In this document: positions 1 through 64,000 of the stretch, piece by piece
How the letters are laid out: each line of letters opens with the position of its first letter
How positions within the stretch are numbered: the stretch's first letter is position 1
Origin: a virus
Taxonomy: Duplodnaviria; Caudoviricetes
IMG/VR virus record: IMGVR_UViG_3300020576_003530
Location: 1 to 64,000 of that record
Reading direction: 5' to 3' (one strand)
DNA: 64,000 nt
Made by a program: the position numbers and the translations under genes
Notes under the pieces: generated by a model
What the model was told of the DNA's origin: nothing
Seen by the model: the letters and a program-made list of their open reading frames with translations, nothing else
The model's database searches: none

Positions 1-12
1 AAGACTGCCATT

Positions 13-1026
13 ATGGCATGTACGGACACAGTAAAACTATTTGGGACGGACCCGAAACTGGTTCGCAAAAATTATCTGGAATTGATTTCACTCTGGCATC
101 CAGACCGATCGAAAGATGTTGACGCACTCAAGGTTACTGAACACATTAATCACCTCTACGAGGTGGCTCAGTCGAAGATTGAGGTAGGATTATATGGTAA
201 GGCTGGTACAATCCTTAGTCTTACTGAAAGTCATGGTAACAAGCATAACTTCTCTATCAGACGATCCCACCAGTTTGAACTCGGTAATCTCCATTATGGA
301 GATGAGGAAATCATACTGATCATCGATCGAAAGTACGCTCATTCCGCAGATAACTTCCTTAAGGTCACACGCGATATCAAATATCCAAACGACGAATTTA
401 AGCGTGTCATCTCACCTTGCATGCCAGTGCTTAAGAAGTTGTTTGTGAGCGAAGATGATAAAATTGTAATTGTCCTTGCAAAGACCGAAGACGTGGTTCT
501 TCTATCAGACCTCATTGAGTACTATCAGAGAGAGCATAAGTCATTCCTTCCCCCTACTCATGCTGCCTGGCTTACAAGCAGGCTTCTCAATCTCTCCTCC
601 TTTATGAGTGTGGTAGGAGTGGCATCCAATGGAATACATCCGGCCAACATTTGGGTCAGCCCAAAATACCACTCGGTCCTCTTTCTTACTAATTGGTTTT
701 ATGGGGGAGAACTGGGAGCCAAACCTGCCGGAGTTCCCTTACCTCACATGGTAGATATTTATAAGGGGTGTGCTGACAAGGCCCTCTTCGATCTGGCATG
801 CTCGTACTATACAGTGCTGGCATGTATGGGCGATGCAAGCGGACAATCTCTAAGGTTTGCCAAATCGGTGCCATTGCCTATGCTCGACTTTCTCACTGCC
901 CACAGCGAGGATTCAGTCATTGCCCAATATCAGTCTTGGCAATCAGACATTCTTCCCTCCTCCTTCGGGCCTCGCAAGTTTGTGGAAATGCCGATTGATT
1001 GGCCTTCCTTCTGGAGTACCCCCTAA
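13..1026 (+). CDS. J-domain (DnaJ-like) protein fused to a degenerate kinase-like domain
   Basis: N-terminal 'RKNYLELISLWHPDR' J-domain HPD motif; C-terminal 'GIHPANIWV' resembles a kinase catalytic loop lacking the canonical Asp. Confidence 0.65.
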   Translation: MACTDTVKLFGTDPKLVRKNYLELISLWHPDRSKDVDALKVTEHINHLYEVAQSKIEVGLYGKAGTILSLTESHGNKHNFSIRRSHQFELGNLHYGDEEIILIIDRKYAHSADNFLKVTRDIKYPNDEFKRVISPCMPVLKKLFVSEDDKIVIVLAKTEDVVLLSDLIEYYQREHKSFLPPTHAAWLTSRLLNLSSFMSVVGVASNGIHPANIWVSPKYHSVLFLTNWFYGGELGAKPAGVPLPHMVDIYKGCADKALFDLACSYYTVLACMGDASGQSLRFAKSVPLPMLDFLTAHSEDSVIAQYQSWQSDILPSSFGPRKFVEMPIDWPSFWSTP

Positions 1027-1328
1027 TGACACACTTTGTTTTTAATGGATGGTCTGACCCTAATTTATGGGGCACAGCAGTAATTGGCAGCGTTCTCTTT
1101 ATTCTGTTTTGGTCCTTCATACTCAATATGGGGGACATTATGCATCAGGAGCCAGTTGAACGCGGCAAGTTTGAATGGGTTTTAGGACTTGCTTCTGCGG
1201 TTGGAATTACGTTGCAGTTTGGCCATTCCGTAGAGAATGGTTTATTCTTTTGTTTGTTCATGTTCTTTTTTATTCTCTTGGTAGTTCTCATTTCTGAAAG
1301 GATTTCCCATGGGCGGAACGACATTTAA
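1026..1328 (+). CDS. small membrane protein
   Basis: three hydrophobic segments; ATG overlaps the upstream TAA. Confidence 0.5.
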   Translation: MTHFVFNGWSDPNLWGTAVIGSVLFILFWSFILNMGDIMHQEPVERGKFEWVLGLASAVGITLQFGHSVENGLFFCLFMFFFILLVVLISERISHGRNDI

Positions 1329-2214
1329 TGCGGCAGTATATCAGAACTATTCTCGTAGTGTTTCGGCCAAGCCGACTGCGGCTATTTTTACGGCCAGCGG
1401 TCTGCACGCAGGTCTCGATCCCTCCAAGATTAGTATGAGAGAGTCACGCGACTCTATTGCGAATCCAACCTCTACTCCAGTAATGATCTTCTGCGATGTT
1501 ACTGGCAGTATGGGCGAAATCGCCACTCAGATTGTCAAGAAGGGACTCGGCACCGTGGCACTCCAGCTTTACGATCGTCAGGCCGATTTGTGTCCTCATA
1601 TCCTACTGGGGGCGATCGGCGATATGGAGTGTGATAATGCTCCTCTTCAGGTTACCCAGTTCGAGGCTGGCGTCGAACCACTTACCACTCAGATTGAGCG
1701 GATTTACATGGAGGGTGGTGGCGGAGGTAATCATGGTGAGTCTTACAGTCTGGCTTACCTGTTTGCGGCCCAAAAGACTGTTAGCGACTCCTTCAGTAAG
1801 CGTGGAAAGAAGGGTTTCCTCTTTACCATTGGCGATGAAGCGTGTTTGCCAGTCATGCGGCAAGCGGCCCTTCAGGCTCTCGGTTTTACTGCTCAGTCCG
1901 ACATTACCGCTGAGCAGGCCATCGCAATGGCAAGCGTCTCGTATGAAATTTTCCATATTGTTGTTCATACCAGTGCTACCGATTACCAGAAGGCTATTCC
2001 TAAGTGGCAGGCCCTCCTTCCTCAGCGAGTGATCGAATTGAAGAGTTTGGATAATCTGGCCGAGGTCATCGTTTCGGCTATTCAAGTAGTGATTGGCCAC
2101 GATAAGGATGCTGTCATTTCTAGCTGGGATGGTTCAACCGCTATGACAGTCAAAACAGCTCTTCGTGATATTACCGCCAGTAATGCCGGTGTTGGTGGTC
2201 CAGTCTCAGTCTAA
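1309..2214 (+). CDS. von Willebrand factor A (vWA) domain protein
   Basis: MIDAS-like 'FCDVTGSM', 'GGGGNHGESY', 'FTIGDE'. Confidence 0.8.
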   Translation: MGGTTFNAAVYQNYSRSVSAKPTAAIFTASGLHAGLDPSKISMRESRDSIANPTSTPVMIFCDVTGSMGEIATQIVKKGLGTVALQLYDRQADLCPHILLGAIGDMECDNAPLQVTQFEAGVEPLTTQIERIYMEGGGGGNHGESYSLAYLFAAQKTVSDSFSKRGKKGFLFTIGDEACLPVMRQAALQALGFTAQSDITAEQAIAMASVSYEIFHIVVHTSATDYQKAIPKWQALLPQRVIELKSLDNLAEVIVSAIQVVIGHDKDAVISSWDGSTAMTVKTALRDITASNAGVGGPVSV

Positions 2215-2335
2215 GTAAGACTGAGCAATAACACGATAGATTGAAATCTCCCATCGTGGGCATGATTAATTTTGTGCCCCGATGTTTGATCGAAGTATGT
2301 TGGATTAAATCATTCCTCTTTGCTGGAGTCTCTCA

Positions 2336-3619
2336 ATGGGTTCGGTAAATTCTACCCGATCAGTCTTTGCTGTTATTGGTGCTCAATTTGGTGACGAGGG
2401 CAAGGGCCTAATGACCGATTATTTGGCCCGAACTCATACATCCCCGATTGTAGTACGCTTTAATGGAGGAGCTCAGGCTGGTCATACGGTCGAAAGTCCT
2501 ACTGGTCATCGCCATGTCTTCCATCATTTTGGCTCGGGCACGCTGGCCGGGGCTCCTACCTTCCTGAGTAGGTTTTTTATCGTAAACCCCATGACCTATG
2601 CGGGAGAAAAAGCACATCTAGCTCGTGCTGGTCTTACCAGTCTTCCCGACTTCTTTTTTGATCCCGATTGTTATCTCACTCTTCCTTGGGATATGTTGAT
2701 CAATCAGGAGGTTGAACGGGCACGTGGTCAGTCTCGCCATGGTTCTTGCGGCATGGGCATTAATGAGACTGTAACGCGGTGTAAGATGGGGCGAGGAGAA
2801 TTTCTCACCACTATTGGTCACGATGTAGGCTTGGAAGATCGTAAGAAGGCTTACAAGGCTATTAGATCCTCCTATCACATTGAGCGGATTAAGACATTGG
2901 GACTCAACCCTCCCGATGAGTTCTGGCAAGTCTTCTACTCAGACAGACTGCTGGAAGATTATCTGGCTAACCTGTCTGAATTTCTTACTGATAATGTGGC
3001 GATTGAACAACCCGCCGACCTAATTGGCCCATCTAATCAGTCATATCAAACAGTCATCTTTGAGGGTGCTCAAGGTCTCCTGCTGGACGAGTATAACAAG
3101 CAATACTTTCCGAACGTCACACGATCACGAACAGGTTTGGCTAACGTGGTCAGCCTCATGGAGGAAGTAGGAACTAAGTCGGTAGAACCAATCTATCTAT
3201 CTCGTGCTTATACGACACGTCATGGAGCGGGCCTTTTTCCTACCGAAATTCCAGGTCTCTCATACCCTGATCTTACCAATCAACCCAATCCATTTCAGGG
3301 AACTCTCCGTTTTGGTTATCTGGATGTTAAATCTCTCATTGAAAATGTTCGGTCGGATCTCATTAAGACTATTCAGACGACTACCGGAATTACTGTCACT
3401 CCATCTATCGGTCTGACCTGTCTAAATCAGGTTGGTAACGATGTACCGGTAGGTAGGAATGCTGATGGAACGCCGGTCTTTATCGATATGAACTCATTCG
3501 TGAGAGATGTGCAGGATGCTTCCTCCTCGTTCTGTGGAGCACTCTATCTGTCATCCAGTCCTACTTATCTCGGCGTTAATAAGGCTTGGTTGGGCAAGGA
3601 TCAAGTAAGAGTTAAGTAA
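2336..3619 (+). CDS. divergent adenylosuccinate synthetase-like protein (PurA family)
   Basis: 'GAQFGDEGKG', 'RFNGGAQAGHT', 'FEGAQGLLLD', 'YTTRHGAG'; Asp at the PurA D13 position (not the PurZ Ser). Confidence 0.85.
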   Translation: MGSVNSTRSVFAVIGAQFGDEGKGLMTDYLARTHTSPIVVRFNGGAQAGHTVESPTGHRHVFHHFGSGTLAGAPTFLSRFFIVNPMTYAGEKAHLARAGLTSLPDFFFDPDCYLTLPWDMLINQEVERARGQSRHGSCGMGINETVTRCKMGRGEFLTTIGHDVGLEDRKKAYKAIRSSYHIERIKTLGLNPPDEFWQVFYSDRLLEDYLANLSEFLTDNVAIEQPADLIGPSNQSYQTVIFEGAQGLLLDEYNKQYFPNVTRSRTGLANVVSLMEEVGTKSVEPIYLSRAYTTRHGAGLFPTEIPGLSYPDLTNQPNPFQGTLRFGYLDVKSLIENVRSDLIKTIQTTTGITVTPSIGLTCLNQVGNDVPVGRNADGTPVFIDMNSFVRDVQDASSSFCGALYLSSSPTYLGVNKAWLGKDQVRVK

Positions 3620-3674
3620 GTATCGTATTTCACTCATTCATTTATTCATAGGTCCCCATTATAGGAAATTTATC

Positions 3675-4796
3675 ATGTCCATCAAAACCGTAACTACTTT
3701 TACCGTGACCGTCACCGATAAAAAGGGTAATGATGTAGAAGTGCCAATGACTACCAAGAAACCCTTCGATGTATCGAAGTATCAAGAGTTTGACTCTGAT
3801 GTTGAAAACAATATTACTCCCTTTGAGGAGTTTCTTAAGACGGGCAAAACCAACGCTGTTGTGGGAGATCTTCGTCTAGTTGCCGCAGAAGAGGGAATTG
3901 TCTCCATCAATAAGATTGGGGTTCTTACCTATTCGCAAGGCTCTGGGTATGTGGATTTTAATCAATTTAATGCTCATACTGAAGATGGTGTCATCATCGG
4001 CAATCATGCCTTAATTGATGGTGAAAATGATTTGAACACCTATGGTTTGCCCACCTTCTCTCCTACCATTCTTTATCGTCTGCTTAACGCAGGAAAGACT
4101 CCTTGTCGTAATGTGATGGCCTATTTTGCAAAGAAAAAGGGTCTGACTGTTGTAGACTTGACGGAAGATTATCAAAGTACACCTACGAAGGAAATCTTGC
4201 AGGCCTACAAAAAAGAAAGTAAGAAGAAGGGCTTCAGTCTGGCTGCATTTAACAGTAAGTTTGCAGATCAGGCTCCACAACGAGGGACTACGCTGATTAC
4301 GCAGTTTGATACAGTCATTTGGCACAGTAGTCCAACCATCCTATTTGCATGCGGCGATCGAAGCTTTATCATGGGACAGGATGAGGGCAGTTATTTTGGG
4401 TGCGAATTGAAGGATAACCCCACAACCATCTTGGAAGCCTATGAAAGTCTGAAGCCAGCGGCGGCTCGCGGTCGCGATGACTGGATTCGGCAGGGCGAGT
4501 GGTTTGCTGTGCCGGTAAATCAGACAGAGGTTCCCTCCCTCTATAACAATCCGGAAGTAGTGGCATCCAGTGATGATGGAGATTATAGTATTGCACTTCC
4601 ACGAGAAAATGAGGAATCTAATATCCATACGCTGAATGGTAACTTCATTTTTACTCGTTCTGGCCGTCTGCTTGTTCGACATTTCAGCCTTGATCACGAT
4701 GATCATGGCACAATCTATGGAAAAAACTCTCTTACTTGGTATGAATTACACAAGAATACTGCTGTGAGTAGTTATTCGGTAAGAGGAGTTGACTGA
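3675..4796 (+). CDS. hypothetical phage protein, paralog of 19043..20251
   Basis: shared blocks WHSSPT, GQDEGSYFGCEL, RQGEWFAVP and C-terminal GVD. Confidence 0.7.
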   Translation: MSIKTVTTFTVTVTDKKGNDVEVPMTTKKPFDVSKYQEFDSDVENNITPFEEFLKTGKTNAVVGDLRLVAAEEGIVSINKIGVLTYSQGSGYVDFNQFNAHTEDGVIIGNHALIDGENDLNTYGLPTFSPTILYRLLNAGKTPCRNVMAYFAKKKGLTVVDLTEDYQSTPTKEILQAYKKESKKKGFSLAAFNSKFADQAPQRGTTLITQFDTVIWHSSPTILFACGDRSFIMGQDEGSYFGCELKDNPTTILEAYESLKPAAARGRDDWIRQGEWFAVPVNQTEVPSLYNNPEVVASSDDGDYSIALPRENEESNIHTLNGNFIFTRSGRLLVRHFSLDHDDHGTIYGKNSLTWYELHKNTAVSSYSVRGVD

Positions 4797-4836
4797 GTAG
4801 GAAGTATAGTATAAATTCTTCTTCGGAGCTTTCGAG

Positions 4837-5640
4837 ATGACCACGCTGGTTGAATTCAAAAATGACTACATGGATGAGATTCGTTCGATCGATAATGGGA
4901 GGGGATTAGGTAACTACACCAATTCCTACTATTATGCTGCCGATGGCGATCTATCCAAAGAACGCTCTCGACTAGTCCACAAATATAGTTGGGCTATTCC
5001 CTCAATAGGGGCGGTAAGAGGAGTTGCAGATCTAGTTAAGGCGAATAATCTTACCGGCGTCATCGAGATTGGGGCGGGCAATGGTTATTGGGCTTATTGT
5101 CTACGGCAGGTAGGAGTGGATGTAATCGCGGTCGATTCGGGCGGTAGTCATCTAAATTACTCTAATCCTCATTGGCATCCCATAGTAAAAGGTGGGCCGC
5201 CACATGCTGCACTTCATCCAAATCGTGCTCTACTACTTTGCTGGCCCCCAATGGAGATTCATAAGAAGGCGGCTAGTAAGATTTGGAGAAAGAAGCCGGA
5301 GTACCATACTAAGTTAGAATGGTCCGATCCCGCTCGAGATATAGAATATCAGAAGTGGTGTTCTATACATGGGGACTGGTCTTACTGGAATCGCCGAGTA
5401 AAGCATGCTTGTGGTCCTACCAATATGGGTGGGGCCTCGGTAGAAAGGTTTAAAGGCGAGTGGGTCATCTATGTTGGAGAATCTGAGGGAGGTTGTACTG
5501 GTGATGAGACAATGTGGATGCTCCTAAATAGGGACTACACCCTCGTCAACGAATTCAGTATTCATCAGTATAATGGCCTCCACGATAGTTGTTATGTTTA
5601 TCGTCGTGGTAAGCATGAAGAGTATCAGGGTAGATGGTAA
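4837..5640 (+). CDS. class I SAM-dependent methyltransferase-like protein
   Basis: 'VIEIGAGNGYW' SAM motif I, 'VIAVD', 'LLLCWPP', 'YVGE..GGCTGD'. Confidence 0.65.
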   Translation: MTTLVEFKNDYMDEIRSIDNGRGLGNYTNSYYYAADGDLSKERSRLVHKYSWAIPSIGAVRGVADLVKANNLTGVIEIGAGNGYWAYCLRQVGVDVIAVDSGGSHLNYSNPHWHPIVKGGPPHAALHPNRALLLCWPPMEIHKKAASKIWRKKPEYHTKLEWSDPARDIEYQKWCSIHGDWSYWNRRVKHACGPTNMGGASVERFKGEWVIYVGESEGGCTGDETMWMLLNRDYTLVNEFSIHQYNGLHDSCYVYRRGKHEEYQGRW

Positions 5641-5691
5641 CAAAAAATGAGCGATAAATTGGAATTAACTCATCTTTGAAAGGAATTAACT

Positions 5692-6084
5692 ATGTCAGAT
5701 GAAGTAAATCAACGTTTGGTGACCATGATTGATTCCATTGGGGAAGTCGTCAAGCGTGCTGACGGATTTGCCTCTGAGCAACTTCCATTGGTGGTCAACG
5801 AAATTATTCGGTGGGAAATTATGGAAGGCTTGTTGTTTGTAGGCCTTGCTCTTGTCTTTCTTTCTGCTGGCGGATGGTTCGCTCGAATTTGTTGGAAAGA
5901 ATGGAAAAAGAATCAGGAAGGCCACCGTTCTATCGACGGCGGCCTGTGGATCCTGTGTTTTATCCTTTCCTGCGTCTCTATTTTCATTGGTTCCGTCATC
6001 ATCATTCCTGCCTCCCTACAGACTACCAAGGCCATTACTGCCCCACGTTTGGTAGTATTGAATTATGTAAGTAGGATGAGGTAA
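5692..6084 (+). CDS. two-TM membrane protein, paralog of 7078..7592
   Basis: 'EQLPL..EIIRWE', two hydrophobic helices, C-terminal 'APRLVVLNYV'. Confidence 0.65.
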   Translation: MSDEVNQRLVTMIDSIGEVVKRADGFASEQLPLVVNEIIRWEIMEGLLFVGLALVFLSAGGWFARICWKEWKKNQEGHRSIDGGLWILCFILSCVSIFIGSVIIIPASLQTTKAITAPRLVVLNYVSRMR

Positions 6085-6122
6085 GATGAGGTAGGATGGA
6101 AATTCCATCTAGGAGTGTTTGA

Positions 6123-6458
6123 ATGAACGTTGGGGCTAATCCTGCTCGGACAACTTGGAATCAGGTCAAAGATTTGCCCGCTATTGAAGAGATTATGAGG
6201 TATCTAGATCTCTTTTATGATAACATGGACTGGCACAATGGTGGTTCAACCTCGGATGTGTCAGACTGGTGGAGAGTGTCCGTAACAATTGGATCGCGGA
6301 GAGAGGGTGGTAAGTCGTACGCTCGGAAAACTCTTTCCTACATTGATCCTCATCAGGCTCTCGACCTCATTGTTGGCGAAATTACCCGCCGTATGGGTGG
6401 CTGTCCGTATTATGAAAAAAGGAGTACCCATCGCTGTGATGCGGCCTGCCTAATTTAA
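6123..6458 (+). CDS. hypothetical protein, possibly frameshifted and continuing to 6618
   Basis: AGGAG RBS; a start-less open frame at 6454..6618 follows. Confidence 0.45.
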   Translation: MNVGANPARTTWNQVKDLPAIEEIMRYLDLFYDNMDWHNGGSTSDVSDWWRVSVTIGSRREGGKSYARKTLSYIDPHQALDLIVGEITRRMGGCPYYEKRSTHRCDAACLI

Positions 6459-6626
6459 CTCCCTCTATGAGGTTGAACCGCCAAGTTGGACCAACATTCA
6501 GGACAAGTTCGATGAGGCAAAAAAGAGAGTGAATCCACGCAATCCATCAGATCCATGGAGTCCGCTCGATCGTCCCATTATTTCATTTAATCAGAATGGT
6601 GAGATTCCACCAGTATAAGGAAAACA

Positions 6627-6929
6627 ATGACCACATATATTGCTTTAGGTGATCAGTATGACGGAGATTTTGGCGATGATGTTGTATGGTGCGTTTACGA
6701 TTATACCTCCGGAAGTTATGACGGTTATGGATCGGCATACTATAAGACTGTAGATAATCAGTATTACAGTATGACTCTTGGTCACTGTTCCTGTTTTGGT
6801 CCATGGGATAATAGTCCTAATCAAATCACAAAAGATGAGATGTATAACTTGGAACTTTGTGGAAACGATCCTAGCTCGGTTGCAATTAAGAATGCCATTA
6901 TGAAGTTGGAAGGAGATATCGCGACATGA
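6627..6929 (+). CDS. hypothetical phage protein
   Basis: AAGGA RBS; 'YDYTSGSYDGYG...GHCSCFGP'. Confidence 0.55.
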   Translation: MTTYIALGDQYDGDFGDDVVWCVYDYTSGSYDGYGSAYYKTVDNQYYSMTLGHCSCFGPWDNSPNQITKDEMYNLELCGNDPSSVAIKNAIMKLEGDIAT

Positions 6930-7077
6930 GCGATCATAAAAAGTCTAAGTTAGAGGAAGATGGTCTGTTTGAATACCAATTTAGTTTGAGCTGCTCGATA
7001 GAAGCATTCATACTGATTTGTGTTCTCATCATCGTGTTCATTCTATGTTTAATTGCCTATTTTTGAGGAGTCTTGCT

Positions 7078-7592
7078 ATGCAAAATGAAGTCAGTAACGC
7101 AATCAATACAGCGGCCACGGCTGTTCCGCCCGACTTGTCTGCCAATATTCAAACCCGTCTAGTAGGTCTGATGGACTATCTGACTGACACGGCTAAAATC
7201 GTCGATAGTACAGCTAAGGAACAGCTCCCACTCTTCATTCGTGACATTATTGCGTGGGAATTCTACTCTAATCTGGCATGGCTGGTTCTAGGTCTGGTTG
7301 GCCTAATTGTTGGCCTAACACTCGTTGTCCGTTTTCTCTACCATCTTGGATCTATTTATAAGAAATTGCCAGTATATACTGGAGACTACGATTATCGTAG
7401 GATAGCAGAGACCCTTCGCGAATATTTTGTACCACCAGTAATTATTACAGCCGTTGCGGGGCAATTCTTACAATTCCATCGCTTATTGTGACCCTTACCC
7501 ATATTGAGTCTACCATTAAGCCAGCGGTTGCTCCACGCCTAGTCATTCTGGATTATGTCAAGCAGGCTATGAATCCGTATTATCGAAGGTGA
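7078..7592 (+). pseudogene. membrane protein paralog of 5692..6084 with a one-base frameshift near 7460 (real or sequencing error)
   Basis: restoring one G in the GGGG run gives AGAILTIPSLIVTLTHIESTIKPAVAPRLVILDYV, matching the paralog C-terminus. Confidence 0.7.
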
Positions 7593-7681
7593 TAAGTAGG
7601 ATTGTCCAATAGTGAGGATGGAAACGTTCTCACTCATTATTAAGTATGAGTAGTATAGCTTCTTTTTGAAAGGAGGGCAGT

Positions 7682-8318
7682 ATGGATTTTTTAACCAGTG
7701 ATACGCACTTTCGGCCATGAGAACATTATCAAACTAAGTAAGAGACCGTTTGGAAGTCTCGATGAGATGAATACAGTCCTCATTGATAATATTAATAGAG
7801 TGGTGGGGCCAAAAGATAGGCTTTTCATTCTGGGCGATCTTGCATATCGTAATGTGGAGCCTGCCTATCGTTATCTTGATCAAATAATTTGCCAGAATCG
7901 CTTCCTCATTTATGGTAATCATGATGGGGGACTGACCGCTAAGGATCTTTCGCGGTTTATTAGATGTGATAGGGCGGCGGAAGTCCATCTGGTGGGTGGG
8001 GCAACCAAACATTTGACCACCCTCTTTCATTACCCATGTATGACGTGGAATCACTCTCACAGGGGTTCCTATCAGGCTTATGGGCACCATCACGGTGGAA
8101 AGGCTGAAGATCTCACAGTCTTACATATGGATGTGGGAGTGGATGCTGAAGCACGTAGAAGATCTATTTTACGTGGCGAACCCGGCACTTATCTTTCCTC
8201 AGACTATGCTCCAATCAGTGCGGAAGAATTTTGTTCCTTAATGAGTGCGAAACGCCACCTTAACGAAACTATTCGGGGATTTACCTATGGCGGACCAAAA
8301 AAGCGAGATCGGGAATAG
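7682..8318 (+). CDS. calcineurin-like metallophosphoesterase with an apparent extra base near 7709-7712
   Basis: ATG 7682 after GGAGG reads MDFLTSDTHF and the next frame reads FGHENII; GDLA, GNHD, FHYP and GHHH motifs. Confidence 0.8.
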
Positions 8319-9120
8319 TATGATTAGGGTAGTTCAGGCGGGCAAAGAGAAATCCGTAATTGAGTTTGGCATAACTCATGCTGATTTTGGCGACGGTTTT
8401 GTTGATGCGGTGAATAATCCTATCAGTAGGGTGGTTGGTCGCGAACTTAATTGTGCGGTACGAACCTATCAGTCCAACTTAATCCTCTTTAAAGATATCT
8501 ACGATAGAGGATCGCCAGTTCAAATGGACCCCGAAGCTTACCAGCATGCGTCAAACGCAGACTCTTGTTGTTTTTATTATGCGTTGCTGATTCCTAATTC
8601 GTATCTGCCAGAAGGAGTATTTTCGCATGAAACTTAAAGTATTTCACGGTCAAATTCGTGATGGCGATGGTGTCACCTACTCGTGGATTGTGGGCGAGAC
8701 TCGAAGTGGTTATCTGATTGACAATCATCCATGGATGGATCAGGACAAGGCTGTGGGGCTGGCTGAAACTTTGGCTAGCAAAAATAAAGCCATCACAGGT
8801 ATTGAGGTCTATGGTGTTAATGGACTGCTCGATCGGGTCATTGGAATTCGATAAGTAAGATTGAGCCAGATTTGTCAATCCTCGTTTTGATCTTTCATGC
8901 CAAGGATGGCAAGTTGGAAGGTAGGAAGTAACAGTGTGTGCGTTTACCCACTGTCGCTGACTATATTTTCCCACATGGAGTCCTTGTATGAATGAGGTAA
9001 TACTAGAGGTTGTTCCAGCCCTGATTGTTGGTCTTCCATTCGTCCTGCTTATAGTGCTCAATCTGATTATCCTTCGGTCTGTCCTAATTGATGTATTCTC
9101 TAATCCTTCCTCGGAGTTTG

Positions 9121-10362
9121 ATGATGTCTGAATTAATTGTGGAAGTTAGTAAGGTAAACGCAGTCAAAAAGCACCCAAATGCTGATCGCTTGGATATTGT
9201 CACCATTAAGGGGTTTGATTGTGTAGTAGGAAAGGATGAATTTCGAGCGGGCGACAAGGTTGTTTACTTTCCGCCCGAAACACTCTTTCAGAAGGAGACG
9301 GCAGAACGGTTAGGTGTCACCAAGTATCTTAGCTGGAAGGAAGCGGGTGGACGCACTAAGGTTGTCCGTCTGCGGGGCGAATATTCCTTTGGGATTGTAA
9401 TCAAACCCGATAATCCCCGTTGGGCAGTCGGCGAGGACGTTGCTTCCCACTATGGGGTAACTAAGTATGAGCCGCCAGTACGTCCATCCAGCGGTGGAGA
9501 CTCCGGTCTTGAATCTCCCCATATGCCCCGCTATACGGCCATTGAAAACCTTCGCCACTTTGATCGGACGTTCGAAGCGACAGACAGCGTGGTTGCTACC
9601 TACAAGTACCATGGCTCAAATTGGCGAACCTCTATCTTCATCGATACTTACCTCAAAGGCAATAAGGTTTGTACGCGGACGGTCTTTGCTTCTGGCAGTC
9701 ACAATGTAACCCGTAAGATTCCGGCAAAGAAATGGTGGTCTGATTGGTCTGGCGTTAAGCAGCTATGGAATGAGTTAGTCCATCCCAACGAAGAGTCTTC
9801 TATCATTCGAAACACTCTCGAACGTGATTATGGTAAAAAGGCTTGGCAATTGGTATGGGATGAGAAGTCTTGTTCTACTAATCCTTACTGGTTTGCATTT
9901 TCTGACCCAAATATTCGCTCGTTCTTACTTCATAATCAACCTTCCGCGATTAATACTATTGCCTCTAAGTCCTTCACTATTTATGGTGAAGTCTTTGGTG
10001 CGGGCATTCAGAAGGGTTTCGATTATGGCTCCCCTAACCAAATGAAGTATGTGGTGTTTGATGCGGCAGCAGATGGCACCTATAGAGATATTGATTGGTT
10101 GATTCAGGCTTGTAAGTTTTGGTCAGTCCCTTATGCCGAAGTAGTATATAGAGGAAACTTTGACCTGCAAGTTCTTACCTCTCTGTCGAACGGACCTCAT
10201 CCAGGAACTTCTCACATTCGAGAGGGAATAGTGGTCCGACCTGTCCGAGAGTCTGAATGGTCCAAAGGCGGAGTTCGTCCAGTTCTCAAACTAGTGGGTT
10301 CCGAGTATCTTACTCTCCGCGATGGCGACAATTCACCCGTGAGTGATTATAGTGAGGAGTAG
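9121..10362 (+). CDS. RNA ligase (DRB0094/Rnl2-like) with N-terminal OB (tRNA-binding-like) domain
   Basis: 'KHPNADRLD', 'TYKYHGSN' (KxxG motif I), 'IYGEVFG', 'REGIVVRP', 'LKLV'. Confidence 0.85.
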   Translation: MMSELIVEVSKVNAVKKHPNADRLDIVTIKGFDCVVGKDEFRAGDKVVYFPPETLFQKETAERLGVTKYLSWKEAGGRTKVVRLRGEYSFGIVIKPDNPRWAVGEDVASHYGVTKYEPPVRPSSGGDSGLESPHMPRYTAIENLRHFDRTFEATDSVVATYKYHGSNWRTSIFIDTYLKGNKVCTRTVFASGSHNVTRKIPAKKWWSDWSGVKQLWNELVHPNEESSIIRNTLERDYGKKAWQLVWDEKSCSTNPYWFAFSDPNIRSFLLHNQPSAINTIASKSFTIYGEVFGAGIQKGFDYGSPNQMKYVVFDAAADGTYRDIDWLIQACKFWSVPYAEVVYRGNFDLQVLTSLSNGPHPGTSHIREGIVVRPVRESEWSKGGVRPVLKLVGSEYLTLRDGDNSPVSDYSEE

Positions 10363-10839
10363 GTATGAACTTGATTCAGGAATTAAAGCAAGAAGCCGAA
10401 AGGAATGCTGCTCTTGCCAATCCGTCCATCATTCTAACGGCTTTCCACTCCTTATCTCTTTCATGTCCGTTCTGTAATTATCCATCAAACCACGAAAAGT
10501 TCGCAGATCTCTTATGGCAGTATATCGTACTACGTAAGATGCAATATCGGGCAAAAAAGAAGTGGGAGAGGTATGAACGCGATTGGCTGTTCGCTATTAG
10601 CGATGATAGTTTTACATCTCTCGTCACAACTAGAGCGACCGTCAATCAATCGCACAAGGTTTCACAAGACACATACTACTGGGCCAAAAGAAGTGCAGAT
10701 AGCTCTCGACTCCTACTTCTTCCATATTGGCCTTGTCATGCCTGCCAAGTTCGTTTTAATCCATTTGGTCGCGTGAGTACCGATCAGAATGGAAAAAGAG
10801 TTTGTACTCAGAGTGTCCCCGTTTTAAAGGATTCTATCG

Positions 10840-11304
10840 ATGACTGGTTTGCCCAATACGAATAATGACGTGCAGAATACTGCGGCTGCCGCTCCTGCCA
10901 ACCCCCTTCAGCCTATCATTGATCTCAAAAATGAGGTCAAAGAGGGAATTGCGGCTGCAATTCAGACCCCTCGAGACCGAGTTATTGCAGCCTTGGTCGA
11001 GGATGAAGTTGCCAAGCGTACCCGTCTCCTACAGACAGGCTTGATCGAGTATGAAAAGCTTGAGAAGGAGTTTCGTGGAATTCGTCCTGACAACATTGTC
11101 TATGATGAGAACGAAAAAGAGGTCTCTTCCAGTTGGAGTAGGCCTCAGGCTCAAAAGCGTAAACAGGCAAAGGAGAAGTTGGAAAAGCTTCTCGCCGCAC
11201 TGTCAGATGCAATCACCGCTGGTAACTATGAGAAGTTGAAGAATCTGGTAGGTAAGAATGAAGGGAAGTCGGATGGTAAATCCGATGTTAAGGCCGAAGA
11301 GTAA
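10840..11304 (+). CDS. hypothetical coiled-coil protein
   Basis: AAGGA RBS; followed by a terminator hairpin. Confidence 0.55.
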   Translation: MTGLPNTNNDVQNTAAAAPANPLQPIIDLKNEVKEGIAAAIQTPRDRVIAALVEDEVAKRTRLLQTGLIEYEKLEKEFRGIRPDNIVYDENEKEVSSSWSRPQAQKRKQAKEKLEKLLAALSDAITAGNYEKLKNLVGKNEGKSDGKSDVKAEE

Positions 11305-11316
11305 TCCGTCCAATTT

Positions 11317-11346
11317 GGGGGAAGATAAGTCTTCCCTCATTTTTTA
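11317..11346 (+). terminator. intrinsic terminator
   Basis: GGGGGAAGA-TAAG-TCTTCCCTC hairpin followed by a T run. Confidence 0.6.
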
Positions 11347-11660
11347 ACAACGTATTAAGGAGATTGTATTATGCCCCATTTTCTCAAAATCCTACTTCAT
11401 AATTTCTACATTCCATCGGGACCCTATAAGGGTCTAAATCATGCTGAATGTATGAGTGTTGGACTGTTGATTGCAACGCTTGGCTCTCTCAGTTTGCCCT
11501 TCATTCTCTTACTTCAGGCATACATGACAGCAGTAGTTGTAACGCTCTTAGTAGTGGTTGCCCTCCTATTAATCCTCGCTCTTTCCCTTCATGCTAGTAA
11601 GGTTAGGTCTAATCGGACCAAGAAGAGTAGGTCGGAATAAGTGAATTAGTACAGTTAGTT

Positions 11661-11733
11661 GGACTCGTAGCTCAATTGGAAGAGCATGGTGCTTCTATCG
11701 CCAAGGTTGAGAGTTCGAGCCTCTCCGGGTCTA
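11661..11733 (+). tRNA. tRNA-Arg(TCT)
   Basis: cloverleaf: acceptor GGACTCG/CGGGTCT, D arm GCTC/GAGC, anticodon arm TGGTG-CTTCTAT-CGCCA, T arm GAGAG-TTCGAGC-CTCTC; CCA not encoded. Confidence 0.9.
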
Positions 11734-11759
11734 TTGGTAGGAATAATAAGGAAAGTAAT

Positions 11760-12185
11760 ATGAACACTGACAACCTTTTATCTGTTTCGCTCATGTCGGA
11801 CGATCTCCTATTGGACGAGCTCATTTGGGGTCCGCATACTAAAGTTCCATATCAATCAGACTATGCGTGGGATCGTCTTTCTCAGGAATATAAGATTATC
11901 AATCTGGAAGGCAAACTTCTGTTTGATTCTCGTAATCGAAACTATCCTACTCCGCGAGATTTAAATACAGCCTCATCACTCCTTCCGTCCCACTGGCTAC
12001 TTTGCTCTCTTACTAATGGAACACGGTGGGGAGAGCGACCTGAGTCCCGCTGGCATATTGAGATCTATAATGGGGAGACAGCAAGAGAACTTTCCACTGA
12101 AGGTCCGACCGAATTGTCTGTCCGTCTTCGTGCGGCAGTCTTGGCTACACGTCAAGACAGAAAGGATCGGGAATTGTCAGTATGA
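11760..12185 (+). CDS. hypothetical protein
   Basis: AAGGA RBS before ATG 11760; the longer ORF call runs through the tRNA. Confidence 0.5.
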   Translation: MNTDNLLSVSLMSDDLLLDELIWGPHTKVPYQSDYAWDRLSQEYKIINLEGKLLFDSRNRNYPTPRDLNTASSLLPSHWLLCSLTNGTRWGERPESRWHIEIYNGETARELSTEGPTELSVRLRAAVLATRQDRKDRELSV

Positions 12186-12372
12186 ACGATAAGACTAAAT
12201 CTCTTTCCTCCCTCTTCCTAGACATTTGTCACAGAGCCATACTGAGTAAACTTATTTCGCCTGACAAGTTCAAGAAACCGGGCGAATTCTATGAAAGTCT
12301 GAGTCAGGCCGAAAAAGATCGCTTAAAAGATCTTCAGTCATCTGATGTTCAATCCTTTTTACGGAGATAGGT

Positions 12373-12594
12373 ATGAGCGAAGACCGTAACTGCACTGTTT
12401 GCGGCAAACCCATTCCGCCCGAACGTGTTGAAGCCATTCCCGACACTCTTACTTGTGTGGACTGCTCGATCGTTCAGAAGTATAAGGGGTTTCTGGTATT
12501 TGGACATAAAACTGGCGGCGAGACTGTCTTGATCAACCCATCCGACAAGGAGGCCTTGCGTCAGGCCAAGCGATTTAATCGGAGAGCAAGATGA
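12373..12594 (+). CDS. TraR/DksA-type C4 zinc-finger protein
   Basis: 'CTVCGKPIPPERVEAIPDTLTCVDC'. Confidence 0.8.
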   Translation: MSEDRNCTVCGKPIPPERVEAIPDTLTCVDCSIVQKYKGFLVFGHKTGGETVLINPSDKEALRQAKRFNRRAR

Positions 12595-13070
12595 AAGAAG
12601 TAGATCAAAAAGAAAAAATAGGCTTGGACACTTCTTACAAACTTCTCCTTTATCCTCATCGAATTTTAACCACCCCATGTAAAATGGTGGATGATAGTAG
12701 TTGGGATCAAATACCTATCATTGATAGTGCTCTTCGCAGTATTCTTGCACGTCATCGTGGGGTAGGTTTGGCAGCCCCTCAAGTAGGAGTTTCGCTCAGG
12801 ATTTTTGTTGCGGCCATTGCGGGGAACATTGAAACTTTCATCAATCCTGCCATACTGACTGCCGACACCTTTACCAATTCTGTTGAGGGGTGTCTTTCGA
12901 TTCCCGGTCTAACTGTTACTAAACGGCGATATGACAATATCCTACTAAGATGGTTTGATGTAAATCGGGCGGAACAAATTAATTGGTTTCGCGGCTATTC
13001 GGCCTTCGTGCTACAGCACGAACTAGATCATCTTGATGGAGTTCTTATCAATAAGAGAGATAAAAAGTAA
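12591..13070 (+). CDS. def: peptide deformylase
   Basis: GVGLAAPQVG, EGCLS and QHELDHLDG motifs. Confidence 0.95.
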   Translation: MKEVDQKEKIGLDTSYKLLLYPHRILTTPCKMVDDSSWDQIPIIDSALRSILARHRGVGLAAPQVGVSLRIFVAAIAGNIETFINPAILTADTFTNSVEGCLSIPGLTVTKRRYDNILLRWFDVNRAEQINWFRGYSAFVLQHELDHLDGVLINKRDKK

Positions 13071-13558
13071 GTTGAGTACTATAGAGTAATGTATCGTGCA
13101 TTGCTCTCATTTATTGTCCTGCACGGAGTCCGCCTTTGTCTAACATTGTTAAGTTTGAAGGAAGAAAAGTTAAAAAGATCGTTAAGACGGAAGATGGAGA
13201 TCTTGTTCCGGCTCGATCAGTTCAGACCCATCTCAAATCTGAGTTAAAGAAAAAGAATGAACGGGCTCGTCGTGAGGCTAAAGCAATTCTTCGATCTGGC
13301 GAATGGGAGAATTTGGATGAAGAAGAGTAAGGTAGAAATACAATATCCAACTTACAAATTCGTTGAGAAACCTACTCCGGCCGACAAATTAATGATCTGT
13401 GATGGGTGCGGTCTGGCAGTATGGGTTCCGCACGCAGTTACGGTTTACTCATGCACTAATTGTCGTGGCCATAAGGGTGGGTTTGTAAGAATGAGAAATG
13501 CAACGAGCGAAGAGACGAAGAAAGGAAAGGCGTCGATAAAACGCTTATTTAACTTCTT

Positions 13559-14233
13559 ATGAAATACAATCATTTAACCAAACGATTTGATGAACCAATG
13601 CCTCGTGGCATGTATGGAACTGAGGCCAGCGATGAAGTTCTGATCGAGTATTATCAAAGAAAGATCCAGTTTTATGAAGCCTTAAAAGAAGAGGCTCGGC
13701 AACTTGACCAGCAGAACGAAGTCTTGCGGAAAGCTGCTCAAGCTAATCTTTCTCAGTCAATCAAGCATATCAAGGAAATCTTTGGCGATTCTTCTAAAGA
13801 ATTTAAATACGTAGCCAAACTGTTTATCCCATCACGACCAGATGTGCTTCGATATGTCGAGGCTTGTATTGAGGAAGCCCAAAAAGCTCTCAAGGTAATT
13901 TCCGACCGACAGGCCGAGCAAGAGCGAACGCTCCTTCATTCTACCCGTCAACAGGCTGCAGTCTTATTCCTCACTAATCATGGTATGACTTTGGGCAAAG
14001 ACTATCAATTAGTCAATGCTATCACGACCGCAAATGATAAGTACTTCGACATCCTGGTCGCTAAAGCAATTGAGGATGGAGCAGGGGATATTGAGATAGA
14101 TTTCTGCGATTACTGCAATTCGTGGGACGGAGAAGATAATCGCTGTAGTTGCGGTAATCGTCGTGTATATTGGACTGGTGGGCACGTTGCATTTGACGAT
14201 CCTACTAGTTATGTCTATCCGGCTGCCGATTAA
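13559..14233 (+). CDS. hypothetical protein with C-terminal Cys cluster
   Basis: 'CDYCNSWDGEDNRCSCGNRRVYW'. Confidence 0.55.
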   Translation: MKYNHLTKRFDEPMPRGMYGTEASDEVLIEYYQRKIQFYEALKEEARQLDQQNEVLRKAAQANLSQSIKHIKEIFGDSSKEFKYVAKLFIPSRPDVLRYVEACIEEAQKALKVISDRQAEQERTLLHSTRQQAAVLFLTNHGMTLGKDYQLVNAITTANDKYFDILVAKAIEDGAGDIEIDFCDYCNSWDGEDNRCSCGNRRVYWTGGHVAFDDPTSYVYPAAD

Positions 14234-14263
14234 GTAGAATTGAAATTAGTAAAAGGAATTTAT

Positions 14264-14686
14264 ATGAAACATGTTACTATCAGAGAGTCTGCCTTCGAGA
14301 CCAATAGTTCCTCGACTCACTCCATCAGTATTGCTCGGGGCGAACAGTTAGATCAGACTATCAAGCCAAACGGCGATGGAGTCATTGAAATCTATGATGG
14401 CGAGTTTGGCTGGGAACAAGAAATCTATACTTCGCCGCAAATTAAGGCCTCATATCTGGTTACCCATTTAGGGGAGGGTGGAGATGGTGGGCCTGAGGGA
14501 GAAATGCTCAAAGAAGTTATTACAAGGCATACTCGGGCTAAAGAAGTTCGGTTCATTCATACTGGTGGTTATATCGATCATCAGTCTCAAGGAGTAGCTG
14601 CAGACGCGTTTGTTAACAAAGTAGCATTGGCGGAATTCTTATTTTGTTCTCAGTCAATCTTACAAACCGATAATGATAACCATTAA
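14264..14686 (+). CDS. conserved phage protein adjacent to the radical SAM gene
   Basis: 'IRESAFETNSSSTHSISI', 'GEFGWE', 'GYIDHQS'. Confidence 0.6.
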   Translation: MKHVTIRESAFETNSSSTHSISIARGEQLDQTIKPNGDGVIEIYDGEFGWEQEIYTSPQIKASYLVTHLGEGGDGGPEGEMLKEVITRHTRAKEVRFIHTGGYIDHQSQGVAADAFVNKVALAEFLFCSQSILQTDNDNH

Positions 14687-14699
14687 TGTGGGGTCCTTT

Positions 14700-15590
14700 A
14701 TGCTCATCACTGAGAGCGGTAATATTTTGGCTGAATATCAAAATGGTAATGTTGCGGTCACATTACTACGCGATGGGACTAAAGTTAGAGTGTATGAGGG
14801 ACGATCTGAGACTCTCTTTCCTGAGTCCATGGACATTAAGATTACCGATTACTGTGTAGGAGCGGGTTGTGCTTACTGTTTTGAGTCATCTACTGGGCGT
14901 GGCCAACATGGTGAATTGAAGTTCATCCAATCTATTTTGTCGCAAATGAAGTCGGGCACCGAGATCGCCATTGGTGGCGGCAATCCGTTTAGTCATCCAG
15001 ACTTGGAGGCCATTCTAACTCATGCTCGTAATGTAGGAGTAGTGGCTAATATCACCATTAATAGTGCCCATGTAAAAGGTGAGGTAGATAGGATTAGGCG
15101 GTTTCGTTCAGACAGACTGATCTATGGACTTGGGATCTCATATCGGCCTGATAAGTTGAACGAAATCATCGAGATTGCCGATCGTAATTCTGTGATCCAC
15201 ATCATTGCTGGTGTCCATAAGATTGAAGATGTGATGAAATTGCCCGCAGGCTCTAAGATCCTCATTTTGGGCTATAAGGATTATGGATTTGGAGTACGCT
15301 TTAAGGCCTTTAACCCTGTCTGGAATAATTTAAAGAAATTTTCCTTCCATCTTAGCAGATTATTTACACGCCATCACATGTGTTTTGATAATTTGGCATT
15401 ACAGCAGTTAAGAGTATCAGAGAGATTGGACTCTTCTGTGTGGCAGTCTCACTACATGGGCGAGGACGGCAATCATACTATGTATGTAGACTGTGTGAAG
15501 CGAGAGTATGCTCGTACTAGTACGGCCGAACGAGTGGCCTGTGAAGATCGTAGTCTGTCAGATATGTTTAAATCGATTCAGACAGTATAA
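14700..15590 (+). CDS. radical SAM protein
   Basis: 'DIKITDYCVGAGCAYCFE' (CxxxxCxxC variant), 'EIAIGGGNP', 'NITIN'. Confidence 0.8.
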   Translation: MLITESGNILAEYQNGNVAVTLLRDGTKVRVYEGRSETLFPESMDIKITDYCVGAGCAYCFESSTGRGQHGELKFIQSILSQMKSGTEIAIGGGNPFSHPDLEAILTHARNVGVVANITINSAHVKGEVDRIRRFRSDRLIYGLGISYRPDKLNEIIEIADRNSVIHIIAGVHKIEDVMKLPAGSKILILGYKDYGFGVRFKAFNPVWNNLKKFSFHLSRLFTRHHMCFDNLALQQLRVSERLDSSVWQSHYMGEDGNHTMYVDCVKREYARTSTAERVACEDRSLSDMFKSIQTV

Positions 15591-15846
15591 GGAGCACTTA
15601 ATATGAATAATGCCCTTCCTCATCTTACCAAGGCTGAGGCCAATGAAATGGCTAAGAAGGCTCGTACTGACAAGATATTTGAGGAAATTAGGCATGCTGC
15701 CCAAGGCGGAGTAACTCAAACGTTTTTCTCACATATCTCCGATGAAGAACGAGCACTACTTCATAACTTAGGCTATGCGGTTGAAAATTTGGGTAAATAT
15801 CAGACTACTGGTTGGTATGTCAAATAGGAGTAGGAAGGATATCCGA

Positions 15847-16134
15847 GTGAAAATCAGTCAGATTCTCAAACAAGCGGGTAATTTGAGGGAACTATTAGGA
15901 CTGAAGTTAGATAAGCCGGATTCCTTTTACTTTGCCTATCCGGTTATACCAGATCGTTACGAGATAATTGTGAACGGGTGTCAATGTCCCACTAACCGAT
16001 ATCCACGATGCGATCGACGGTGCGAATTTTGCGAATGCTTAACTGAGGACGAGATGGAGATCTATTATACTTTCGGTCATAGAAGGTTAATTGAATACTA
16101 TCTGGATCAATTTAATGAGTTCAGAGGCCTCTAG
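15847..16134 (+). CDS. Cys-rich small protein with MKI-type leader, paralog of 17479..17712
   Basis: GTG start after AGGAAGG; 'GCQC...CEFCECLTEDEMEIY'. Confidence 0.55.
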   Translation: MKISQILKQAGNLRELLGLKLDKPDSFYFAYPVIPDRYEIIVNGCQCPTNRYPRCDRRCEFCECLTEDEMEIYYTFGHRRLIEYYLDQFNEFRGL

Positions 16135-16147
16135 GAAGGATGTCGGA

Positions 16148-16453
16148 GTGAATATTAGACAAATGTTGGCTAACGTTCCCTTTCCTGATGTAGACCTTCT
16201 TACCGGCTGGCCCTCTAAAAAGTTTGCCGCTCTGAAGGATGGAGAAAAGTTTACCTTCGATTGGAACGACCGAACTGTAATAGTTAAATACGACGAAACA
16301 GTTCAAGATCAATACTGGGGATCAACATTACTGGAAGCTTTGATTGAATTTGACAAAGAGTGTCAGTCTGAAGGGTGCGAGGAGAATATAACTATCTATT
16401 ATAATAGGGTGGATTTAACTGAATTCTGGGAGATTGGACACTGGAGGAGTTGA
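16148..16453 (+). CDS. hypothetical protein with MKI-type leader
   Basis: GTG start (MNIRQML) with an upstream sequence nearly identical to that of 15847. Confidence 0.5.
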   Translation: MNIRQMLANVPFPDVDLLTGWPSKKFAALKDGEKFTFDWNDRTVIVKYDETVQDQYWGSTLLEALIEFDKECQSEGCEENITIYYNRVDLTEFWEIGHWRS

Positions 16454-16712
16454 CATGAAATACAAAGTTAAGATCCGACGTAAAATGGTGGACGTTCTCA
16501 ATCAGAATGGGGCAACTCTTGCTTGGACATCTCATACTGATAGCACCAGCACCCGCAATGGTTTATGGTATATTACTCCTGCACTGTCTGCCCAAGATCT
16601 TATCAGGCTGAGCACCTTTTTGTCCACTCTCAATGTAAAAGAACTAACAAAAGATAAAGAAAATCCGCCACCGCCCATCCCGTCATCACCTCTTACCTAA
16701 GGAATTGATTCG

Positions 16713-16973
16713 ATGCTAACTGCGATTAATAACTATGTACTGATCAAGCCAGAAGAAACACCTAAGACCGTTGGAGGGCTTGTGTTACCCAAAAATATTC
16801 CTAGTACGATCAGGAAGGGGGTCGTCATCTCTATCCATCATTCTATATCAACAGCAATTTTTAAGATCGACTCTGTCGTTTACTTTCCTACCATTGAAGC
16901 TCAACCAATCATTATTGATGACGTTCAGTATTTCCTCATTGAGTCCAAGTATATTTATGGAGTAGAGGTATGA
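16713..16973 (+). CDS. GroES-like co-chaperonin
   Basis: 'AINNYVLIKPEETPKTVGGLVLP...GVVISI...YFLIESKYIYG' follows the GroES pattern. Confidence 0.7.
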   Translation: MLTAINNYVLIKPEETPKTVGGLVLPKNIPSTIRKGVVISIHHSISTAIFKIDSVVYFPTIEAQPIIIDDVQYFLIESKYIYGVEV

Positions 16974-17478
16974 GAATGAAATACAATATTTTTGAGCACA
17001 TTATACATCTACTTATTGTTCTATTCTTTATTTCATTGTTTTTCTGGGTACCTGCCATTCGCACTGATCCAGTAGGGGCTCAACGTACTCTAATTGCACA
17101 GGGCTATACTGGAATCACCGTTGGAGGCTTTGGCTGGTTTCAGGGTGATGACTTTTATTCAACAAAGTTTAAGGCCATCAGCCCGAACGGTACTCCTGTT
17201 TCAGGCGTAGTTACCTCCGGTCTCATTGCCAAGGGTCATACTGTAAGATTGGATTAAGGATGAGCAAGAAAGATAGTCCGGCAGATACATTTCAATCTCT
17301 CGTAGAGGAATTAGTTAACGATACCCAACGTCATGTCTCTCACTGTGCCGACGAAGGAAGCTTCTGCGTCTTTTGTAGTGCTCGCTGGGGCTACTGGCCA
17401 CATCCTCCTACCGTTCACGATCCTACTTGTTGGTTAGTAAGAGCAACAAAGATTTTATCAACCAAGGTAGATTAGTCT

Positions 17479-17712
17479 ATGAATATCAAGACCATCATCA
17501 GTCTTATTGATTGGACCTTCCTGCTCAAACGTAATCCGGCAAGATATAGGATTCCCAAGAGTAAGGTTGACATGGTAGTTGCCGGTTGTCGCTGTCACTT
17601 AGGCTTTCCGCCCTGCAATTTTTGTACCGATCTGACTGAGGAAGAAGCTGAAGTTTACGCCACGCATGGTTATGTCGCCCTTTTAGACTTTGTCCTCGCT
17701 CAAGAGCGGTGA
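17479..17712 (+). CDS. Cys-rich small protein with MKI-type leader
   Basis: 'GCRCHLGFPPCNFCTDLTEEEAEVY'. Confidence 0.55.
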   Translation: MNIKTIISLIDWTFLLKRNPARYRIPKSKVDMVVAGCRCHLGFPPCNFCTDLTEEEAEVYATHGYVALLDFVLAQER

Positions 17713-17721
17713 GACCTCACA

Positions 17722-18129
17722 ATGCAGTTAGACTTATTTTGCCCCATTTATGAGTCTGTAGGCGTGGTAACCTACGTTCCCGATAATCAATCGCCCGGCT
17801 GGGCATATCTAGAGGTAGACCAAGACCTCTCTCACTACTATCGATGGTTGAGCCGTATTCCTTGGCGTTCTCCCCTAAATGGGACTCACATTACCTTTGT
17901 GGCTGGCCAGCATGAGGGAAGAGTGGTGAGCAAGTCTGAAATGAACGAATGGTTAGGCAAACCCATTATGTTCTACTATTCCCCCTTACTTCATACAAAT
18001 GGATCTTCATGGTGGCTGAATGTGAAGTCGGATGGGTTAGATCAAATAAGGGGTAAGTTAGGATTATTACCACGCCCCTCCTATCACGTTACATTAGGGA
18101 ATTTGAAGGAAAATAGAAAGCGAACATAG
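17722..18129 (+). CDS. 2H phosphoesterase-like protein
   Basis: two HxT motifs, 'THITF' and 'YHVTL'. Confidence 0.6.
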   Translation: MQLDLFCPIYESVGVVTYVPDNQSPGWAYLEVDQDLSHYYRWLSRIPWRSPLNGTHITFVAGQHEGRVVSKSEMNEWLGKPIMFYYSPLLHTNGSSWWLNVKSDGLDQIRGKLGLLPRPSYHVTLGNLKENRKRT

Positions 18130-18156
18130 TTCGCTCTTACTAAAGGTGTTTCACAC

Positions 18157-18498
18157 ATGAATCAATCGCAGAAAGATGTCCTAGTCCTCGTTCGCGAATA
18201 TAAGAAGTTATTTCCAAATTTACCTACACGCTGGGAATTTAGTTATAATGGGGGAGGAGATGATGGAGATTGGGACGACATTCCCGATTTTGACGATATC
18301 GAGGCTCTAGAAAAGATGCAGGAAGCTCTTTTCGAGATGGTCTCCGACATTCAGGGCGACTGGTATAACAATGATGGTGGTGGTGGCTCTATTACAATCG
18401 TCTGGGCAACTGGCGAGGTAGAGTGGTCATATTACTATAATGTGATGACGACGGATGATCATAGTAAGTATTTTGGTCTAGACCAATTGGAGGATTAA
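18157..18498 (+). CDS. DUF6878-like acidic protein
   Basis: 'FSYNGGGDDG...WYNNDGGGGSI'. Confidence 0.5.
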   Translation: MNQSQKDVLVLVREYKKLFPNLPTRWEFSYNGGGDDGDWDDIPDFDDIEALEKMQEALFEMVSDIQGDWYNNDGGGGSITIVWATGEVEWSYYYNVMTTDDHSKYFGLDQLED

Positions 18499-18553
18499 GC
18501 AGGATTGAAAACGTGTTTACTCATCTTAATTTCCATCTCTCATGGAGTCTTCG

Positions 18554-18979
18554 ATGTCTCATCCATATCATCACAGTCTGAGCAGCGTTAAAAAGTGGGG
18601 AGGGGTTCCTACTGACTATCTCCCCGTTCATTCCTGGTTTGATGAAAGTAAGAAGTATTATGGGGATTTCCGCCATCGAGCCTTACGTCATCACACTTTA
18701 GGCATCTTCGAGGCTGAATCTGTCTTTGGTCCTACTATCACTAATAGTGACGGAAAAGCCATTCCTACTCGCTCAATCGGAGAACAGCACGTCAAGGAGG
18801 ACTGTGGATTTGTCCCCACCCTTCAAGACTGGCTCTCCTGCATTACCGCTCAACCTTGGATGTTCAAGGATGTAGTAAAGAGGGATAAGAAAGGATTGCC
18901 TACGCAAGATGTAATGAGTCAGACAGTCAATAATAGTCATCATGACTATAATCCGTATGCAGAACAAGACATCCCATAA
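18554..18979 (+). CDS. DUF6915-like His-rich protein
   Basis: 'HPYHHSLSSVKKWGG...HSWFDESK...DFRHRALRHH...EQHVKED'. Confidence 0.65.
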   Translation: MSHPYHHSLSSVKKWGGVPTDYLPVHSWFDESKKYYGDFRHRALRHHTLGIFEAESVFGPTITNSDGKAIPTRSIGEQHVKEDCGFVPTLQDWLSCITAQPWMFKDVVKRDKKGLPTQDVMSQTVNNSHHDYNPYAEQDIP

Positions 18980-19042
18980 GTAGTGTTTTAATGTTTAGCC
19001 CGTTTTTCAGTTCTCAGCCCCTCTTACAGAAAGGTTTCGCTC

Positions 19043-20251
19043 ATGGCAAATAGCACTGTTAGCAAAAAGTCGGTCAAGTCAGACGTTGCTCCTCTCCCCT
19101 ATTCCTTCAAACATCAACGCAATCTGAATATTGCAGATACGAATTATGATGAATTGGAGGATGGTAATGAGTCACAATCTCCCATTGAATATGACGAGGT
19201 TACCACTCTCGAAGAATATGTTAAAAATGGTCGCAAGACCAATACGGTAATTGGTACAAAGGACGTTGTCCGTTTTGGAGATGGTTATCTTGCCGCTGTC
19301 TCTTCCAATGGTTGTATTTACGATCAAACTATGTATGATGACGAAGCCCAATTCGCGTTATCAAGCGGGAATAGAGATTTTGGTAACGAAGCAGATATGC
19401 CACATGCCTTCATTATGAAAGATGGAACCGTCCTAGAGGATGGTGAAGATGGGCAGGCCCGATATACAGGATATCCGACCTTCTCGCCGACTGTGCTGGC
19501 TAGCCTTATTGCAGGCAAAGATGTGGCCAATCTTTCAAATTCTTTCAAGGTCTCTACCATTCTCAACGCTAATAACTTGAAGGTGCTTGACTCCACCACA
19601 GCGTTCGAACAGACTGCTTCGGCCGAAATCAAGAAGGCTTTTACTCAGGCCAAGAAGGATGAGAAGTTTTCTATGACCAAGTTCAATGAGACTTGGAAAA
19701 AGTCGGCTCCTCAATTGGGCGTCACTCTAGTTAGCAGCGATGGCACTACTAACGATCTTCGTTGGCACTCGAGTCCAACGGTCCTCTTCCAGCACAATTC
19801 TCGCTATTACATTCTTGGCCAAGATGAGGGTAGTTATTTTGGTTGCGAGCTGGAAGGCTCCCCACAGACCATCGAGGAAGCCTTTGAGGACTTGAAGCCC
19901 GTCCAAGTTCGCGGTAAGAATGGGGTACTACGCCAAGGCGAGTGGTTCGCCGTTCCGGAGCCTAAGAGTGCCAAGCATGACATGAAGAATTACTACAACA
20001 ATCCTAATGTGGTTGCTATTTTAGACGCTGAGCACGATACCGGATTCGTTATGCCCAAGGAAAGCGAGGACTCTAATAGTCATACATTAGATGGCGAGCA
20101 AGGGGTAATCTTGAAGGACGGAACCATCTTGGTTAATACTTTTGTTATGCGTCACAATGATCATGCCGACATGAAAGGCCTCAATAACGTGTGGTACAAG
20201 TTCTATCGGAACACGGCTAAGGCTAGCTACTCCACGCAGGGTGTGGACTGA
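19043..20251 (+). CDS. hypothetical phage protein, paralog of 3675..4796
   Basis: shares the conserved blocks listed for 3675..4796. Confidence 0.7.
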   Translation: MANSTVSKKSVKSDVAPLPYSFKHQRNLNIADTNYDELEDGNESQSPIEYDEVTTLEEYVKNGRKTNTVIGTKDVVRFGDGYLAAVSSNGCIYDQTMYDDEAQFALSSGNRDFGNEADMPHAFIMKDGTVLEDGEDGQARYTGYPTFSPTVLASLIAGKDVANLSNSFKVSTILNANNLKVLDSTTAFEQTASAEIKKAFTQAKKDEKFSMTKFNETWKKSAPQLGVTLVSSDGTTNDLRWHSSPTVLFQHNSRYYILGQDEGSYFGCELEGSPQTIEEAFEDLKPVQVRGKNGVLRQGEWFAVPEPKSAKHDMKNYYNNPNVVAILDAEHDTGFVMPKESEDSNSHTLDGEQGVILKDGTILVNTFVMRHNDHADMKGLNNVWYKFYRNTAKASYSTQGVD

Positions 20252-20285
20252 ACGAAAATAATGGGTCTTAGATAATCTTCCATTT

Positions 20286-20314
20286 AGGGAGAGGGAAGCC
20301 TCTTCCTATTTTTT
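20286..20314 (+). terminator. intrinsic terminator
   Basis: AGGGAGAGG-GAAG-CCTCTTCCT hairpin followed by a T run. Confidence 0.6.
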
Positions 20315-20643
20315 AGTATGACATTCTGAGAACGGGGTTCTACAGTTTTGCTGTCTAGTAGTCTCTTACTTATGACAAAACCGATATTAGACGTAGTAGT
20401 ACAAGAAAAGGGCAAGGATCATCAGGATCAGTTATTAATGAGTGTCAAACACATACTCATCAATCATGGTTATCGCAATAGAGTGAACGAATTTATTGCC
20501 CGTGCTACAATGGGTAATTATGAGAATTTAGTAAATGTATGCTCTCAGTGGGTAGTGATAGAAAGAAACAGTAAGAAGTCAAAAAAGTAAGTCAGCAAAG
20601 TCAATCTAACCGCATAGAGCCTTCCGTCTTAATCTTTCCGAAA

Positions 20644-21156
20644 GTGTTAATCTCTGATATGAACAATGAAATAGAGTCTTCCATCAACCCTACCTACTCT
20701 CATCAGTCTTATGGGCCAGATAAGAAATCTTGGGCTGATCTCAATAGTATTGCATGGGCACAGGTTAAAAAGTTTACAGGCGTCTCTCATGAAGACGCTG
20801 TCCAAGATGCTTGGCTAATCTTCCTCTCCAACTTCGACCATATTCGAAGTTCTGCCAACTACATGGTAAACTGTGTAAAATGGGCAGTCGGGAATCAGTT
20901 GGATGAACGTAAACGATGGAGTCAGGAAAAGGCTTATGTGGCACCAGCCAGCGAATTTTCCGACATGGATCTGTCCGACTATTCAGGCATACTAGAAAAT
21001 CCGACCAACACTTCAGACTTGGATCTCTTTTCAAAGTACACTTGGGGAAACTATACTTTGTCCGAACTGGGTAAACTTCATAACGATCACCCCTACAACG
21101 TTCAATTACGAATTGAAAATACACGCGGTCTGTTACGATCCCACCTAACAATGTAA
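20644..21156 (+). CDS. putative ECF/sigma70-like factor
   Basis: region-2-like 'HEDAVQDAWLIFL'; C-terminal HTH-like 'YTLSELGKLH...VQLRI'. Confidence 0.45.
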   Translation: MLISDMNNEIESSINPTYSHQSYGPDKKSWADLNSIAWAQVKKFTGVSHEDAVQDAWLIFLSNFDHIRSSANYMVNCVKWAVGNQLDERKRWSQEKAYVAPASEFSDMDLSDYSGILENPTNTSDLDLFSKYTWGNYTLSELGKLHNDHPYNVQLRIENTRGLLRSHLTM

Positions 21157-21428
21157 ATGGAGGACAATGAGCAGTTTAAGCGATTTACTAAAAATACGTA
21201 TCATTAGTGCTACTGAGGCTACAGTAAGTTATACCGATCATCGAGCATCAATAACAATTTCTTTACCCTGCAATGCCCTCATTTACGGTAAGATCATTCA
21301 AAATATGATTGGAGAGTCTTACTATATTGTGCATGAGGTCTATAGGGAAGAGGAAAAAACTGGCGTTGAATTTCAAACAATAGTTGTGCCCAAAGTGGCA
21401 TGTGAAATTTTACAAGTAGAGGAACAAA

Positions 21429-21980
21429 ATGAACTCGAAAATAGTTGAAGCAGTACTGGATTTCATGGCAGAAAAAGGTAAGACGCCTACGGTAATTAAG
21501 CGGGCTGACCTCCGCAATACTCTCTTCAGTCTTGTCGGTTCTAAGCCTGTCAGTGTGATTACGGTCACTACTCCTGCCATGAATAAGACAGGAAATCCCT
21601 ACTACGATAAGGTCCTCAAGGTCTCCAACACCTCTGGCATGGTTGGCTTCGACTATGAGGCCGCCATGGATAAGCGATTGGGCACAGATGACTTTGAGGC
21701 CTCCGAAACCTACTCTCAAGTTATCCTTAATGCTGGTCGCATGACCCCATTGTCCGAGCACAAAAAAGACCCTTCTCGAGTTTATCTTCGTATGATGAGT
21801 CGGGCTAGTAAGTCTAAGTATATCCATAAGGAAACGCAGCAGGAAATTCCGAAAGAAAGTTTGGAAGCTTGGATCAAAGCTAGCTCACCAAACCCGACAA
21901 ATTTTCGTCTCTTCGATCTTGCCAACATTCGGGCCATCAGTATTGCCGGCAAACTAAATCTCGTTAGTGACTCATTCTGA
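21429..21980 (+). CDS. conserved hypothetical phage protein
   Basis: GAGG RBS; 'MNKTGNPYY'. Confidence 0.5.
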   Translation: MNSKIVEAVLDFMAEKGKTPTVIKRADLRNTLFSLVGSKPVSVITVTTPAMNKTGNPYYDKVLKVSNTSGMVGFDYEAAMDKRLGTDDFEASETYSQVILNAGRMTPLSEHKKDPSRVYLRMMSRASKSKYIHKETQQEIPKESLEAWIKASSPNPTNFRLFDLANIRAISIAGKLNLVSDSF

Positions 21981-22065
21981 AGTAGGAATGGGTATGAGCG
22001 ATGATCTGTTTCATCGTTGTGTTTTCTTACATGGGTTTCATCCCAGAAAGGTTAGGTCTTTTCCT

Positions 22066-22374
22066 ATGGCTTTAAGTTTTCGCATTGTTTCTTCCGATTC
22101 GTTGCCTCCCGTTGCACGTAATGCTGGAGGTGGCCGTAAGAGTTCGGAAGAGTTGGAGGCAATGAGAGGTTTGGCGGAAGGTCAAACGGCCTTGTTTGAG
22201 ATCCCAGAAGGGGATGACTTTGAGACTGCTGTGAGCAGCCTGACCAACAAGGCTCAGGGGAAGAACAAGGATGGCATTCCCCGTGTAGGATATCAGGCGG
22301 AAGTCGAAGTCGATACCGCTAATCGTCAGGTCAGAGTGAAGCGTCCTGCGGCAGCCGCCACTCCTACTGAGTAA
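22066..22374 (+). CDS. hypothetical protein
   Basis: ORF followed by a terminator-like hairpin at about 22391-22427. Confidence 0.45.
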   Translation: MALSFRIVSSDSLPPVARNAGGGRKSSEELEAMRGLAEGQTALFEIPEGDDFETAVSSLTNKAQGKNKDGIPRVGYQAEVEVDTANRQVRVKRPAAAATPTE

Positions 22375-22440
22375 ATCCTGAGTAACTCATAGGGAAGGAG
22401 CCTTAGCGGGCTCCTCCTTATTTTTTACTTAAGGAGTGCG

Positions 22441-23220
22441 ATGCGGTTAGATCAATACCCTACGGAGGGCGGAGTCGTTCTGTTTAAAGGAGAATCGGGT
22501 TTAGATGGTAAGCCAGTGGTTGTGATTGCCACTCTGCAATCATCCAACGTCAAAACTGGCAATATGATTCAGACATGGTTTTTAAGGTCTGATATTAGTC
22601 CTATAGAGGCTGTCTCTAACAATGAGGACGTTTCAATATGCGGAGACTGCAAACATAGAGGTAGTCTTGGAAAGTCTCGTAGCTGCTATGTAAATGTGGG
22701 ACAGGCCCCACTGGGTATTTGGCGGGCATTTCAGGCTGGTAAGTACAAGGAAATGCGTTCAGAATGGGTGACCAAACTGTTTGGCGGGCGGCGTGTTCGT
22801 TTGGGTTCCTATGGTGACCCCTCAATCATTCCGTACGAAGTCCTACTACCCCTCGTTCAGGCCTCTGCTGGCTGGACTGGTTATACCCATCAGTGGAGTC
22901 GTTGTGATCAACGCTTTCGCTCCCTTTTGATGGCATCCGTTGACAGCCCATTAGAGCGTCACCAAGCCATTCTTGCTGGCTGGAGGACCTTCCGGGTCAG
23001 AGGGAAGGAGGAGCCCCTAGAGGGGCTGGAAATTGCCTGCCCAGCCAGTCCGGAAGGTGGAGAGCGAATGAGATGTGAGGACTGCTTGGCGTGTAGCGGT
23101 ACGCGGCTTGACCGAATGACCGCTCGGAATGCTGGCATTTCTATCATTGTTCATGGATCTGCCCCCAAACTTAGTGCTTGGAGCAAGAGAGAAAAATTTG
23201 AAGTCGGACCCCCTCTGTAA
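22441..23220 (+). CDS. Cys-rich conserved phage protein (possible Fe-S enzyme)
   Basis: 'ICGDCKHR...SCYV', 'RLGSYGDP', 'GYTHQW', 'CPAS...CEDCLAC'. Confidence 0.55.
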   Translation: MRLDQYPTEGGVVLFKGESGLDGKPVVVIATLQSSNVKTGNMIQTWFLRSDISPIEAVSNNEDVSICGDCKHRGSLGKSRSCYVNVGQAPLGIWRAFQAGKYKEMRSEWVTKLFGGRRVRLGSYGDPSIIPYEVLLPLVQASAGWTGYTHQWSRCDQRFRSLLMASVDSPLERHQAILAGWRTFRVRGKEEPLEGLEIACPASPEGGERMRCEDCLACSGTRLDRMTARNAGISIIVHGSAPKLSAWSKREKFEVGPPL

Positions 23221-23549
23221 AAGTTTAAAACCCTCTTCGAAAGAAATTCCAAAAAATCTTTCGGATCGACCAGCATGGCTGTTTTCGAAGGCGGTAACAA
23301 TATTCAAGTTAACGGCTTCTTGCTTCGCAACAAGCCTACCAAAGGCTCCAAGACGTACAGGTTTGAGCGTTAGCGAAAACCTAAAGGCCTTTCATGGAAA
23401 ATAGATGTAGCTGTTTTAATTACTTTATACAGTAATACATTGCAATTAGTGAGTATGAATATACTGTATCAGATGATTGAAAGAGAATAGAAAGCATAAG
23501 ACAGGTAAGATTGAATCAATAGTCTTTGCCCGGTTTTAAGGAGTTCGGT

Positions 23550-24227
23550 ATGATTAACTCAGATCTAGTTGAAGTTGTGGAGTCTCTCGGTTCCCATTAT
23601 CGATGGAATTTTGCCACAACTGATAAAGTCATCAAAGATCTCTTCCGTCAATACTCCTCCCTAATTGACGGGCAGCATGTTCGAACCTATCATAATCTAC
23701 AACACATTTATGTGGGTCTTAATCTGATTGAGGAGCATTTGCATACTGGACAAGCAAATATTTTTGCCATGCAATCTGCTTGGCTATTCCACGATTACTA
23801 TTACTCTGTTAAACATAGTGATACAAACGAAGTTAATAGTGCTCGAGCAGCAATGTGTGTTACTGGTCTTGACATCATTACTGAGCTAATCATGGCAACT
23901 AAGCATGATAAGGTAGCAATGACCTATCCTTCACAGTTCATTCAAGATATCGATCTTGCAACCTTTGCCTGCGAGGACCACCAATACTGGTCTGACTTAG
24001 TCAGAATGGAATATGCAGGCTATTCGGATGCCGACTTCTATAAAGGGCGGATTGAGTTTCTCAATAAGTTAATGAAGCTCAAAAACAATAAATTGTTTAG
24101 TACGAGCCACTTCTCCCGCTTCAATGACATTGCACGCAAAAATATTGATCAGCAATTGGATCATGCGGAACTGCAAATCAAACGAAGTAAGAGTGGTATT
24201 AGTTCCCCATATTTGGTTCTTCTGTAA
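23550..24227 (+). CDS. HD-superfamily metal-dependent phosphohydrolase
   Basis: 'RTYHNLQH', 'LFHD', 'ATKH', 'DIDL', 'VRMEY'. Confidence 0.75.
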   Translation: MINSDLVEVVESLGSHYRWNFATTDKVIKDLFRQYSSLIDGQHVRTYHNLQHIYVGLNLIEEHLHTGQANIFAMQSAWLFHDYYYSVKHSDTNEVNSARAAMCVTGLDIITELIMATKHDKVAMTYPSQFIQDIDLATFACEDHQYWSDLVRMEYAGYSDADFYKGRIEFLNKLMKLKNNKLFSTSHFSRFNDIARKNIDQQLDHAELQIKRSKSGISSPYLVLL

Positions 24228-24634
24228 TGCTCGAACATAAAAAGTTTGATAACCTCATAGTAATTGCATCCAACATGATGCCCTATTTGGATCAGGCCAG
24301 CAAGAAACACTTCTCATTCATACTGAGGGGGCCTTCAATTCTGGCGGTCGGTATCAATAACCCGTATAGAACACATCCTCTGTCTCGACGCTATGGCACC
24401 ATCATGGAGGGCGTGCATTCAGAACTAGCCGCTTTCATTAAAGTTCGACATATTGCTGATTTATCAAGGTGCTCACTTGTCAATCTTCGTCTTAGTTGGA
24501 CAGATGTAAAAAGGATCAAAAACCGCTCAATAGTTGTTTCGCAATCAAAACCATGCTGTAAATGCCTCCCATGGGTGACCGATGTATTTGGTAGGATATT
24601 TTACTCCACTAATAAAGGATTTGAAGAATTATGA
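24227..24634 (+). CDS. zinc-dependent nucleoside/nucleotide deaminase-like protein
   Basis: 'VHSELAA' and 'KPCCKC' (HxE...PCxxC). Confidence 0.7.
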   Translation: MLEHKKFDNLIVIASNMMPYLDQASKKHFSFILRGPSILAVGINNPYRTHPLSRRYGTIMEGVHSELAAFIKVRHIADLSRCSLVNLRLSWTDVKRIKNRSIVVSQSKPCCKCLPWVTDVFGRIFYSTNKGFEEL

Positions 24635-25016
24635 AAACTGTACGAATTAAGAAGGATGAGTTGATCGCGGTCATTAAGGCTAATAGGGAAAGTCATTGGA
24701 ATGATTACAGAGAAGCCTACGGTAAATTCCTAAAACAGGGAAAAGAATTACTTGCAAAACGGCACGATGAATTTGTTCATTGTATGCCATCTCTAACTTT
24801 AAACTTCTCAATTACTGCCCCTCTTAACTATCTTCACCAGTATGATCGAATTCTCGAGATGCTGGCCATGGAGACTGAATCAACTGTCACGCTCGATCAG
24901 ACTGAATTCCGCCAGTATGTTCAGGATGACTGGGCTTGGAAGGACTCTTATAACTCAAGTAAGATTGGATATGCCTAATAAAAGATAAAATGGGGAAAGT
25001 CTAACTTTCCCTCATC

Positions 25017-25087
25017 TGTCCCATAGTGTAACGGTAGCACAGCGGTTTTTGAAACCGTTAGATCAAGTTCAAATCTTGATGGGATAA
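25017..25087 (+). tRNA. tRNA-Gln(TTG)
   Basis: acceptor TGTCCCA/TGGGATA, anticodon arm GCGGT-TTTTGAA-ACCGT, T arm TCAAG-TTCAAAT-CTTGA. Confidence 0.85.
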
Positions 25088-25120
25088 TTTGTAGTACTGA
25101 TAGACCTATCATCCTTCTAC

Positions 25121-26749
25121 TCAGGCTATAGTCCTTCTAATGATCAACTTATTCTTGCCAGACTTTGATCCCAACCGCTGATTATTGGGACTGGTCGGAA
25201 TCGGGCTAATCGGCGGCACTAACCCATTAATATAACTATTCACATAGTTAACAATCCACATCAGTTTATCTTTGTCTGACTGAGATTCTGACGCGGCATC
25301 TGTCCACATGTTAAACTCACGAATGCCGAGATTGTAACAGGCAATAATTGCGTTTGCCGTATTTTCCTTAGTATGATTGTAAATACCAGTTCCATTGATG
25401 ATTGGATAAGATCCTTCAACATAGGAAATCCAAGGAATTACTGGTTTAGTTGTGCCATAAGTACAAGCAGCAATGTTGTACTTACATGATTCAACATATG
25501 CCTGATCAACAGTAAGACCGCCCTGATTATACACCAACGTCATTGCCGCTTTTGATGGATACAAAACAGGCGAAGATGCGTCGGCGGCCAAACACTCGTG
25601 ATTTCGATAGTCCGGACTGATATAGTAAGTATTACTTTCAGTAAAGCCCTGAGCGTATAAATATGGTTGATTTGGATTCTTAGCTGAAACACAATCGTAG
25701 TTATTGTGCTCTAAGTATGGCATATACTGACGACCAACAGAGTAGAATGATCGATCAAGAGCATAATCGTGGATATCAAACCACGTTTCATTGTACCATC
25801 TAGAAATTCCACTATTAGCAACCGTTCTCACATCTTGATTAGAAGTTAGTGGTTGACGACCTTCATCTGCGTCAGATAGTGGATGTGCTTGCAACACTTC
25901 TGCTGGAAACAAATCTGGATTAATTCTATATACGACCGGCTCTGTCGCATAGCGAGCGTCAGCCTCAATATTTCTTTTCACACCCTTAGTGTTAGTTGCC
26001 TCATGCCAAGTACGTTGATCGGGAATCTGTTCTACGTCTGAGTGATTATGAGCAGGATAACACAGTTGAATTGGCGTTACTGAGCCAGATGGGTAATAGT
26101 TGTCCAGCTTAGACTTAAGCGTCTTAAAGAAGATATGTGCGACCTCTTGACACTCTTTAATGCCACTTGCCACAAACATCGAGGTAAGACTAAATGAGAC
26201 TCCGGTCAGACTGCTTGCGACCGATCCATCATAAGGATTTCTAGCATTACCAGTTGTAAAGATGCCTACTGAAAATGGACTGGTCGATGAAACAGAGTCC
26301 TTTTGATTACACATCAAAACGCAAAAATTGTTTGCGGCAGTATTAGAGATTGGGCCAAAATCTCTGATCATGAAGGCCCCGTCATAATCACCATTGCCGT
26401 ATGCTCCTGAGCCCCTTAGGAATCCCTGAGCATATTGATAGTCTGCAAAGTTTTGTGCGGCATAATTGCAGTAATACTGGATAGTACTACTAGCCAATGG
26501 ATAACCAGTAACAGCAACCACTCCAGTATGAGCAGGAAACCCTGCGGCTCTAAAATAGTTTGGTAGGGCTAAATCCAGCTTACAAATTGGGGCAACATTT
26601 ACATCACGCCATAATGAGTCAAATCTACCTGTGGGTTCGGTCCAGCAATAAAAACGGACTGGTGAGGCTGTAAGAGAACCTTCTGTAAATGGATTCGAGT
26701 ATGATCCACTCGTATTGTATATTGGAATTGATTTAACGTTGTTGGCCAT
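25121..26749 (-). CDS. large hypothetical protein, possibly with a C-terminal TIM-barrel glycosidase-like domain; only convincing minus-strand gene
   Basis: 542 aa ORF; 'SSPVLYP...PVIPWISY...GIREFNMW'; GTGTAT motif just upstream. Confidence 0.55.
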   Translation of the reverse strand: MANNVKSIPIYNTSGSYSNPFTEGSLTASPVRFYCWTEPTGRFDSLWRDVNVAPICKLDLALPNYFRAAGFPAHTGVVAVTGYPLASSTIQYYCNYAAQNFADYQYAQGFLRGSGAYGNGDYDGAFMIRDFGPISNTAANNFCVLMCNQKDSVSSTSPFSVGIFTTGNARNPYDGSVASSLTGVSFSLTSMFVASGIKECQEVAHIFFKTLKSKLDNYYPSGSVTPIQLCYPAHNHSDVEQIPDQRTWHEATNTKGVKRNIEADARYATEPVVYRINPDLFPAEVLQAHPLSDADEGRQPLTSNQDVRTVANSGISRWYNETWFDIHDYALDRSFYSVGRQYMPYLEHNNYDCVSAKNPNQPYLYAQGFTESNTYYISPDYRNHECLAADASSPVLYPSKAAMTLVYNQGGLTVDQAYVESCKYNIAACTYGTTKPVIPWISYVEGSYPIINGTGIYNHTKENTANAIIACYNLGIREFNMWTDAASESQSDKDKLMWIVNYVNSYINGLVPPISPIPTSPNNQRLGSKSGKNKLIIRRTIA

Positions 26750-26789
26750 ATCTAATTAATACACGATCAATGATCAAGGAATCCTTCAT

Positions 26790-27662
26790 ATGAGAACTTT
26801 TGCGGACTATTATCATGAAGCTGACTATATCGCCATCTGCGGTTCCCGCTTATTTGGATATGCCGGTCCTACTTCTGACTACGATAAAATTGGATTTATA
26901 GTGCCCGATCTAGATGTCTTATTCGGGTACCGTCAGTTCCACAACATCTCTGATACAGAATCGGACACCACAATTTATAGTTTGTTGGCATTTATCAATG
27001 GTATCATTAAGGGTGACAGTAAAAACTTTGAGTCCCTTTGGTCTAATCAAATAGTGCAAATAAGCCACGTTGGTGGCGTCATCTGTTCTATTCGTGAGCT
27101 GTTCGTATCCCAAACACTCCTTCGCTCAATGTATGGTTTCGCTCTGTCCGAGATCAATAAGGCTCAGGCCATTGAGCGTAAAATTGTAATGCCTAGCCAG
27201 AGTGATCAGGAAGTTTGGAACCTCTTTGTTGGCCGGTTTCAGATCACCAAGGATAAAATTAAGCAGATCACCGAAATCCTCTTTGATGATGGGATCTTTA
27301 AGGAATCCACTACTGTTGAACGAATTGGTGGTACTCGTAAAGATTCCTATCTTACTCATGGATACTGCGTTAAAAATGCATGCAACGCTATTAGACTCCT
27401 TCATCAGGCTATCGAGCTGGAAGAGACGGGCAAACTAACCTTCCCCTCTTCTCACATTGAGACCTATCGTCAAATTCGAGCAGGAATAACCACCCTTCCT
27501 GAGGTAATGCTTATGTATAAAGAACTTACCGACAAAGTGGGCGGATTACTAGTTTCCAGTAAATTACCTCGCAAACCTCAGTCTGAACAAATCTATAAAA
27601 CTTACGAAGAGATTGCTTCTCGTAAGGTTATGCGGTGTATAGACCAATATGAAAGAAATTAA
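26790..27662 (+). CDS. Pol-beta superfamily nucleotidyltransferase (RlaP-like)
   Basis: 'GSRLFGYAGPTSDYD' (GS..DxD) and 'KNACNAIRLL'. Confidence 0.8.
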   Translation: MRTFADYYHEADYIAICGSRLFGYAGPTSDYDKIGFIVPDLDVLFGYRQFHNISDTESDTTIYSLLAFINGIIKGDSKNFESLWSNQIVQISHVGGVICSIRELFVSQTLLRSMYGFALSEINKAQAIERKIVMPSQSDQEVWNLFVGRFQITKDKIKQITEILFDDGIFKESTTVERIGGTRKDSYLTHGYCVKNACNAIRLLHQAIELEETGKLTFPSSHIETYRQIRAGITTLPEVMLMYKELTDKVGGLLVSSKLPRKPQSEQIYKTYEEIASRKVMRCIDQYERN

Positions 27663-28482
27663 AGCCTCTAACACTCAGTCTGTGGGAACTTCAAAGTCTG
27701 ACATGATTGCTCTTCCTTTCCAACTTCACTGGGCTGGTACTGGCGTTCCTGGCAGCGTTGACCGTTTTACTACTGGCAATGTAGAGGTTAAACGAGACAC
27801 TGCAATTTTCTATCATCAAGATCTGTTCAAAGATGGTTTCTTAGACATTGAGACCTTACAGATTGCCGCAAATAGTAAGGTTGGAAAAACCACCAAGTAC
27901 ATTTTGTTTGATGCTGAATTTCTAATTGGTCTCAAAGATCGTCAGGCTTCAAAAGATCTTATCCTTGCAGCACTCGAAAATATTCGAGCAGTCTGTCCAG
28001 CTCAGTTAATCGGTATTACTGGCGACGATATCGGCTTTAACTATTTCGACGACTCAATCAGCCCTCTTCCATGGATGAACTTCCACGATGAGTTTGAAGA
28101 GGTTTATGCCGCCTTCTCCTTCATCTGCCCTCAATGGTACTTTACGCAAGTTGGCGGCAAGGATGTTCCAACCGACAGACAGGGTCGCTGGCTAGACGGT
28201 CAAACTCTCGAGTTTATGCGATTTAGCCGTACTCCCATCTATCCTCTCGCATGGCTTCGTTATCATGAGGTAAATAAGACGGCAGGATTGACCCACCTCA
28301 ACTTTGAAGACTCTAAGAAGGTTGTCAATACGGCCAAGCGGTTTAAAATCGACAAGATCTTCCTGTGGGACCACTTCACTGATGACTACATGGGAAGTAA
28401 AATTAAAGTATCCGATATTCTAACAGGTTATGAGACGTATTTTAAAACCACATTACCTGCGGCGGCAAAAGGTTTAATCTAA
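27649..28482 (+). CDS. hypothetical protein, possibly glycoside-hydrolase-like TIM barrel
   Basis: 'ILFDAE', 'FICPQWY', 'PIYPLAWLRYH', 'KIFLW' strand pattern. Confidence 0.35.
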   Translation: MKEIKASNTQSVGTSKSDMIALPFQLHWAGTGVPGSVDRFTTGNVEVKRDTAIFYHQDLFKDGFLDIETLQIAANSKVGKTTKYILFDAEFLIGLKDRQASKDLILAALENIRAVCPAQLIGITGDDIGFNYFDDSISPLPWMNFHDEFEEVYAAFSFICPQWYFTQVGGKDVPTDRQGRWLDGQTLEFMRFSRTPIYPLAWLRYHEVNKTAGLTHLNFEDSKKVVNTAKRFKIDKIFLWDHFTDDYMGSKIKVSDILTGYETYFKTTLPAAAKGLI

Positions 28483-28502
28483 CAAAAAAAGGAGTCTCGT
28501 TC

Positions 28503-28637
28503 ATGTTGCTAACAATTATTGGTGCGGTTACTGTGTATGTGGTGGGAATCGTTACTGGCCTACTTATTGGTCGTAAGAATAAGGTCGGTACTGAACTCTT
28601 GGTCAATAAGGCTAATGAGGTCATTAAGAAGAAATAA
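28503..28637 (+). CDS. 44-aa single-TM protein with basic tail
   Basis: AAGGAG RBS; MLLTIIGAVTVYVVGIVTGLLIGRKNK...KKK. Confidence 0.5.
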   Translation: MLLTIIGAVTVYVVGIVTGLLIGRKNKVGTELLVNKANEVIKKK

Positions 28638-28719
28638 GTAGGATGTAAATATTTCACGCATCTTACAACGGGATTGACATCCCGTTTTTTTATCAAAAAG
28701 TGTATATAATCAGTACCTT

Positions 28720-28791
28720 GGGTCGGTAGCTCAGCGGTAGAGCGTTCGTTTATTGATCAAATAGTCGTGAGTTCGAATCTCACCCCTCCCC
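28720..28791 (+). pseudogene. degenerate tRNA-like element
   Basis: intact D arm (GCTC/GAGC) and T arm (GTGAG-TTCGAAT-CTCAC), but mismatched acceptor and anticodon stems. Confidence 0.7.
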
Positions 28792-28793
28792 TT

Positions 28794-29264
28794 ATGGCAA
28801 AAATCTGTCAAAAATGCGGTGCAAAATTTAAAACAGCAAAAATAATTGATGGTAAGACAAGAAATTTTTCGCATAGAAAATTATGCCTTGAATGTTCCCC
28901 GTTTAATAGTAAAAATACAAGACCAAATGGTGTCCTAAAACCAGAAGAAAAAATTGGACATCAAAAATGGTTAAAGAGAAATAGAAGTAAGTCAGTAACA
29001 AAATGGCGAAGACGCACCAAGCTCAAACTTATTTTATATAAAGGTGGTAAGTGTCAAAAATGTGGCTATAACAAATCTTGTTTAGGTGCATACGACTTTC
29101 ATCATCGTGATCCAAGTAATAAAAAATTTCATATCAACACAAGAAACATTAAAAGTTGGGCCAGATTAATTGAAGAAGTAGACAAATGTGATTTGTTGTG
29201 TAGAAATTGTCACGCAGAAACACATTATGGTTTTCTAGAGCACGATATGTCAATCAGTGTATGA
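28794..29264 (+). CDS. HNH endonuclease (homing-type)
   Basis: 'KGGKCQKCGY...DFHHRDP...KCDLLCRNCHAETH'; N-terminal CxxC...CxxC; AT-rich. Confidence 0.85.
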   Translation: MAKICQKCGAKFKTAKIIDGKTRNFSHRKLCLECSPFNSKNTRPNGVLKPEEKIGHQKWLKRNRSKSVTKWRRRTKLKLILYKGGKCQKCGYNKSCLGAYDFHHRDPSNKKFHINTRNIKSWARLIEEVDKCDLLCRNCHAETHYGFLEHDMSISV

Positions 29265-29389
29265 AAATACACAGACTAATTTTAATGACAAGTAAGTACG
29301 ATTGATAATACCAAGCGTCAAAATGCTTATATAAATTCAATCCCAATACTGTCCTTTAATAAATCATCCTAACTTGCTGGAACCCTTCC

Positions 29390-29722
29390 ATGAAGATTCA
29401 TTTATTACTCTCTTCCATTCTTTCTAGCTGGCTCGTTTATCCGTGGTCCAAAGCTAACTATACAAGTTGGACACTATGTTATTTTGACGGAGATGCTCAT
29501 TTTGTTAAATTGACAAGATATAGTGAATATTTTAGTCGTAGATTTAATCACTTTGAAGATTTGTCGCCTCAAGAGGATGCGGATACAATAATAAATACAC
29601 TGGGGCGTTTACCAAAAGGTAGTAGTCCTCGATATACTATTATTAATTCTGAAAAGTTTTTAGTAATATCGACTAGAGACCAAGAAAAATATCCCATTGA
29701 AACATGCGAAAGTCATAAATGA
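29390..29722 (+). CDS. MKI-leader family protein, subfamily A
   Basis: MKIHLLL; shares ANYTxWTLC, FEDL and YPIET with 29719..30114. Confidence 0.6.
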   Translation: MKIHLLLSSILSSWLVYPWSKANYTSWTLCYFDGDAHFVKLTRYSEYFSRRFNHFEDLSPQEDADTIINTLGRLPKGSSPRYTIINSEKFLVISTRDQEKYPIETCESHK

Positions 29723-30114
29723 ACATCCGTCTTTTACTCAAAGACCACATCAAAATTCACTGGCATGCTGCTAACTATACTGACTGGACGCTCTGCCGTT
29801 TCCCAACAGGCAATATCTACATCAAAAAGACTAAAAGTGATCAATATAAAAGTTCACGATATGGCAGATTTGAAGACCTGAACGGAAAAGCTATTAATGG
29901 ATTATTTGCACGTATTAGCAATATTATATGCGACAATCCCAGTAAAACAGTCCATCTCATATTAAATCCTACCACTGAATCTCTCATTTATACAAGCATG
30001 TATGACTCATATCCAATTGAGACCGTAGAAAGTGTAGAAAAAGAATGCGTAGAAGAATGGAAGGCCTTGGAGATATATTGTTATGCAAATAGGACTTCTA
30101 CTCAAACATATTGA
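29719..30114 (+). CDS. MKI-leader family protein, subfamily A
   Basis: MNIRLLL; paralog of the preceding gene. Confidence 0.6.
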   Translation: MNIRLLLKDHIKIHWHAANYTDWTLCRFPTGNIYIKKTKSDQYKSSRYGRFEDLNGKAINGLFARISNIICDNPSKTVHLILNPTTESLIYTSMYDSYPIETVESVEKECVEEWKALEIYCYANRTSTQTY

Positions 30115-30379
30115 TTTGACTGCATTTGCAGTCTATACCATCGACAATATGCATACTATGCCATTTGATAAGTGGTGCCGAGTAGAACAAATTAACATGT
30201 ATCGTACAAAATTGAATAGATATAAAACACCATTAATTGAAAGTAGTTTAGCAAAAACTGGCGATATCAAAAGTTGTGTACGATCGTACGGTGATCAAGT
30301 GTGGGCTCCATATTGGATTGTTAACTTTGAAGATCGGCTTATTATTCGTACATCAAATCCAAATATTAAACCTGCCTGA
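30083..30379 (+). CDS. MKI-leader family protein, subfamily B
   Basis: MQIGLLLKHIDLTAF...SNPNI. Confidence 0.6.
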   Translation: MQIGLLLKHIDLTAFAVYTIDNMHTMPFDKWCRVEQINMYRTKLNRYKTPLIESSLAKTGDIKSCVRSYGDQVWAPYWIVNFEDRLIIRTSNPNIKPA

Positions 30380-30388
30380 TCTCCCTCC

Positions 30389-30463
30389 GTACCTCTGGTG
30401 TTTAACGGGGCCAGCACGACAGACCTCCACTCTGTAAGTAGGGTTCAAATCCCCTGAGGTACT
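30389..30463 (+). tRNA. tRNA-Gly(TCC)-like, atypical (C33, imperfect T stem)
   Basis: acceptor GTACCTC/GAGGTAC, anticodon arm ACAGA-CCTCCAC-TCTGT, T loop TTCAAAT. Confidence 0.65.
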
Positions 30464-30479
30464 CTTTGAAAGATCAGCC

Positions 30480-30956
30480 ATGCAAACTTTTCTCCCCTAT
30501 CCGGACTTTTTTAGATCAGCCACCTGCCTTGATTATCGCCGATTGGGCAAGCAGCGAGTTGAATGCTTACAACTCTTAAATTCAAGCCTCAAACTCCTCC
30601 ATGGTGAGTCCGTTAAGGGTTGGGCAAATCACCCCGCTAGACTGATGTGGTCAAATCATTTATATCAATTAGCCGCATACAGTAAGGTTGTTTGCTCGGC
30701 TTGGACCAATCTAGGCTATAAGGATACCTGTCTGTTAAAAATAACTGAATTGGTAGACCAGCATGCAGAGTACTTCCCATATTGTGAGCCTCCGCCGTGG
30801 ATCGGCAACCCATCTTTTCATGCTAGCCATCAGTCAAACTTAATTCGTAAGGGCCGCGAGAAGTTAGATAAGACTGGCGATTCCTCCCTCCTTGATCATT
30901 ATCAGTCTCTCTGGCCTAACGTCCCCGATAATCTTCCCTACATCTGGCCGGTCTAA
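30480..30956 (+). CDS. pyrimidine-dimer DNA glycosylase-like protein (MSMEG_6728 family)
   Basis: 'MQTFLPYPDF...LDYRRLGKQRVE...HPA..MW...FHASHQSNL...YIWP'. Confidence 0.85.
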   Translation: MQTFLPYPDFFRSATCLDYRRLGKQRVECLQLLNSSLKLLHGESVKGWANHPARLMWSNHLYQLAAYSKVVCSAWTNLGYKDTCLLKITELVDQHAEYFPYCEPPPWIGNPSFHASHQSNLIRKGREKLDKTGDSSLLDHYQSLWPNVPDNLPYIWPV

Positions 30957-31273
30957 ATATGAAAGTAATATATGGCAGAACAAAAACCTTCGTTCGAAAT
31001 GCCTCCTCGTGTTAAGGTGGCACAAGAGTTAACAACCAACATTTTATATCATGATCTATGTCTAAAAGCAAATTGTAGTGGAGTTTCTTCTGGAGCATCG
31101 CTTCCGCCCGAATCTAACCGATTATTAAAAGTGAGCACTAACCTCCTTATTTCCTACATGTTGGGCGAGCATAACTATCATGAGCGAATAGGGACGAATG
31201 AGGTCGTTGATTTATCTCCAACATCAGAATCGCCCGACCATTCCTCCATCATCTTTACCGAATAGGTCTGAAC

Positions 31274-31600
31274 ATGAAAGTTAGCAAAGTTCTCTCATAC
31301 ATTGATTTAACAGCATTTCTAATACTAGACATCGATAATCTTGCTCGTTTTCCACTCGGTGAGTGGTGCCCAGTGTCACATATGGGTGCGACGCATTATG
31401 TTATGAAGACGAATAGTTTAAAGTATATGCATCCTGATGATAAAAGAAAACAACCGTTAGCTGATGTTGGTGATTGTAAAGAATTTATTAAACAGTATGT
31501 GCTACCATCTAAGACAGAATCAAGATATGTTATCGTCAATGATAACGCCGGATGTTTAATTCACAGTTCCGATCCAAACATTGTACCATATGAAGATTAA
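31274..31600 (+). CDS. MKI-leader family protein, subfamily B
   Basis: MKVSKVLSYIDLTAF...SDPNI. Confidence 0.6.
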   Translation: MKVSKVLSYIDLTAFLILDIDNLARFPLGEWCPVSHMGATHYVMKTNSLKYMHPDDKRKQPLADVGDCKEFIKQYVLPSKTESRYVIVNDNAGCLIHSSDPNIVPYED

Positions 31601-31895
31601 ACAGCTCATTACCCATATAGATTTACAACAGTATCTTACAGTAGATCTAAACAAATTAGAGTTGCTCCAATTACATCGTTGGTATAGAGTGACACCTAAT
31701 CTGTTCATTTATCGTACCAATTTAAAAAGATATCAGTGTTTAGATTCAGAATGGAAAGGAACTCTCATAAACATAGAACCTAAAGAATATTGCGAATCAA
31801 TTTTACGACATATAAACGAACCCAATTACGTTGTTTTTAATTTAGAATCAAACTGTTTAGTAAACCATTCTAGCGATCAAATTATCACTTTCTAA
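31590..31895 (+). CDS. MKI-leader family protein, subfamily B
   Basis: MKIKQLITHIDL. Confidence 0.6.
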   Translation: MKIKQLITHIDLQQYLTVDLNKLELLQLHRWYRVTPNLFIYRTNLKRYQCLDSEWKGTLINIEPKEYCESILRHINEPNYVVFNLESNCLVNHSSDQIITF

Positions 31896-31909
31896 CTGGA
31901 ATCTTCTTC

Positions 31910-32344
31910 ATGAGCAAACCTTGGATCCACGCAAAAATTGACGCTAAAAAGTTTGGCGGCGAACCCTCCGACTATCTCCACATTCATGAGTGGTTTGATC
32001 AGACTAAAGGTCACATTGGGGACAACCGCCATAGGGCAATCTTACATACAACTTTCGGCATCATGCTGGCTACTCAAGTATTTGGAGAAACCTTCGCTCG
32101 AAAATCAGACGGCGTGATCGTATCCACCCGCGATGTAGGAGAGTCTCATGTCCTCGTGGATAACAATAATAAGTTCATTCCTACCATGCAAGACTATTTA
32201 GCGGAAATGACGGTTCAACCTTGGATGTTAAATGGAAGAGATGGATATCCACCTTCCTGTCGCAAAATTGAAGAGATTGAACAAACTCAGTCCAAGCGTC
32301 CCGTCACCTCGACAACGATTTATCAAACCTCTCTAAAGGATTAA
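31910..32344 (+). CDS. second DUF6915-like protein
   Basis: 'KPWIHAKIDAKKFGG...HEWFDQTK...DNRHRAILH'. Confidence 0.65.
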   Translation: MSKPWIHAKIDAKKFGGEPSDYLHIHEWFDQTKGHIGDNRHRAILHTTFGIMLATQVFGETFARKSDGVIVSTRDVGESHVLVDNNNKFIPTMQDYLAEMTVQPWMLNGRDGYPPSCRKIEEIEQTQSKRPVTSTTIYQTSLKD

Positions 32345-32345
32345 T

Positions 32346-32762
32346 ATGAGCGAAGCAGAAAAGCCGTCCAAGTCCATTGCGGACAGATTTTATGAGCAAA
32401 GAAGAAATTTGATCGCAGAGGCCAAAGCTAAAGTCCTACCCCTCTTAACCGACTTGTTCAAAGACTTTCCAGATCTCACTTCCTATAGCTGGATTGCCTA
32501 TACCCCCTACTTCAACGATGGTGATACTTGCTATTTTAACTCTCACCATAATGACGACTGGTCTTTTCAAATCAATGATGAAACTTTTGGAGACCTAGAA
32601 AATCGCGATAATGATGATTGCTGGCAAGCAATGGTGTTTGATCGCGTGAATGATATTCTGAATGCTATGCCAGATGAGTTCCTTCAGGAACTATTTGGTG
32701 ATCACGTAAGAGTGATCGTCACTAAGGACAAAATTGATACTGAGCATTATGAGCATGATTAA
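32346..32762 (+). CDS. acidic conserved phage protein
   Basis: 'SWIAYTPYFNDGDTC...FGDHVRV...EHYEHD'. Confidence 0.55.
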   Translation: MSEAEKPSKSIADRFYEQRRNLIAEAKAKVLPLLTDLFKDFPDLTSYSWIAYTPYFNDGDTCYFNSHHNDDWSFQINDETFGDLENRDNDDCWQAMVFDRVNDILNAMPDEFLQELFGDHVRVIVTKDKIDTEHYEHD

Positions 32763-33800
32763 GGAAGGAGATTCCGATGGCCGCAACTAAAGAAATGACG
32801 CAGGCGTTAGAACAGCTTGAGCGGGCCAAAGATGAATGTATGAAGGCCGTTAAGATAGCTATTGGTGACATTTGTAGACGACATCAAATAACCGCCGAAT
32901 TTTATTACCTTACTACTTTGAAAGATAAAAATGGTAATGATGAAAACGTTTCAAAGGATGTTGCTGATCAAATAAGCGAGATTGAAGCTTGGTATTCCGA
33001 GCATGTTCATCGTAGCGGTTTCATGTATTTAGAATGTGTTCGAGGTAAATGGAATGAATAAATCTATTGATATTGTTGATTACCCTCATGTCGTATCAAA
33101 TGCCGGTGTGTATCGCCCTGTAAAATTTCCCCTCACTCGCCTAGTTACCTTTGGGGATAATTCTCTTACTCGTATCACTATTTTTGTGGGTACGGCCTCC
33201 ATTGAGGGTCTGAATAAAAATAGTCTGGTATGGGAGCATCAGGAATTTGAACTTATGATTGATGAACGGGCCGAAATAGTAATTAGCAAAAGGGATCAGT
33301 AATATGGGGCAAGAAGTGAAATTGCCATTTGAATTTGTCATGACGTTAGACTATGTACGCTGTAAAGACGTAAATGTTAGTAATGAATTATCTGATATTG
33401 CTGCCCACTATGAAATGGGACAAAATACCTATCGTAAAATTGATAGATATTATCTGTATGATGAAAACTCAGACGAGGATCCTCAACCTCTTAAATATCC
33501 TCATCTAAAAGCCCTCATGGATCAGCACGGCCTTGATTCGTTCATCCTTCTCTACTGGTGGTAATTATGCACGAAGCAGTAAAACAAATTTGGGTCATAG
33601 ACGCCTGCGGCGGACTTCCTAAAGAAGTATCGAAAGATATAGACTATCTACAAGAAGAAATCTGGGAGTCTCCCAGCGGAACTATTCATCTCTTTAGTCA
33701 GTCTGACTGTGAAGAGCACAACCTTCACAATCTTCAAGTCTTCATGCAAGAACACGGTTTAAACTCCTGTTACATTCATATCAATTGGTAAGGAAGATTC

Positions 33801-34271
33801 ATGTCTGATAATATTCCCACCCTCATTCTTATCTATGGACCACCCGGTTGTGGTAAAAGTACTCTCGCGAGAGAATTAGTCCAATCCCTCACTAATGCTT
33901 TTCACATCGAAACCGATCAATACTTCTCCATCGATGGTGAGTATAATTGGGATGCCACCAAGTTAGGCATTGCTCATGCTTGGTGTCAGGATGAGGCCTT
34001 TAAGGCCTTTGATCGATATACTACCGTCATTGTGTCCAATACCTTCTCGCGGCAATCAGAATTTGCCCCCTATCTTGCTCGAGCCAAGGAACGTGGAATC
34101 GAGGTAAAAATAATTACCCCATCTACCTCTTGGCGTCAAGATCCCATCGAGTGTTATAAGCGTTGCACTCATAATGTGCCCCTAAAGACCATCCAGGCCA
34201 TGCTAAGCAGAGATCAACAAAATGAGCAATTTGTCAAACACTATCGGTACGATTATACGCCCAATAAGTAA
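33801..34271 (+). CDS. P-loop kinase (AAA_33 / polynucleotide-kinase-like)
   Basis: 'GPPGCGKST', 'ETDQYF', 'VIVSNTF', 'HNVP'. Confidence 0.8.
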   Translation: MSDNIPTLILIYGPPGCGKSTLARELVQSLTNAFHIETDQYFSIDGEYNWDATKLGIAHAWCQDEAFKAFDRYTTVIVSNTFSRQSEFAPYLARAKERGIEVKIITPSTSWRQDPIECYKRCTHNVPLKTIQAMLSRDQQNEQFVKHYRYDYTPNK

Positions 34272-34272
34272 G

Positions 34273-35322
34273 ATGAAGTGGGAAGAATTGAGCGAAGGCC
34301 TTGCGGAAGAGATTCTTACTGGCCGCGTTAATCGGATAGATGGAGTTGGTCATCAGTCCCACCTCTCCCTCTATAACTATACCGATGAGTGTTCCTTTAG
34401 TCGGGCTTGGAACTCATACAACACATTGGCACGAGGACTTGTCCTTGATCATCAGTCTAACTGTGTGGCGGCCCTCCCCTTTCCCAAGTTCTTTAACCTC
34501 TTTGAGGTAAACAAGTCAAACTTGCCCGATTTACCCTTCGAAGCCTTTGAGAAGTTGGATGGTTCGCTGGGGATCGTGTTCTATAATACGGTTACTCAGT
34601 CCTGGAATGTTTGTACGCGTGGTTCGTTCACTTCCGATCAGTCAATCTGGGCAACTAACTGGCTTAAAAGAAAGTGTAAGGTAAATCAGTTGGACTCTTC
34701 GATTACCTATTTGGTAGAAATTATCTATCCTGCAAATCAGGTAGTGGTGGACTATGGAGCATTTGAGGGATTAGTCCTTCTGGGCGGGTATCGCAAGGAC
34801 GACTTCTCCGAGATTGACCTTGAAGAGTGGTCTAACTGTTTTCAAGGTCGTGTTGTAGGATATTCATTTGCTAGCATCGATCATATTCAGGCATATTGTA
34901 AGACCCTCACTCATAATGATGAGGGAGTAGTGGTCCGCTTTAGCAATGGTTTTCGCATCAAGATTAAGGGCGAGGAGTATTGTAGGGTTCACGCTATTAA
35001 GTCTGACCTCACTCCTCTTAATATTTGGCGAGCTATGTCTGAAGGTCTAAACTTGGAGGAAATCAAAACTCACGTTCCTGAAGAATTGCTTGTTCGATAT
35101 GAAGAAATTGAGGACATTCTGAATGAGCGATTTAATCAGATGCTTGCGGAAAGTTCTTACCTATTAGAAAGTTTGTCAGATTTGCCCCGCAAAGACCAAA
35201 TTCAACGTATTCAGTCTGAGTTGCCTGAGCATCTTTGGCCCGTTTCGATCTGTCTCCTCAGTAATAAAAATCCCTCAACCTATCTTTGGAAGTATTTGCG
35301 TCCGGATGGAAATCAATTATGA
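34273..35322 (+). CDS. T4 Rnl1-like RNA ligase
   Basis: 'ARGLVLD', 'PFPKFFN', 'EKLDGSLG', 'TRGSF', 'EGVVV', 'KIKGEEY'. Confidence 0.9.
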   Translation: MKWEELSEGLAEEILTGRVNRIDGVGHQSHLSLYNYTDECSFSRAWNSYNTLARGLVLDHQSNCVAALPFPKFFNLFEVNKSNLPDLPFEAFEKLDGSLGIVFYNTVTQSWNVCTRGSFTSDQSIWATNWLKRKCKVNQLDSSITYLVEIIYPANQVVVDYGAFEGLVLLGGYRKDDFSEIDLEEWSNCFQGRVVGYSFASIDHIQAYCKTLTHNDEGVVVRFSNGFRIKIKGEEYCRVHAIKSDLTPLNIWRAMSEGLNLEEIKTHVPEELLVRYEEIEDILNERFNQMLAESSYLLESLSDLPRKDQIQRIQSELPEHLWPVSICLLSNKNPSTYLWKYLRPDGNQL

Positions 35323-35792
35323 GCACAAATGAGAAATACGATCTACGTGGTTATCAGACAAATAAGCCGACAATCTTTCTAGATCTCGATGGGACTGTTC
35401 TCGATACAGATCGATATAAACTTGAGACCTATCCCGATATCGACTATCCCGATCTCCCATCCTACTTCTGGTCATCCGTCCCATGGACTCCTCGCGGTCG
35501 CGAATTGTATGATTTTTGTCGCTCGCTCTGTTATACTTGCATACTGTCGTCTAGTGCGTGCAGTCCTGCATGTAGTCTTGGTAAACATCTGTGGCTAAAT
35601 CAACACATTCCCTCTCAAGATTGGGCACTCTGTCCTTCTAAATGGGCAATGGCCCATAGTAAGGCACTCCTAGTGGATGATTATGAAAAGAAGACTGAAG
35701 CCTTTGTTCAGGCTGGCGGATCCACCTATCTGTTTAAGGGTGATGTGGATGAGTGTAAAAAGTTCGTTACTGACTGGTATGGCAAATTTTAA
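35319..35792 (+). CDS. HAD-superfamily phosphatase / 5'(3')-nucleotidase
   Basis: 'IFLDLDGTV', 'ILSS', 'LLVDD'. Confidence 0.75.
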   Translation: MSTNEKYDLRGYQTNKPTIFLDLDGTVLDTDRYKLETYPDIDYPDLPSYFWSSVPWTPRGRELYDFCRSLCYTCILSSSACSPACSLGKHLWLNQHIPSQDWALCPSKWAMAHSKALLVDDYEKKTEAFVQAGGSTYLFKGDVDECKKFVTDWYGKF

Positions 35793-35801
35793 ATCCCCCA
35801 T

Positions 35802-36152
35802 ATGAAAATCGCTAACATCGTTAACAAAATATCGGTATTGTGGTTGCCACTACCAAGTACTCAAATTGATTTGATAGATGCAACCATCCAATATAGTGAA
35901 GCAAAAGGTGTAGTCAACACTTTAAAAGAACTCACTCATGAAGATAAAATAACCGGTTCCTACAAAACTTCTTACTATGTAAGATCTAAAGGCGGCAAAC
36001 ACATTATGTTTGACGCTGAAAAAGATGGTTATTACTCTCGTTATCCAATCAAATTTATCGAACTTGTAAGTAAAGATCGCGATCAAATTACTGGTTACTA
36101 CTATATTCCAGTAGGCTATTTTAACAGACCTGTAAGGTTTAACAAAGTATGA
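35802..36152 (+). CDS. MKI-leader family protein
   Basis: MKIANIVNKI. Confidence 0.55.
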   Translation: MKIANIVNKISVLWLPLPSTQIDLIDATIQYSEAKGVVNTLKELTHEDKITGSYKTSYYVRSKGGKHIMFDAEKDGYYSRYPIKFIELVSKDRDQITGYYYIPVGYFNRPVRFNKV

Positions 36153-36394
36153 ACATTCTCCCTAATGACATCTTCATTCACTGTGAAGGAAAGACCGTCA
36201 GACTATACTTTGAACTGGAAGTGGTAGGAGATATTCCCAACTCCGAGTTTTACAGTCTCATCAATCCTCGCCCTTACTTTGTGGTAGAATGTGGGGATGA
36301 CTATCAGGCAACGCACAGCATTCCCGCCCCATCCTCCATCATATTCCTCTTACTGGGATTGCTTTTACTCCTCCCTCGGAAACGTAAACCATGA
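36149..36394 (+). CDS. small protein with PEP-CTERM-like C-terminal sorting signal
   Basis: C-terminus 'IPAPSSIIFLLLGLLLLLPRKRKP' = IPAP motif + TM helix + basic tail. Confidence 0.6.
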   Translation: MNILPNDIFIHCEGKTVRLYFELEVVGDIPNSEFYSLINPRPYFVVECGDDYQATHSIPAPSSIIFLLLGLLLLLPRKRKP

Positions 36395-36726
36395 AAATTA
36401 ATGCCTTGCTTCAATCTATCGTGACTGACGCTGCGGTAGATCCTTTATACTATGTAGGATATCCTATTGAAGGACATCATGGACTCAAAGTATTTTGTAA
36501 GTATTATCTAGATCAGACTCCCTTTTTAATTCCACAATCTAAAATAGCAAAAATGATAGAAACATGTGATTCCTATCTTCACTATTTAGATTTGAGCATT
36601 CAAGACTGGGCAGAAAACGACAATTATAATGCTATTGCTGCTTGTGTAGATGGGCAATGGTATGTAATACCAATGAATTCAGTTAAACAATATCGGTCCA
36701 TTAAGTATAAAGGAATTCAAACATGA
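36391..36726 (+). CDS. MKI-leader family protein
   Basis: MKINALLQSI. Confidence 0.55.
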   Translation: MKINALLQSIVTDAAVDPLYYVGYPIEGHHGLKVFCKYYLDQTPFLIPQSKIAKMIETCDSYLHYLDLSIQDWAENDNYNAIAACVDGQWYVIPMNSVKQYRSIKYKGIQT

Positions 36727-36979
36727 CAGTTCGAAGCATTATTCCATCTGTCGTAGATTTGTATAATCAAATTCCTTGTGATGGCGAGGACTGTAGAATT
36801 GCTGACGACATTCGTAAACAAATGGACTGGAGACATAAACAAGTCAGAATGACTATTTCTGATAGTAAAATTGAAATTTTGAAGAGCCTAGGCTATCGAC
36901 TCTCCCATTTCAAAAAGTGTCCATTCAGCGAAAATGCCTCGAGAGTGACTATTAGTTGGCGACATGGAGAAAAGAAATA

Positions 36980-38116
36980 ATGAAGATTTGGCCTCCGTTA
37001 TACTGTCGTGATAGCAAAGAAAAAGTAAGAACTTGGTTTGTGCGTCAAGAGGGTCCTTCCTACCGTATTACCTCCGGCCTGCTTGAAGGTAAGCAGGTAA
37101 CGACAGACCCCACAGTCTGTAAAGGTAAGAACGTAGGTAAAGCTAATGAGACTAGTCCGATCGAGCAAGCCACCAAAGAGATTGAGGCTCTTTATCGCAA
37201 GCAGATTGAGCAGAACTACTTTGAGGACATTTCCGAGATTGATAATTACTGGTTAGAGCCTCAGCTTGCAAAGGTTTACAAGGATTATCCAGACTATCTA
37301 GACTTTTCTAAAGGTGTTATCATTGATCACAAGTTAAATGGTGTGTGCTGTCTGGCTACGGCCAAAGGTTGCTTTACTCGCAAGAACAAACAGTTCTTTA
37401 CAATCCCACATATTGAGCAGGCTTTAAAGCCGATCTTTGAGGCTTTCCCTCATGCCTACTTACATGGAGAACTGTTTAATCCAGATCTCGTTAGAAATTT
37501 GGGTGACCTAGTTGAAATTGTCAGTGTTACTCGCAAACTCAAAGATGTGACGCCTGAACTATTAGAAAAATCACGCAAAATTGTCCAATTCCATCTGTAT
37601 GATGGGTATAATTTTGCCTCAGTCAAACAAGATAGTACAACATATGGCCGCAAAAATGGACTCACTCAATTAGTCAAAGATCTGAATAGTCCCTATATCA
37701 AAATTACTCCATGGTGTGTATCTGCTTCCATGGAAGAAGCCGAAGATATCTATCGTAAATATGTTAAAATTGGAGGCGAAGGCATCATTCTTCGTAAATT
37801 TGGTGCCCCTTATCAACATAAGAGAACCAAAGATCTTCTTAAATATAAAAAGCAAGAGACCGAAGAATTTGAGGTCGTCGAATTAGAAGAGGGTGACGGA
37901 AACTGGAAGGGCAAGGCTAAGGCTGCTGTCTGTAAGCTCCCCAACGGGACCACCTTCAAGACTAACCTCGAGGGCGATCAAGCTAAACAAGCCAAGGCTT
38001 GGAAGAATCGAAACTCTTATCGCGGCAAAATGATTACGGTAAGATTTCAGGAATACAGCCCAGATGGAGTGCCGCTGATTCCGTATTCAGATCTGACCGT
38101 CCGCGATTATGAGTAA
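36980..38116 (+). CDS. ATP-dependent DNA ligase
   Basis: 'HKLNGV' motif I, 'LHGELF', 'FHLYD', 'GEGIILR', 'LLKYK', C-terminal OB fold. Confidence 0.9.
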   Translation: MKIWPPLYCRDSKEKVRTWFVRQEGPSYRITSGLLEGKQVTTDPTVCKGKNVGKANETSPIEQATKEIEALYRKQIEQNYFEDISEIDNYWLEPQLAKVYKDYPDYLDFSKGVIIDHKLNGVCCLATAKGCFTRKNKQFFTIPHIEQALKPIFEAFPHAYLHGELFNPDLVRNLGDLVEIVSVTRKLKDVTPELLEKSRKIVQFHLYDGYNFASVKQDSTTYGRKNGLTQLVKDLNSPYIKITPWCVSASMEEAEDIYRKYVKIGGEGIILRKFGAPYQHKRTKDLLKYKKQETEEFEVVELEEGDGNWKGKAKAAVCKLPNGTTFKTNLEGDQAKQAKAWKNRNSYRGKMITVRFQEYSPDGVPLIPYSDLTVRDYE

Positions 38117-39063
38117 TTTTATCGAGAAAGGGTCTTACTGTCTGCCGAATAGATTTTAACCCGAATCTGTTCTAGATTTTCCTAAAGGAATTGATTTTTA
38201 TGCCCTCTAACCCTATACTTCCACATGATGATCAACACATCCTACTTACCGTTTTGGACGAGTTACGATTTCTGGTGAGAGAGTCAGAAAGACGAAACAA
38301 TCTAACTCTTACCGCCCGCTATCAAGAGATGGAAAAAACCCTGCGTGAATATATGCAGGTCATTGAATTACTTCCAAGCGAAGAATTCATGTTTGATTAA
38401 AGAATCTCTACGAGATCTTCCTATGACACAAGTTACTTTTTGGGGCCTTCAAAACAAGAATACCAAGCAGCTTATCAAGATTCGGAACACCCGCGAGGAA
38501 GCTCGTCGGGATCGTAATAGTGCCGACAACAAGGGCAGCGTTGCTCTCGTTCGTATTCGCGGCACTATGACCGTGGCACGGTAAGAGGTTATACAACCTC
38601 CTACCATAGGAGTTAGTTATGACGGATAGTCAAGTAAATAATCGGGCCAATGGCGTAATTCCCTTCAATCCTCGCTTTCGTTATGCCAAGCGACCACGAG
38701 TGGTTTGGAGAAACGAGCAACTCACGCTGGGGACTTCTAATACCCCGCTAGTAGCGACTGATTGTAAAGTGCCCATTACTGAACTGCACCCCTTTGGACT
38801 GATTGCTTATAACTATGACGAGGCCAATCACAATCTTTCACTAGGGTTCTCCCTATGCTGCAAGACTGATCGTTTCAACAAGAATGAGGCCAGACGATTG
38901 GCCGTGGAAAAGCTTTCTACTCAACCTATTCAGATTGACACAAGCAAACTGAACGCAGACACGATTCCTACAATTCTACAACAACTTCCTTATAGTCTGC
39001 ACAGCCACACCATCTTCCTCCTAAATAAGTTTATTCCTTCATAATGTCAAGCTAACGCCAAAT

Positions 39064-39095
39064 GCAGGGGACCGTCAGGTTCCCTGTTATTTTTT
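39064..39095 (+). terminator. intrinsic terminator
   Basis: GCAGGGGACC-GTCA-GGTTCCCTGT hairpin followed by a T run. Confidence 0.6.
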
Positions 39096-39424
39096 ATGTA
39101 CACAAGTAAGATAGATCAAAATACCAACTTGTCCCTATGGGTTCAGGAGAATAGCGAAAAAGTAGTAGAGTTGTTTGTGCAGACTACTCAATTTATCCCC
39201 TCTGATGATTATGATGAGTACGTAGAAGAGGTCATTGGTAAGTCTGTCTGCGTGGCAGTTGCCTGCATTAATGAGGCAGAAAAAGTTACAAACGGAATGA
39301 CTTTTTGCGATGATGACGCCGATCTGATTGCCGCTCTTTCCTACGCTATCACCTACTTTATTTGTTCCGTTATCGATAGTGATGAAGATGAGGACGATAT
39401 CCTCAAGGATTCTAACACCTCTTT

Positions 39425-40582
39425 ATGAGTACTACACGTCCGACTTCTTTTGATGATCTTATCGGTCTAGACGAACAGGTTCAAGCAATCAGGTATGACA
39501 TACAGGGAGCTATTCAAAGAAATCAGAAAATTCAAAGCTTCATTATTGGCGGCGGTGCCGGTCTCGGTAAGAGTACTATCGGCAATTTGATTGCCAGTAT
39601 GACTGGCGGAGAGGTGGTTAAAATTCTAGCCTCCGATCTCACGCCTAATCTGACCTACGATTTGGCCCAACGCTGTAAGGATGGAGACGTGATCTATTTG
39701 GAGGAGGCTCATGCCATTCCTAAAAAGGTCGGCCCTATCCTTCTCGAATGGATCGAGAATAATAAAATATTAAGTGATGTAGGACCGCTCGAAGCCCCAA
39801 AGACTGTGTTTATTTTCCCAACTACGGATGCAGGAATGATTCTTCCTGCCTTGCGTAGTCGTTGTCAATATGTCAGTCTGAACTTCTACAGTGTAGAGCA
39901 CCTTAAGCAGATCATTGATAGGGCTGCTAGACTCATGGGTCACGAACTCAATGATGATGAGGCTCTTACTATGATTGCTCGGTCAAGTAGGGGGACTCCA
40001 CGAACCGCAATTGAAAATAGACTGTCTACAGTTCTGAATGTTATGGCTGTAGATAAGATTCCCTTTTGCGTAGATACGGTAGCGAAAGCCTTTGCTATCA
40101 AAAAGATCAATCCTTACGGTCTCGAGAAGGCAGACCTCGAATATTGCTCTCTCCTGTATGATTACCAGCGTAGTGATGGTGGTAAACCCGTATCTCTCTT
40201 AACTCTTGCCCAGCTAATGGGTATGTCACAGAATGTCTTGACCGACATCATCGAGCGATATCTAGTACAAATCGGATTTGTTCGTAAGGTAGCCAAGGGT
40301 CGTATTTTGACCAACTTTGCCTGCGAGTGCCTTAATTTCCCCCCGCTAGTAGAATTTAATGATTTCCTCGATAATGAGGAGGTTATGGCAGATGTGCTAC
40401 ATACATTAGAAACTGGCAAAGTAAAAACCGTTAAAGAATTTGCTGGTCTTATCGGCCTCAAATATCCCCAAGATCGAATTAAGATTCGTTCAGTCTTACA
40501 AAAGTTTGGCTACAAAGCAGTACAAAAGAAAGGTTTGGTAAAACTACATGAGTCGTCCGAGACAAACATTGAATCTGAATGA
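39425..40582 (+). CDS. ruvB: RuvB-like Holliday-junction branch-migration AAA+ ATPase
   Basis: 'RPTSFDDLIG', 'GAGLGKST', 'ALRSRC', 'SRGTPR', 'IERYLVQIGF...KGR'. Confidence 0.8.
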   Translation: MSTTRPTSFDDLIGLDEQVQAIRYDIQGAIQRNQKIQSFIIGGGAGLGKSTIGNLIASMTGGEVVKILASDLTPNLTYDLAQRCKDGDVIYLEEAHAIPKKVGPILLEWIENNKILSDVGPLEAPKTVFIFPTTDAGMILPALRSRCQYVSLNFYSVEHLKQIIDRAARLMGHELNDDEALTMIARSSRGTPRTAIENRLSTVLNVMAVDKIPFCVDTVAKAFAIKKINPYGLEKADLEYCSLLYDYQRSDGGKPVSLLTLAQLMGMSQNVLTDIIERYLVQIGFVRKVAKGRILTNFACECLNFPPLVEFNDFLDNEEVMADVLHTLETGKVKTVKEFAGLIGLKYPQDRIKIRSVLQKFGYKAVQKKGLVKLHESSETNIESE

Positions 40583-41050
40583 GGTTGATATTGATATGGC
40601 TGGCATTGAGCAGTTAATCATTAATAAGCGGTTTAAGCTTACTCAATTTGCTCAGTCTAACAATATCAATCCAAGTGAGTTAAAAACCAAACTTGTTGAG
40701 TATCTCACGGCTCAAGGCTATACTGTCAGTATTAAACGTGGTCGTTCTGGGGGAATTAGTATTGCAAAGACCGCCAGCAATGCTGATATCTCACCATCGG
40801 AGTTAGAATAAAAATTTGAAAGCGAGTCTTAACTTATGTACCTCACAATTGTAGACTTTGTTCGTCCTGGACTTGCTCGTGTATTACCCGTTACTGAATA
40901 TGCTGATGGGGCACGAGATAATCGTACAATGCTGGCCATCATCAATACGTTCGCGAGAACTGGTCAAACGCTCCGATTCCAGCAGGCTTATCAGTTTGTG
41001 GCCGATCTTCCCAATAACGATGGTTTTATTCACTGGAAGCAGGCCTAACC

Positions 41051-41416
41051 ATGAAAATAGATGCTCTGCTGACTAGCTGTTATCAGGCATCATTAAGTAT
41101 GATGATGCCGTATAAAACTGGCGATAAGATTGATGTTGAAGATCATTACAAGATAGATACTAAAAGTAGAAAAATAAATTGGTCATATAAACATCGTGGC
41201 GAAGATGATTTCTTCTCTTTCTTAGGTTATGGAGTAGTAGTAGGGGATGAGCTTCTATCTTTCTCTCTCACTCTTACTCCTCAGTCCAATACCTATATTT
41301 TTACCGATTCCAACGTCGAACGTCAAATAATCAATCTTGTCTACCGTCATCCTTCTCTTGTTCGTTTTATTCCACTTCCCCTCTTCCATAGCCATGTTAA
41401 ATATCAAACTTCATAA
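41051..41416 (+). CDS. MKI-leader family protein
   Basis: MKIDALLTSC. Confidence 0.55.
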   Translation: MKIDALLTSCYQASLSMMMPYKTGDKIDVEDHYKIDTKSRKINWSYKHRGEDDFFSFLGYGVVVGDELLSFSLTLTPQSNTYIFTDSNVERQIINLVYRHPSLVRFIPLPLFHSHVKYQTS

Positions 41417-41647
41417 CGGTAAAATTGTTCAAACAATGACGGGTAAAATGAAGGTAGAAGATCTGGTAACCATCTTACTAGCTCTTTCTACTGGAGAACT
41501 TTATGAGCAACTTATTCTGAAATTGGAAGAATCGGTGGGAGAGGACGTCTTTAATCAGATCAAGATGGACATCATCAAGCGAAATAAGATTGGTGAGCAG
41601 GTTCTCCTCCATCAGGCCGCAACCCCTCTGTCAAAAAAGAGTAGCGA

Positions 41648-42031
41648 ATGAATATAGGTAAAATAGTTGATCAAATAAAAACAGTAAATGGTTTTCACTC
41701 ATTTCAGTTTGATGACAGGTTGAATCTATCAAAAAAAGAATTCGATAGTATTCTGTATGTAAAAATCGACAACGATGAGTTACAATATATTTCAACTCGC
41801 GGATATGGGACGGATTATTACGCATATGGATATGCTTACATTGTTGATAAGAAATACCTAAAAATGTCTGTAGAATATTTTGCTGAGGCAAACTACATTT
41901 TAGGTTATCATGGGTATTGGACTAGTAAAGAAGATTATGAGTACCATCTTGTTCGTGGTGGTGAAAACTATGAATATAATCTTCTGCCTATTGTGCCATC
42001 TTACAAAAAATTAACTTGGAAAGTAGGATAA
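41648..42031 (+). CDS. MKI-leader family protein, related to subfamily C
   Basis: MNIGKIVDQI; 'YAYGYAYI...SVEYFAEANYIL' resembles 53162..53587. Confidence 0.55.
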   Translation: MNIGKIVDQIKTVNGFHSFQFDDRLNLSKKEFDSILYVKIDNDELQYISTRGYGTDYYAYGYAYIVDKKYLKMSVEYFAEANYILGYHGYWTSKEDYEYHLVRGGENYEYNLLPIVPSYKKLTWKVG

Positions 42032-42864
42032 TGACCACAGTAAATGTGTTAGATAAGGGGTTTGTTAGACTGGTAGATTCCATGCCTCTTACCAATGGGG
42101 ATGCGGCAGTTGTACAGGCCGCTAGAGTGTCTTACGGAGAAGGTACAAAAACCATCAATGATGATAGGGCTCTAATTCGCTATCTACTTCGCCATCAGCA
42201 TACCTCCCCGTTCGAAATGGTAGAGTTTAAATTTCACATTAAGTTACCGATATTTGTTGCTAGACAAATGATCAGGACCAGATGTGCTAGCACAAATGAA
42301 GAAAGTGCTCGTTATTCAGTCTGTAGGGACGAGTTCTATGTGCCCGAGCTAGATCGAATCCTCGGTCAAAGTAAGGACAACAAACAATGTTCGGGTGGAG
42401 AACTAGATTCCGATCTTAAGGCTCGTTTCCAGCGATGGATAGTAGATTCCTCCAATGCCCAATATTCAATCTATTCCTCGTTTGTCGAGGAAGGTGTAGC
42501 ACGCGAACTTGCCCGTATTGGCCTACCTCTCAACATTTATACCGAGTGGTATTGGAAAATCGACCTCCATAACTTGCTGAGATTTCTAAGTCAACGGACT
42601 CACTCTCATGCTCAGTATGAAATCCGCGTATATGCTGATGCAATGCTTGAATTGATTCGCCCGCTAGTGCCCCTCAGTCTTCAGGCCTGGGAAGATTATG
42701 TAAGAGGGGCGGTAAACTTGTCTGCTCAAGAAGTAGGAATTGTTAAGAAACTGTTAGAGAATCTTGACTCAGATAGTCTTCGTAACTTCATCTATGCCAA
42801 TTTCCCTGCCGACTTCCTTTCTAAGAGAGAGTTGTCCGACTTATGTCACAAATTAATAAACTGA
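42031..42864 (+). CDS. thyX: FAD-dependent thymidylate synthase
   Basis: 'AARVSY', 'HTSPFE', 'PIFVARQ..RTR...NEESARY', 'HAQYEIR'. Confidence 0.95.
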   Translation: MTTVNVLDKGFVRLVDSMPLTNGDAAVVQAARVSYGEGTKTINDDRALIRYLLRHQHTSPFEMVEFKFHIKLPIFVARQMIRTRCASTNEESARYSVCRDEFYVPELDRILGQSKDNKQCSGGELDSDLKARFQRWIVDSSNAQYSIYSSFVEEGVARELARIGLPLNIYTEWYWKIDLHNLLRFLSQRTHSHAQYEIRVYADAMLELIRPLVPLSLQAWEDYVRGAVNLSAQEVGIVKKLLENLDSDSLRNFIYANFPADFLSKRELSDLCHKLIN

Positions 42865-43526
42865 TCTTTCAGGACGAGCCCCTCATTAGGTATGAGAGAG
42901 TACTGTGCCCGGCCTGCAAACAGCCTGCCTGTCCTCAAACCAACTGTACCAATCCGACTCTGGCCAAAGGGTTCAAAATTGATTCAGCCTTCTTCTATAC
43001 GCCACAATGCAGGTTTCGAAAGTACTCATACTACAACTTCTTTACTAATTGTCCGGTAAGTCAGTTGTTAATTGAGCGACTGGAACTCATTCAAGGTTTG
43101 GCAAAGATCTCCGTTAATTCGGCCTACGAATTTCAGGTCTGGATTTCGCCCGAGTTTAACGAAGACGAAGTTCGTTCCTCTATCATTGCTGAGTACAAAA
43201 AGTTTGTCAAAGAATTAAAGATTGTCGAAGCAAGAGTGTTTCTTGCTAATCAACAGTGGAAAATTGGCATTCGTATGCCTAACAATAAGGAGTTTTATTA
43301 TGTAACCGACACTATGAAGAAGGATTCAGATTCGAGCATTTTCAAGCTTATTGCCGAATCTATAGAGGGTGCAAAATTTATTGAGACATCAATTGATTTA
43401 AACCCGCCCAAAAGCTATACTTAAACGTGTCCAATGCCGGGCGTTCCGGTAACGTATAAGTTGTTGTGTTGATTGTGTTTTGTTTGATGTTAGAGTTTAG
43501 TTTTCACTTTTTAAAGGATTTTTCAC

Positions 43527-43763
43527 ATGGCTAAGATTATTTTCAATGGTTCGCCCGTCACCCTGAATTCCGTCGTTGGTTCCACCGTTGGTCAGTTCCG
43601 CGACTCTGCGGCTTTCGAGCAGGCCAAGGACCTCCTCGAGGTTCCTGACAACGTCAACCTCGAAATTCAGGACGGCACCACTTGGCGTACCGCTGACAAC
43701 GACGACCTGATTGAGACCGGTACCAATCTCCGTCTGACTCAGACTGTCGGTACCAAGGGCTAA
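43527..43763 (+). CDS. ubiquitin-like (beta-grasp) protein, PRTRC protein C-like
   Basis: 78 aa; C-terminus 'DDLIETGTNLRLTQTVGTKG' ends in Gly; AAGGA RBS; first gene of an E2/JAB/E1 operon. Confidence 0.75.
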   Translation: MAKIIFNGSPVTLNSVVGSTVGQFRDSAAFEQAKDLLEVPDNVNLEIQDGTTWRTADNDDLIETGTNLRLTQTVGTKG

Positions 43764-43867
43764 ATCGGAGTAAGCCAGACTAAGCTAGTTAAGTTAGTCT
43801 AATTGAAGTTCATACTGCGGGTTAAGTACGATCTCTAGATCCTCTGCTTAACCCCTTTTCATTCTTC

Positions 43868-43903
43868 GAGTCGGGTAGGGTTCACTCCCTGCTCGGCTTT
43901 TTT
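43868..43903 (+). terminator. intrinsic terminator after the Ubl gene
   Basis: GAGTCGGGTAGGG-TTCACT-CCCTGCTCGGCTT hairpin followed by a T run. Confidence 0.65.
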
Positions 43904-43953
43904 AATTCAGACGTTCTGAGTTAAGTTTTCACTCATACACAAGGATTTCATAC

Positions 43954-44817
43954 ATGACTGGTACACGGGTTAAGAAAGTTAAGTTGGCGGATAGCGTGGG
44001 GACTACTGCAGTAATTGGTAAGGCTACCGAAGCTATTGTTGGCAGTGAATCTGTTGTTAAGGCTAAGAAAAAGCGTGCCCCGCTCAAGGACAAGCTCAAC
44101 ACTAACAACACTATTGCTATCCTCAAGCCTGATGGTGTGCTTGTGCTTCAGATTGAGGCCAACGGCGAAACTGCCGAAGCCAAAGCTGTCGGTATGTGTG
44201 AGTGTTCGGATCTGATCGACGCCCTTCGCTCGGAAGAATCAATTTCTACCCCGATCCTGCCTCGCCATACTCGCTGCTATTCGACCATTCATAAGGGAGG
44301 TTCTAAGAAAGACGTATACCTGTTGGAGATTCCTCCAACTCTTCGCGTCCTCCAACACTCCATTCATGGCGAACTCCGTCTCTGGTTCCCCTATCACTAT
44401 TTCATTGTGAAGGCTTCCAGCATTAATGGCGACACTATTGTTGGCGGCCAGGTGATGACTTTCTTTGGTAATCGTCCGCTCAAGAACATGAATGACTATC
44501 CTCAGTCAATCGCTCTGAACAACGTGGAAACTCGTGGCATCATTTGTTTTGGAGAGAATACTATTGATCGTAATCACGCCGGTAAGGACTCCTCAGAAGT
44601 CATTAACGATGTGGTTCAAACCTTCTTTAGCTCCACCTTTAACAATCACTATGATGAGTACCTTCTCAATCTGATGCCCGCAGAACTTGCTGGCAAGAAC
44701 GCTAAGGAATTTTATGCTAATTGGCAAAAGAAAGCGGAAGACCCAATTTCTGCCTGCTCATTTAGCTGGCGGACTTACAACATTAGCTTTGCAGACCTTA
44801 TGAAAGGAAATTCTTAA
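43954..44817 (+). CDS. prokaryotic E2-like protein (family D / PRTRC protein B-like)
   Basis: 'PILPRH', 'FPYHYF', 'LNNVETRGIICFG' with candidate catalytic Cys, 'FFSSTFN'. Confidence 0.7.
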   Translation: MTGTRVKKVKLADSVGTTAVIGKATEAIVGSESVVKAKKKRAPLKDKLNTNNTIAILKPDGVLVLQIEANGETAEAKAVGMCECSDLIDALRSEESISTPILPRHTRCYSTIHKGGSKKDVYLLEIPPTLRVLQHSIHGELRLWFPYHYFIVKASSINGDTIVGGQVMTFFGNRPLKNMNDYPQSIALNNVETRGIICFGENTIDRNHAGKDSSEVINDVVQTFFSSTFNNHYDEYLLNLMPAELAGKNAKEFYANWQKKAEDPISACSFSWRTYNISFADLMKGNS

Positions 44818-45044
44818 TGTCCAAGACTATTGACGTAGAATTACTGAAAGACCGAACAAAGAATACTAAGAAGACCAGCACGGGCAAACTAGACGATAAT
44901 TTCAGTCGTCTCGTTAGTGCTCTCAATAAGTGTTCGTTCTATGACTGTAAGGGTATTGAAGATACCGACGAGTTTGTGGAATTCATCAATCAGACTGACA
45001 AAGGTAAATCAGTCGTTTCTCTCGCTAAAGGAGTCCGTAGATGA
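44817..45044 (+). CDS. small hypothetical protein within the Ubl operon
   Basis: start and stop overlap both neighbours. Confidence 0.55.
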   Translation: MSKTIDVELLKDRTKNTKKTSTGKLDDNFSRLVSALNKCSFYDCKGIEDTDEFVEFINQTDKGKSVVSLAKGVRR

Positions 45045-46444
45045 TTATTGATGTTGGAATTGCAAAGTTAGAAATTGTTGCTCCCGAGGGAGAAGTTACG
45101 CATGACTCTTCGATCAATTATCACAATTATCGTGGTACATGGTTGAAGAGACGGCAAATCGGACCTGCCACCTATTTGGTGCCAGTAAATGATCGTGAGG
45201 AAGGTAACATCAGCAAATGGATGGAACAATCTCTTGGTGAGGCAAAATATAAGCCCGCCATGATTTACTTCCTGAATTATGATCAGAAGGTCAAACTAGA
45301 TCCTGAGGATCTCCGTTACTTCATGCGTTATGCACAGGCCATTCATAACAAGCATAAGACCGAGTGTGCGGCTCTCCTGCTGTACAATCCTGACAATAAC
45401 GATTGGAAGTTCTTCTATCCATTGCAGGTTGATACAAGCGGAGGTGCCGTTACCTACATCTTCCCAACCTCAAACTTGGCAGATCCCAAGATTGCTAAGT
45501 ACTTTGAGAAGAACGAGGAAAATGTTAAACTGCACGAAAAAATCGTTGCAGACTACAATGAGTTGTTCGATGCTGGATACTCTGTGGCGGGCACCATTCA
45601 TAGCCATCACACTATGAGTGCGTATCACTCGGCAGTTGATGATGCCGACGAAATGAAGTTTGACGGACTCCACTTGGTTGTTGGTCACATCTTTAGCGGA
45701 TTTGACTTTGCTGCTCGGTGGATGCTTCAGCGGACTGAGTTTAAGCTCGATATTACCGATGTGGTCGATATCAGTAGGGAAGAATTAGTCAAAGACGTCG
45801 AGTCCATCGAAGTCTCTGACTGGGATATGGATCTACTGCGTCACTACACTAATCCGACGCCAAATCTGGCATTCTGGCACGGGAATAGCTGGGAAGGCTT
45901 TGAGGACCAGCGTGGTAATGCCTATGGTCATTATGGGAGTTACGGCAATCATGCAGGGTTTCTTCGCTCGGCTGAAGACTTGGTGTCAAGCCGTCGTGGG
46001 GGCGATTCTCTGTTTACCTGTTGCGATGCCTGTGGCAAACAAGTCAAGGAAGACGAAGGAAACAGACCCTTTGCCGGGTTCTGTGCAGAGTGTGGTAACC
46101 GATTTCTCTCCAACAACCCAAAAAGCATCTCGGCTATGTTCAACTACCGATATGCCAGCAAAAAACCGGGCAGCTACTTCCTCGAAGCGGACTATATTAG
46201 ACTATACGATCCCGATGTCAAAGAATTCGTCTGGATCAACCGCGAAGAATACGAAAAAGACAAATCTTTCTACTCCAAGTGCATCGTCAGAGAGCTTGAC
46301 GAAATCCGAATTGAGGAAGTTTCGGAAGCAATTGAAGAAATCCAAAAACAAGAAATGGGGCAAACGGTAGTAAAAAACGACAGTGAAGGTGAGGATATTT
46401 TTAATTTCCTCGATGAAGTGATGGATCCTAATAGGGAGTCTTAA
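45041..46444 (+). CDS. JAB/JAMM metallo-isopeptidase with C-terminal zinc ribbon and acidic tail
   Basis: 'KTECAALL' Glu plus exact HxH-x7-S-xx-D 'HSHHTMSAYHSAVD'; 'CDACG...CAECG'. Confidence 0.85.
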   Translation: MIIDVGIAKLEIVAPEGEVTHDSSINYHNYRGTWLKRRQIGPATYLVPVNDREEGNISKWMEQSLGEAKYKPAMIYFLNYDQKVKLDPEDLRYFMRYAQAIHNKHKTECAALLLYNPDNNDWKFFYPLQVDTSGGAVTYIFPTSNLADPKIAKYFEKNEENVKLHEKIVADYNELFDAGYSVAGTIHSHHTMSAYHSAVDDADEMKFDGLHLVVGHIFSGFDFAARWMLQRTEFKLDITDVVDISREELVKDVESIEVSDWDMDLLRHYTNPTPNLAFWHGNSWEGFEDQRGNAYGHYGSYGNHAGFLRSAEDLVSSRRGGDSLFTCCDACGKQVKEDEGNRPFAGFCAECGNRFLSNNPKSISAMFNYRYASKKPGSYFLEADYIRLYDPDVKEFVWINREEYEKDKSFYSKCIVRELDEIRIEEVSEAIEEIQKQEMGQTVVKNDSEGEDIFNFLDEVMDPNRES

Positions 46445-47164
46445 ATGATTTTTGAAGTAAAGCGAATTCTTGTGGTGGGAGCTGGCGGTACTGGTAGTAT
46501 TTTGTTGCCTCAACTAGCCAGACTGTTGCTTCTGACCGAAAACATGCCCGAACTCCACATTGCTGACGGAGATTCTTACAGTGAGTCCAATATCACTAGA
46601 CAGAATTTTGCTCTGCAATATGTGGGTGAAAATAAGGCAAAGTATCAGGCCGAGTTGTTAGTCTTCCAAATGCCTAACATTGCGGATAAGATTTTCTATC
46701 ACGATCGATATTTGTCAAAGGCCGACATTGACGAACTCGTCATTGATGGCACCATCGTAATTAACTGCGTGGACAATCTTGCAGCCCGCAAGCACGTTGA
46801 AGACGCGGTGTGTAAGATGGATAATGGTGCCCATATCTGCTGTGGTAATGAACTCAAACACGGACAAGTTCAAATTAGCGGCCGCAAAAAGGGCGTTCAG
46901 TTTTCTCCCACTATTTTTGAGCGTAATCCCGAATGGAATTCGACCGACGATGATCGCTCCGAAATGACATGTGAGCAGATCGCCACACTGCCATCGGGCG
47001 GTCAGGTGATTTGTTCTAACATGACAGCAGCGTCGATTGCCCTTAATTTTGTGTATCAATTGATGTTTGCTCGTCGCAGTATCCCAAATTGCGATCAAGT
47101 CAATTTTACTATCATTGATAATGGGTATGAAAAGCTGGGGGCACAGGTGTTGGCAGCCGTGTAG
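46445..47164 (+). CDS. ThiF/E1-like adenylyltransferase
   Basis: 'VVGAGGTGS', 'DGDSYSESNITRQ', 'NKA', 'NCVDN', candidate catalytic Cys in 'MTCEQI'. Confidence 0.9.
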   Translation: MIFEVKRILVVGAGGTGSILLPQLARLLLLTENMPELHIADGDSYSESNITRQNFALQYVGENKAKYQAELLVFQMPNIADKIFYHDRYLSKADIDELVIDGTIVINCVDNLAARKHVEDAVCKMDNGAHICCGNELKHGQVQISGRKKGVQFSPTIFERNPEWNSTDDDRSEMTCEQIATLPSGGQVICSNMTAASIALNFVYQLMFARRSIPNCDQVNFTIIDNGYEKLGAQVLAAV

Positions 47165-47190
47165 TATGATGCAGTATGATGCAGTATGAT
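47161..47190 (+). repeat. three tandem 10-bp repeats
   Basis: GTAGTATGAT GCAGTATGAT GCAGTATGAT. Confidence 0.8.
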
Positions 47191-47226
47191 TAGATAGCGT
47201 TTCGTTTTACTTTTTAATTCTTTCCT

Positions 47227-47886
47227 ATGATCTCCAACCTAGAAATCTACAGTACAATTCCCTACTTACACCAGTCCGAGATCAACTATTGCAATCAGAT
47301 CTCCCTTGATTGTGGATTGCGGGCTATTAATTTTGGTCCGCAATTCTATTATGGTTATTTAGAAAATCAGGATAAGACTCAGTTTAATCTAAATCTTGAT
47401 AGAAACTATGGTGCTCATCTCTACGATGTGCGGGCACTCATACTGCAGTCTTACTGTCAAAAATTTGATCTAGTACGTACCATTAACTATGTACCAATTG
47501 CCAAAGATGTAATGGACAAAAATGTAGGAGCTCTTAGACAAGATAATGCCACCATTCTCAAAGTGTGTCACCGCTATGAAAAACATCCCCGCATTATTGT
47601 AGATATCAATAAGTTTGCCAATGAGCATGAGATCGAACAGTATGTGGGATTGCTGCTGTCGGATGGAATTTCTGATGTAATTCTCACAAACACCGACAGA
47701 TCGAGGCCGCTCAGCGACAATATAATGATACTGCAATTCCTTATGAGCAGTTTAAATCTTAAAATGTCCTATCTGGGCTGGCTGACCCCTGAGGACCTAT
47801 CAGATTACGCGATTTTTACCGATCCCCGCTTGACGTCTGTTCTGACCTTCCCCTACGGTGCCTATAAGATTTTAAACCTTTCGTAA
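47227..47886 (+). CDS. hypothetical protein, weak DeoC/aldolase TIM-barrel resemblance
   Basis: 'ILKVC...PRIIVD...GISDVILTNT' echoes DeoC strands without its catalytic Lys motif. Confidence 0.3.
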   Translation: MISNLEIYSTIPYLHQSEINYCNQISLDCGLRAINFGPQFYYGYLENQDKTQFNLNLDRNYGAHLYDVRALILQSYCQKFDLVRTINYVPIAKDVMDKNVGALRQDNATILKVCHRYEKHPRIIVDINKFANEHEIEQYVGLLLSDGISDVILTNTDRSRPLSDNIMILQFLMSSLNLKMSYLGWLTPEDLSDYAIFTDPRLTSVLTFPYGAYKILNLS

Positions 47887-47924
47887 GATTAGTGTATAGA
47901 AAGATATCAAAAGGTACATAAACT

Positions 47925-48443
47925 ATGGCACAACAATTCTCACTAATCAACTCGGCTGTCGCAACCAACGTTGCTGGCTCTACTATTTCTGGTCCTAATC
48001 TGGGTATTCAAAGCACTCAGTCGCAGATTACGTCTGTGGCTGAAAGTGCCAAGATTGCTCGGAGAGAGTTCATCAACCCGGCTTCGACTGGCAACGCGGC
48101 ATTCATTACGGGAACTACGCTGGGAGCGGTCGATAACTTCACCAAGATGATTGACTCGACTCCGGGCGATCAGATTGCAAGCTTGCCAGTTAATGCTAAG
48201 ACAACCGATAAATGGTTGCCAACCAACTTTAATAATGCTACTGAGGATGGCCCTATTAATTCCGTTATTCAAGGACTTGATGGACAATATTACAGCTACG
48301 ACTCTCTTGGTGTGCCCCTCAAGACTACGATGAAGACATCGTTTTCCCCACTATCAGCCAACTTTGGTGCCGATAACTCAGTTACCGGAACTCCTCAGAT
48401 CAACTTCAAGTTTGGCCGCTTGAACGCCACCGGCGTCCTGTAA
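47925..48443 (+). CDS. putative virion/late protein
   Basis: rich in S, T, G and N; preceded by the GTGTAT motif. Confidence 0.4.
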   Translation: MAQQFSLINSAVATNVAGSTISGPNLGIQSTQSQITSVAESAKIARREFINPASTGNAAFITGTTLGAVDNFTKMIDSTPGDQIASLPVNAKTTDKWLPTNFNNATEDGPINSVIQGLDGQYYSYDSLGVPLKTTMKTSFSPLSANFGADNSVTGTPQINFKFGRLNATGVL

Positions 48444-48769
48444 GTTAAGAAGTTAGAATGTTTTGACCTCTTCCTCGATTCTCCTAATGCTTTCCACATC
48501 TACTCCCTCTACCATTCTCGCCGATCTAACCATCGGCGATTTCTTTATCTTTGAGCATGATTTGTCTGACTTTAACCATCGCCACGATGGCCACGTTCCT
48601 ATTTGTCAAATTATGGAACCAGTCCAACCTATCAATTCTCTCTCCGGGTATTCAATAGGTGTCGAGTATATCCTAACTGGAAATACCTACCTAGATAATC
48701 GTAGAAAACCGAAAGTAATTCGAGGACGAGGGGTAGCAATGTCCAGTGCCGTTGTACTAAAGGTGCCCT

Positions 48770-49222
48770 ATGGCGTCACACTACAAGGTCAAACTGGTCA
48801 GTCGCCCTGGTCAACAAAATAAATACTGGTCAGTTGTACGTGAGATCGAATTAGAGACCTTTGCCACTGATCGTCCATACGATTTGTCTAAAGGTTATTG
48901 GTGGCTAATATATTATAAAAACACTCCCGTAGGATTTGCCGGTTTGGACGAGTGTCCAGATGGTACTTACTTTCTAAGTCGTGCAGGAGTACTATCTGCT
49001 CATCGTGGTAAGGGACTTCATAAGAGACTTATTACCATCCGATTGGCCTATGCCAAACGATTAGGGGCTCATGAAGTTTGGACTTATGTGTCAGAATCGA
49101 ATGTAGCGAGCAAAAATAATCTGTTGACCAAAGGTTTTAAACCTTATTATACTAGCGTAAGTCCAACATCTTATGGTAAAAAATGCACCACGTGGATTAG
49201 TTTAAGTAAGATAATTAAGTAA
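48770..49222 (+). CDS. GNAT-family N-acetyltransferase
   Basis: 'GVLSAHRGKGLHKRL' acetyl-CoA motif; 'NVASKNNLLTKGF'. Confidence 0.85.
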   Translation: MASHYKVKLVSRPGQQNKYWSVVREIELETFATDRPYDLSKGYWWLIYYKNTPVGFAGLDECPDGTYFLSRAGVLSAHRGKGLHKRLITIRLAYAKRLGAHEVWTYVSESNVASKNNLLTKGFKPYYTSVSPTSYGKKCTTWISLSKIIK

Positions 49223-49564
49223 GAGTTAGAATGATTTGCGATTTTTAAAGGATTTGTTCCTCAATGAGTATTGAAAATATTAAGTCTTCAATGGATAAGA
49301 TTGATAAGGTTGTAGATGAGCATGGGTTGGCAATGGCCAACACTATCTTAGTTCAAACGCTGGGATTGCTCAAGCAAAATAAGGTAAAAGCGACTGAGGA
49401 AAATATCTTGACTGTTTCCTCTCTCCTTCATACTTGTCGCCAGCAAGTTTATAATTCCTTCATGGAATTACTACAAGCAATGAATATGGAAAATACAACA
49501 GAAACTCAAGAAATAAATAACTCATCAAATATTGTTACTAATTTAGATCTGGAGGTCAACTAAT

Positions 49565-50008
49565 ATGTTTCAAGAAATTCCTGAAATTCATGTAAAAATT
49601 GTTAATCCCGATGCGATCATGCCAGCCAAGGCAGGTCCCAATGAATGTGGATATGATGTGACGGCTGCATCGGACCCCATTCTTACTGATACCTTGGTTG
49701 AGTACGATATTGGAATCCAAGTAGAGCCTCCGCCCGGTTTTTACTTTATTCTTGTTCCTCGTAGTAGTATTACCAAGTATGACTTGGTGTTTGCTCAAGG
49801 CGTTGGTATCATCGATCCCACCTATCGTGGCAATATCAAGATGCGATTTAAGCTGAATAAGCCGCAGGCCGAAGCCAAGTATTATGCTAAGGGTGAACGA
49901 GTTGGGCAACTTATTCTTATGCCTTACTTTAGTGCTCCTATCATTCAGAAAGAGACCCTTACTAATACTGCTCGTGGCGATGGCGGATTTGGTAGTACAG
50001 GAAAATAA
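49565..50008 (+). CDS. dut: trimeric dUTPase
   Basis: 'GYDV', 'PRSS', 'GIIDPTYRGNI', 'RGDGGFGSTG'. Confidence 0.95.
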   Translation: MFQEIPEIHVKIVNPDAIMPAKAGPNECGYDVTAASDPILTDTLVEYDIGIQVEPPPGFYFILVPRSSITKYDLVFAQGVGIIDPTYRGNIKMRFKLNKPQAEAKYYAKGERVGQLILMPYFSAPIIQKETLTNTARGDGGFGSTGK

Positions 50009-50369
50009 CGATGATTATTCTATCTCTCATTTTATTAGGTATTGTGTTTGCAAACGCATACTTTCTTAATGAATACATCTCTCAGAGAGATAAACAGTCT
50101 AAAATAGAAAATATTTGTTGTTTGTTTGCCATCATTTCTTGCTTCCTAGCCGGTTTCTATTTGGCCAAAATAGTTTACGAGTTGCCTCCAGTAGATATAA
50201 AAATTCAAATCAATGAAAAATAAGTTCTCGTATCTTGCCTACCTTCGTTCCGATCAGGCCATGCATATTGCAGGATTTTCCTGCGGTTTTCTCTTTGGTC
50301 TCGTACTATTCTTTCTTATTCTTACATTGATTTAAACTCCTATATCAGTGTATGTAATTCTACCTATCT

Positions 50370-52355
50370 ATGACAAATTTCTCATTATCGTTTCCAACAG
50401 CAGAGAACATCCTGTCCGAAGAGTTTCTATCTAAATATCGCGGTAAACAACCTGAATGGGGTTTCAATGGGCTCGGTTACATAGTTTATAAAAGAACCTA
50501 TGCTAGATTAAAAGAAGATGGTTTGACAGAAGAATGGAATGAAACAGTAGAACGCTGTATTAGAGGTGCTCAAAAAATTGGAGCCGGTTATACCGTAGAA
50601 GAAGCGGAAAGATTATATGATCACATGTTTAATCTACGTGGTAACATGGCTGGCCGTTTTTTGTGGCAACTTGGTACAATAACAGTAGATAAATTAGGTC
50701 TTCCTAGTCTTTGTAATTGTTGGTTTGTTACCATGCATGAGGCAGAGTCTTTCTGTTTCTTATTTGAGCATCTTATGTTGGGCGGCGGCGTTGGTTTTAG
50801 TGTTCAAAAAGAGCATATTTATCAACTGTCCAAAGTAAAGAAATTTTCAAAATCTATTCTTCATGAAAAAACTAAAGACGCTGATTTTATCGTTCCGGAT
50901 TCTCGCGAAGGATGGGTTGAGCTCCTAAGAAAAATTCTCCACTCTTACTTTGTAAGTGGTAAGGGTTTTACCTATTCAACTATTCTTGTTCGCGGAGCGG
51001 ATGAACCCATCAAGGGATTTGGAGGGACAGCAAGCGGTCCACAAATTCTCATCGATGGCATGAACAACATTTTAAACATATTCAATAGTCGTGGCGGCAA
51101 ACGTTTGCGTAGTATTGATGTTCTTGATATCTGTAATATTCTTGGCTCGATTGTAGTTGCCGGCAATGTACGACGTTCTGCTGAATTGGCTATTGGTGAT
51201 GCAGATGACAAATTGTATCTGCAAGCCAAAAACTGGTCAAAGGGAAATATTCCTAACTGGCGTGCTATGAGTAATAATAGCATCAACGCCGATGGCTATA
51301 ATTATCTTAGTAATGATTTTTGGTCAGGATATAGTGGCGACGGAGAACCTTATGGTATTACTAATATTCGACTTACCCAAAAATATGGGCGTTTAATAGA
51401 TGGACCTATGAAACATTCTGGTTTGTATCCTTTTAAAGAGGATCCTGCTGTCGGATTCAATCCTTGTGTTGAAGCTAATCTAGAATCCGGCGAACCATGT
51501 GATTTAGCCGAACTCTATCAAAATAGATTAAATAGTAAAGAAGAAATGTTAGATTGTGCTATTTTACTATATAAAGCACAAAAGGCAGCTCTCACTCTAC
51601 CGTCTATCTATCCGATTACTGAAACTATTGTACGTAAAAATATGCGTATTGGTCTTGGTGTTACTGGAATTTGTAACGACATCTCTAAGAGGGATTGGTT
51701 AGATTGGGTATATGTAGAGTTACGTAAATTTGATAAAGAATGGTCAAAACAACGTGGTTGGGCCGAAAGTATTAAAATGACCGTTATTAAACCAAGTGGT
51801 ACACTTAGTTTATTAGCTGGTTCATTTCCTGGCGGACATCCTGGTTATAGTGACTATTTTATTCGTCGAGTTAGAATGTCTTCGAAAGATAGATTAGTGG
51901 AAGTATGTCGTAATCTTGGATGTCCTATCGAATATCAAATTAATTTTGATGGTACAACCGATTATGCAACATCAATTGTAAGTTTTCCATGTACTGCTGG
52001 TGAAAATGCTCTTGTAGCGGATAACGTTTCTGCTGTTGATCAGTTAGAAATGATGAAGTATCTTCAGACTTATTGGGCAGATCAATCGGTATCAATTACG
52101 GTTTACTATAAAAAAGAAGAGTTGCCAGTCATTAAACAATGGTTAGAAGAAAATTACGAAACATCTGTTAAAGCGGTAAGTTTCTTACTTCATTCAGAGC
52201 ATGGTTTTAAACAAGCTCCTTATGAAAAAATCAGTAAAAATGAATACGAAAAAATGTGTAAGCACATGAAGCCAATTTCTTCTATGCACGCAGATGTTGG
52301 AGATCAACTGTTAGATTCCTCAGAATGTGTCAATGGGGCGTGTCCAGTAAGATAA
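50370..52355 (+). CDS. nrdJ: class II (adenosylcobalamin-dependent) ribonucleotide reductase
   Basis: 'SLCNC', 'GGGVG', 'VAGNVRRSA', 'NPCVE', 'KPSGT', C-terminal 'ECVNGACPVR'. Confidence 0.93.
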   Translation: MTNFSLSFPTAENILSEEFLSKYRGKQPEWGFNGLGYIVYKRTYARLKEDGLTEEWNETVERCIRGAQKIGAGYTVEEAERLYDHMFNLRGNMAGRFLWQLGTITVDKLGLPSLCNCWFVTMHEAESFCFLFEHLMLGGGVGFSVQKEHIYQLSKVKKFSKSILHEKTKDADFIVPDSREGWVELLRKILHSYFVSGKGFTYSTILVRGADEPIKGFGGTASGPQILIDGMNNILNIFNSRGGKRLRSIDVLDICNILGSIVVAGNVRRSAELAIGDADDKLYLQAKNWSKGNIPNWRAMSNNSINADGYNYLSNDFWSGYSGDGEPYGITNIRLTQKYGRLIDGPMKHSGLYPFKEDPAVGFNPCVEANLESGEPCDLAELYQNRLNSKEEMLDCAILLYKAQKAALTLPSIYPITETIVRKNMRIGLGVTGICNDISKRDWLDWVYVELRKFDKEWSKQRGWAESIKMTVIKPSGTLSLLAGSFPGGHPGYSDYFIRRVRMSSKDRLVEVCRNLGCPIEYQINFDGTTDYATSIVSFPCTAGENALVADNVSAVDQLEMMKYLQTYWADQSVSITVYYKKEELPVIKQWLEENYETSVKAVSFLLHSEHGFKQAPYEKISKNEYEKMCKHMKPISSMHADVGDQLLDSSECVNGACPVR

Positions 52356-52382
52356 AATAAATGTAATTTTTTGTTTAGTCCA

Positions 52383-52404
52383 AGCCGATTAACCTCGGCT
52401 TTTT
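52383..52404 (+). terminator. intrinsic terminator
   Basis: AGCCGA-TTAACC-TCGGCT hairpin followed by a T run. Confidence 0.55.
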
Positions 52405-52426
52405 CTATTTTGTAGGAATAGTTAAT

Positions 52427-52789
52427 ATGAAGATTGACAAACTAATCGAGTTGATGAATACTCCTATTGCATCATTAGGAGAATCACCCCTTATTCTTAA
52501 TTGTTTCAATCAATACTATTATAAACGTCATAATACAAGATCATATTCAGATCATAGGCCATACACAATTGTTTGTGGCTATGCTAAATATGATAAAACA
52601 ACAGACAAAACAACTGATATGAGTATTAAATACAACCCACATATTCACAATGTTTATGTTTTATACTCTATTTTATGGCATGAGCCGGATGAAATTCAAT
52701 CTCGATTTGATAGATTTATGAATAATGAATCTTCACTATTTTATGGTCTTTCCTATATTAAGACGGATCTAAAATTAAGGCTAGTATGA
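52427..52789 (+). CDS. MKI-leader family protein, subfamily C
   Basis: MKIDKLIELM; IVCGYA, WHEPD, GLSYI. Confidence 0.6.
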   Translation: MKIDKLIELMNTPIASLGESPLILNCFNQYYYKRHNTRSYSDHRPYTIVCGYAKYDKTTDKTTDMSIKYNPHIHNVYVLYSILWHEPDEIQSRFDRFMNNESSLFYGLSYIKTDLKLRLV

Positions 52790-53172
52790 AAATACAACAT
52801 CTAATCAATCACATACCTCCAATAAAAGGGTTCAATATATTGCCGATTAAAACACGACTCAAACTCGAAGACATCATAGTCTGTGCTGCATGGATTAATG
52901 GGGCGTTTGATTACTATGAACCTGACATATATGACATCGTATGTGGATACGGTCGCGTTATCTGGGAAAACGATCGACCATATTATATTGAGCGAGCCAG
53001 CACAAAATATTTCCCTAGTGCTAACCATTATCTTACCTACGATTCCTTCTGGTGTGATGAGCCTGATTTAAACGAACAGTTGCAAAATATGATTGATGAC
53101 AATGAATATATAAGTTTGGGTCTCTCCCCCATTCCCACTCAAACAATCAAGAGTATTCGATATGAAAATTGA
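52786..53172 (+). CDS. MKI-leader family protein, subfamily C
   Basis: MKIQHLINHI; IVCGYG, WCDEPD, GLSPI. Confidence 0.6.
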   Translation: MKIQHLINHIPPIKGFNILPIKTRLKLEDIIVCAAWINGAFDYYEPDIYDIVCGYGRVIWENDRPYYIERASTKYFPSANHYLTYDSFWCDEPDLNEQLQNMIDDNEYISLGLSPIPTQTIKSIRYEN

Positions 53173-53587
53173 TCAAATTATACAAACTCTAGGGCCAAGT
53201 AAATTTCCTATATTGAAGATTAAACACAAAATCGATCCTAATAAGCTTGATTTTTACGGTAGTTGGTACAAGGGAATTTGCGATAAAAACCAGTGGAAGA
53301 AAAACGATAACGATGGCGATGTCTTCTATTTCACAGTTTGTGGATATGCTCACGTGATCAAAGATGATGAGCAGTACGAAATTCTATCTGCCAACATCTC
53401 TTATTTTAAAGAAGCTAATGCCTATCTAACCTATTCTGCTTTTTGGACTGACACCGATTCCATGAGTGACCTTTGGAATAAGATCTCCACCAAACCCGTC
53501 GAGTTGTATTTGGGAGTTTCATACATTCCTGTTGGGTTTGAAAAAATTGTATACAAAAATAGTGATAAATTGATCTCAAGTTTTTAG
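53162..53587 (+). CDS. MKI-leader family protein, subfamily C
   Basis: MKIDQIIQTL; TVCGYA, GVSYI. Confidence 0.6.
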   Translation: MKIDQIIQTLGPSKFPILKIKHKIDPNKLDFYGSWYKGICDKNQWKKNDNDGDVFYFTVCGYAHVIKDDEQYEILSANISYFKEANAYLTYSAFWTDTDSMSDLWNKISTKPVELYLGVSYIPVGFEKIVYKNSDKLISSF

Positions 53588-53595
53588 GATTTACT

Positions 53596-54039
53596 ATGAA
53601 ATTAATCATTGCTGGTTCTCGTGATGTAAAAGATATCAAAGTATTAGAAACAGCCATTGAGCGGGCTGGTCTTGATCCTGCCTCTATTAGTGAGGTTGTA
53701 AGTGGTAAGGCTCCCGGAGTGGATACGCTGGGAGAGATTTGGGCTAAACAGCATGGAATCACGGTCACCCCATTCCCTGCCCTCTGGGATGATCTCGAAG
53801 GCGTTCCTGCTAAGCAGATTAAAACTAATAGTTGGGGCAAGAAGTATAATATCAAGGCAGGTACAGAACGTAATCAGCAAATGGCCGACTACGCCGATGC
53901 TGCCCTAATCATTATTAAGGATGGATCATCAGGATCGACAGATATGCTCAAGAGGGCCAAAAAGGCCGATCTTACTATCTACTACTTTATGTATGAGCAG
54001 TTATTAATGGAGGAGGGCGATGATACCCTCACACTATGA
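53596..54039 (+). CDS. SLOG/YspA-like (DUF2493) protein
   Basis: 'LIIAGSR', 'VVSGKAPGVDTLGE', 'AGTERNQQMA', 'GSTDM'. Confidence 0.8.
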   Translation: MKLIIAGSRDVKDIKVLETAIERAGLDPASISEVVSGKAPGVDTLGEIWAKQHGITVTPFPALWDDLEGVPAKQIKTNSWGKKYNIKAGTERNQQMADYADAALIIIKDGSSGSTDMLKRAKKADLTIYYFMYEQLLMEEGDDTLTL

Positions 54040-54404
54040 AGATTGCCAAAATCGTTAGTAAAATTCAAAGGCCTGCGACCAATTTGCAATATCTAGCGAA
54101 TAATCAAGTCCGACTACAAAATTGCCCCGTAATTTTGGAGTACGATACGCCAATTGATTTTGATTTTTGGACACCCGCAACGCATTCCAATATTGAATAT
54201 AAGGATCGTATGACAGGCGTGTTTCAAATATACAATATGTTTTGTCACGAACCCGGCCTGTGGACCAGAGTCTCTTCAAAAACACAAGCGTTATGGATAA
54301 GTTGTTATAGTAGTGGTCACAACGATTATAGTCCAGACTACTTCTATATCCAGTTGGCAGATGTTACTCATGGTAATAAGTTAGTTAATCTATCCTATCG
54401 TTAA
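54036..54404 (+). CDS. MKI-leader family protein, subfamily D
   Basis: MKIAKIVSKI; NCPVIL, DRMTG, FYIQL. Confidence 0.6.
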   Translation: MKIAKIVSKIQRPATNLQYLANNQVRLQNCPVILEYDTPIDFDFWTPATHSNIEYKDRMTGVFQIYNMFCHEPGLWTRVSSKTQALWISCYSSGHNDYSPDYFYIQLADVTHGNKLVNLSYR

Positions 54405-54420
54405 AAGGCGTACTCATACT

Positions 54421-54795
54421 ATGAGAATTGATAAAATCATCGATAAGTTAACACTACCAATCTTTGATGTAGTCTTTCTTCCTAATCATCAAATCCTTCT
54501 TCACAATTGTCCTGTTATTTTAGGTCATCATCCACCATTAGATTTTGCCTTTAGCGATCTTGAATGTCATAAAAAGATTAACTATACTGATCGCCTAACC
54601 GGGATGTATAAAATCTCGTTTTATTACTACCATCTCGGACATAGTTTGTGGCATACAACTGAGAGCTGGGATCCTCGTACGGTTTGGATTGCAGGATACC
54701 GTCGCGAAGACCAAGATACTTCCGATTTCTATATCCAACTGAAAGATGTTAATCTGGTTAATGAAGAACGTAAAATGTCATACTGTCTAGCCTAA
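54421..54795 (+). CDS. MKI-leader family protein, subfamily D
   Basis: MRIDKIIDKL; NCPVIL, DRLTG, FYIQL. Confidence 0.6.
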   Translation: MRIDKIIDKLTLPIFDVVFLPNHQILLHNCPVILGHHPPLDFAFSDLECHKKINYTDRLTGMYKISFYYYHLGHSLWHTTESWDPRTVWIAGYRREDQDTSDFYIQLKDVNLVNEERKMSYCLA

Positions 54796-54863
54796 AAGTA
54801 CTCACCGTTCCTAAATCTATGATTTGCCCAGCCTAGTATCCCTCTTACTGTGTATAAAATGCT

Positions 54864-55577
54864 ATGAAGACTACCTTAAAATCCCTGATATTGAGTACTT
54901 TAATAGTCTCTGCCGTCTTTCTCTCGTCCTGTGCCGACATTAATCGTGTCCGTGGCGGCAATATCAAGGTAGAACAGACTAGTAAGATTGCCAATCCCGG
55001 CAGTCCTATTGATAAAAATCCGCCCAAAACCTATACTGTAGAAGTAGAGCAGCCGGATAATGCCAAGCAACCAGCAGAAATTCATATCCAGTTTGCTCCA
55101 GATGGCACCCCATCAGTCTTTGATGTGACGACTGGAACGACTCAAGATGTTGCCGGATTACTGTCCGCGGTTTCCAAGGTAAATCTGCTCAACCCATTAA
55201 TTTGGATTGGGGCGGGATTAATTGTTATGGGTGTTGTGTTAGCAGTTGTGATCAAAAAACCTACTTGGGGATTGTATGCAGGGGGAACGGGTGTAGGACT
55301 GATCGTGGGATCATACCTTCTTGCCCAGTATAGCGGAATCTTCCTAATTGTCGGTCTAATTGCAGTCCTCGCCTTTGTTGGCTTCTTTCTGTACGATCAC
55401 TTTGTATTACGGAGAGCTAATCTCGAGAATATTGATGTGGTTGATGAGCTTAAAAAGTATCTCGATCCCTCTGACTTAAATCGACTATTCCTCGATAAAG
55501 ATGCTACGGTTAAAAAGATGCAATCTAAAACTACTCAAAAGGTTGTCAAAACCGTCTTAGATAAAAAAGTAAAGTAA
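54864..55577 (+). CDS. putative lipoprotein with three TM helices
   Basis: signal peptide with lipobox 'LSSC'; three hydrophobic segments; GTGTAT motif upstream. Confidence 0.55.
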   Translation: MKTTLKSLILSTLIVSAVFLSSCADINRVRGGNIKVEQTSKIANPGSPIDKNPPKTYTVEVEQPDNAKQPAEIHIQFAPDGTPSVFDVTTGTTQDVAGLLSAVSKVNLLNPLIWIGAGLIVMGVVLAVVIKKPTWGLYAGGTGVGLIVGSYLLAQYSGIFLIVGLIAVLAFVGFFLYDHFVLRRANLENIDVVDELKKYLDPSDLNRLFLDKDATVKKMQSKTTQKVVKTVLDKKVK

Positions 55578-55830
55578 GATCGATAGGTTAAATCTACAAA
55601 TCACCTACCCGTTCCTCCCATGAACAAACAAGAAACACTAGCTGTCGTTTTACGCTACTTGTTGAATTGCCGATCTAATCGCGAGCGATTAAATTTCTTT
55701 GCCGCTCTTCGCGAAGAGTACTGTATAAATTGCGGCGAACTTACCGGTGGTGATCAGTGCGGATGTCGTGATGAGTATGATTTTGAAGGACTTGACGAGC
55801 AGGCTAAATAGATTTCTCCCCATTCCTACT

Positions 55831-56133
55831 ATGATATATGAATTTAGACATCCAGATGGAAGATTAGTTGAAGAGTCCTTTCCAATCGGAACCTGTCCTG
55901 AAAGAATTATCGTTGATGGAGTTGTGTGCGAACGCCATTTTTCTGTACCGATTGTCCTCATGGAACCCAGTAAGCCTAAGACGATTGGTGCGTTGGCCGA
56001 TAAGAACGGACGAGAAAAAGAAAAGCGAGAAGGTAAGAAAGATGTCAAGCCTCGCAAGAAGATTGATATGAGTCTGGCTAAAATGACTGCTGCCCAGAAA
56101 GATCATTACATCAGAACAGGTGAAAAGAAATAA
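55831..56133 (+). CDS. FmdB-like small protein
   Basis: 'MIYEF', 'PKTIGALADKN', 'MTAAQKDHYIRTG'. Confidence 0.4.
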   Translation: MIYEFRHPDGRLVEESFPIGTCPERIIVDGVVCERHFSVPIVLMEPSKPKTIGALADKNGREKEKREGKKDVKPRKKIDMSLAKMTAAQKDHYIRTGEKK

Positions 56134-58154
56134 GATGGACTGGAATAAGGACTTAGTCCTCACGCTTAAATGTCGTTCTTGCAATAAGAAATTGCTTAAT
56201 ATCCTGAAATATAAAGACACCGATCTTGAGACCAAGATTAAGGCAACCTGTCCATTTTGCGACGACGAATCGGTAGTTCATACTATTAAAGGGGCTGTCT
56301 ACCACGGTCCCATTACAGAGGAAGAATCAGTGAATCAGACCCAGATCTACGATATTGATATGGCAGATACTTCCGACATTATTACCTTCATCATGAGAAA
56401 GAAATAAGCAAGATATGAAAGCACAGCCCGGCGATATTCATAAAATTAATGCAAGCGAAATTGATGTAAGTTCTAATGCGGCCCTCGGTCCTTATCATCG
56501 AACAATCATTGATGATCAAACTTATGCGGCCTCGCTGCCTAAAACTCTTGGCACTCAATTCTATATCAAGGTCAATCTGCAAAATTCGGCCTGGGATTTG
56601 TTCGATCCGTCCTTCATTAGTAAAGCGACCAATATGGGTCGGTCGTTTGGACGTCCGGACAGATTTCTTCAGGTTAATGAGACCATTTATGCTAACTATC
56701 TAAATTACCTCGAAAGTAAGAATAAGAGTCATCTGGCCAAAGTAAATCAGGCTATCAAGAATGGTGGGTATCGATTGATTAATACGGACCTGTAAAAATG
56801 AATACCAAAGAGACCTTCCAAAAAATTATGGCCTCGCACGTAGGATTGGCGGCTAAAAACGATCAAGACCACATTAAAATTCCACTCAGCGATGTGCGTC
56901 ATTTAATCGATGTGGTATATGCCTCATATTATGAGGGAATCTTAGAGGGTCGTATGGATTCTCAGTCTCTTAATAGGGTTGAAAAAGACATTTATGCTTT
57001 AAGTGAAAAATATCCGAAAGGACTCTTTAATGAACGAAACTGATTATGATCTCAAACATGCAGAGGCTCCGCAACCAATCGAGGATATGGAAGAGCTGTG
57101 GGAGATTCTACATGGTTCAAACAAGAGATTTATATCTGTTCAGCATAATGAAGAGGGTGGTAAACACGATTGTACCTATCACTCTATTTTACTTCAACAT
57201 GTCAAAACCGGCAAATATTATGGTTTTGAATACGAGCAAAGTTACAACAACGGGTTTGATCCCGGTGACTGTATTACCTATCCCCTCACTCTAGATGAGG
57301 TCGAAGTCACGCCCGTTCAAACCTTTACTTGGAAGGTAAAGAAAGCCTAAGTTCGAACTCTCCACTATGCTATACATTGCTGCCAAAATGTCTGATGGGT
57401 TTTTTACTCACTTTCCCACAAATCACACTTCTCGCTGGTTAGAGTTAGATCAGCGAGACATTCAGGAAGTATGTCTAACCAAAGAATCTCAGCATCTTGA
57501 TCGGTTTGATCAGTACGAGGGAGTCCGGTTTGATGCCTGCGAAGGATGTCAAGGATTTGTGCTGATTAAAAAGATTGTGGCGGACTTCTTTGGTAATTGT
57601 GCCCATTTGGTCGGAATTGGCAAGATCATTCATAATAAGACTGTAATTCTCTACTACAATTCAGACTTACAAGGTATTGAATCGGAGCAACGCGAACTTG
57701 GAACCTGCAGCAACACCATTGTCAGAATCGGAACTCAGTCCATATATATCGATGATCGTGCCCGGTTTGAAGGTTGATGCTAGTAATTACATTACTGAGA
57801 TATTTATACTGAGACAGGCCAAGGCTCGTAAGTCTAACATTCCTCCTATTCCCTTTTGGCAAAAGCAGTATAGTGAAGGGTATGAGAAGCTGACCGAGTC
57901 ATATGTATATGAATTGACTCAGGTCAAAAAGATGTTGAAAGTGTTCTGTCCAGAAGTCCTCGTTCGATACTTTCAAGGCAGTAAATGGCCGTCGCTTCGC
58001 TATCTAACGAAGGAAAATCTGGCCATCGTAGTTACCGATCTGTTTAAAGCCCAAATCAAATATATCGGGACTATTGAAGAAATTAAGAAGTCCGACTTGG
58101 AACGTCAGGTTAACAAGGTCGAGTATATTGAAATCGTTCGAGCAAAAGCAAACA

Positions 58155-58604
58155 ATGCAATCGGAAAAGGGTTATAAGCGAATTGGCTGGGATGAGTACT
58201 TTATGCGGATGGCATTTCTGGCTGCACAGCGTTCGCCCGACTCCCAAACGCAGCACGGCTGCGTGATTGTTGATGAGCAACATAGAGTTATCTCCACCGG
58301 CTATAATGGATTTCCCGCTGGCATGAGGGATGCCGAGCTACCAAATGTTCGTCCTGCCAAATACGCCTTCATTATTCACTCTGAGGTCAACGCGGTCATT
58401 TCTGCCAAACAGCCACTCAGTCAATGCAAGGCCTACATTACTGGTCCACCATGTAACGAATGTCTAAAAGTCCTCATTCAAGCTGGTATTCGCGAGATCA
58501 TTGTCGGTGATCGCGATCACATCAAGCCCGATAACTACGAAGCCGTCCAGTCCGTCCTGCTAGAGCATACAAATACTACAATTAGAAAGTTCACCTTTAC
58601 ATGA
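58155..58604 (+). CDS. dCMP deaminase
   Basis: 'WDEYFM', 'TGYNG', 'HSEVNA', 'PCNEC'. Confidence 0.9.
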   Translation: MQSEKGYKRIGWDEYFMRMAFLAAQRSPDSQTQHGCVIVDEQHRVISTGYNGFPAGMRDAELPNVRPAKYAFIIHSEVNAVISAKQPLSQCKAYITGPPCNECLKVLIQAGIREIIVGDRDHIKPDNYEAVQSVLLEHTNTTIRKFTFT

Positions 58605-59614
58605 GCGAGTTACTTAAATGGATCGAGAAGGATTTTGGAGAAGTTTGCCACACTGCTATGGAAACTGCAGAGTATGAGGGTGATTTCATCCCAACCACCC
58701 TTTCCATGGATATTGCCCTGTATGGTGGTCTGAAAGAGGGCACCATTACGAGTCTGGCTTCCGCTCCTAAATGCGGCAAGACTACTTGGTCGCTGACGGT
58801 GGCAGCTAACGCTCAGGCTATGGGCAAGACCGTCTATTATGCGGATGCTGAAAATCGTTTGGAAAATAGTCTGCTTGACTCGATTCCTGGTCTGGACAAA
58901 TCTAAGTTACTGATCATCCGGTCGAGTCTCGATAAGGTGCTGTCGGCCGAAGACTATCTGAATATCCTCGAGAGAGCCCTAAAGGACGATCCGGGCTGTC
59001 TCTGCATCGTCGATTCGGTGGCGGCAATTTGCCCCGAGGCCGAGCTTGGAGAGGCTGTAAGGGGTAATAATCGATCCCAGACGCCCAAGATCATGTATAA
59101 CTTCCTGCGAAAAATTGCTCCGATTATGAGGCCCACCCGTTCCAGCCTCATCCTCATCACTCATATGCAGGCTAATACTTCTGGCTATGGAGCTAGCAAG
59201 GTTCAGGTTGGTGGTAATGGAATTGAATTCTTTGCGTCCAACTGGTTGGTCATCAAGAAGGTCGAGAAGATTGACGATCCTAAGACCGCCAAGGAAATTG
59301 GTAAGAATAGCCAGTTTGAGGTCAAGGCGGCTGCGTGTGGTGCCCCCAATGGCGAGCCAACAATTTATGTGAGGTACGGTCTTGGCTGCGATAAGTATGA
59401 GGACATCATTGGGTTGAGTCAGGATCTAGGTTTCCTCAACAAGGCTGGTGCGTGGTTTAACTTCTCTGAGGACCTCCTCAAAGATGAAAAGGGTAAGCCT
59501 GTTAAATTCCAAGGTGGCCCGGCTGTCCGTGAGTACTTAGTTAAGAATCCCGAGTTTTACAAGCTACTCGATACTAAAATTCGCGAAATTGCTTTGCCCA
59601 AAAAGAAGGGATAA
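58601..59614 (+). CDS. recA: RecA/UvsX-like recombinase
   Basis: 'DIALYGGL', Walker A 'APKCGKTT', 'DAENRL', 'IVDSVAA', 'GGNGIEFFAS', 'KAGAWF'. Confidence 0.9.
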   Translation: MSELLKWIEKDFGEVCHTAMETAEYEGDFIPTTLSMDIALYGGLKEGTITSLASAPKCGKTTWSLTVAANAQAMGKTVYYADAENRLENSLLDSIPGLDKSKLLIIRSSLDKVLSAEDYLNILERALKDDPGCLCIVDSVAAICPEAELGEAVRGNNRSQTPKIMYNFLRKIAPIMRPTRSSLILITHMQANTSGYGASKVQVGGNGIEFFASNWLVIKKVEKIDDPKTAKEIGKNSQFEVKAAACGAPNGEPTIYVRYGLGCDKYEDIIGLSQDLGFLNKAGAWFNFSEDLLKDEKGKPVKFQGGPAVREYLVKNPEFYKLLDTKIREIALPKKKG

Positions 59615-59624
59615 CTGTCCTACA

Positions 59625-60020
59625 ATGAAAGTTCGTGGTATAGACGATAAGGAATACAAGTTTCCGGTCGATCGCTCGGCTTATCCGCTCAGAAGCGAGG
59701 CAGGATGTCGTTCAGGGGTACAATACAGGTGTGGGCAGGTTCTTGCCTCCATCTATCCGTTTGATCCGATTCTAGAAGATGTGCCGGTTCCTCCGCGTGC
59801 CCAGTTTTATCTCGACTTCTGGTTGCCCAAACGTAAGTTGGCTATTGAAGTTCAGGGCGAACAGCACACAACCTATACTCCCTTCTTCCATGGGACTAAA
59901 GATAAGTATTACAGAGCCATGTCGAGGGACAGGGATAAATTGGCTTTTTGCGAGAAGAATGACATTACTCTCTACTGCGTTGACTCTCCAGAACAACTAA
60001 AGGAACTTCTACTTGGATAG
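59625..60020 (+). CDS. PD-(D/E)xK-like endonuclease
   Basis: 'LDFWLP...AIEVQGEQH...RDRDK..FC'. Confidence 0.75.
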   Translation: MKVRGIDDKEYKFPVDRSAYPLRSEAGCRSGVQYRCGQVLASIYPFDPILEDVPVPPRAQFYLDFWLPKRKLAIEVQGEQHTTYTPFFHGTKDKYYRAMSRDRDKLAFCEKNDITLYCVDSPEQLKELLLG

Positions 60021-61091
60021 GTATGATTTAAAAGGTATTGCTGAAGGAATTGAGATCAAGCGTTCGGAGTTTCAATTCCCTAAAATCAGTCCACCCGTCA
60101 ATATTCAGATCATTATGAATCATGTGCAGCAAGGCCAGATTACGACCTTCGATTCGGTCACCCTGTATGGCTTTGCTGTTGAACTTGCTCAGTATGCTCT
60201 TTACTTGGCCATCGAAATTAATCGATTGCAGGCCAAGGCTAAATGTCTCGAGTCCAACCTCAAGCATATTGTGGGCAAGAATCTCGAAAACGCCGTAGGC
60301 TTTACCTTCCAAGAGAAGGATCATTCGATTAGAGCTAACGACAATTTAGCTGCTCAATATGAAGAGCAAAAACTTGCTCTAAGTGCTCAAATTGACACTT
60401 TCAACTTCGTCGATCGTAAGGTAAGTTTTGTGGCCGAACTCATTAGAGATTTGGCTCGCAATAAGGGTATGCAGCGTTTAGATGTCTAAGATAGGTCAGA
60501 AATCAGTCACAAGGTATTTTTCACTATGAGTAATCCATTAGAAATGATCAAAGAGGGACTTCAGGCTGGCAATCTTCAGCAAATTGCTGACGGTTATGCC
60601 ATGATGACGGGACAGAAAATTAGCGTTCCCAGCAGTACTGTTGTTGCCCCGCCCACCATTAATATTCCCGGCGTAGGTGTCTACACTATTACTGGTGAGG
60701 TTGCTCCCGCCAATACTCCTACCGTTCATACCGGCCATATGGCTCAATCTATTGCTTCCCGTCCATATAGTCAACCAGCAATTAGTGATTCGCCAGATTA
60801 TGTAACGGTAAGAACGCCTAAAAACAACGCTTCTAAAATGCAGATCTGGGAAGGGGATACTGAACCGGTCGATCCTAAGGAAGAGGCCATCCGAGAGAAA
60901 CTTAACCCTACCCCTCGTACTCGCGATGAGTACGTGCCCAACTTTGTTAAGTGCTCTAACGCTAGCTGTCATGAACTAGTGGACGCAAACAAGCCGGGCG
61001 GCAAGGTCATTATTGATGGCAGTAGTAATCCCGTCCACTATTGTAACAAGCACGTTTGATGTAAGAATTTAATTCAAGGACTTTCTCCCTC

Positions 61092-62501
61092 TTGTTTACC
61101 GATCTACAAAAAGAGAGACTTCTACTTTCGGGTATCGTCAAAGGTGGTAGCTCGGCCTATCATAATGCAGACTTCCTAATTGATGTTAACAACTTTTCGA
61201 CCCAGAGCCATCAATTAATCTATTCGGTAATTAAGAAATTGGCAGCAGATGGTGTGGATCAGTTTGATCTACCTCTTATTGCCCAGCACTGTAAGAACGT
61301 CAATGAAGTCGTATTCAATCGTGGTAATGTCTATGAGATTCTAGAAGAACTCAATCAGTCCAATGTCCGGGCAGAAAATATTGAGCAGTATGCGAAGGAA
61401 TTGGCAAGATTAGGCTTGTATCGCGAACTTCATGAACGGTTGGAAGAGGCTAAGTATAAGTTGGAAGGTGTCAATCCCTCTCAATCAGTCCTAAAGACCT
61501 TCGGCGATATTGAAAAAACCATCTTTGACTTCGAAAATAAGCTAATTGCCAATCAGCAAGACTTTGTTGACATGGGCAAAAAGGTTGTAGAATTACTCAA
61601 CTTCTTGGCCGAAACTAAGCCAAAGAATCAGGGCATTCCTACTGGATTCCCTGTCTACGATCACTGTATTGGTGGAGGATTACGTCCAGGCGTTCATATC
61701 ATTGGAGCTAGATCGGGATGCGGCAAAACCACCCTGAACACTAATCAAATTGTGAATGTGGGGCTGGCCAATATCCCCATGTTATACTTGGACACTGAAA
61801 TGTCTGATAAGGATATCTTAGTCAAGGCTGTAGCCTCGTTGTCCGGCGTCTCCGTCACGAACATTGAAAGCGGACTCTTTGGCGATTCGATGGTATTGGC
61901 CAAGCAAGTCGGAGAGGCTCAGGCTAAAATTCAGGCCTTCAACTTTCAGTACAAGAATATCTCTGGCTACGCCCCACAGCAGACTGTCAGTGTTATCCGC
62001 AATTGGATCATGAAGTATGTAGGATTTGATGCGAACGGAAATCTTAATCCGTGCGTAGTCTTCCTTGATTACATTAAAGTCATGGACATTAAGGATATGG
62101 GGAACGTTCAGGAGTATCAGTATCTTGGACAGTATATTACAGATTTGCATAATCTGACTGTTAAGTACCCTCTCCCTATCGTTGCTATGATCCAGCTTAA
62201 TAGGGACGGCATTGATCGAGAGGACGCTGGAGCAATCTCTGGTTCAGACCGTATTACTTGGTTGGCAACCAGCGTGACCATCCTTAAAAAGAAAACGGTA
62301 GAGGACTTTGTGGCAGACCCCATCACGAACGGATCTCACAAGATGGTCCCCATCAAATCTCGCTATGGGCCACCACTTGATCAAGGTGTTTACATCAATC
62401 TGGCGACCAACTTTGCTTGTGCTAAAATCGTAGAAAACGGTACTAATGTCAACACAAGAGGAATCAACATCGCGGGCGGTAACGACACAGTTGCTCTCTG
62501 A
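61092..62501 (+). CDS. dnaB: replicative DNA helicase (DnaB-like)
   Basis: 'GARSGCGKT', 'LDTEM', 'FLDYIK', 'QLNR', 'KSRYG'. Confidence 0.92.
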   Translation: MFTDLQKERLLLSGIVKGGSSAYHNADFLIDVNNFSTQSHQLIYSVIKKLAADGVDQFDLPLIAQHCKNVNEVVFNRGNVYEILEELNQSNVRAENIEQYAKELARLGLYRELHERLEEAKYKLEGVNPSQSVLKTFGDIEKTIFDFENKLIANQQDFVDMGKKVVELLNFLAETKPKNQGIPTGFPVYDHCIGGGLRPGVHIIGARSGCGKTTLNTNQIVNVGLANIPMLYLDTEMSDKDILVKAVASLSGVSVTNIESGLFGDSMVLAKQVGEAQAKIQAFNFQYKNISGYAPQQTVSVIRNWIMKYVGFDANGNLNPCVVFLDYIKVMDIKDMGNVQEYQYLGQYITDLHNLTVKYPLPIVAMIQLNRDGIDREDAGAISGSDRITWLATSVTILKKKTVEDFVADPITNGSHKMVPIKSRYGPPLDQGVYINLATNFACAKIVENGTNVNTRGINIAGGNDTVAL

Positions 62502-63357
62502 ATCAGATCTAGTTAGTTCTCTTCAACTCAATAATGGGCGTGGTCGCTGCCCCATTCATGGTGGCGATAATGATACGGCTTTTCACTATAATGAAACGAC
62601 TGGCAGGTGGCGGTGTTACACGCATGGCTGCCATAATCTAGTAGATAGGAATGATCTAAGAGGGTTGGCCAAGCATCTTGGTTGGCGGCTGAATGCTGTT
62701 CGGCCAGTCAAGGTAGTAAAAAAGAAGCCTGAGATCGTCTTAGACCGTGTTGCTGTCGAAGATGCTGGCATCACTGATACTTACTTTACCTCGAGAGGAT
62801 TTCGCCCCGAAACATCCTCATTCTTTGAAGCTTTTAAGTGTAACAATCCAAGTCATCCGCTGTTTGGCCGCTCAGTCATTCCTCTTAAAAATGACGAAGG
62901 CATGGTGGTAGGATACTCTGGTCGAACATCCGTAGGTAGTATGGTCAAGTGGTTACACTATCCTAAAAACCTCGTAAAAAGCGAAATTCTATACAATTTA
63001 CATCACGCTAAATCATTTATTCAGGCTCATCATACAATAATATTGACGGAGGGCATTCTAAAGGTCTGGAGACTGTGGGAAGCAAAAATTTGCTGTTCGG
63101 TCGCCACGCTGGGCACCTCTTTCTCTGACAAACAGTTTGGACTACTCAACAAGTACGGCGTTAATAAGATTATCCTCCTCATGGATGAAGATGAGGCGGG
63201 AATGAAGTTTACAAACTCCATCTATAACAGATGTCCCGATAATATAGAAATCTTTAGTCTACGACATCTAATCACTAGCGATATCGACGAAATGACTGTA
63301 GAGCAAATTAATCAGCAAATCAAACCGACTATTAAATCTATCATCTATGGCAACTAA
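62446..63357 (+). CDS. DNA primase (CHC2 zinc finger + TOPRIM)
   Basis: 'CPIHGGDN...CYTHGC', 'VGYSGR', 'LYNL', 'LTEG', 'MDEDEAG'. Confidence 0.88.
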   Translation: MSTQEESTSRAVTTQLLSESDLVSSLQLNNGRGRCPIHGGDNDTAFHYNETTGRWRCYTHGCHNLVDRNDLRGLAKHLGWRLNAVRPVKVVKKKPEIVLDRVAVEDAGITDTYFTSRGFRPETSSFFEAFKCNNPSHPLFGRSVIPLKNDEGMVVGYSGRTSVGSMVKWLHYPKNLVKSEILYNLHHAKSFIQAHHTIILTEGILKVWRLWEAKICCSVATLGTSFSDKQFGLLNKYGVNKIILLMDEDEAGMKFTNSIYNRCPDNIEIFSLRHLITSDIDEMTVEQINQQIKPTIKSIIYGN

Positions 63358-64000
63358 AATTCTACTTATTTCCGGCAAGGCTCAGTCAGGTAAGGATACG
63401 GCGGCAGATTGTATTACTGCCAGAAGTCATCTTCGGTATGATCAACGGCGAGGTAAAGCTTTAGTAACGACCTCCTATGTAAAATGCGAAAGCCAAAAGT
63501 TCTCATTTGCCGATCCTCTCAAAGAGTTCTGCATTAATGTGTTTGGGCTGACTCGTCAGCAGTGCTATGGTACAAACGACGATAAGAATACACCCACAAA
63601 TATTAAGTGGTGCGATCTTCCATTGCCGACAGAGAAGATCTTGAGTTTGATCCCCTCTCCCGACCGCCTTTCCTCCTTCATGACAGCCCGAGAGGTCCTC
63701 GAGGTATTTGGCTCCCAGATCTGCCGCAAAATGTATAATGACTGCTGGGCCTATGCCACGAAGAAACGTGCTATCGAGGCTAAGTGTGACTTGTCCATCA
63801 TTGCAGATGTAAGATTTCCAAATGAGATCGATCTGTTCCTAGAACTTGACCCTATTGTGGTCCGTTTTACTCGAAATCTGTTAAATCGGCAGACCGAGTC
63901 TGAATTGGCCCTTGATCATTATGATTGGTCTAAGGTAAAGAATTTTATCCTAATTGACAACATTAATATGACGGTAGATGAAAAGAATAAAAAGGTGCTC
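63347..64000 (+). CDS. deoxynucleoside-monophosphate kinase, truncated by the window edge
   Basis: translated by hand: MATKILLISGKAQSGKDT...SFADPLK...TAREVLEVFG...IADVRFPNE. Confidence 0.85.
   Translation, partial: MATKILLISGKAQSGKDTAADCITARSHLRYDQRRGKALVTTSYVKCESQKFSFADPLKEFCINVFGLTRQQCYGTNDDKNTPTNIKWCDLPLPTEKILSLIPSPDRLSSFMTAREVLEVFGSQICRKMYNDCWAYATKKRAIEAKCDLSIIADVRFPNEIDLFLELDPIVVRFTRNLLNRQTESELALDHYDWSKVKNFILIDNINMTVDEKNKKVL

Follow-up and report, generated by a model that had tools for sequence, protein, structure and literature searches.

Do small phage proteins that begin alike and then differ carry a common address on unrelated bodies, or do they keep the first helix of a common ancestor? 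This question is raised by the window analysed here, a stretch of 64,000 nucleotides (positions 1 to 64,000) of the Caudoviricetes record IMGVR_UViG_3300020576_003530. The phage is a novel one without a close cultured relative, and its genome of 125 kb contains 181 genes. The set in question comprises 17 small genes (about 9% of the total), all on the plus strand and encoding products of 77–141 aa. Inspection of the ORFs at their coordinates reveals that they, their N-termini and their body lengths are as the initial annotation had described. The caveat concerns the genes at 15847 and 16148, in which the start codon is GTG and follows a strong AGGAAGGA Shine-Dalgarno (SD) sequence at a distance of 7 nt. 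Other gene callers pick upstream in-frame ATGs for these two, and therefore the motif may be internal in them rather than at the extreme N-terminus. All 17 genes are located within the replication/nucleotide-metabolism arm, on the strand opposite to the virion genes, and their neighbours encode RNA and DNA ligases, a RuvB-like protein, ThyX, RNR and a YAcAr SLOG protein. Many members have no clear Shine-Dalgarno sequence and many overlap the preceding stop codon. The members are as follows.

15847..16134, +: group A member, 95 aa; Cys-rich (C-x-C ... C-x2-C); GTG start after AGGAAGGA SD; homologous to 17479 (BLASTP 1.8e-10)
16148..16453, +: group A-like, 101 aa; GTG start after AGGAAGGA SD; weakest of group A; orthologue P0028 in relative
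17479..17712, +: group A member, 77 aa; Cys-rich; orthologues P0025, P0026
29390..29722, +: group B member, 110 aa; orthologue P0019
29719..30114, +: group B member, 131 aa; start overlaps stop of the 29390 gene; orthologue P0024
30083..30379, +: group C member, 98 aa; orthologues P0020, P0021
31274..31600, +: group C member, 108 aa; sequence used for the B+C fold model (pLDDT 85)
31590..31895, +: group C member by sequence, 101 aa
35802..36152, +: singleton F1, 116 aa; weak body link to group E (E-F1 body-only P 0.0066)
36391..36726, +: singleton F2, 111 aa; weak body link to D (D-F2 body-only P 0.013, 71 collinear columns); orthologue P0013
41051..41416, +: D0, 121 aa; distant group D relative (body-only P 7e-4); orthologue P0015
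41648..42031, +: group D member, 127 aa, 14% Tyr; orthologue 66% identical, adjoining a 99.5%-identical RuvB-like gene
52427..52789, +: group D member, 120 aa; first gene past a terminator-like hairpin behind the RNR gene; a different D paralogue instead in relatives
52786..53172, +: group D member, 128 aa; modelled, pLDDT 52 (unreliable); dN/dS 0.39–0.46
53162..53587, +: group D member, 141 aa; 43–50% identity to positional counterpart; dS 1.1–1.6 vs 0.05 in the neighbouring YAcAr gene
54036..54404, +: group E member by sequence, 122 aa
54421..54795, +: group E member by sequence, 124 aa

The leader and the bodies behind it

The leader spans about 10 residues and consists of Met, an AAN-coded Lys or Asn, Ile, and hydrophobic residues at positions 6, 7 and 10 (Ile or Leu at position 10 in 12 of 17), with the hydrophobic residues spaced i, i+3, i+4, i+7. 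Its mean hydrophobic moment is 0.45 as compared to 0.28 in other N-termini (P 3.6e-6). The content of Pro plus Gly is 1.3% at residues 2–10 and rises to 13.5% at residues 11–20, where the helix is usually followed by a Pro/Gly linker of variable length. Expressed as the regular expression ^M[KNQR][IV]xx[ILMV][ILMV], the pattern matches 19 of the 181 genes genome-wide, namely the 17 members together with an ORF of 46 aa (77477) and a protein of 264 aa (88705), against an expectation of 0.29 from composition and internal frequency (binomial P ~7e-25 for at least 17). An HMM made from the N-termini (12 aa) of group D only, which is independent of the tuning of this expression, places all 13 other members in the top 20 of the 181 genes, nine of them at ranks 5–13 and above every non-member. 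The leader proposed earlier is thus enriched over background, and one group retrieves the others by it. As an external control we used 1,632 genes from 70 IMG/VR contigs carrying an RNR of about 60% identity. Three matches to the expression (one gene in three near-identical contigs) were found there where 2.6 were expected, which is the chance rate, and none of these 1,632 genes is matched by the family HMMs.

Comparison of the bodies by hhalign profiles after removal of the first 12 residues gives a different picture. Four or five groups are recognisable with weak links between them: A, B+C, D with 41051 (possibly also 36391), and E with 35802. The homology of B and C is clear and extends along their entire length, whereas the remaining body-only links are D to 41051 (P 7e-4), E to 35802 (P 0.007) and, weakly, D to 36391 (P 0.013). 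No link is found by this comparison among A, B+C, D and E (P 0.14–0.9), and a C-terminal profile trained on D retrieves no other group. The division into unlike subfamilies therefore stands, with four to five of them by sequence in place of the at least five counted earlier. As judged from these profiles, it is supported that the short N-terminal segment is the sole element common to bodies which are otherwise not detectably related, in agreement with the initial annotation. The bodies were also described as Tyr-rich, which is borne out (7.5% vs 4.2%, P 4e-7), and as AT-richer than their neighbours, which applies to the set as a whole (36.1% vs 42.8% GC, P 2e-7) except for group A, which is not AT-rich.

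The information in the leader resides in codon positions 1 and 2. Because third positions are free and Leu, Ile and Val codons are mixed at the hydrophobic positions 3, 6, 7 and 10, the constraint acts on the peptide; the leaders have no similarity at the DNA level, and no conservation is seen in the DNA upstream of the members. However, codon 2, which is AAN in 15 of 17 members, is also AAN in 21% of other genes as compared to 11.7% internally, so part of the motif may be a translation-initiation preference. Identity between orthologues is 85% in the helix as compared to 70% in the bodies (Fisher P 1.6e-4). Within group B+C, conservation of the helix is no higher than that of core residues, and it may simply belong to the fold.

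Two groups, B+C and D, were modelled, and one of them (B+C) confidently. The B+C model shows an alpha/beta fold (pLDDT 85, pTM 0.76) with core values of 86–95, in which residues 1–10 are the least confident part (mean pLDDT 50). The low value for the helix may merely mirror a shallow alignment. The order of elements is alike in the B+C and D models (N-terminal helix, four to five strands, one helix, one to three strands), with the D model, at pLDDT 52, being too poor for fold comparison. No relatives of any group were found above threshold in Pfam, PHROG or PDB, and the confidently predicted B+C body has no structural match.

Distribution and variability among relatives

When 1.84 billion proteins were searched exhaustively by profile, 13 matches were returned, all of them orthologues in close relatives; matches of the A and B+C profile searches likewise come solely from the same genome and its close relatives. 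Members of group D are 29–70% identical between phages in which RNR, RecA and the RuvB-like protein are 99.4–99.7% identical, and dN/dS is 0.16–0.46 in members against 0.02–0.16 in neighbouring genes. Members are gained, lost or swapped, the relatives having one extra paralogue and one replaced paralogue. The products of 54036 and 41051 are 99–100% identical to their orthologues, so hypervariability is not universal in the set. These comparisons of sequence support a family that is restricted to close relatives of the 125-kb phage and behaves as a diversifying accessory set, much as the arsenal suggested in the initial annotation. When otherwise near-identical genomes are compared, some of its members rank with the loci that vary most, as genes directly in conflict with the host typically do.

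Possible roles of the shared helix

Taken together, the data suggest that a variable set of accessory proteins shares a handle for docking. In the explanation that we favour, at somewhat below an even chance, a clade-specific family arose by tandem duplication, kept its first helix as a common interaction handle and turned its bodies to variable recognition. Tandem duplication in the plus-strand replication/nucleotide-metabolism arm would have expanded the family, and later divergence would have been so deep that only the four or five sequence groups stay recognisable. Across all groups the N-terminal amphipathic helix would have been kept, followed by the usual Pro/Gly-rich linker and a globular alpha/beta body. 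The helix may dock onto one conserved phage or host partner, or drive self-assembly, while the fast-changing bodies would supply variable target recognition. The proteins might then be host-takeover or counter-defence factors, presumably made alongside the replication genes. An origin by duplication is indicated by the tandem arrays, in which adjacent groups are mixed, by the common size range, by the Tyr and AT bias of every group but A, and by the group-specific flavours of the leader.

The same features also fit a single ancient family in which all 17 proteins have one alpha/beta fold and the helix is just its slowest-evolving element, with no separate role in targeting or docking. The chain of body links from B–C to D–41051, D–36391 and E–35802, weak as it is, and the similar element order of the two models point the same way. 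However, once the leader is cut, neither the pairwise profiles nor the D C-terminal profile joins A, B+C, D and E. Moreover, linkers of variable length follow the helix, the helix is the least confident part of the B+C model, and the D model cannot carry a fold comparison. We consider this explanation rather doubtful. It is unlikely, too, that the MKI helix is a portable address tag for one hub (either the procapsid core or some machine of the host or the phage) on at least three structurally unrelated bodies, which would amount to an independent invention, by a phage lineage unrelated to T4, of the T4 capsid-targeting (CTS) principle with hypervariable counter-defence cargo. The leader is kept as a hydrophobic pattern only, whose flavours follow the body groups, and such co-divergence looks like descent by duplication, not like a grafted cassette.

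Capsid targeting of the T4 type, which the initial annotation had put forward, would have the leader bind the scaffolding core, so that proheads are loaded and the proteins are injected with the DNA as anti-defence cargo. An N-terminal element of about 10 residues common to diverse small proteins, and variable loci like those of T-even internal proteins (PMC3012670, PMC9026906), are consistent with it. Hypervariable bodies would suit injected cargo, and a 488-aa coiled-coil protein, encoded between a 641-aa ORF (tentatively the portal by its position after the terminase; no family match) and the capsid gene, is a candidate scaffold. However, in T4 the prohead protease gp21 removes the leader as a propeptide by cutting behind the Glu of an L/I-x-E motif (PMC9026906), whereas an [LI]xE site ending at residues 8–16 is present in 2 of our 17 proteins and no other conserved site follows the leader. 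The motif is absent from the head, scaffold and other structural-arm proteins, and the leader is conserved just as a hydrophobic pattern, whereas those of IPII and IPIII are identical (PMC9026906). PHROGs and Pfam recognise no prohead protease, but the whole structural arm is too divergent for both; there they recognise just the terminase, a cement protein and, at threshold, a capsid protein. Without a conserved L/I-x-E site, and with all genes in the replication arm away from the head genes, capsid targeting is unsupported, and we regard it as quite improbable.

It is very unlikely that the leader is a membrane-targeting amphipathic helix, concentrating the proteins on the inner face of the host membrane, where the helices of MinD, FtsA and SpoVM lie. 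Its high hydrophobic moment, fitting length and basic residue at position 2 (12 of 17) would agree with such a role. The net charge of residues 1–11, however, is 0 to +3 (0 in five members), acidic residues are frequent, with Asp the commonest residue at position 4, and the hydrophobic face consists of four residues without aromatic anchors.

Least credible of all is an action on synthesis or turnover rather than location, either as an N-terminal degron for a host AAA+ protease or as a preference in the initiation region of genes that are translationally coupled and poorly led by an SD. The AAN codons, the missing Shine-Dalgarno sequences, the overlapped stops, and the large residues at position 2, which would retain the initiator Met, would fit, but not the free third positions and mixed codons of the hydrophobic residues, nor the absence of the motif from other genes of the phage. 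Three classes of N-terminal degrons are recognised by ClpX (Flynn et al. 2003, as cited in PMC12723719). The resemblance of the leader to a ClpX N-motif (Met-basic-hydrophobic) is at most loose; ClpX degrons are described as unstructured (PMC12723719), whereas the leader is predicted to be helical. A leader of 10 residues common to all 17 proteins provides a direct experimental entry point to a possible shared partner or location.

Comparison with known systems

Short amphipathic membrane-targeting or docking helices are present in MinD, FtsA and SpoVM. They resemble the leader in their length of about 10 residues and in the hydrophobic spacing i, i+3, i+4, i+7, whereas the leader has a low net charge and frequent Asp at position 4. 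Polymorphic toxins and effectors (PMC3482391) have in common with our set a constant N-terminal handle (in their case a trafficking module), diversifying C-terminal parts and conflict-driven evolution. However, they are large secreted bacterial proteins that exchange recognisable domains by cassette recombination (PMC3482391), in contrast to phage proteins of 77–141 aa with no secretion signal and with leaders that are dissimilar at the DNA level. The T4/T-even CTS proteins IPI, IPII, IPIII and Alt differ in that their leader is cleaved by gp21; the present set has a degenerate hydrophobic leader with neither a conserved site nor a recognised protease, and its genes lie among replication genes. 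Yet in both cases an N-terminal element of about 10 residues stands on small, diverse, phage-variable proteins (PMC9026906, PMC3012670), and at least one CTS protein of T4, IPI, is an anti-restriction factor (PMC9026906, PMC3012670).

Occurrence of a common N-terminal leader

The phage genome is a single contig of 125,275 bp (43% GC), of which the window covers the first 64 kb. Seventeen small genes, named here by their start coordinates, had been described in the initial annotation as having a leader of about 10 residues in common. Translation from these coordinates reproduces all 17 N-termini exactly, in ORFs of 77–141 aa. The start codon is ATG in 15 genes and GTG in 15847 and 16148, which have in common a strong AGGAAGGA Shine-Dalgarno sequence 7 nt before each GTG. 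Upstream in-frame ATG/TTG codons are also present in these two genes and are chosen by gene callers in a relative, so their starts are less certain. An in-frame 'VNIRLLV' upstream of 15847 lies inside the 3' end of the preceding gene and is probably a coincidence.

The pattern M-[KNQR]-[IV]-x-x-[ILMV]-[ILMV] matches the N-termini of 19 of the genome's 181 non-overlapping ORFs: the 17 together with two others, one of 46 aa at 77477 and one at 88705 that encodes an unrelated 264-aa protein. At internal positions the six-residue pattern has a frequency of 0.16%, which gives 0.29 expected N-terminal matches, and the motif is therefore strongly enriched over background (binomial P about 7e-25). Because the pattern was composed after inspection of the data, two independent controls were run. 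A profile built from the first 12 residues of the group D proteins only placed all 13 other members in the top 20 of the 181 genes, nine of them at ranks 5–13, above every non-member. The second control drew 1,632 genes from 70 IMG/VR phage contigs (1.24 Mb) carrying an approximately 60%-identical ribonucleotide reductase (RNR). The motif was found there three times against 2.6 expected, all three being one gene on near-identical contigs, and family profiles had zero matches among the 1,632 genes. The common leader is confirmed and is highly non-random.

The ORF at genome 77477–77617, outside the window, starts with MNIPSILTLY, which fits the pattern of the leader, perhaps as a remnant of the family and perhaps by chance.

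Relationship of the bodies and nature of the leader

BLASTP separates the proteins into group A (15847, 17479 and weakly 16148), group B (29390, 29719), group C (30083, 31274, 31590), group D (41648, 52427, 52786, 53162), group E (54036, 54421) and the singletons 35802, 36391 and 41051. B and C are alignable from end to end, share invariant Trp, Thr, Leu and Asn as well as an almost invariant Tyr, and hence form one family. The 'at least five subfamilies' proposed earlier reduce to four or five at the sequence level, with B and C merging. Orthologue-enriched profiles with the first 12 residues cut off link D to 41051 (P 7e-4), E to 35802 (P 0.007) and D to 36391 (P 0.013, 71 collinear columns), and leave A, B+C, D and E unlinked (P 0.14–0.9). 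With the leader retained, between-group alignments span just the first 5–24 residues. At the sequence level, the leader is the sole demonstrable element common to the four or five groups. A common C-terminus of the nine members between 35802 and 54795, plausible by eye, failed a cross-validated test with a D-trained profile.

The AlphaFold2 model of B+C (10-sequence alignment) has a pLDDT of 85 and a pTM of 0.76, and four of five models agree. It consists of a helix (residues 3–9), two short helices, four strands, a helix and three strands; mean pLDDT is 50 for residues 1–10 and 86–95 for the core. The unreliable D model (15-sequence alignment, pLDDT 52) is broadly similar, with an N-helix, five strands, a helix and a strand. 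It is possible that the leader is purely the structural first helix of one diverged fold; the predicted element order is compatible with one fold for B+C and D, though it falls short of showing it. Prediction of a group C homodimer, run without controls, scored 0.00 and is no evidence either way. None of the 17 has a sequence relative in Pfam, PHROG or PDB, the ESM Atlas gave neither a usable match nor a model for one group E and one group A protein, and a literature search found no described equivalent. The 17 proteins are new, without a known family or fold match.

Hydrophobic residues at positions 3, 6, 7 and 10 give the leader a mean helical hydrophobic moment of 0.45, compared with 0.28 for other N-termini (P 3.6e-6). 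Pro and Gly together account for 1.3% of residues 2–10 and 13.5% of residues 11–20, the first of them falling at 11–20 in 13 of the 17, so the helix is usually followed by a linker. Such an amphipathic segment might, less probably, be a membrane-targeting helix. Across 16 orthologue pairs, identity is 85% at residues 2–10 and 70% in the bodies (P 1.6e-4). The leader also differs from group to group, reading LLLK-HIDL in B+C, for instance, but K-I-[IV]-x-K-I in D and E, and a D-trained leader profile gives E its highest score; the leader has therefore diverged together with the bodies, without recent grafting onto them.

In the first 11 codons, information sits in positions 1–2 of the second and third codons and in the central T of codons 6, 7 and 10; with third positions almost free to vary, this shows that the constraint acts on the peptide. 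The DNA upstream of the 17 genes is not conserved. Codon 2 has the form AAN, for Lys or Asn, in 15 of the 17, and since AAN is also over-used at codon 2 of other genes (21% against 11.7% internally), position 2 may partly reflect an initiation preference. A degron or initiation signal is an unlikely alternative reading of the leader.

Genome context, distribution and variability

The plus strand carries genes from 1 to about 90 kb, including a PurA-like enzyme, two RNA ligases, a DNA ligase, a RuvB-like ATPase, ThyX, a JAB/ThiF ubiquitin-like module, a class II RNR, a YAcAr (SLOG) protein, RecA and DnaB. The nearest RecA among GenBank phages is 28% identical. As annotated initially, the 17 genes are scattered among core genes, lying in five small clusters between replication and nucleotide-metabolism genes in the same orientation.

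Other features (window coordinates)
2336–3619, adenylosuccinate-synthetase homologue (Pfam E 6.5e-41)
45041–46444, JAB gene, part of a phage-borne ubiquitin-like conjugation operon (43527–47164)
46445–47164, ThiF/E1 gene, part of the same operon
52382–52401, terminator-like hairpin with T-run, immediately after the RNR gene and 26 nt ahead of 52427, which opens the D array
53596–54039, YAcAr (YspA-related SLOG) gene, between the D and E arrays

The placement of the YAcAr gene is kept in all relatives seen, and its link with the family may be one of function or of position alone. Apart from the hairpin, scans for sigma-70 promoters and terminators near the arrays did not exceed shuffled sequence; given the hairpin ahead of 52427, the D array probably depends on a promoter of its own or on read-through. 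The motif TAAGTARGATTGA, with up to 2 mismatches, has 24 copies between 2212 and 55583 of the window against 4.65 expected (for example at 8852, 14231, 18496 and 29293). Most copies are on the plus strand and begin at a stop codon, and one lies 97 nt ahead of the first group B gene. Replication-arm genes may use the motif as a promoter or a processing signal. None of the listed sequencing runs that contain the sequence is on record as RNA, and three of the four runs guessed to be RNA are flagged 'probably DNA'; parts of the D array are without cover in these four, which proves nothing.

Tyr-richness of the family is borne out (7.5% against 4.2% elsewhere, P 4e-7). The claimed AT-richness is found overall (36.1% GC against 42.8%, P 2e-7, significant against other small genes too) but not in group A (41–47% GC). 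Next to group A, a leaderless 74-aa protein (window 15603–15827) ends in ISDEER-x5-LGY, which recalls LTEEE-x7-HGY of the adjacent group A bodies, although HMM comparison is not significant.

A D/E/35802/36391/41051 profile, run exhaustively with HMMER against 1.84 billion representative proteins, found 13 proteins of 110–137 aa; each is an orthologue or an additional paralogue in a close relative of the phage. Word-seeded searches using the B+C and A profiles returned only proteins of this genome and close relatives. These relatives are represented by contigs from metagenomes of fish, river, wastewater and sludge. GenBank phages gave no match to the arrays or to one D member (near-identity and tblastn). 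IMG/VR scans gave no match with a DNA-ligase anchor and, with a YAcAr anchor, distant phages only, all without the family, as were the 70 contigs found with the RNR anchor that served as control. Neither the RuvB-like protein nor the protein sequence P0009 had a match in scans of JGI metagenomes, and the capsid protein had none among GTDB genomes, which thus yield no host clue.

Core proteins of the relatives are nearly identical to those of the window (RNR 99.5–99.7%, RecA 99.4%, RuvB-like 99.5%; YAcAr 98.6% in the relative L001), whereas positional counterparts of 52786, 53162, 41648 and 52427 are hypervariable, at 56–70%, 43–50%, 66% and 29% identity. Variability is not universal among members, 54036 and 41051 being conserved at 99–100%. 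In the L001 comparison, dS is 1.1–1.6 for 53162 and 0.05 for the adjoining gene, which argues for allelic replacement and not in-place mutation. Members have dN/dS of 0.16–0.46 against 0.02–0.16 for neighbours. Gain and loss are also seen, with a single E gene instead of two in one relative and an additional D gene in another:

L008:2556–2936, extra group D paralogue; the counterpart region is the 52.4–54 kb array of the window

This paralogue has ATA where the family has ATG, with AAAGGA 6 nt upstream of the ATA and an annotated ATG five codons upstream. Judging from the sequence, either initiation would occur at a non-canonical codon or a 5-residue extension before the motif would be tolerated.

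Possible role of the leader and comparison with T4

The best-supported reading is a clade-specific family that would have grown by tandem duplication, its first helix being retained for one function common to all members. Most simply, this helix would dock to one conserved partner or self-associate, and the bodies would evolve fast, as expected when meeting variable host targets. The analysis shows the motif, the constraint on the peptide, the linker, the grouping, the narrow distribution and the hypervariability; expression alongside the replication genes, docking, and a part in takeover or counter-defence are inferred. The proposal that a diversifying arsenal carries a shared label is partly supported; its specific analogy with T4 capsid targeting is not.

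A capsid tag is a less likely rival reading. The virion genes lie on the minus strand at genome 90–125 kb (90000–125275), and the 17 genes stand apart from the head genes. This module is so divergent that PHROGs recognises just a 921-aa terminase and Pfam just the capsid and cement proteins.

Genes of the structural arm (genome coordinates)
117473–118471, minus strand, capsid protein (Pfam, at threshold)
118503–118970, minus strand, cement protein (Pfam)
119013–120479, minus strand, 488-aa coiled-coil protein, which may be a scaffold

The leader motif is absent from the structural-arm proteins. No prohead protease is recognised by PHROGs or Pfam, in an arm mostly too divergent for both.

In T4, the first 10 residues of IPIII are enough for packaging, residues 4 and 7 of the leader being needed for targeting and 8 and 10 for processing, and gp21 cleaves after Glu in L/I-x-E (PMC9026906). 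In contrast to this capsid targeting sequence (CTS), position 10 is hydrophobic here and [LI]xE ends at residues 8–16 in only 2 of the 17 proteins; the proteins therefore lack a defining feature of the T4-type CTS class. Packaging by a signal that acts without cleavage is possible. The design of a constant leader on variable bodies has a known precedent; the T-even internal proteins are a diverse anti-restriction set with the CTS as their only common part (PMC3012670).
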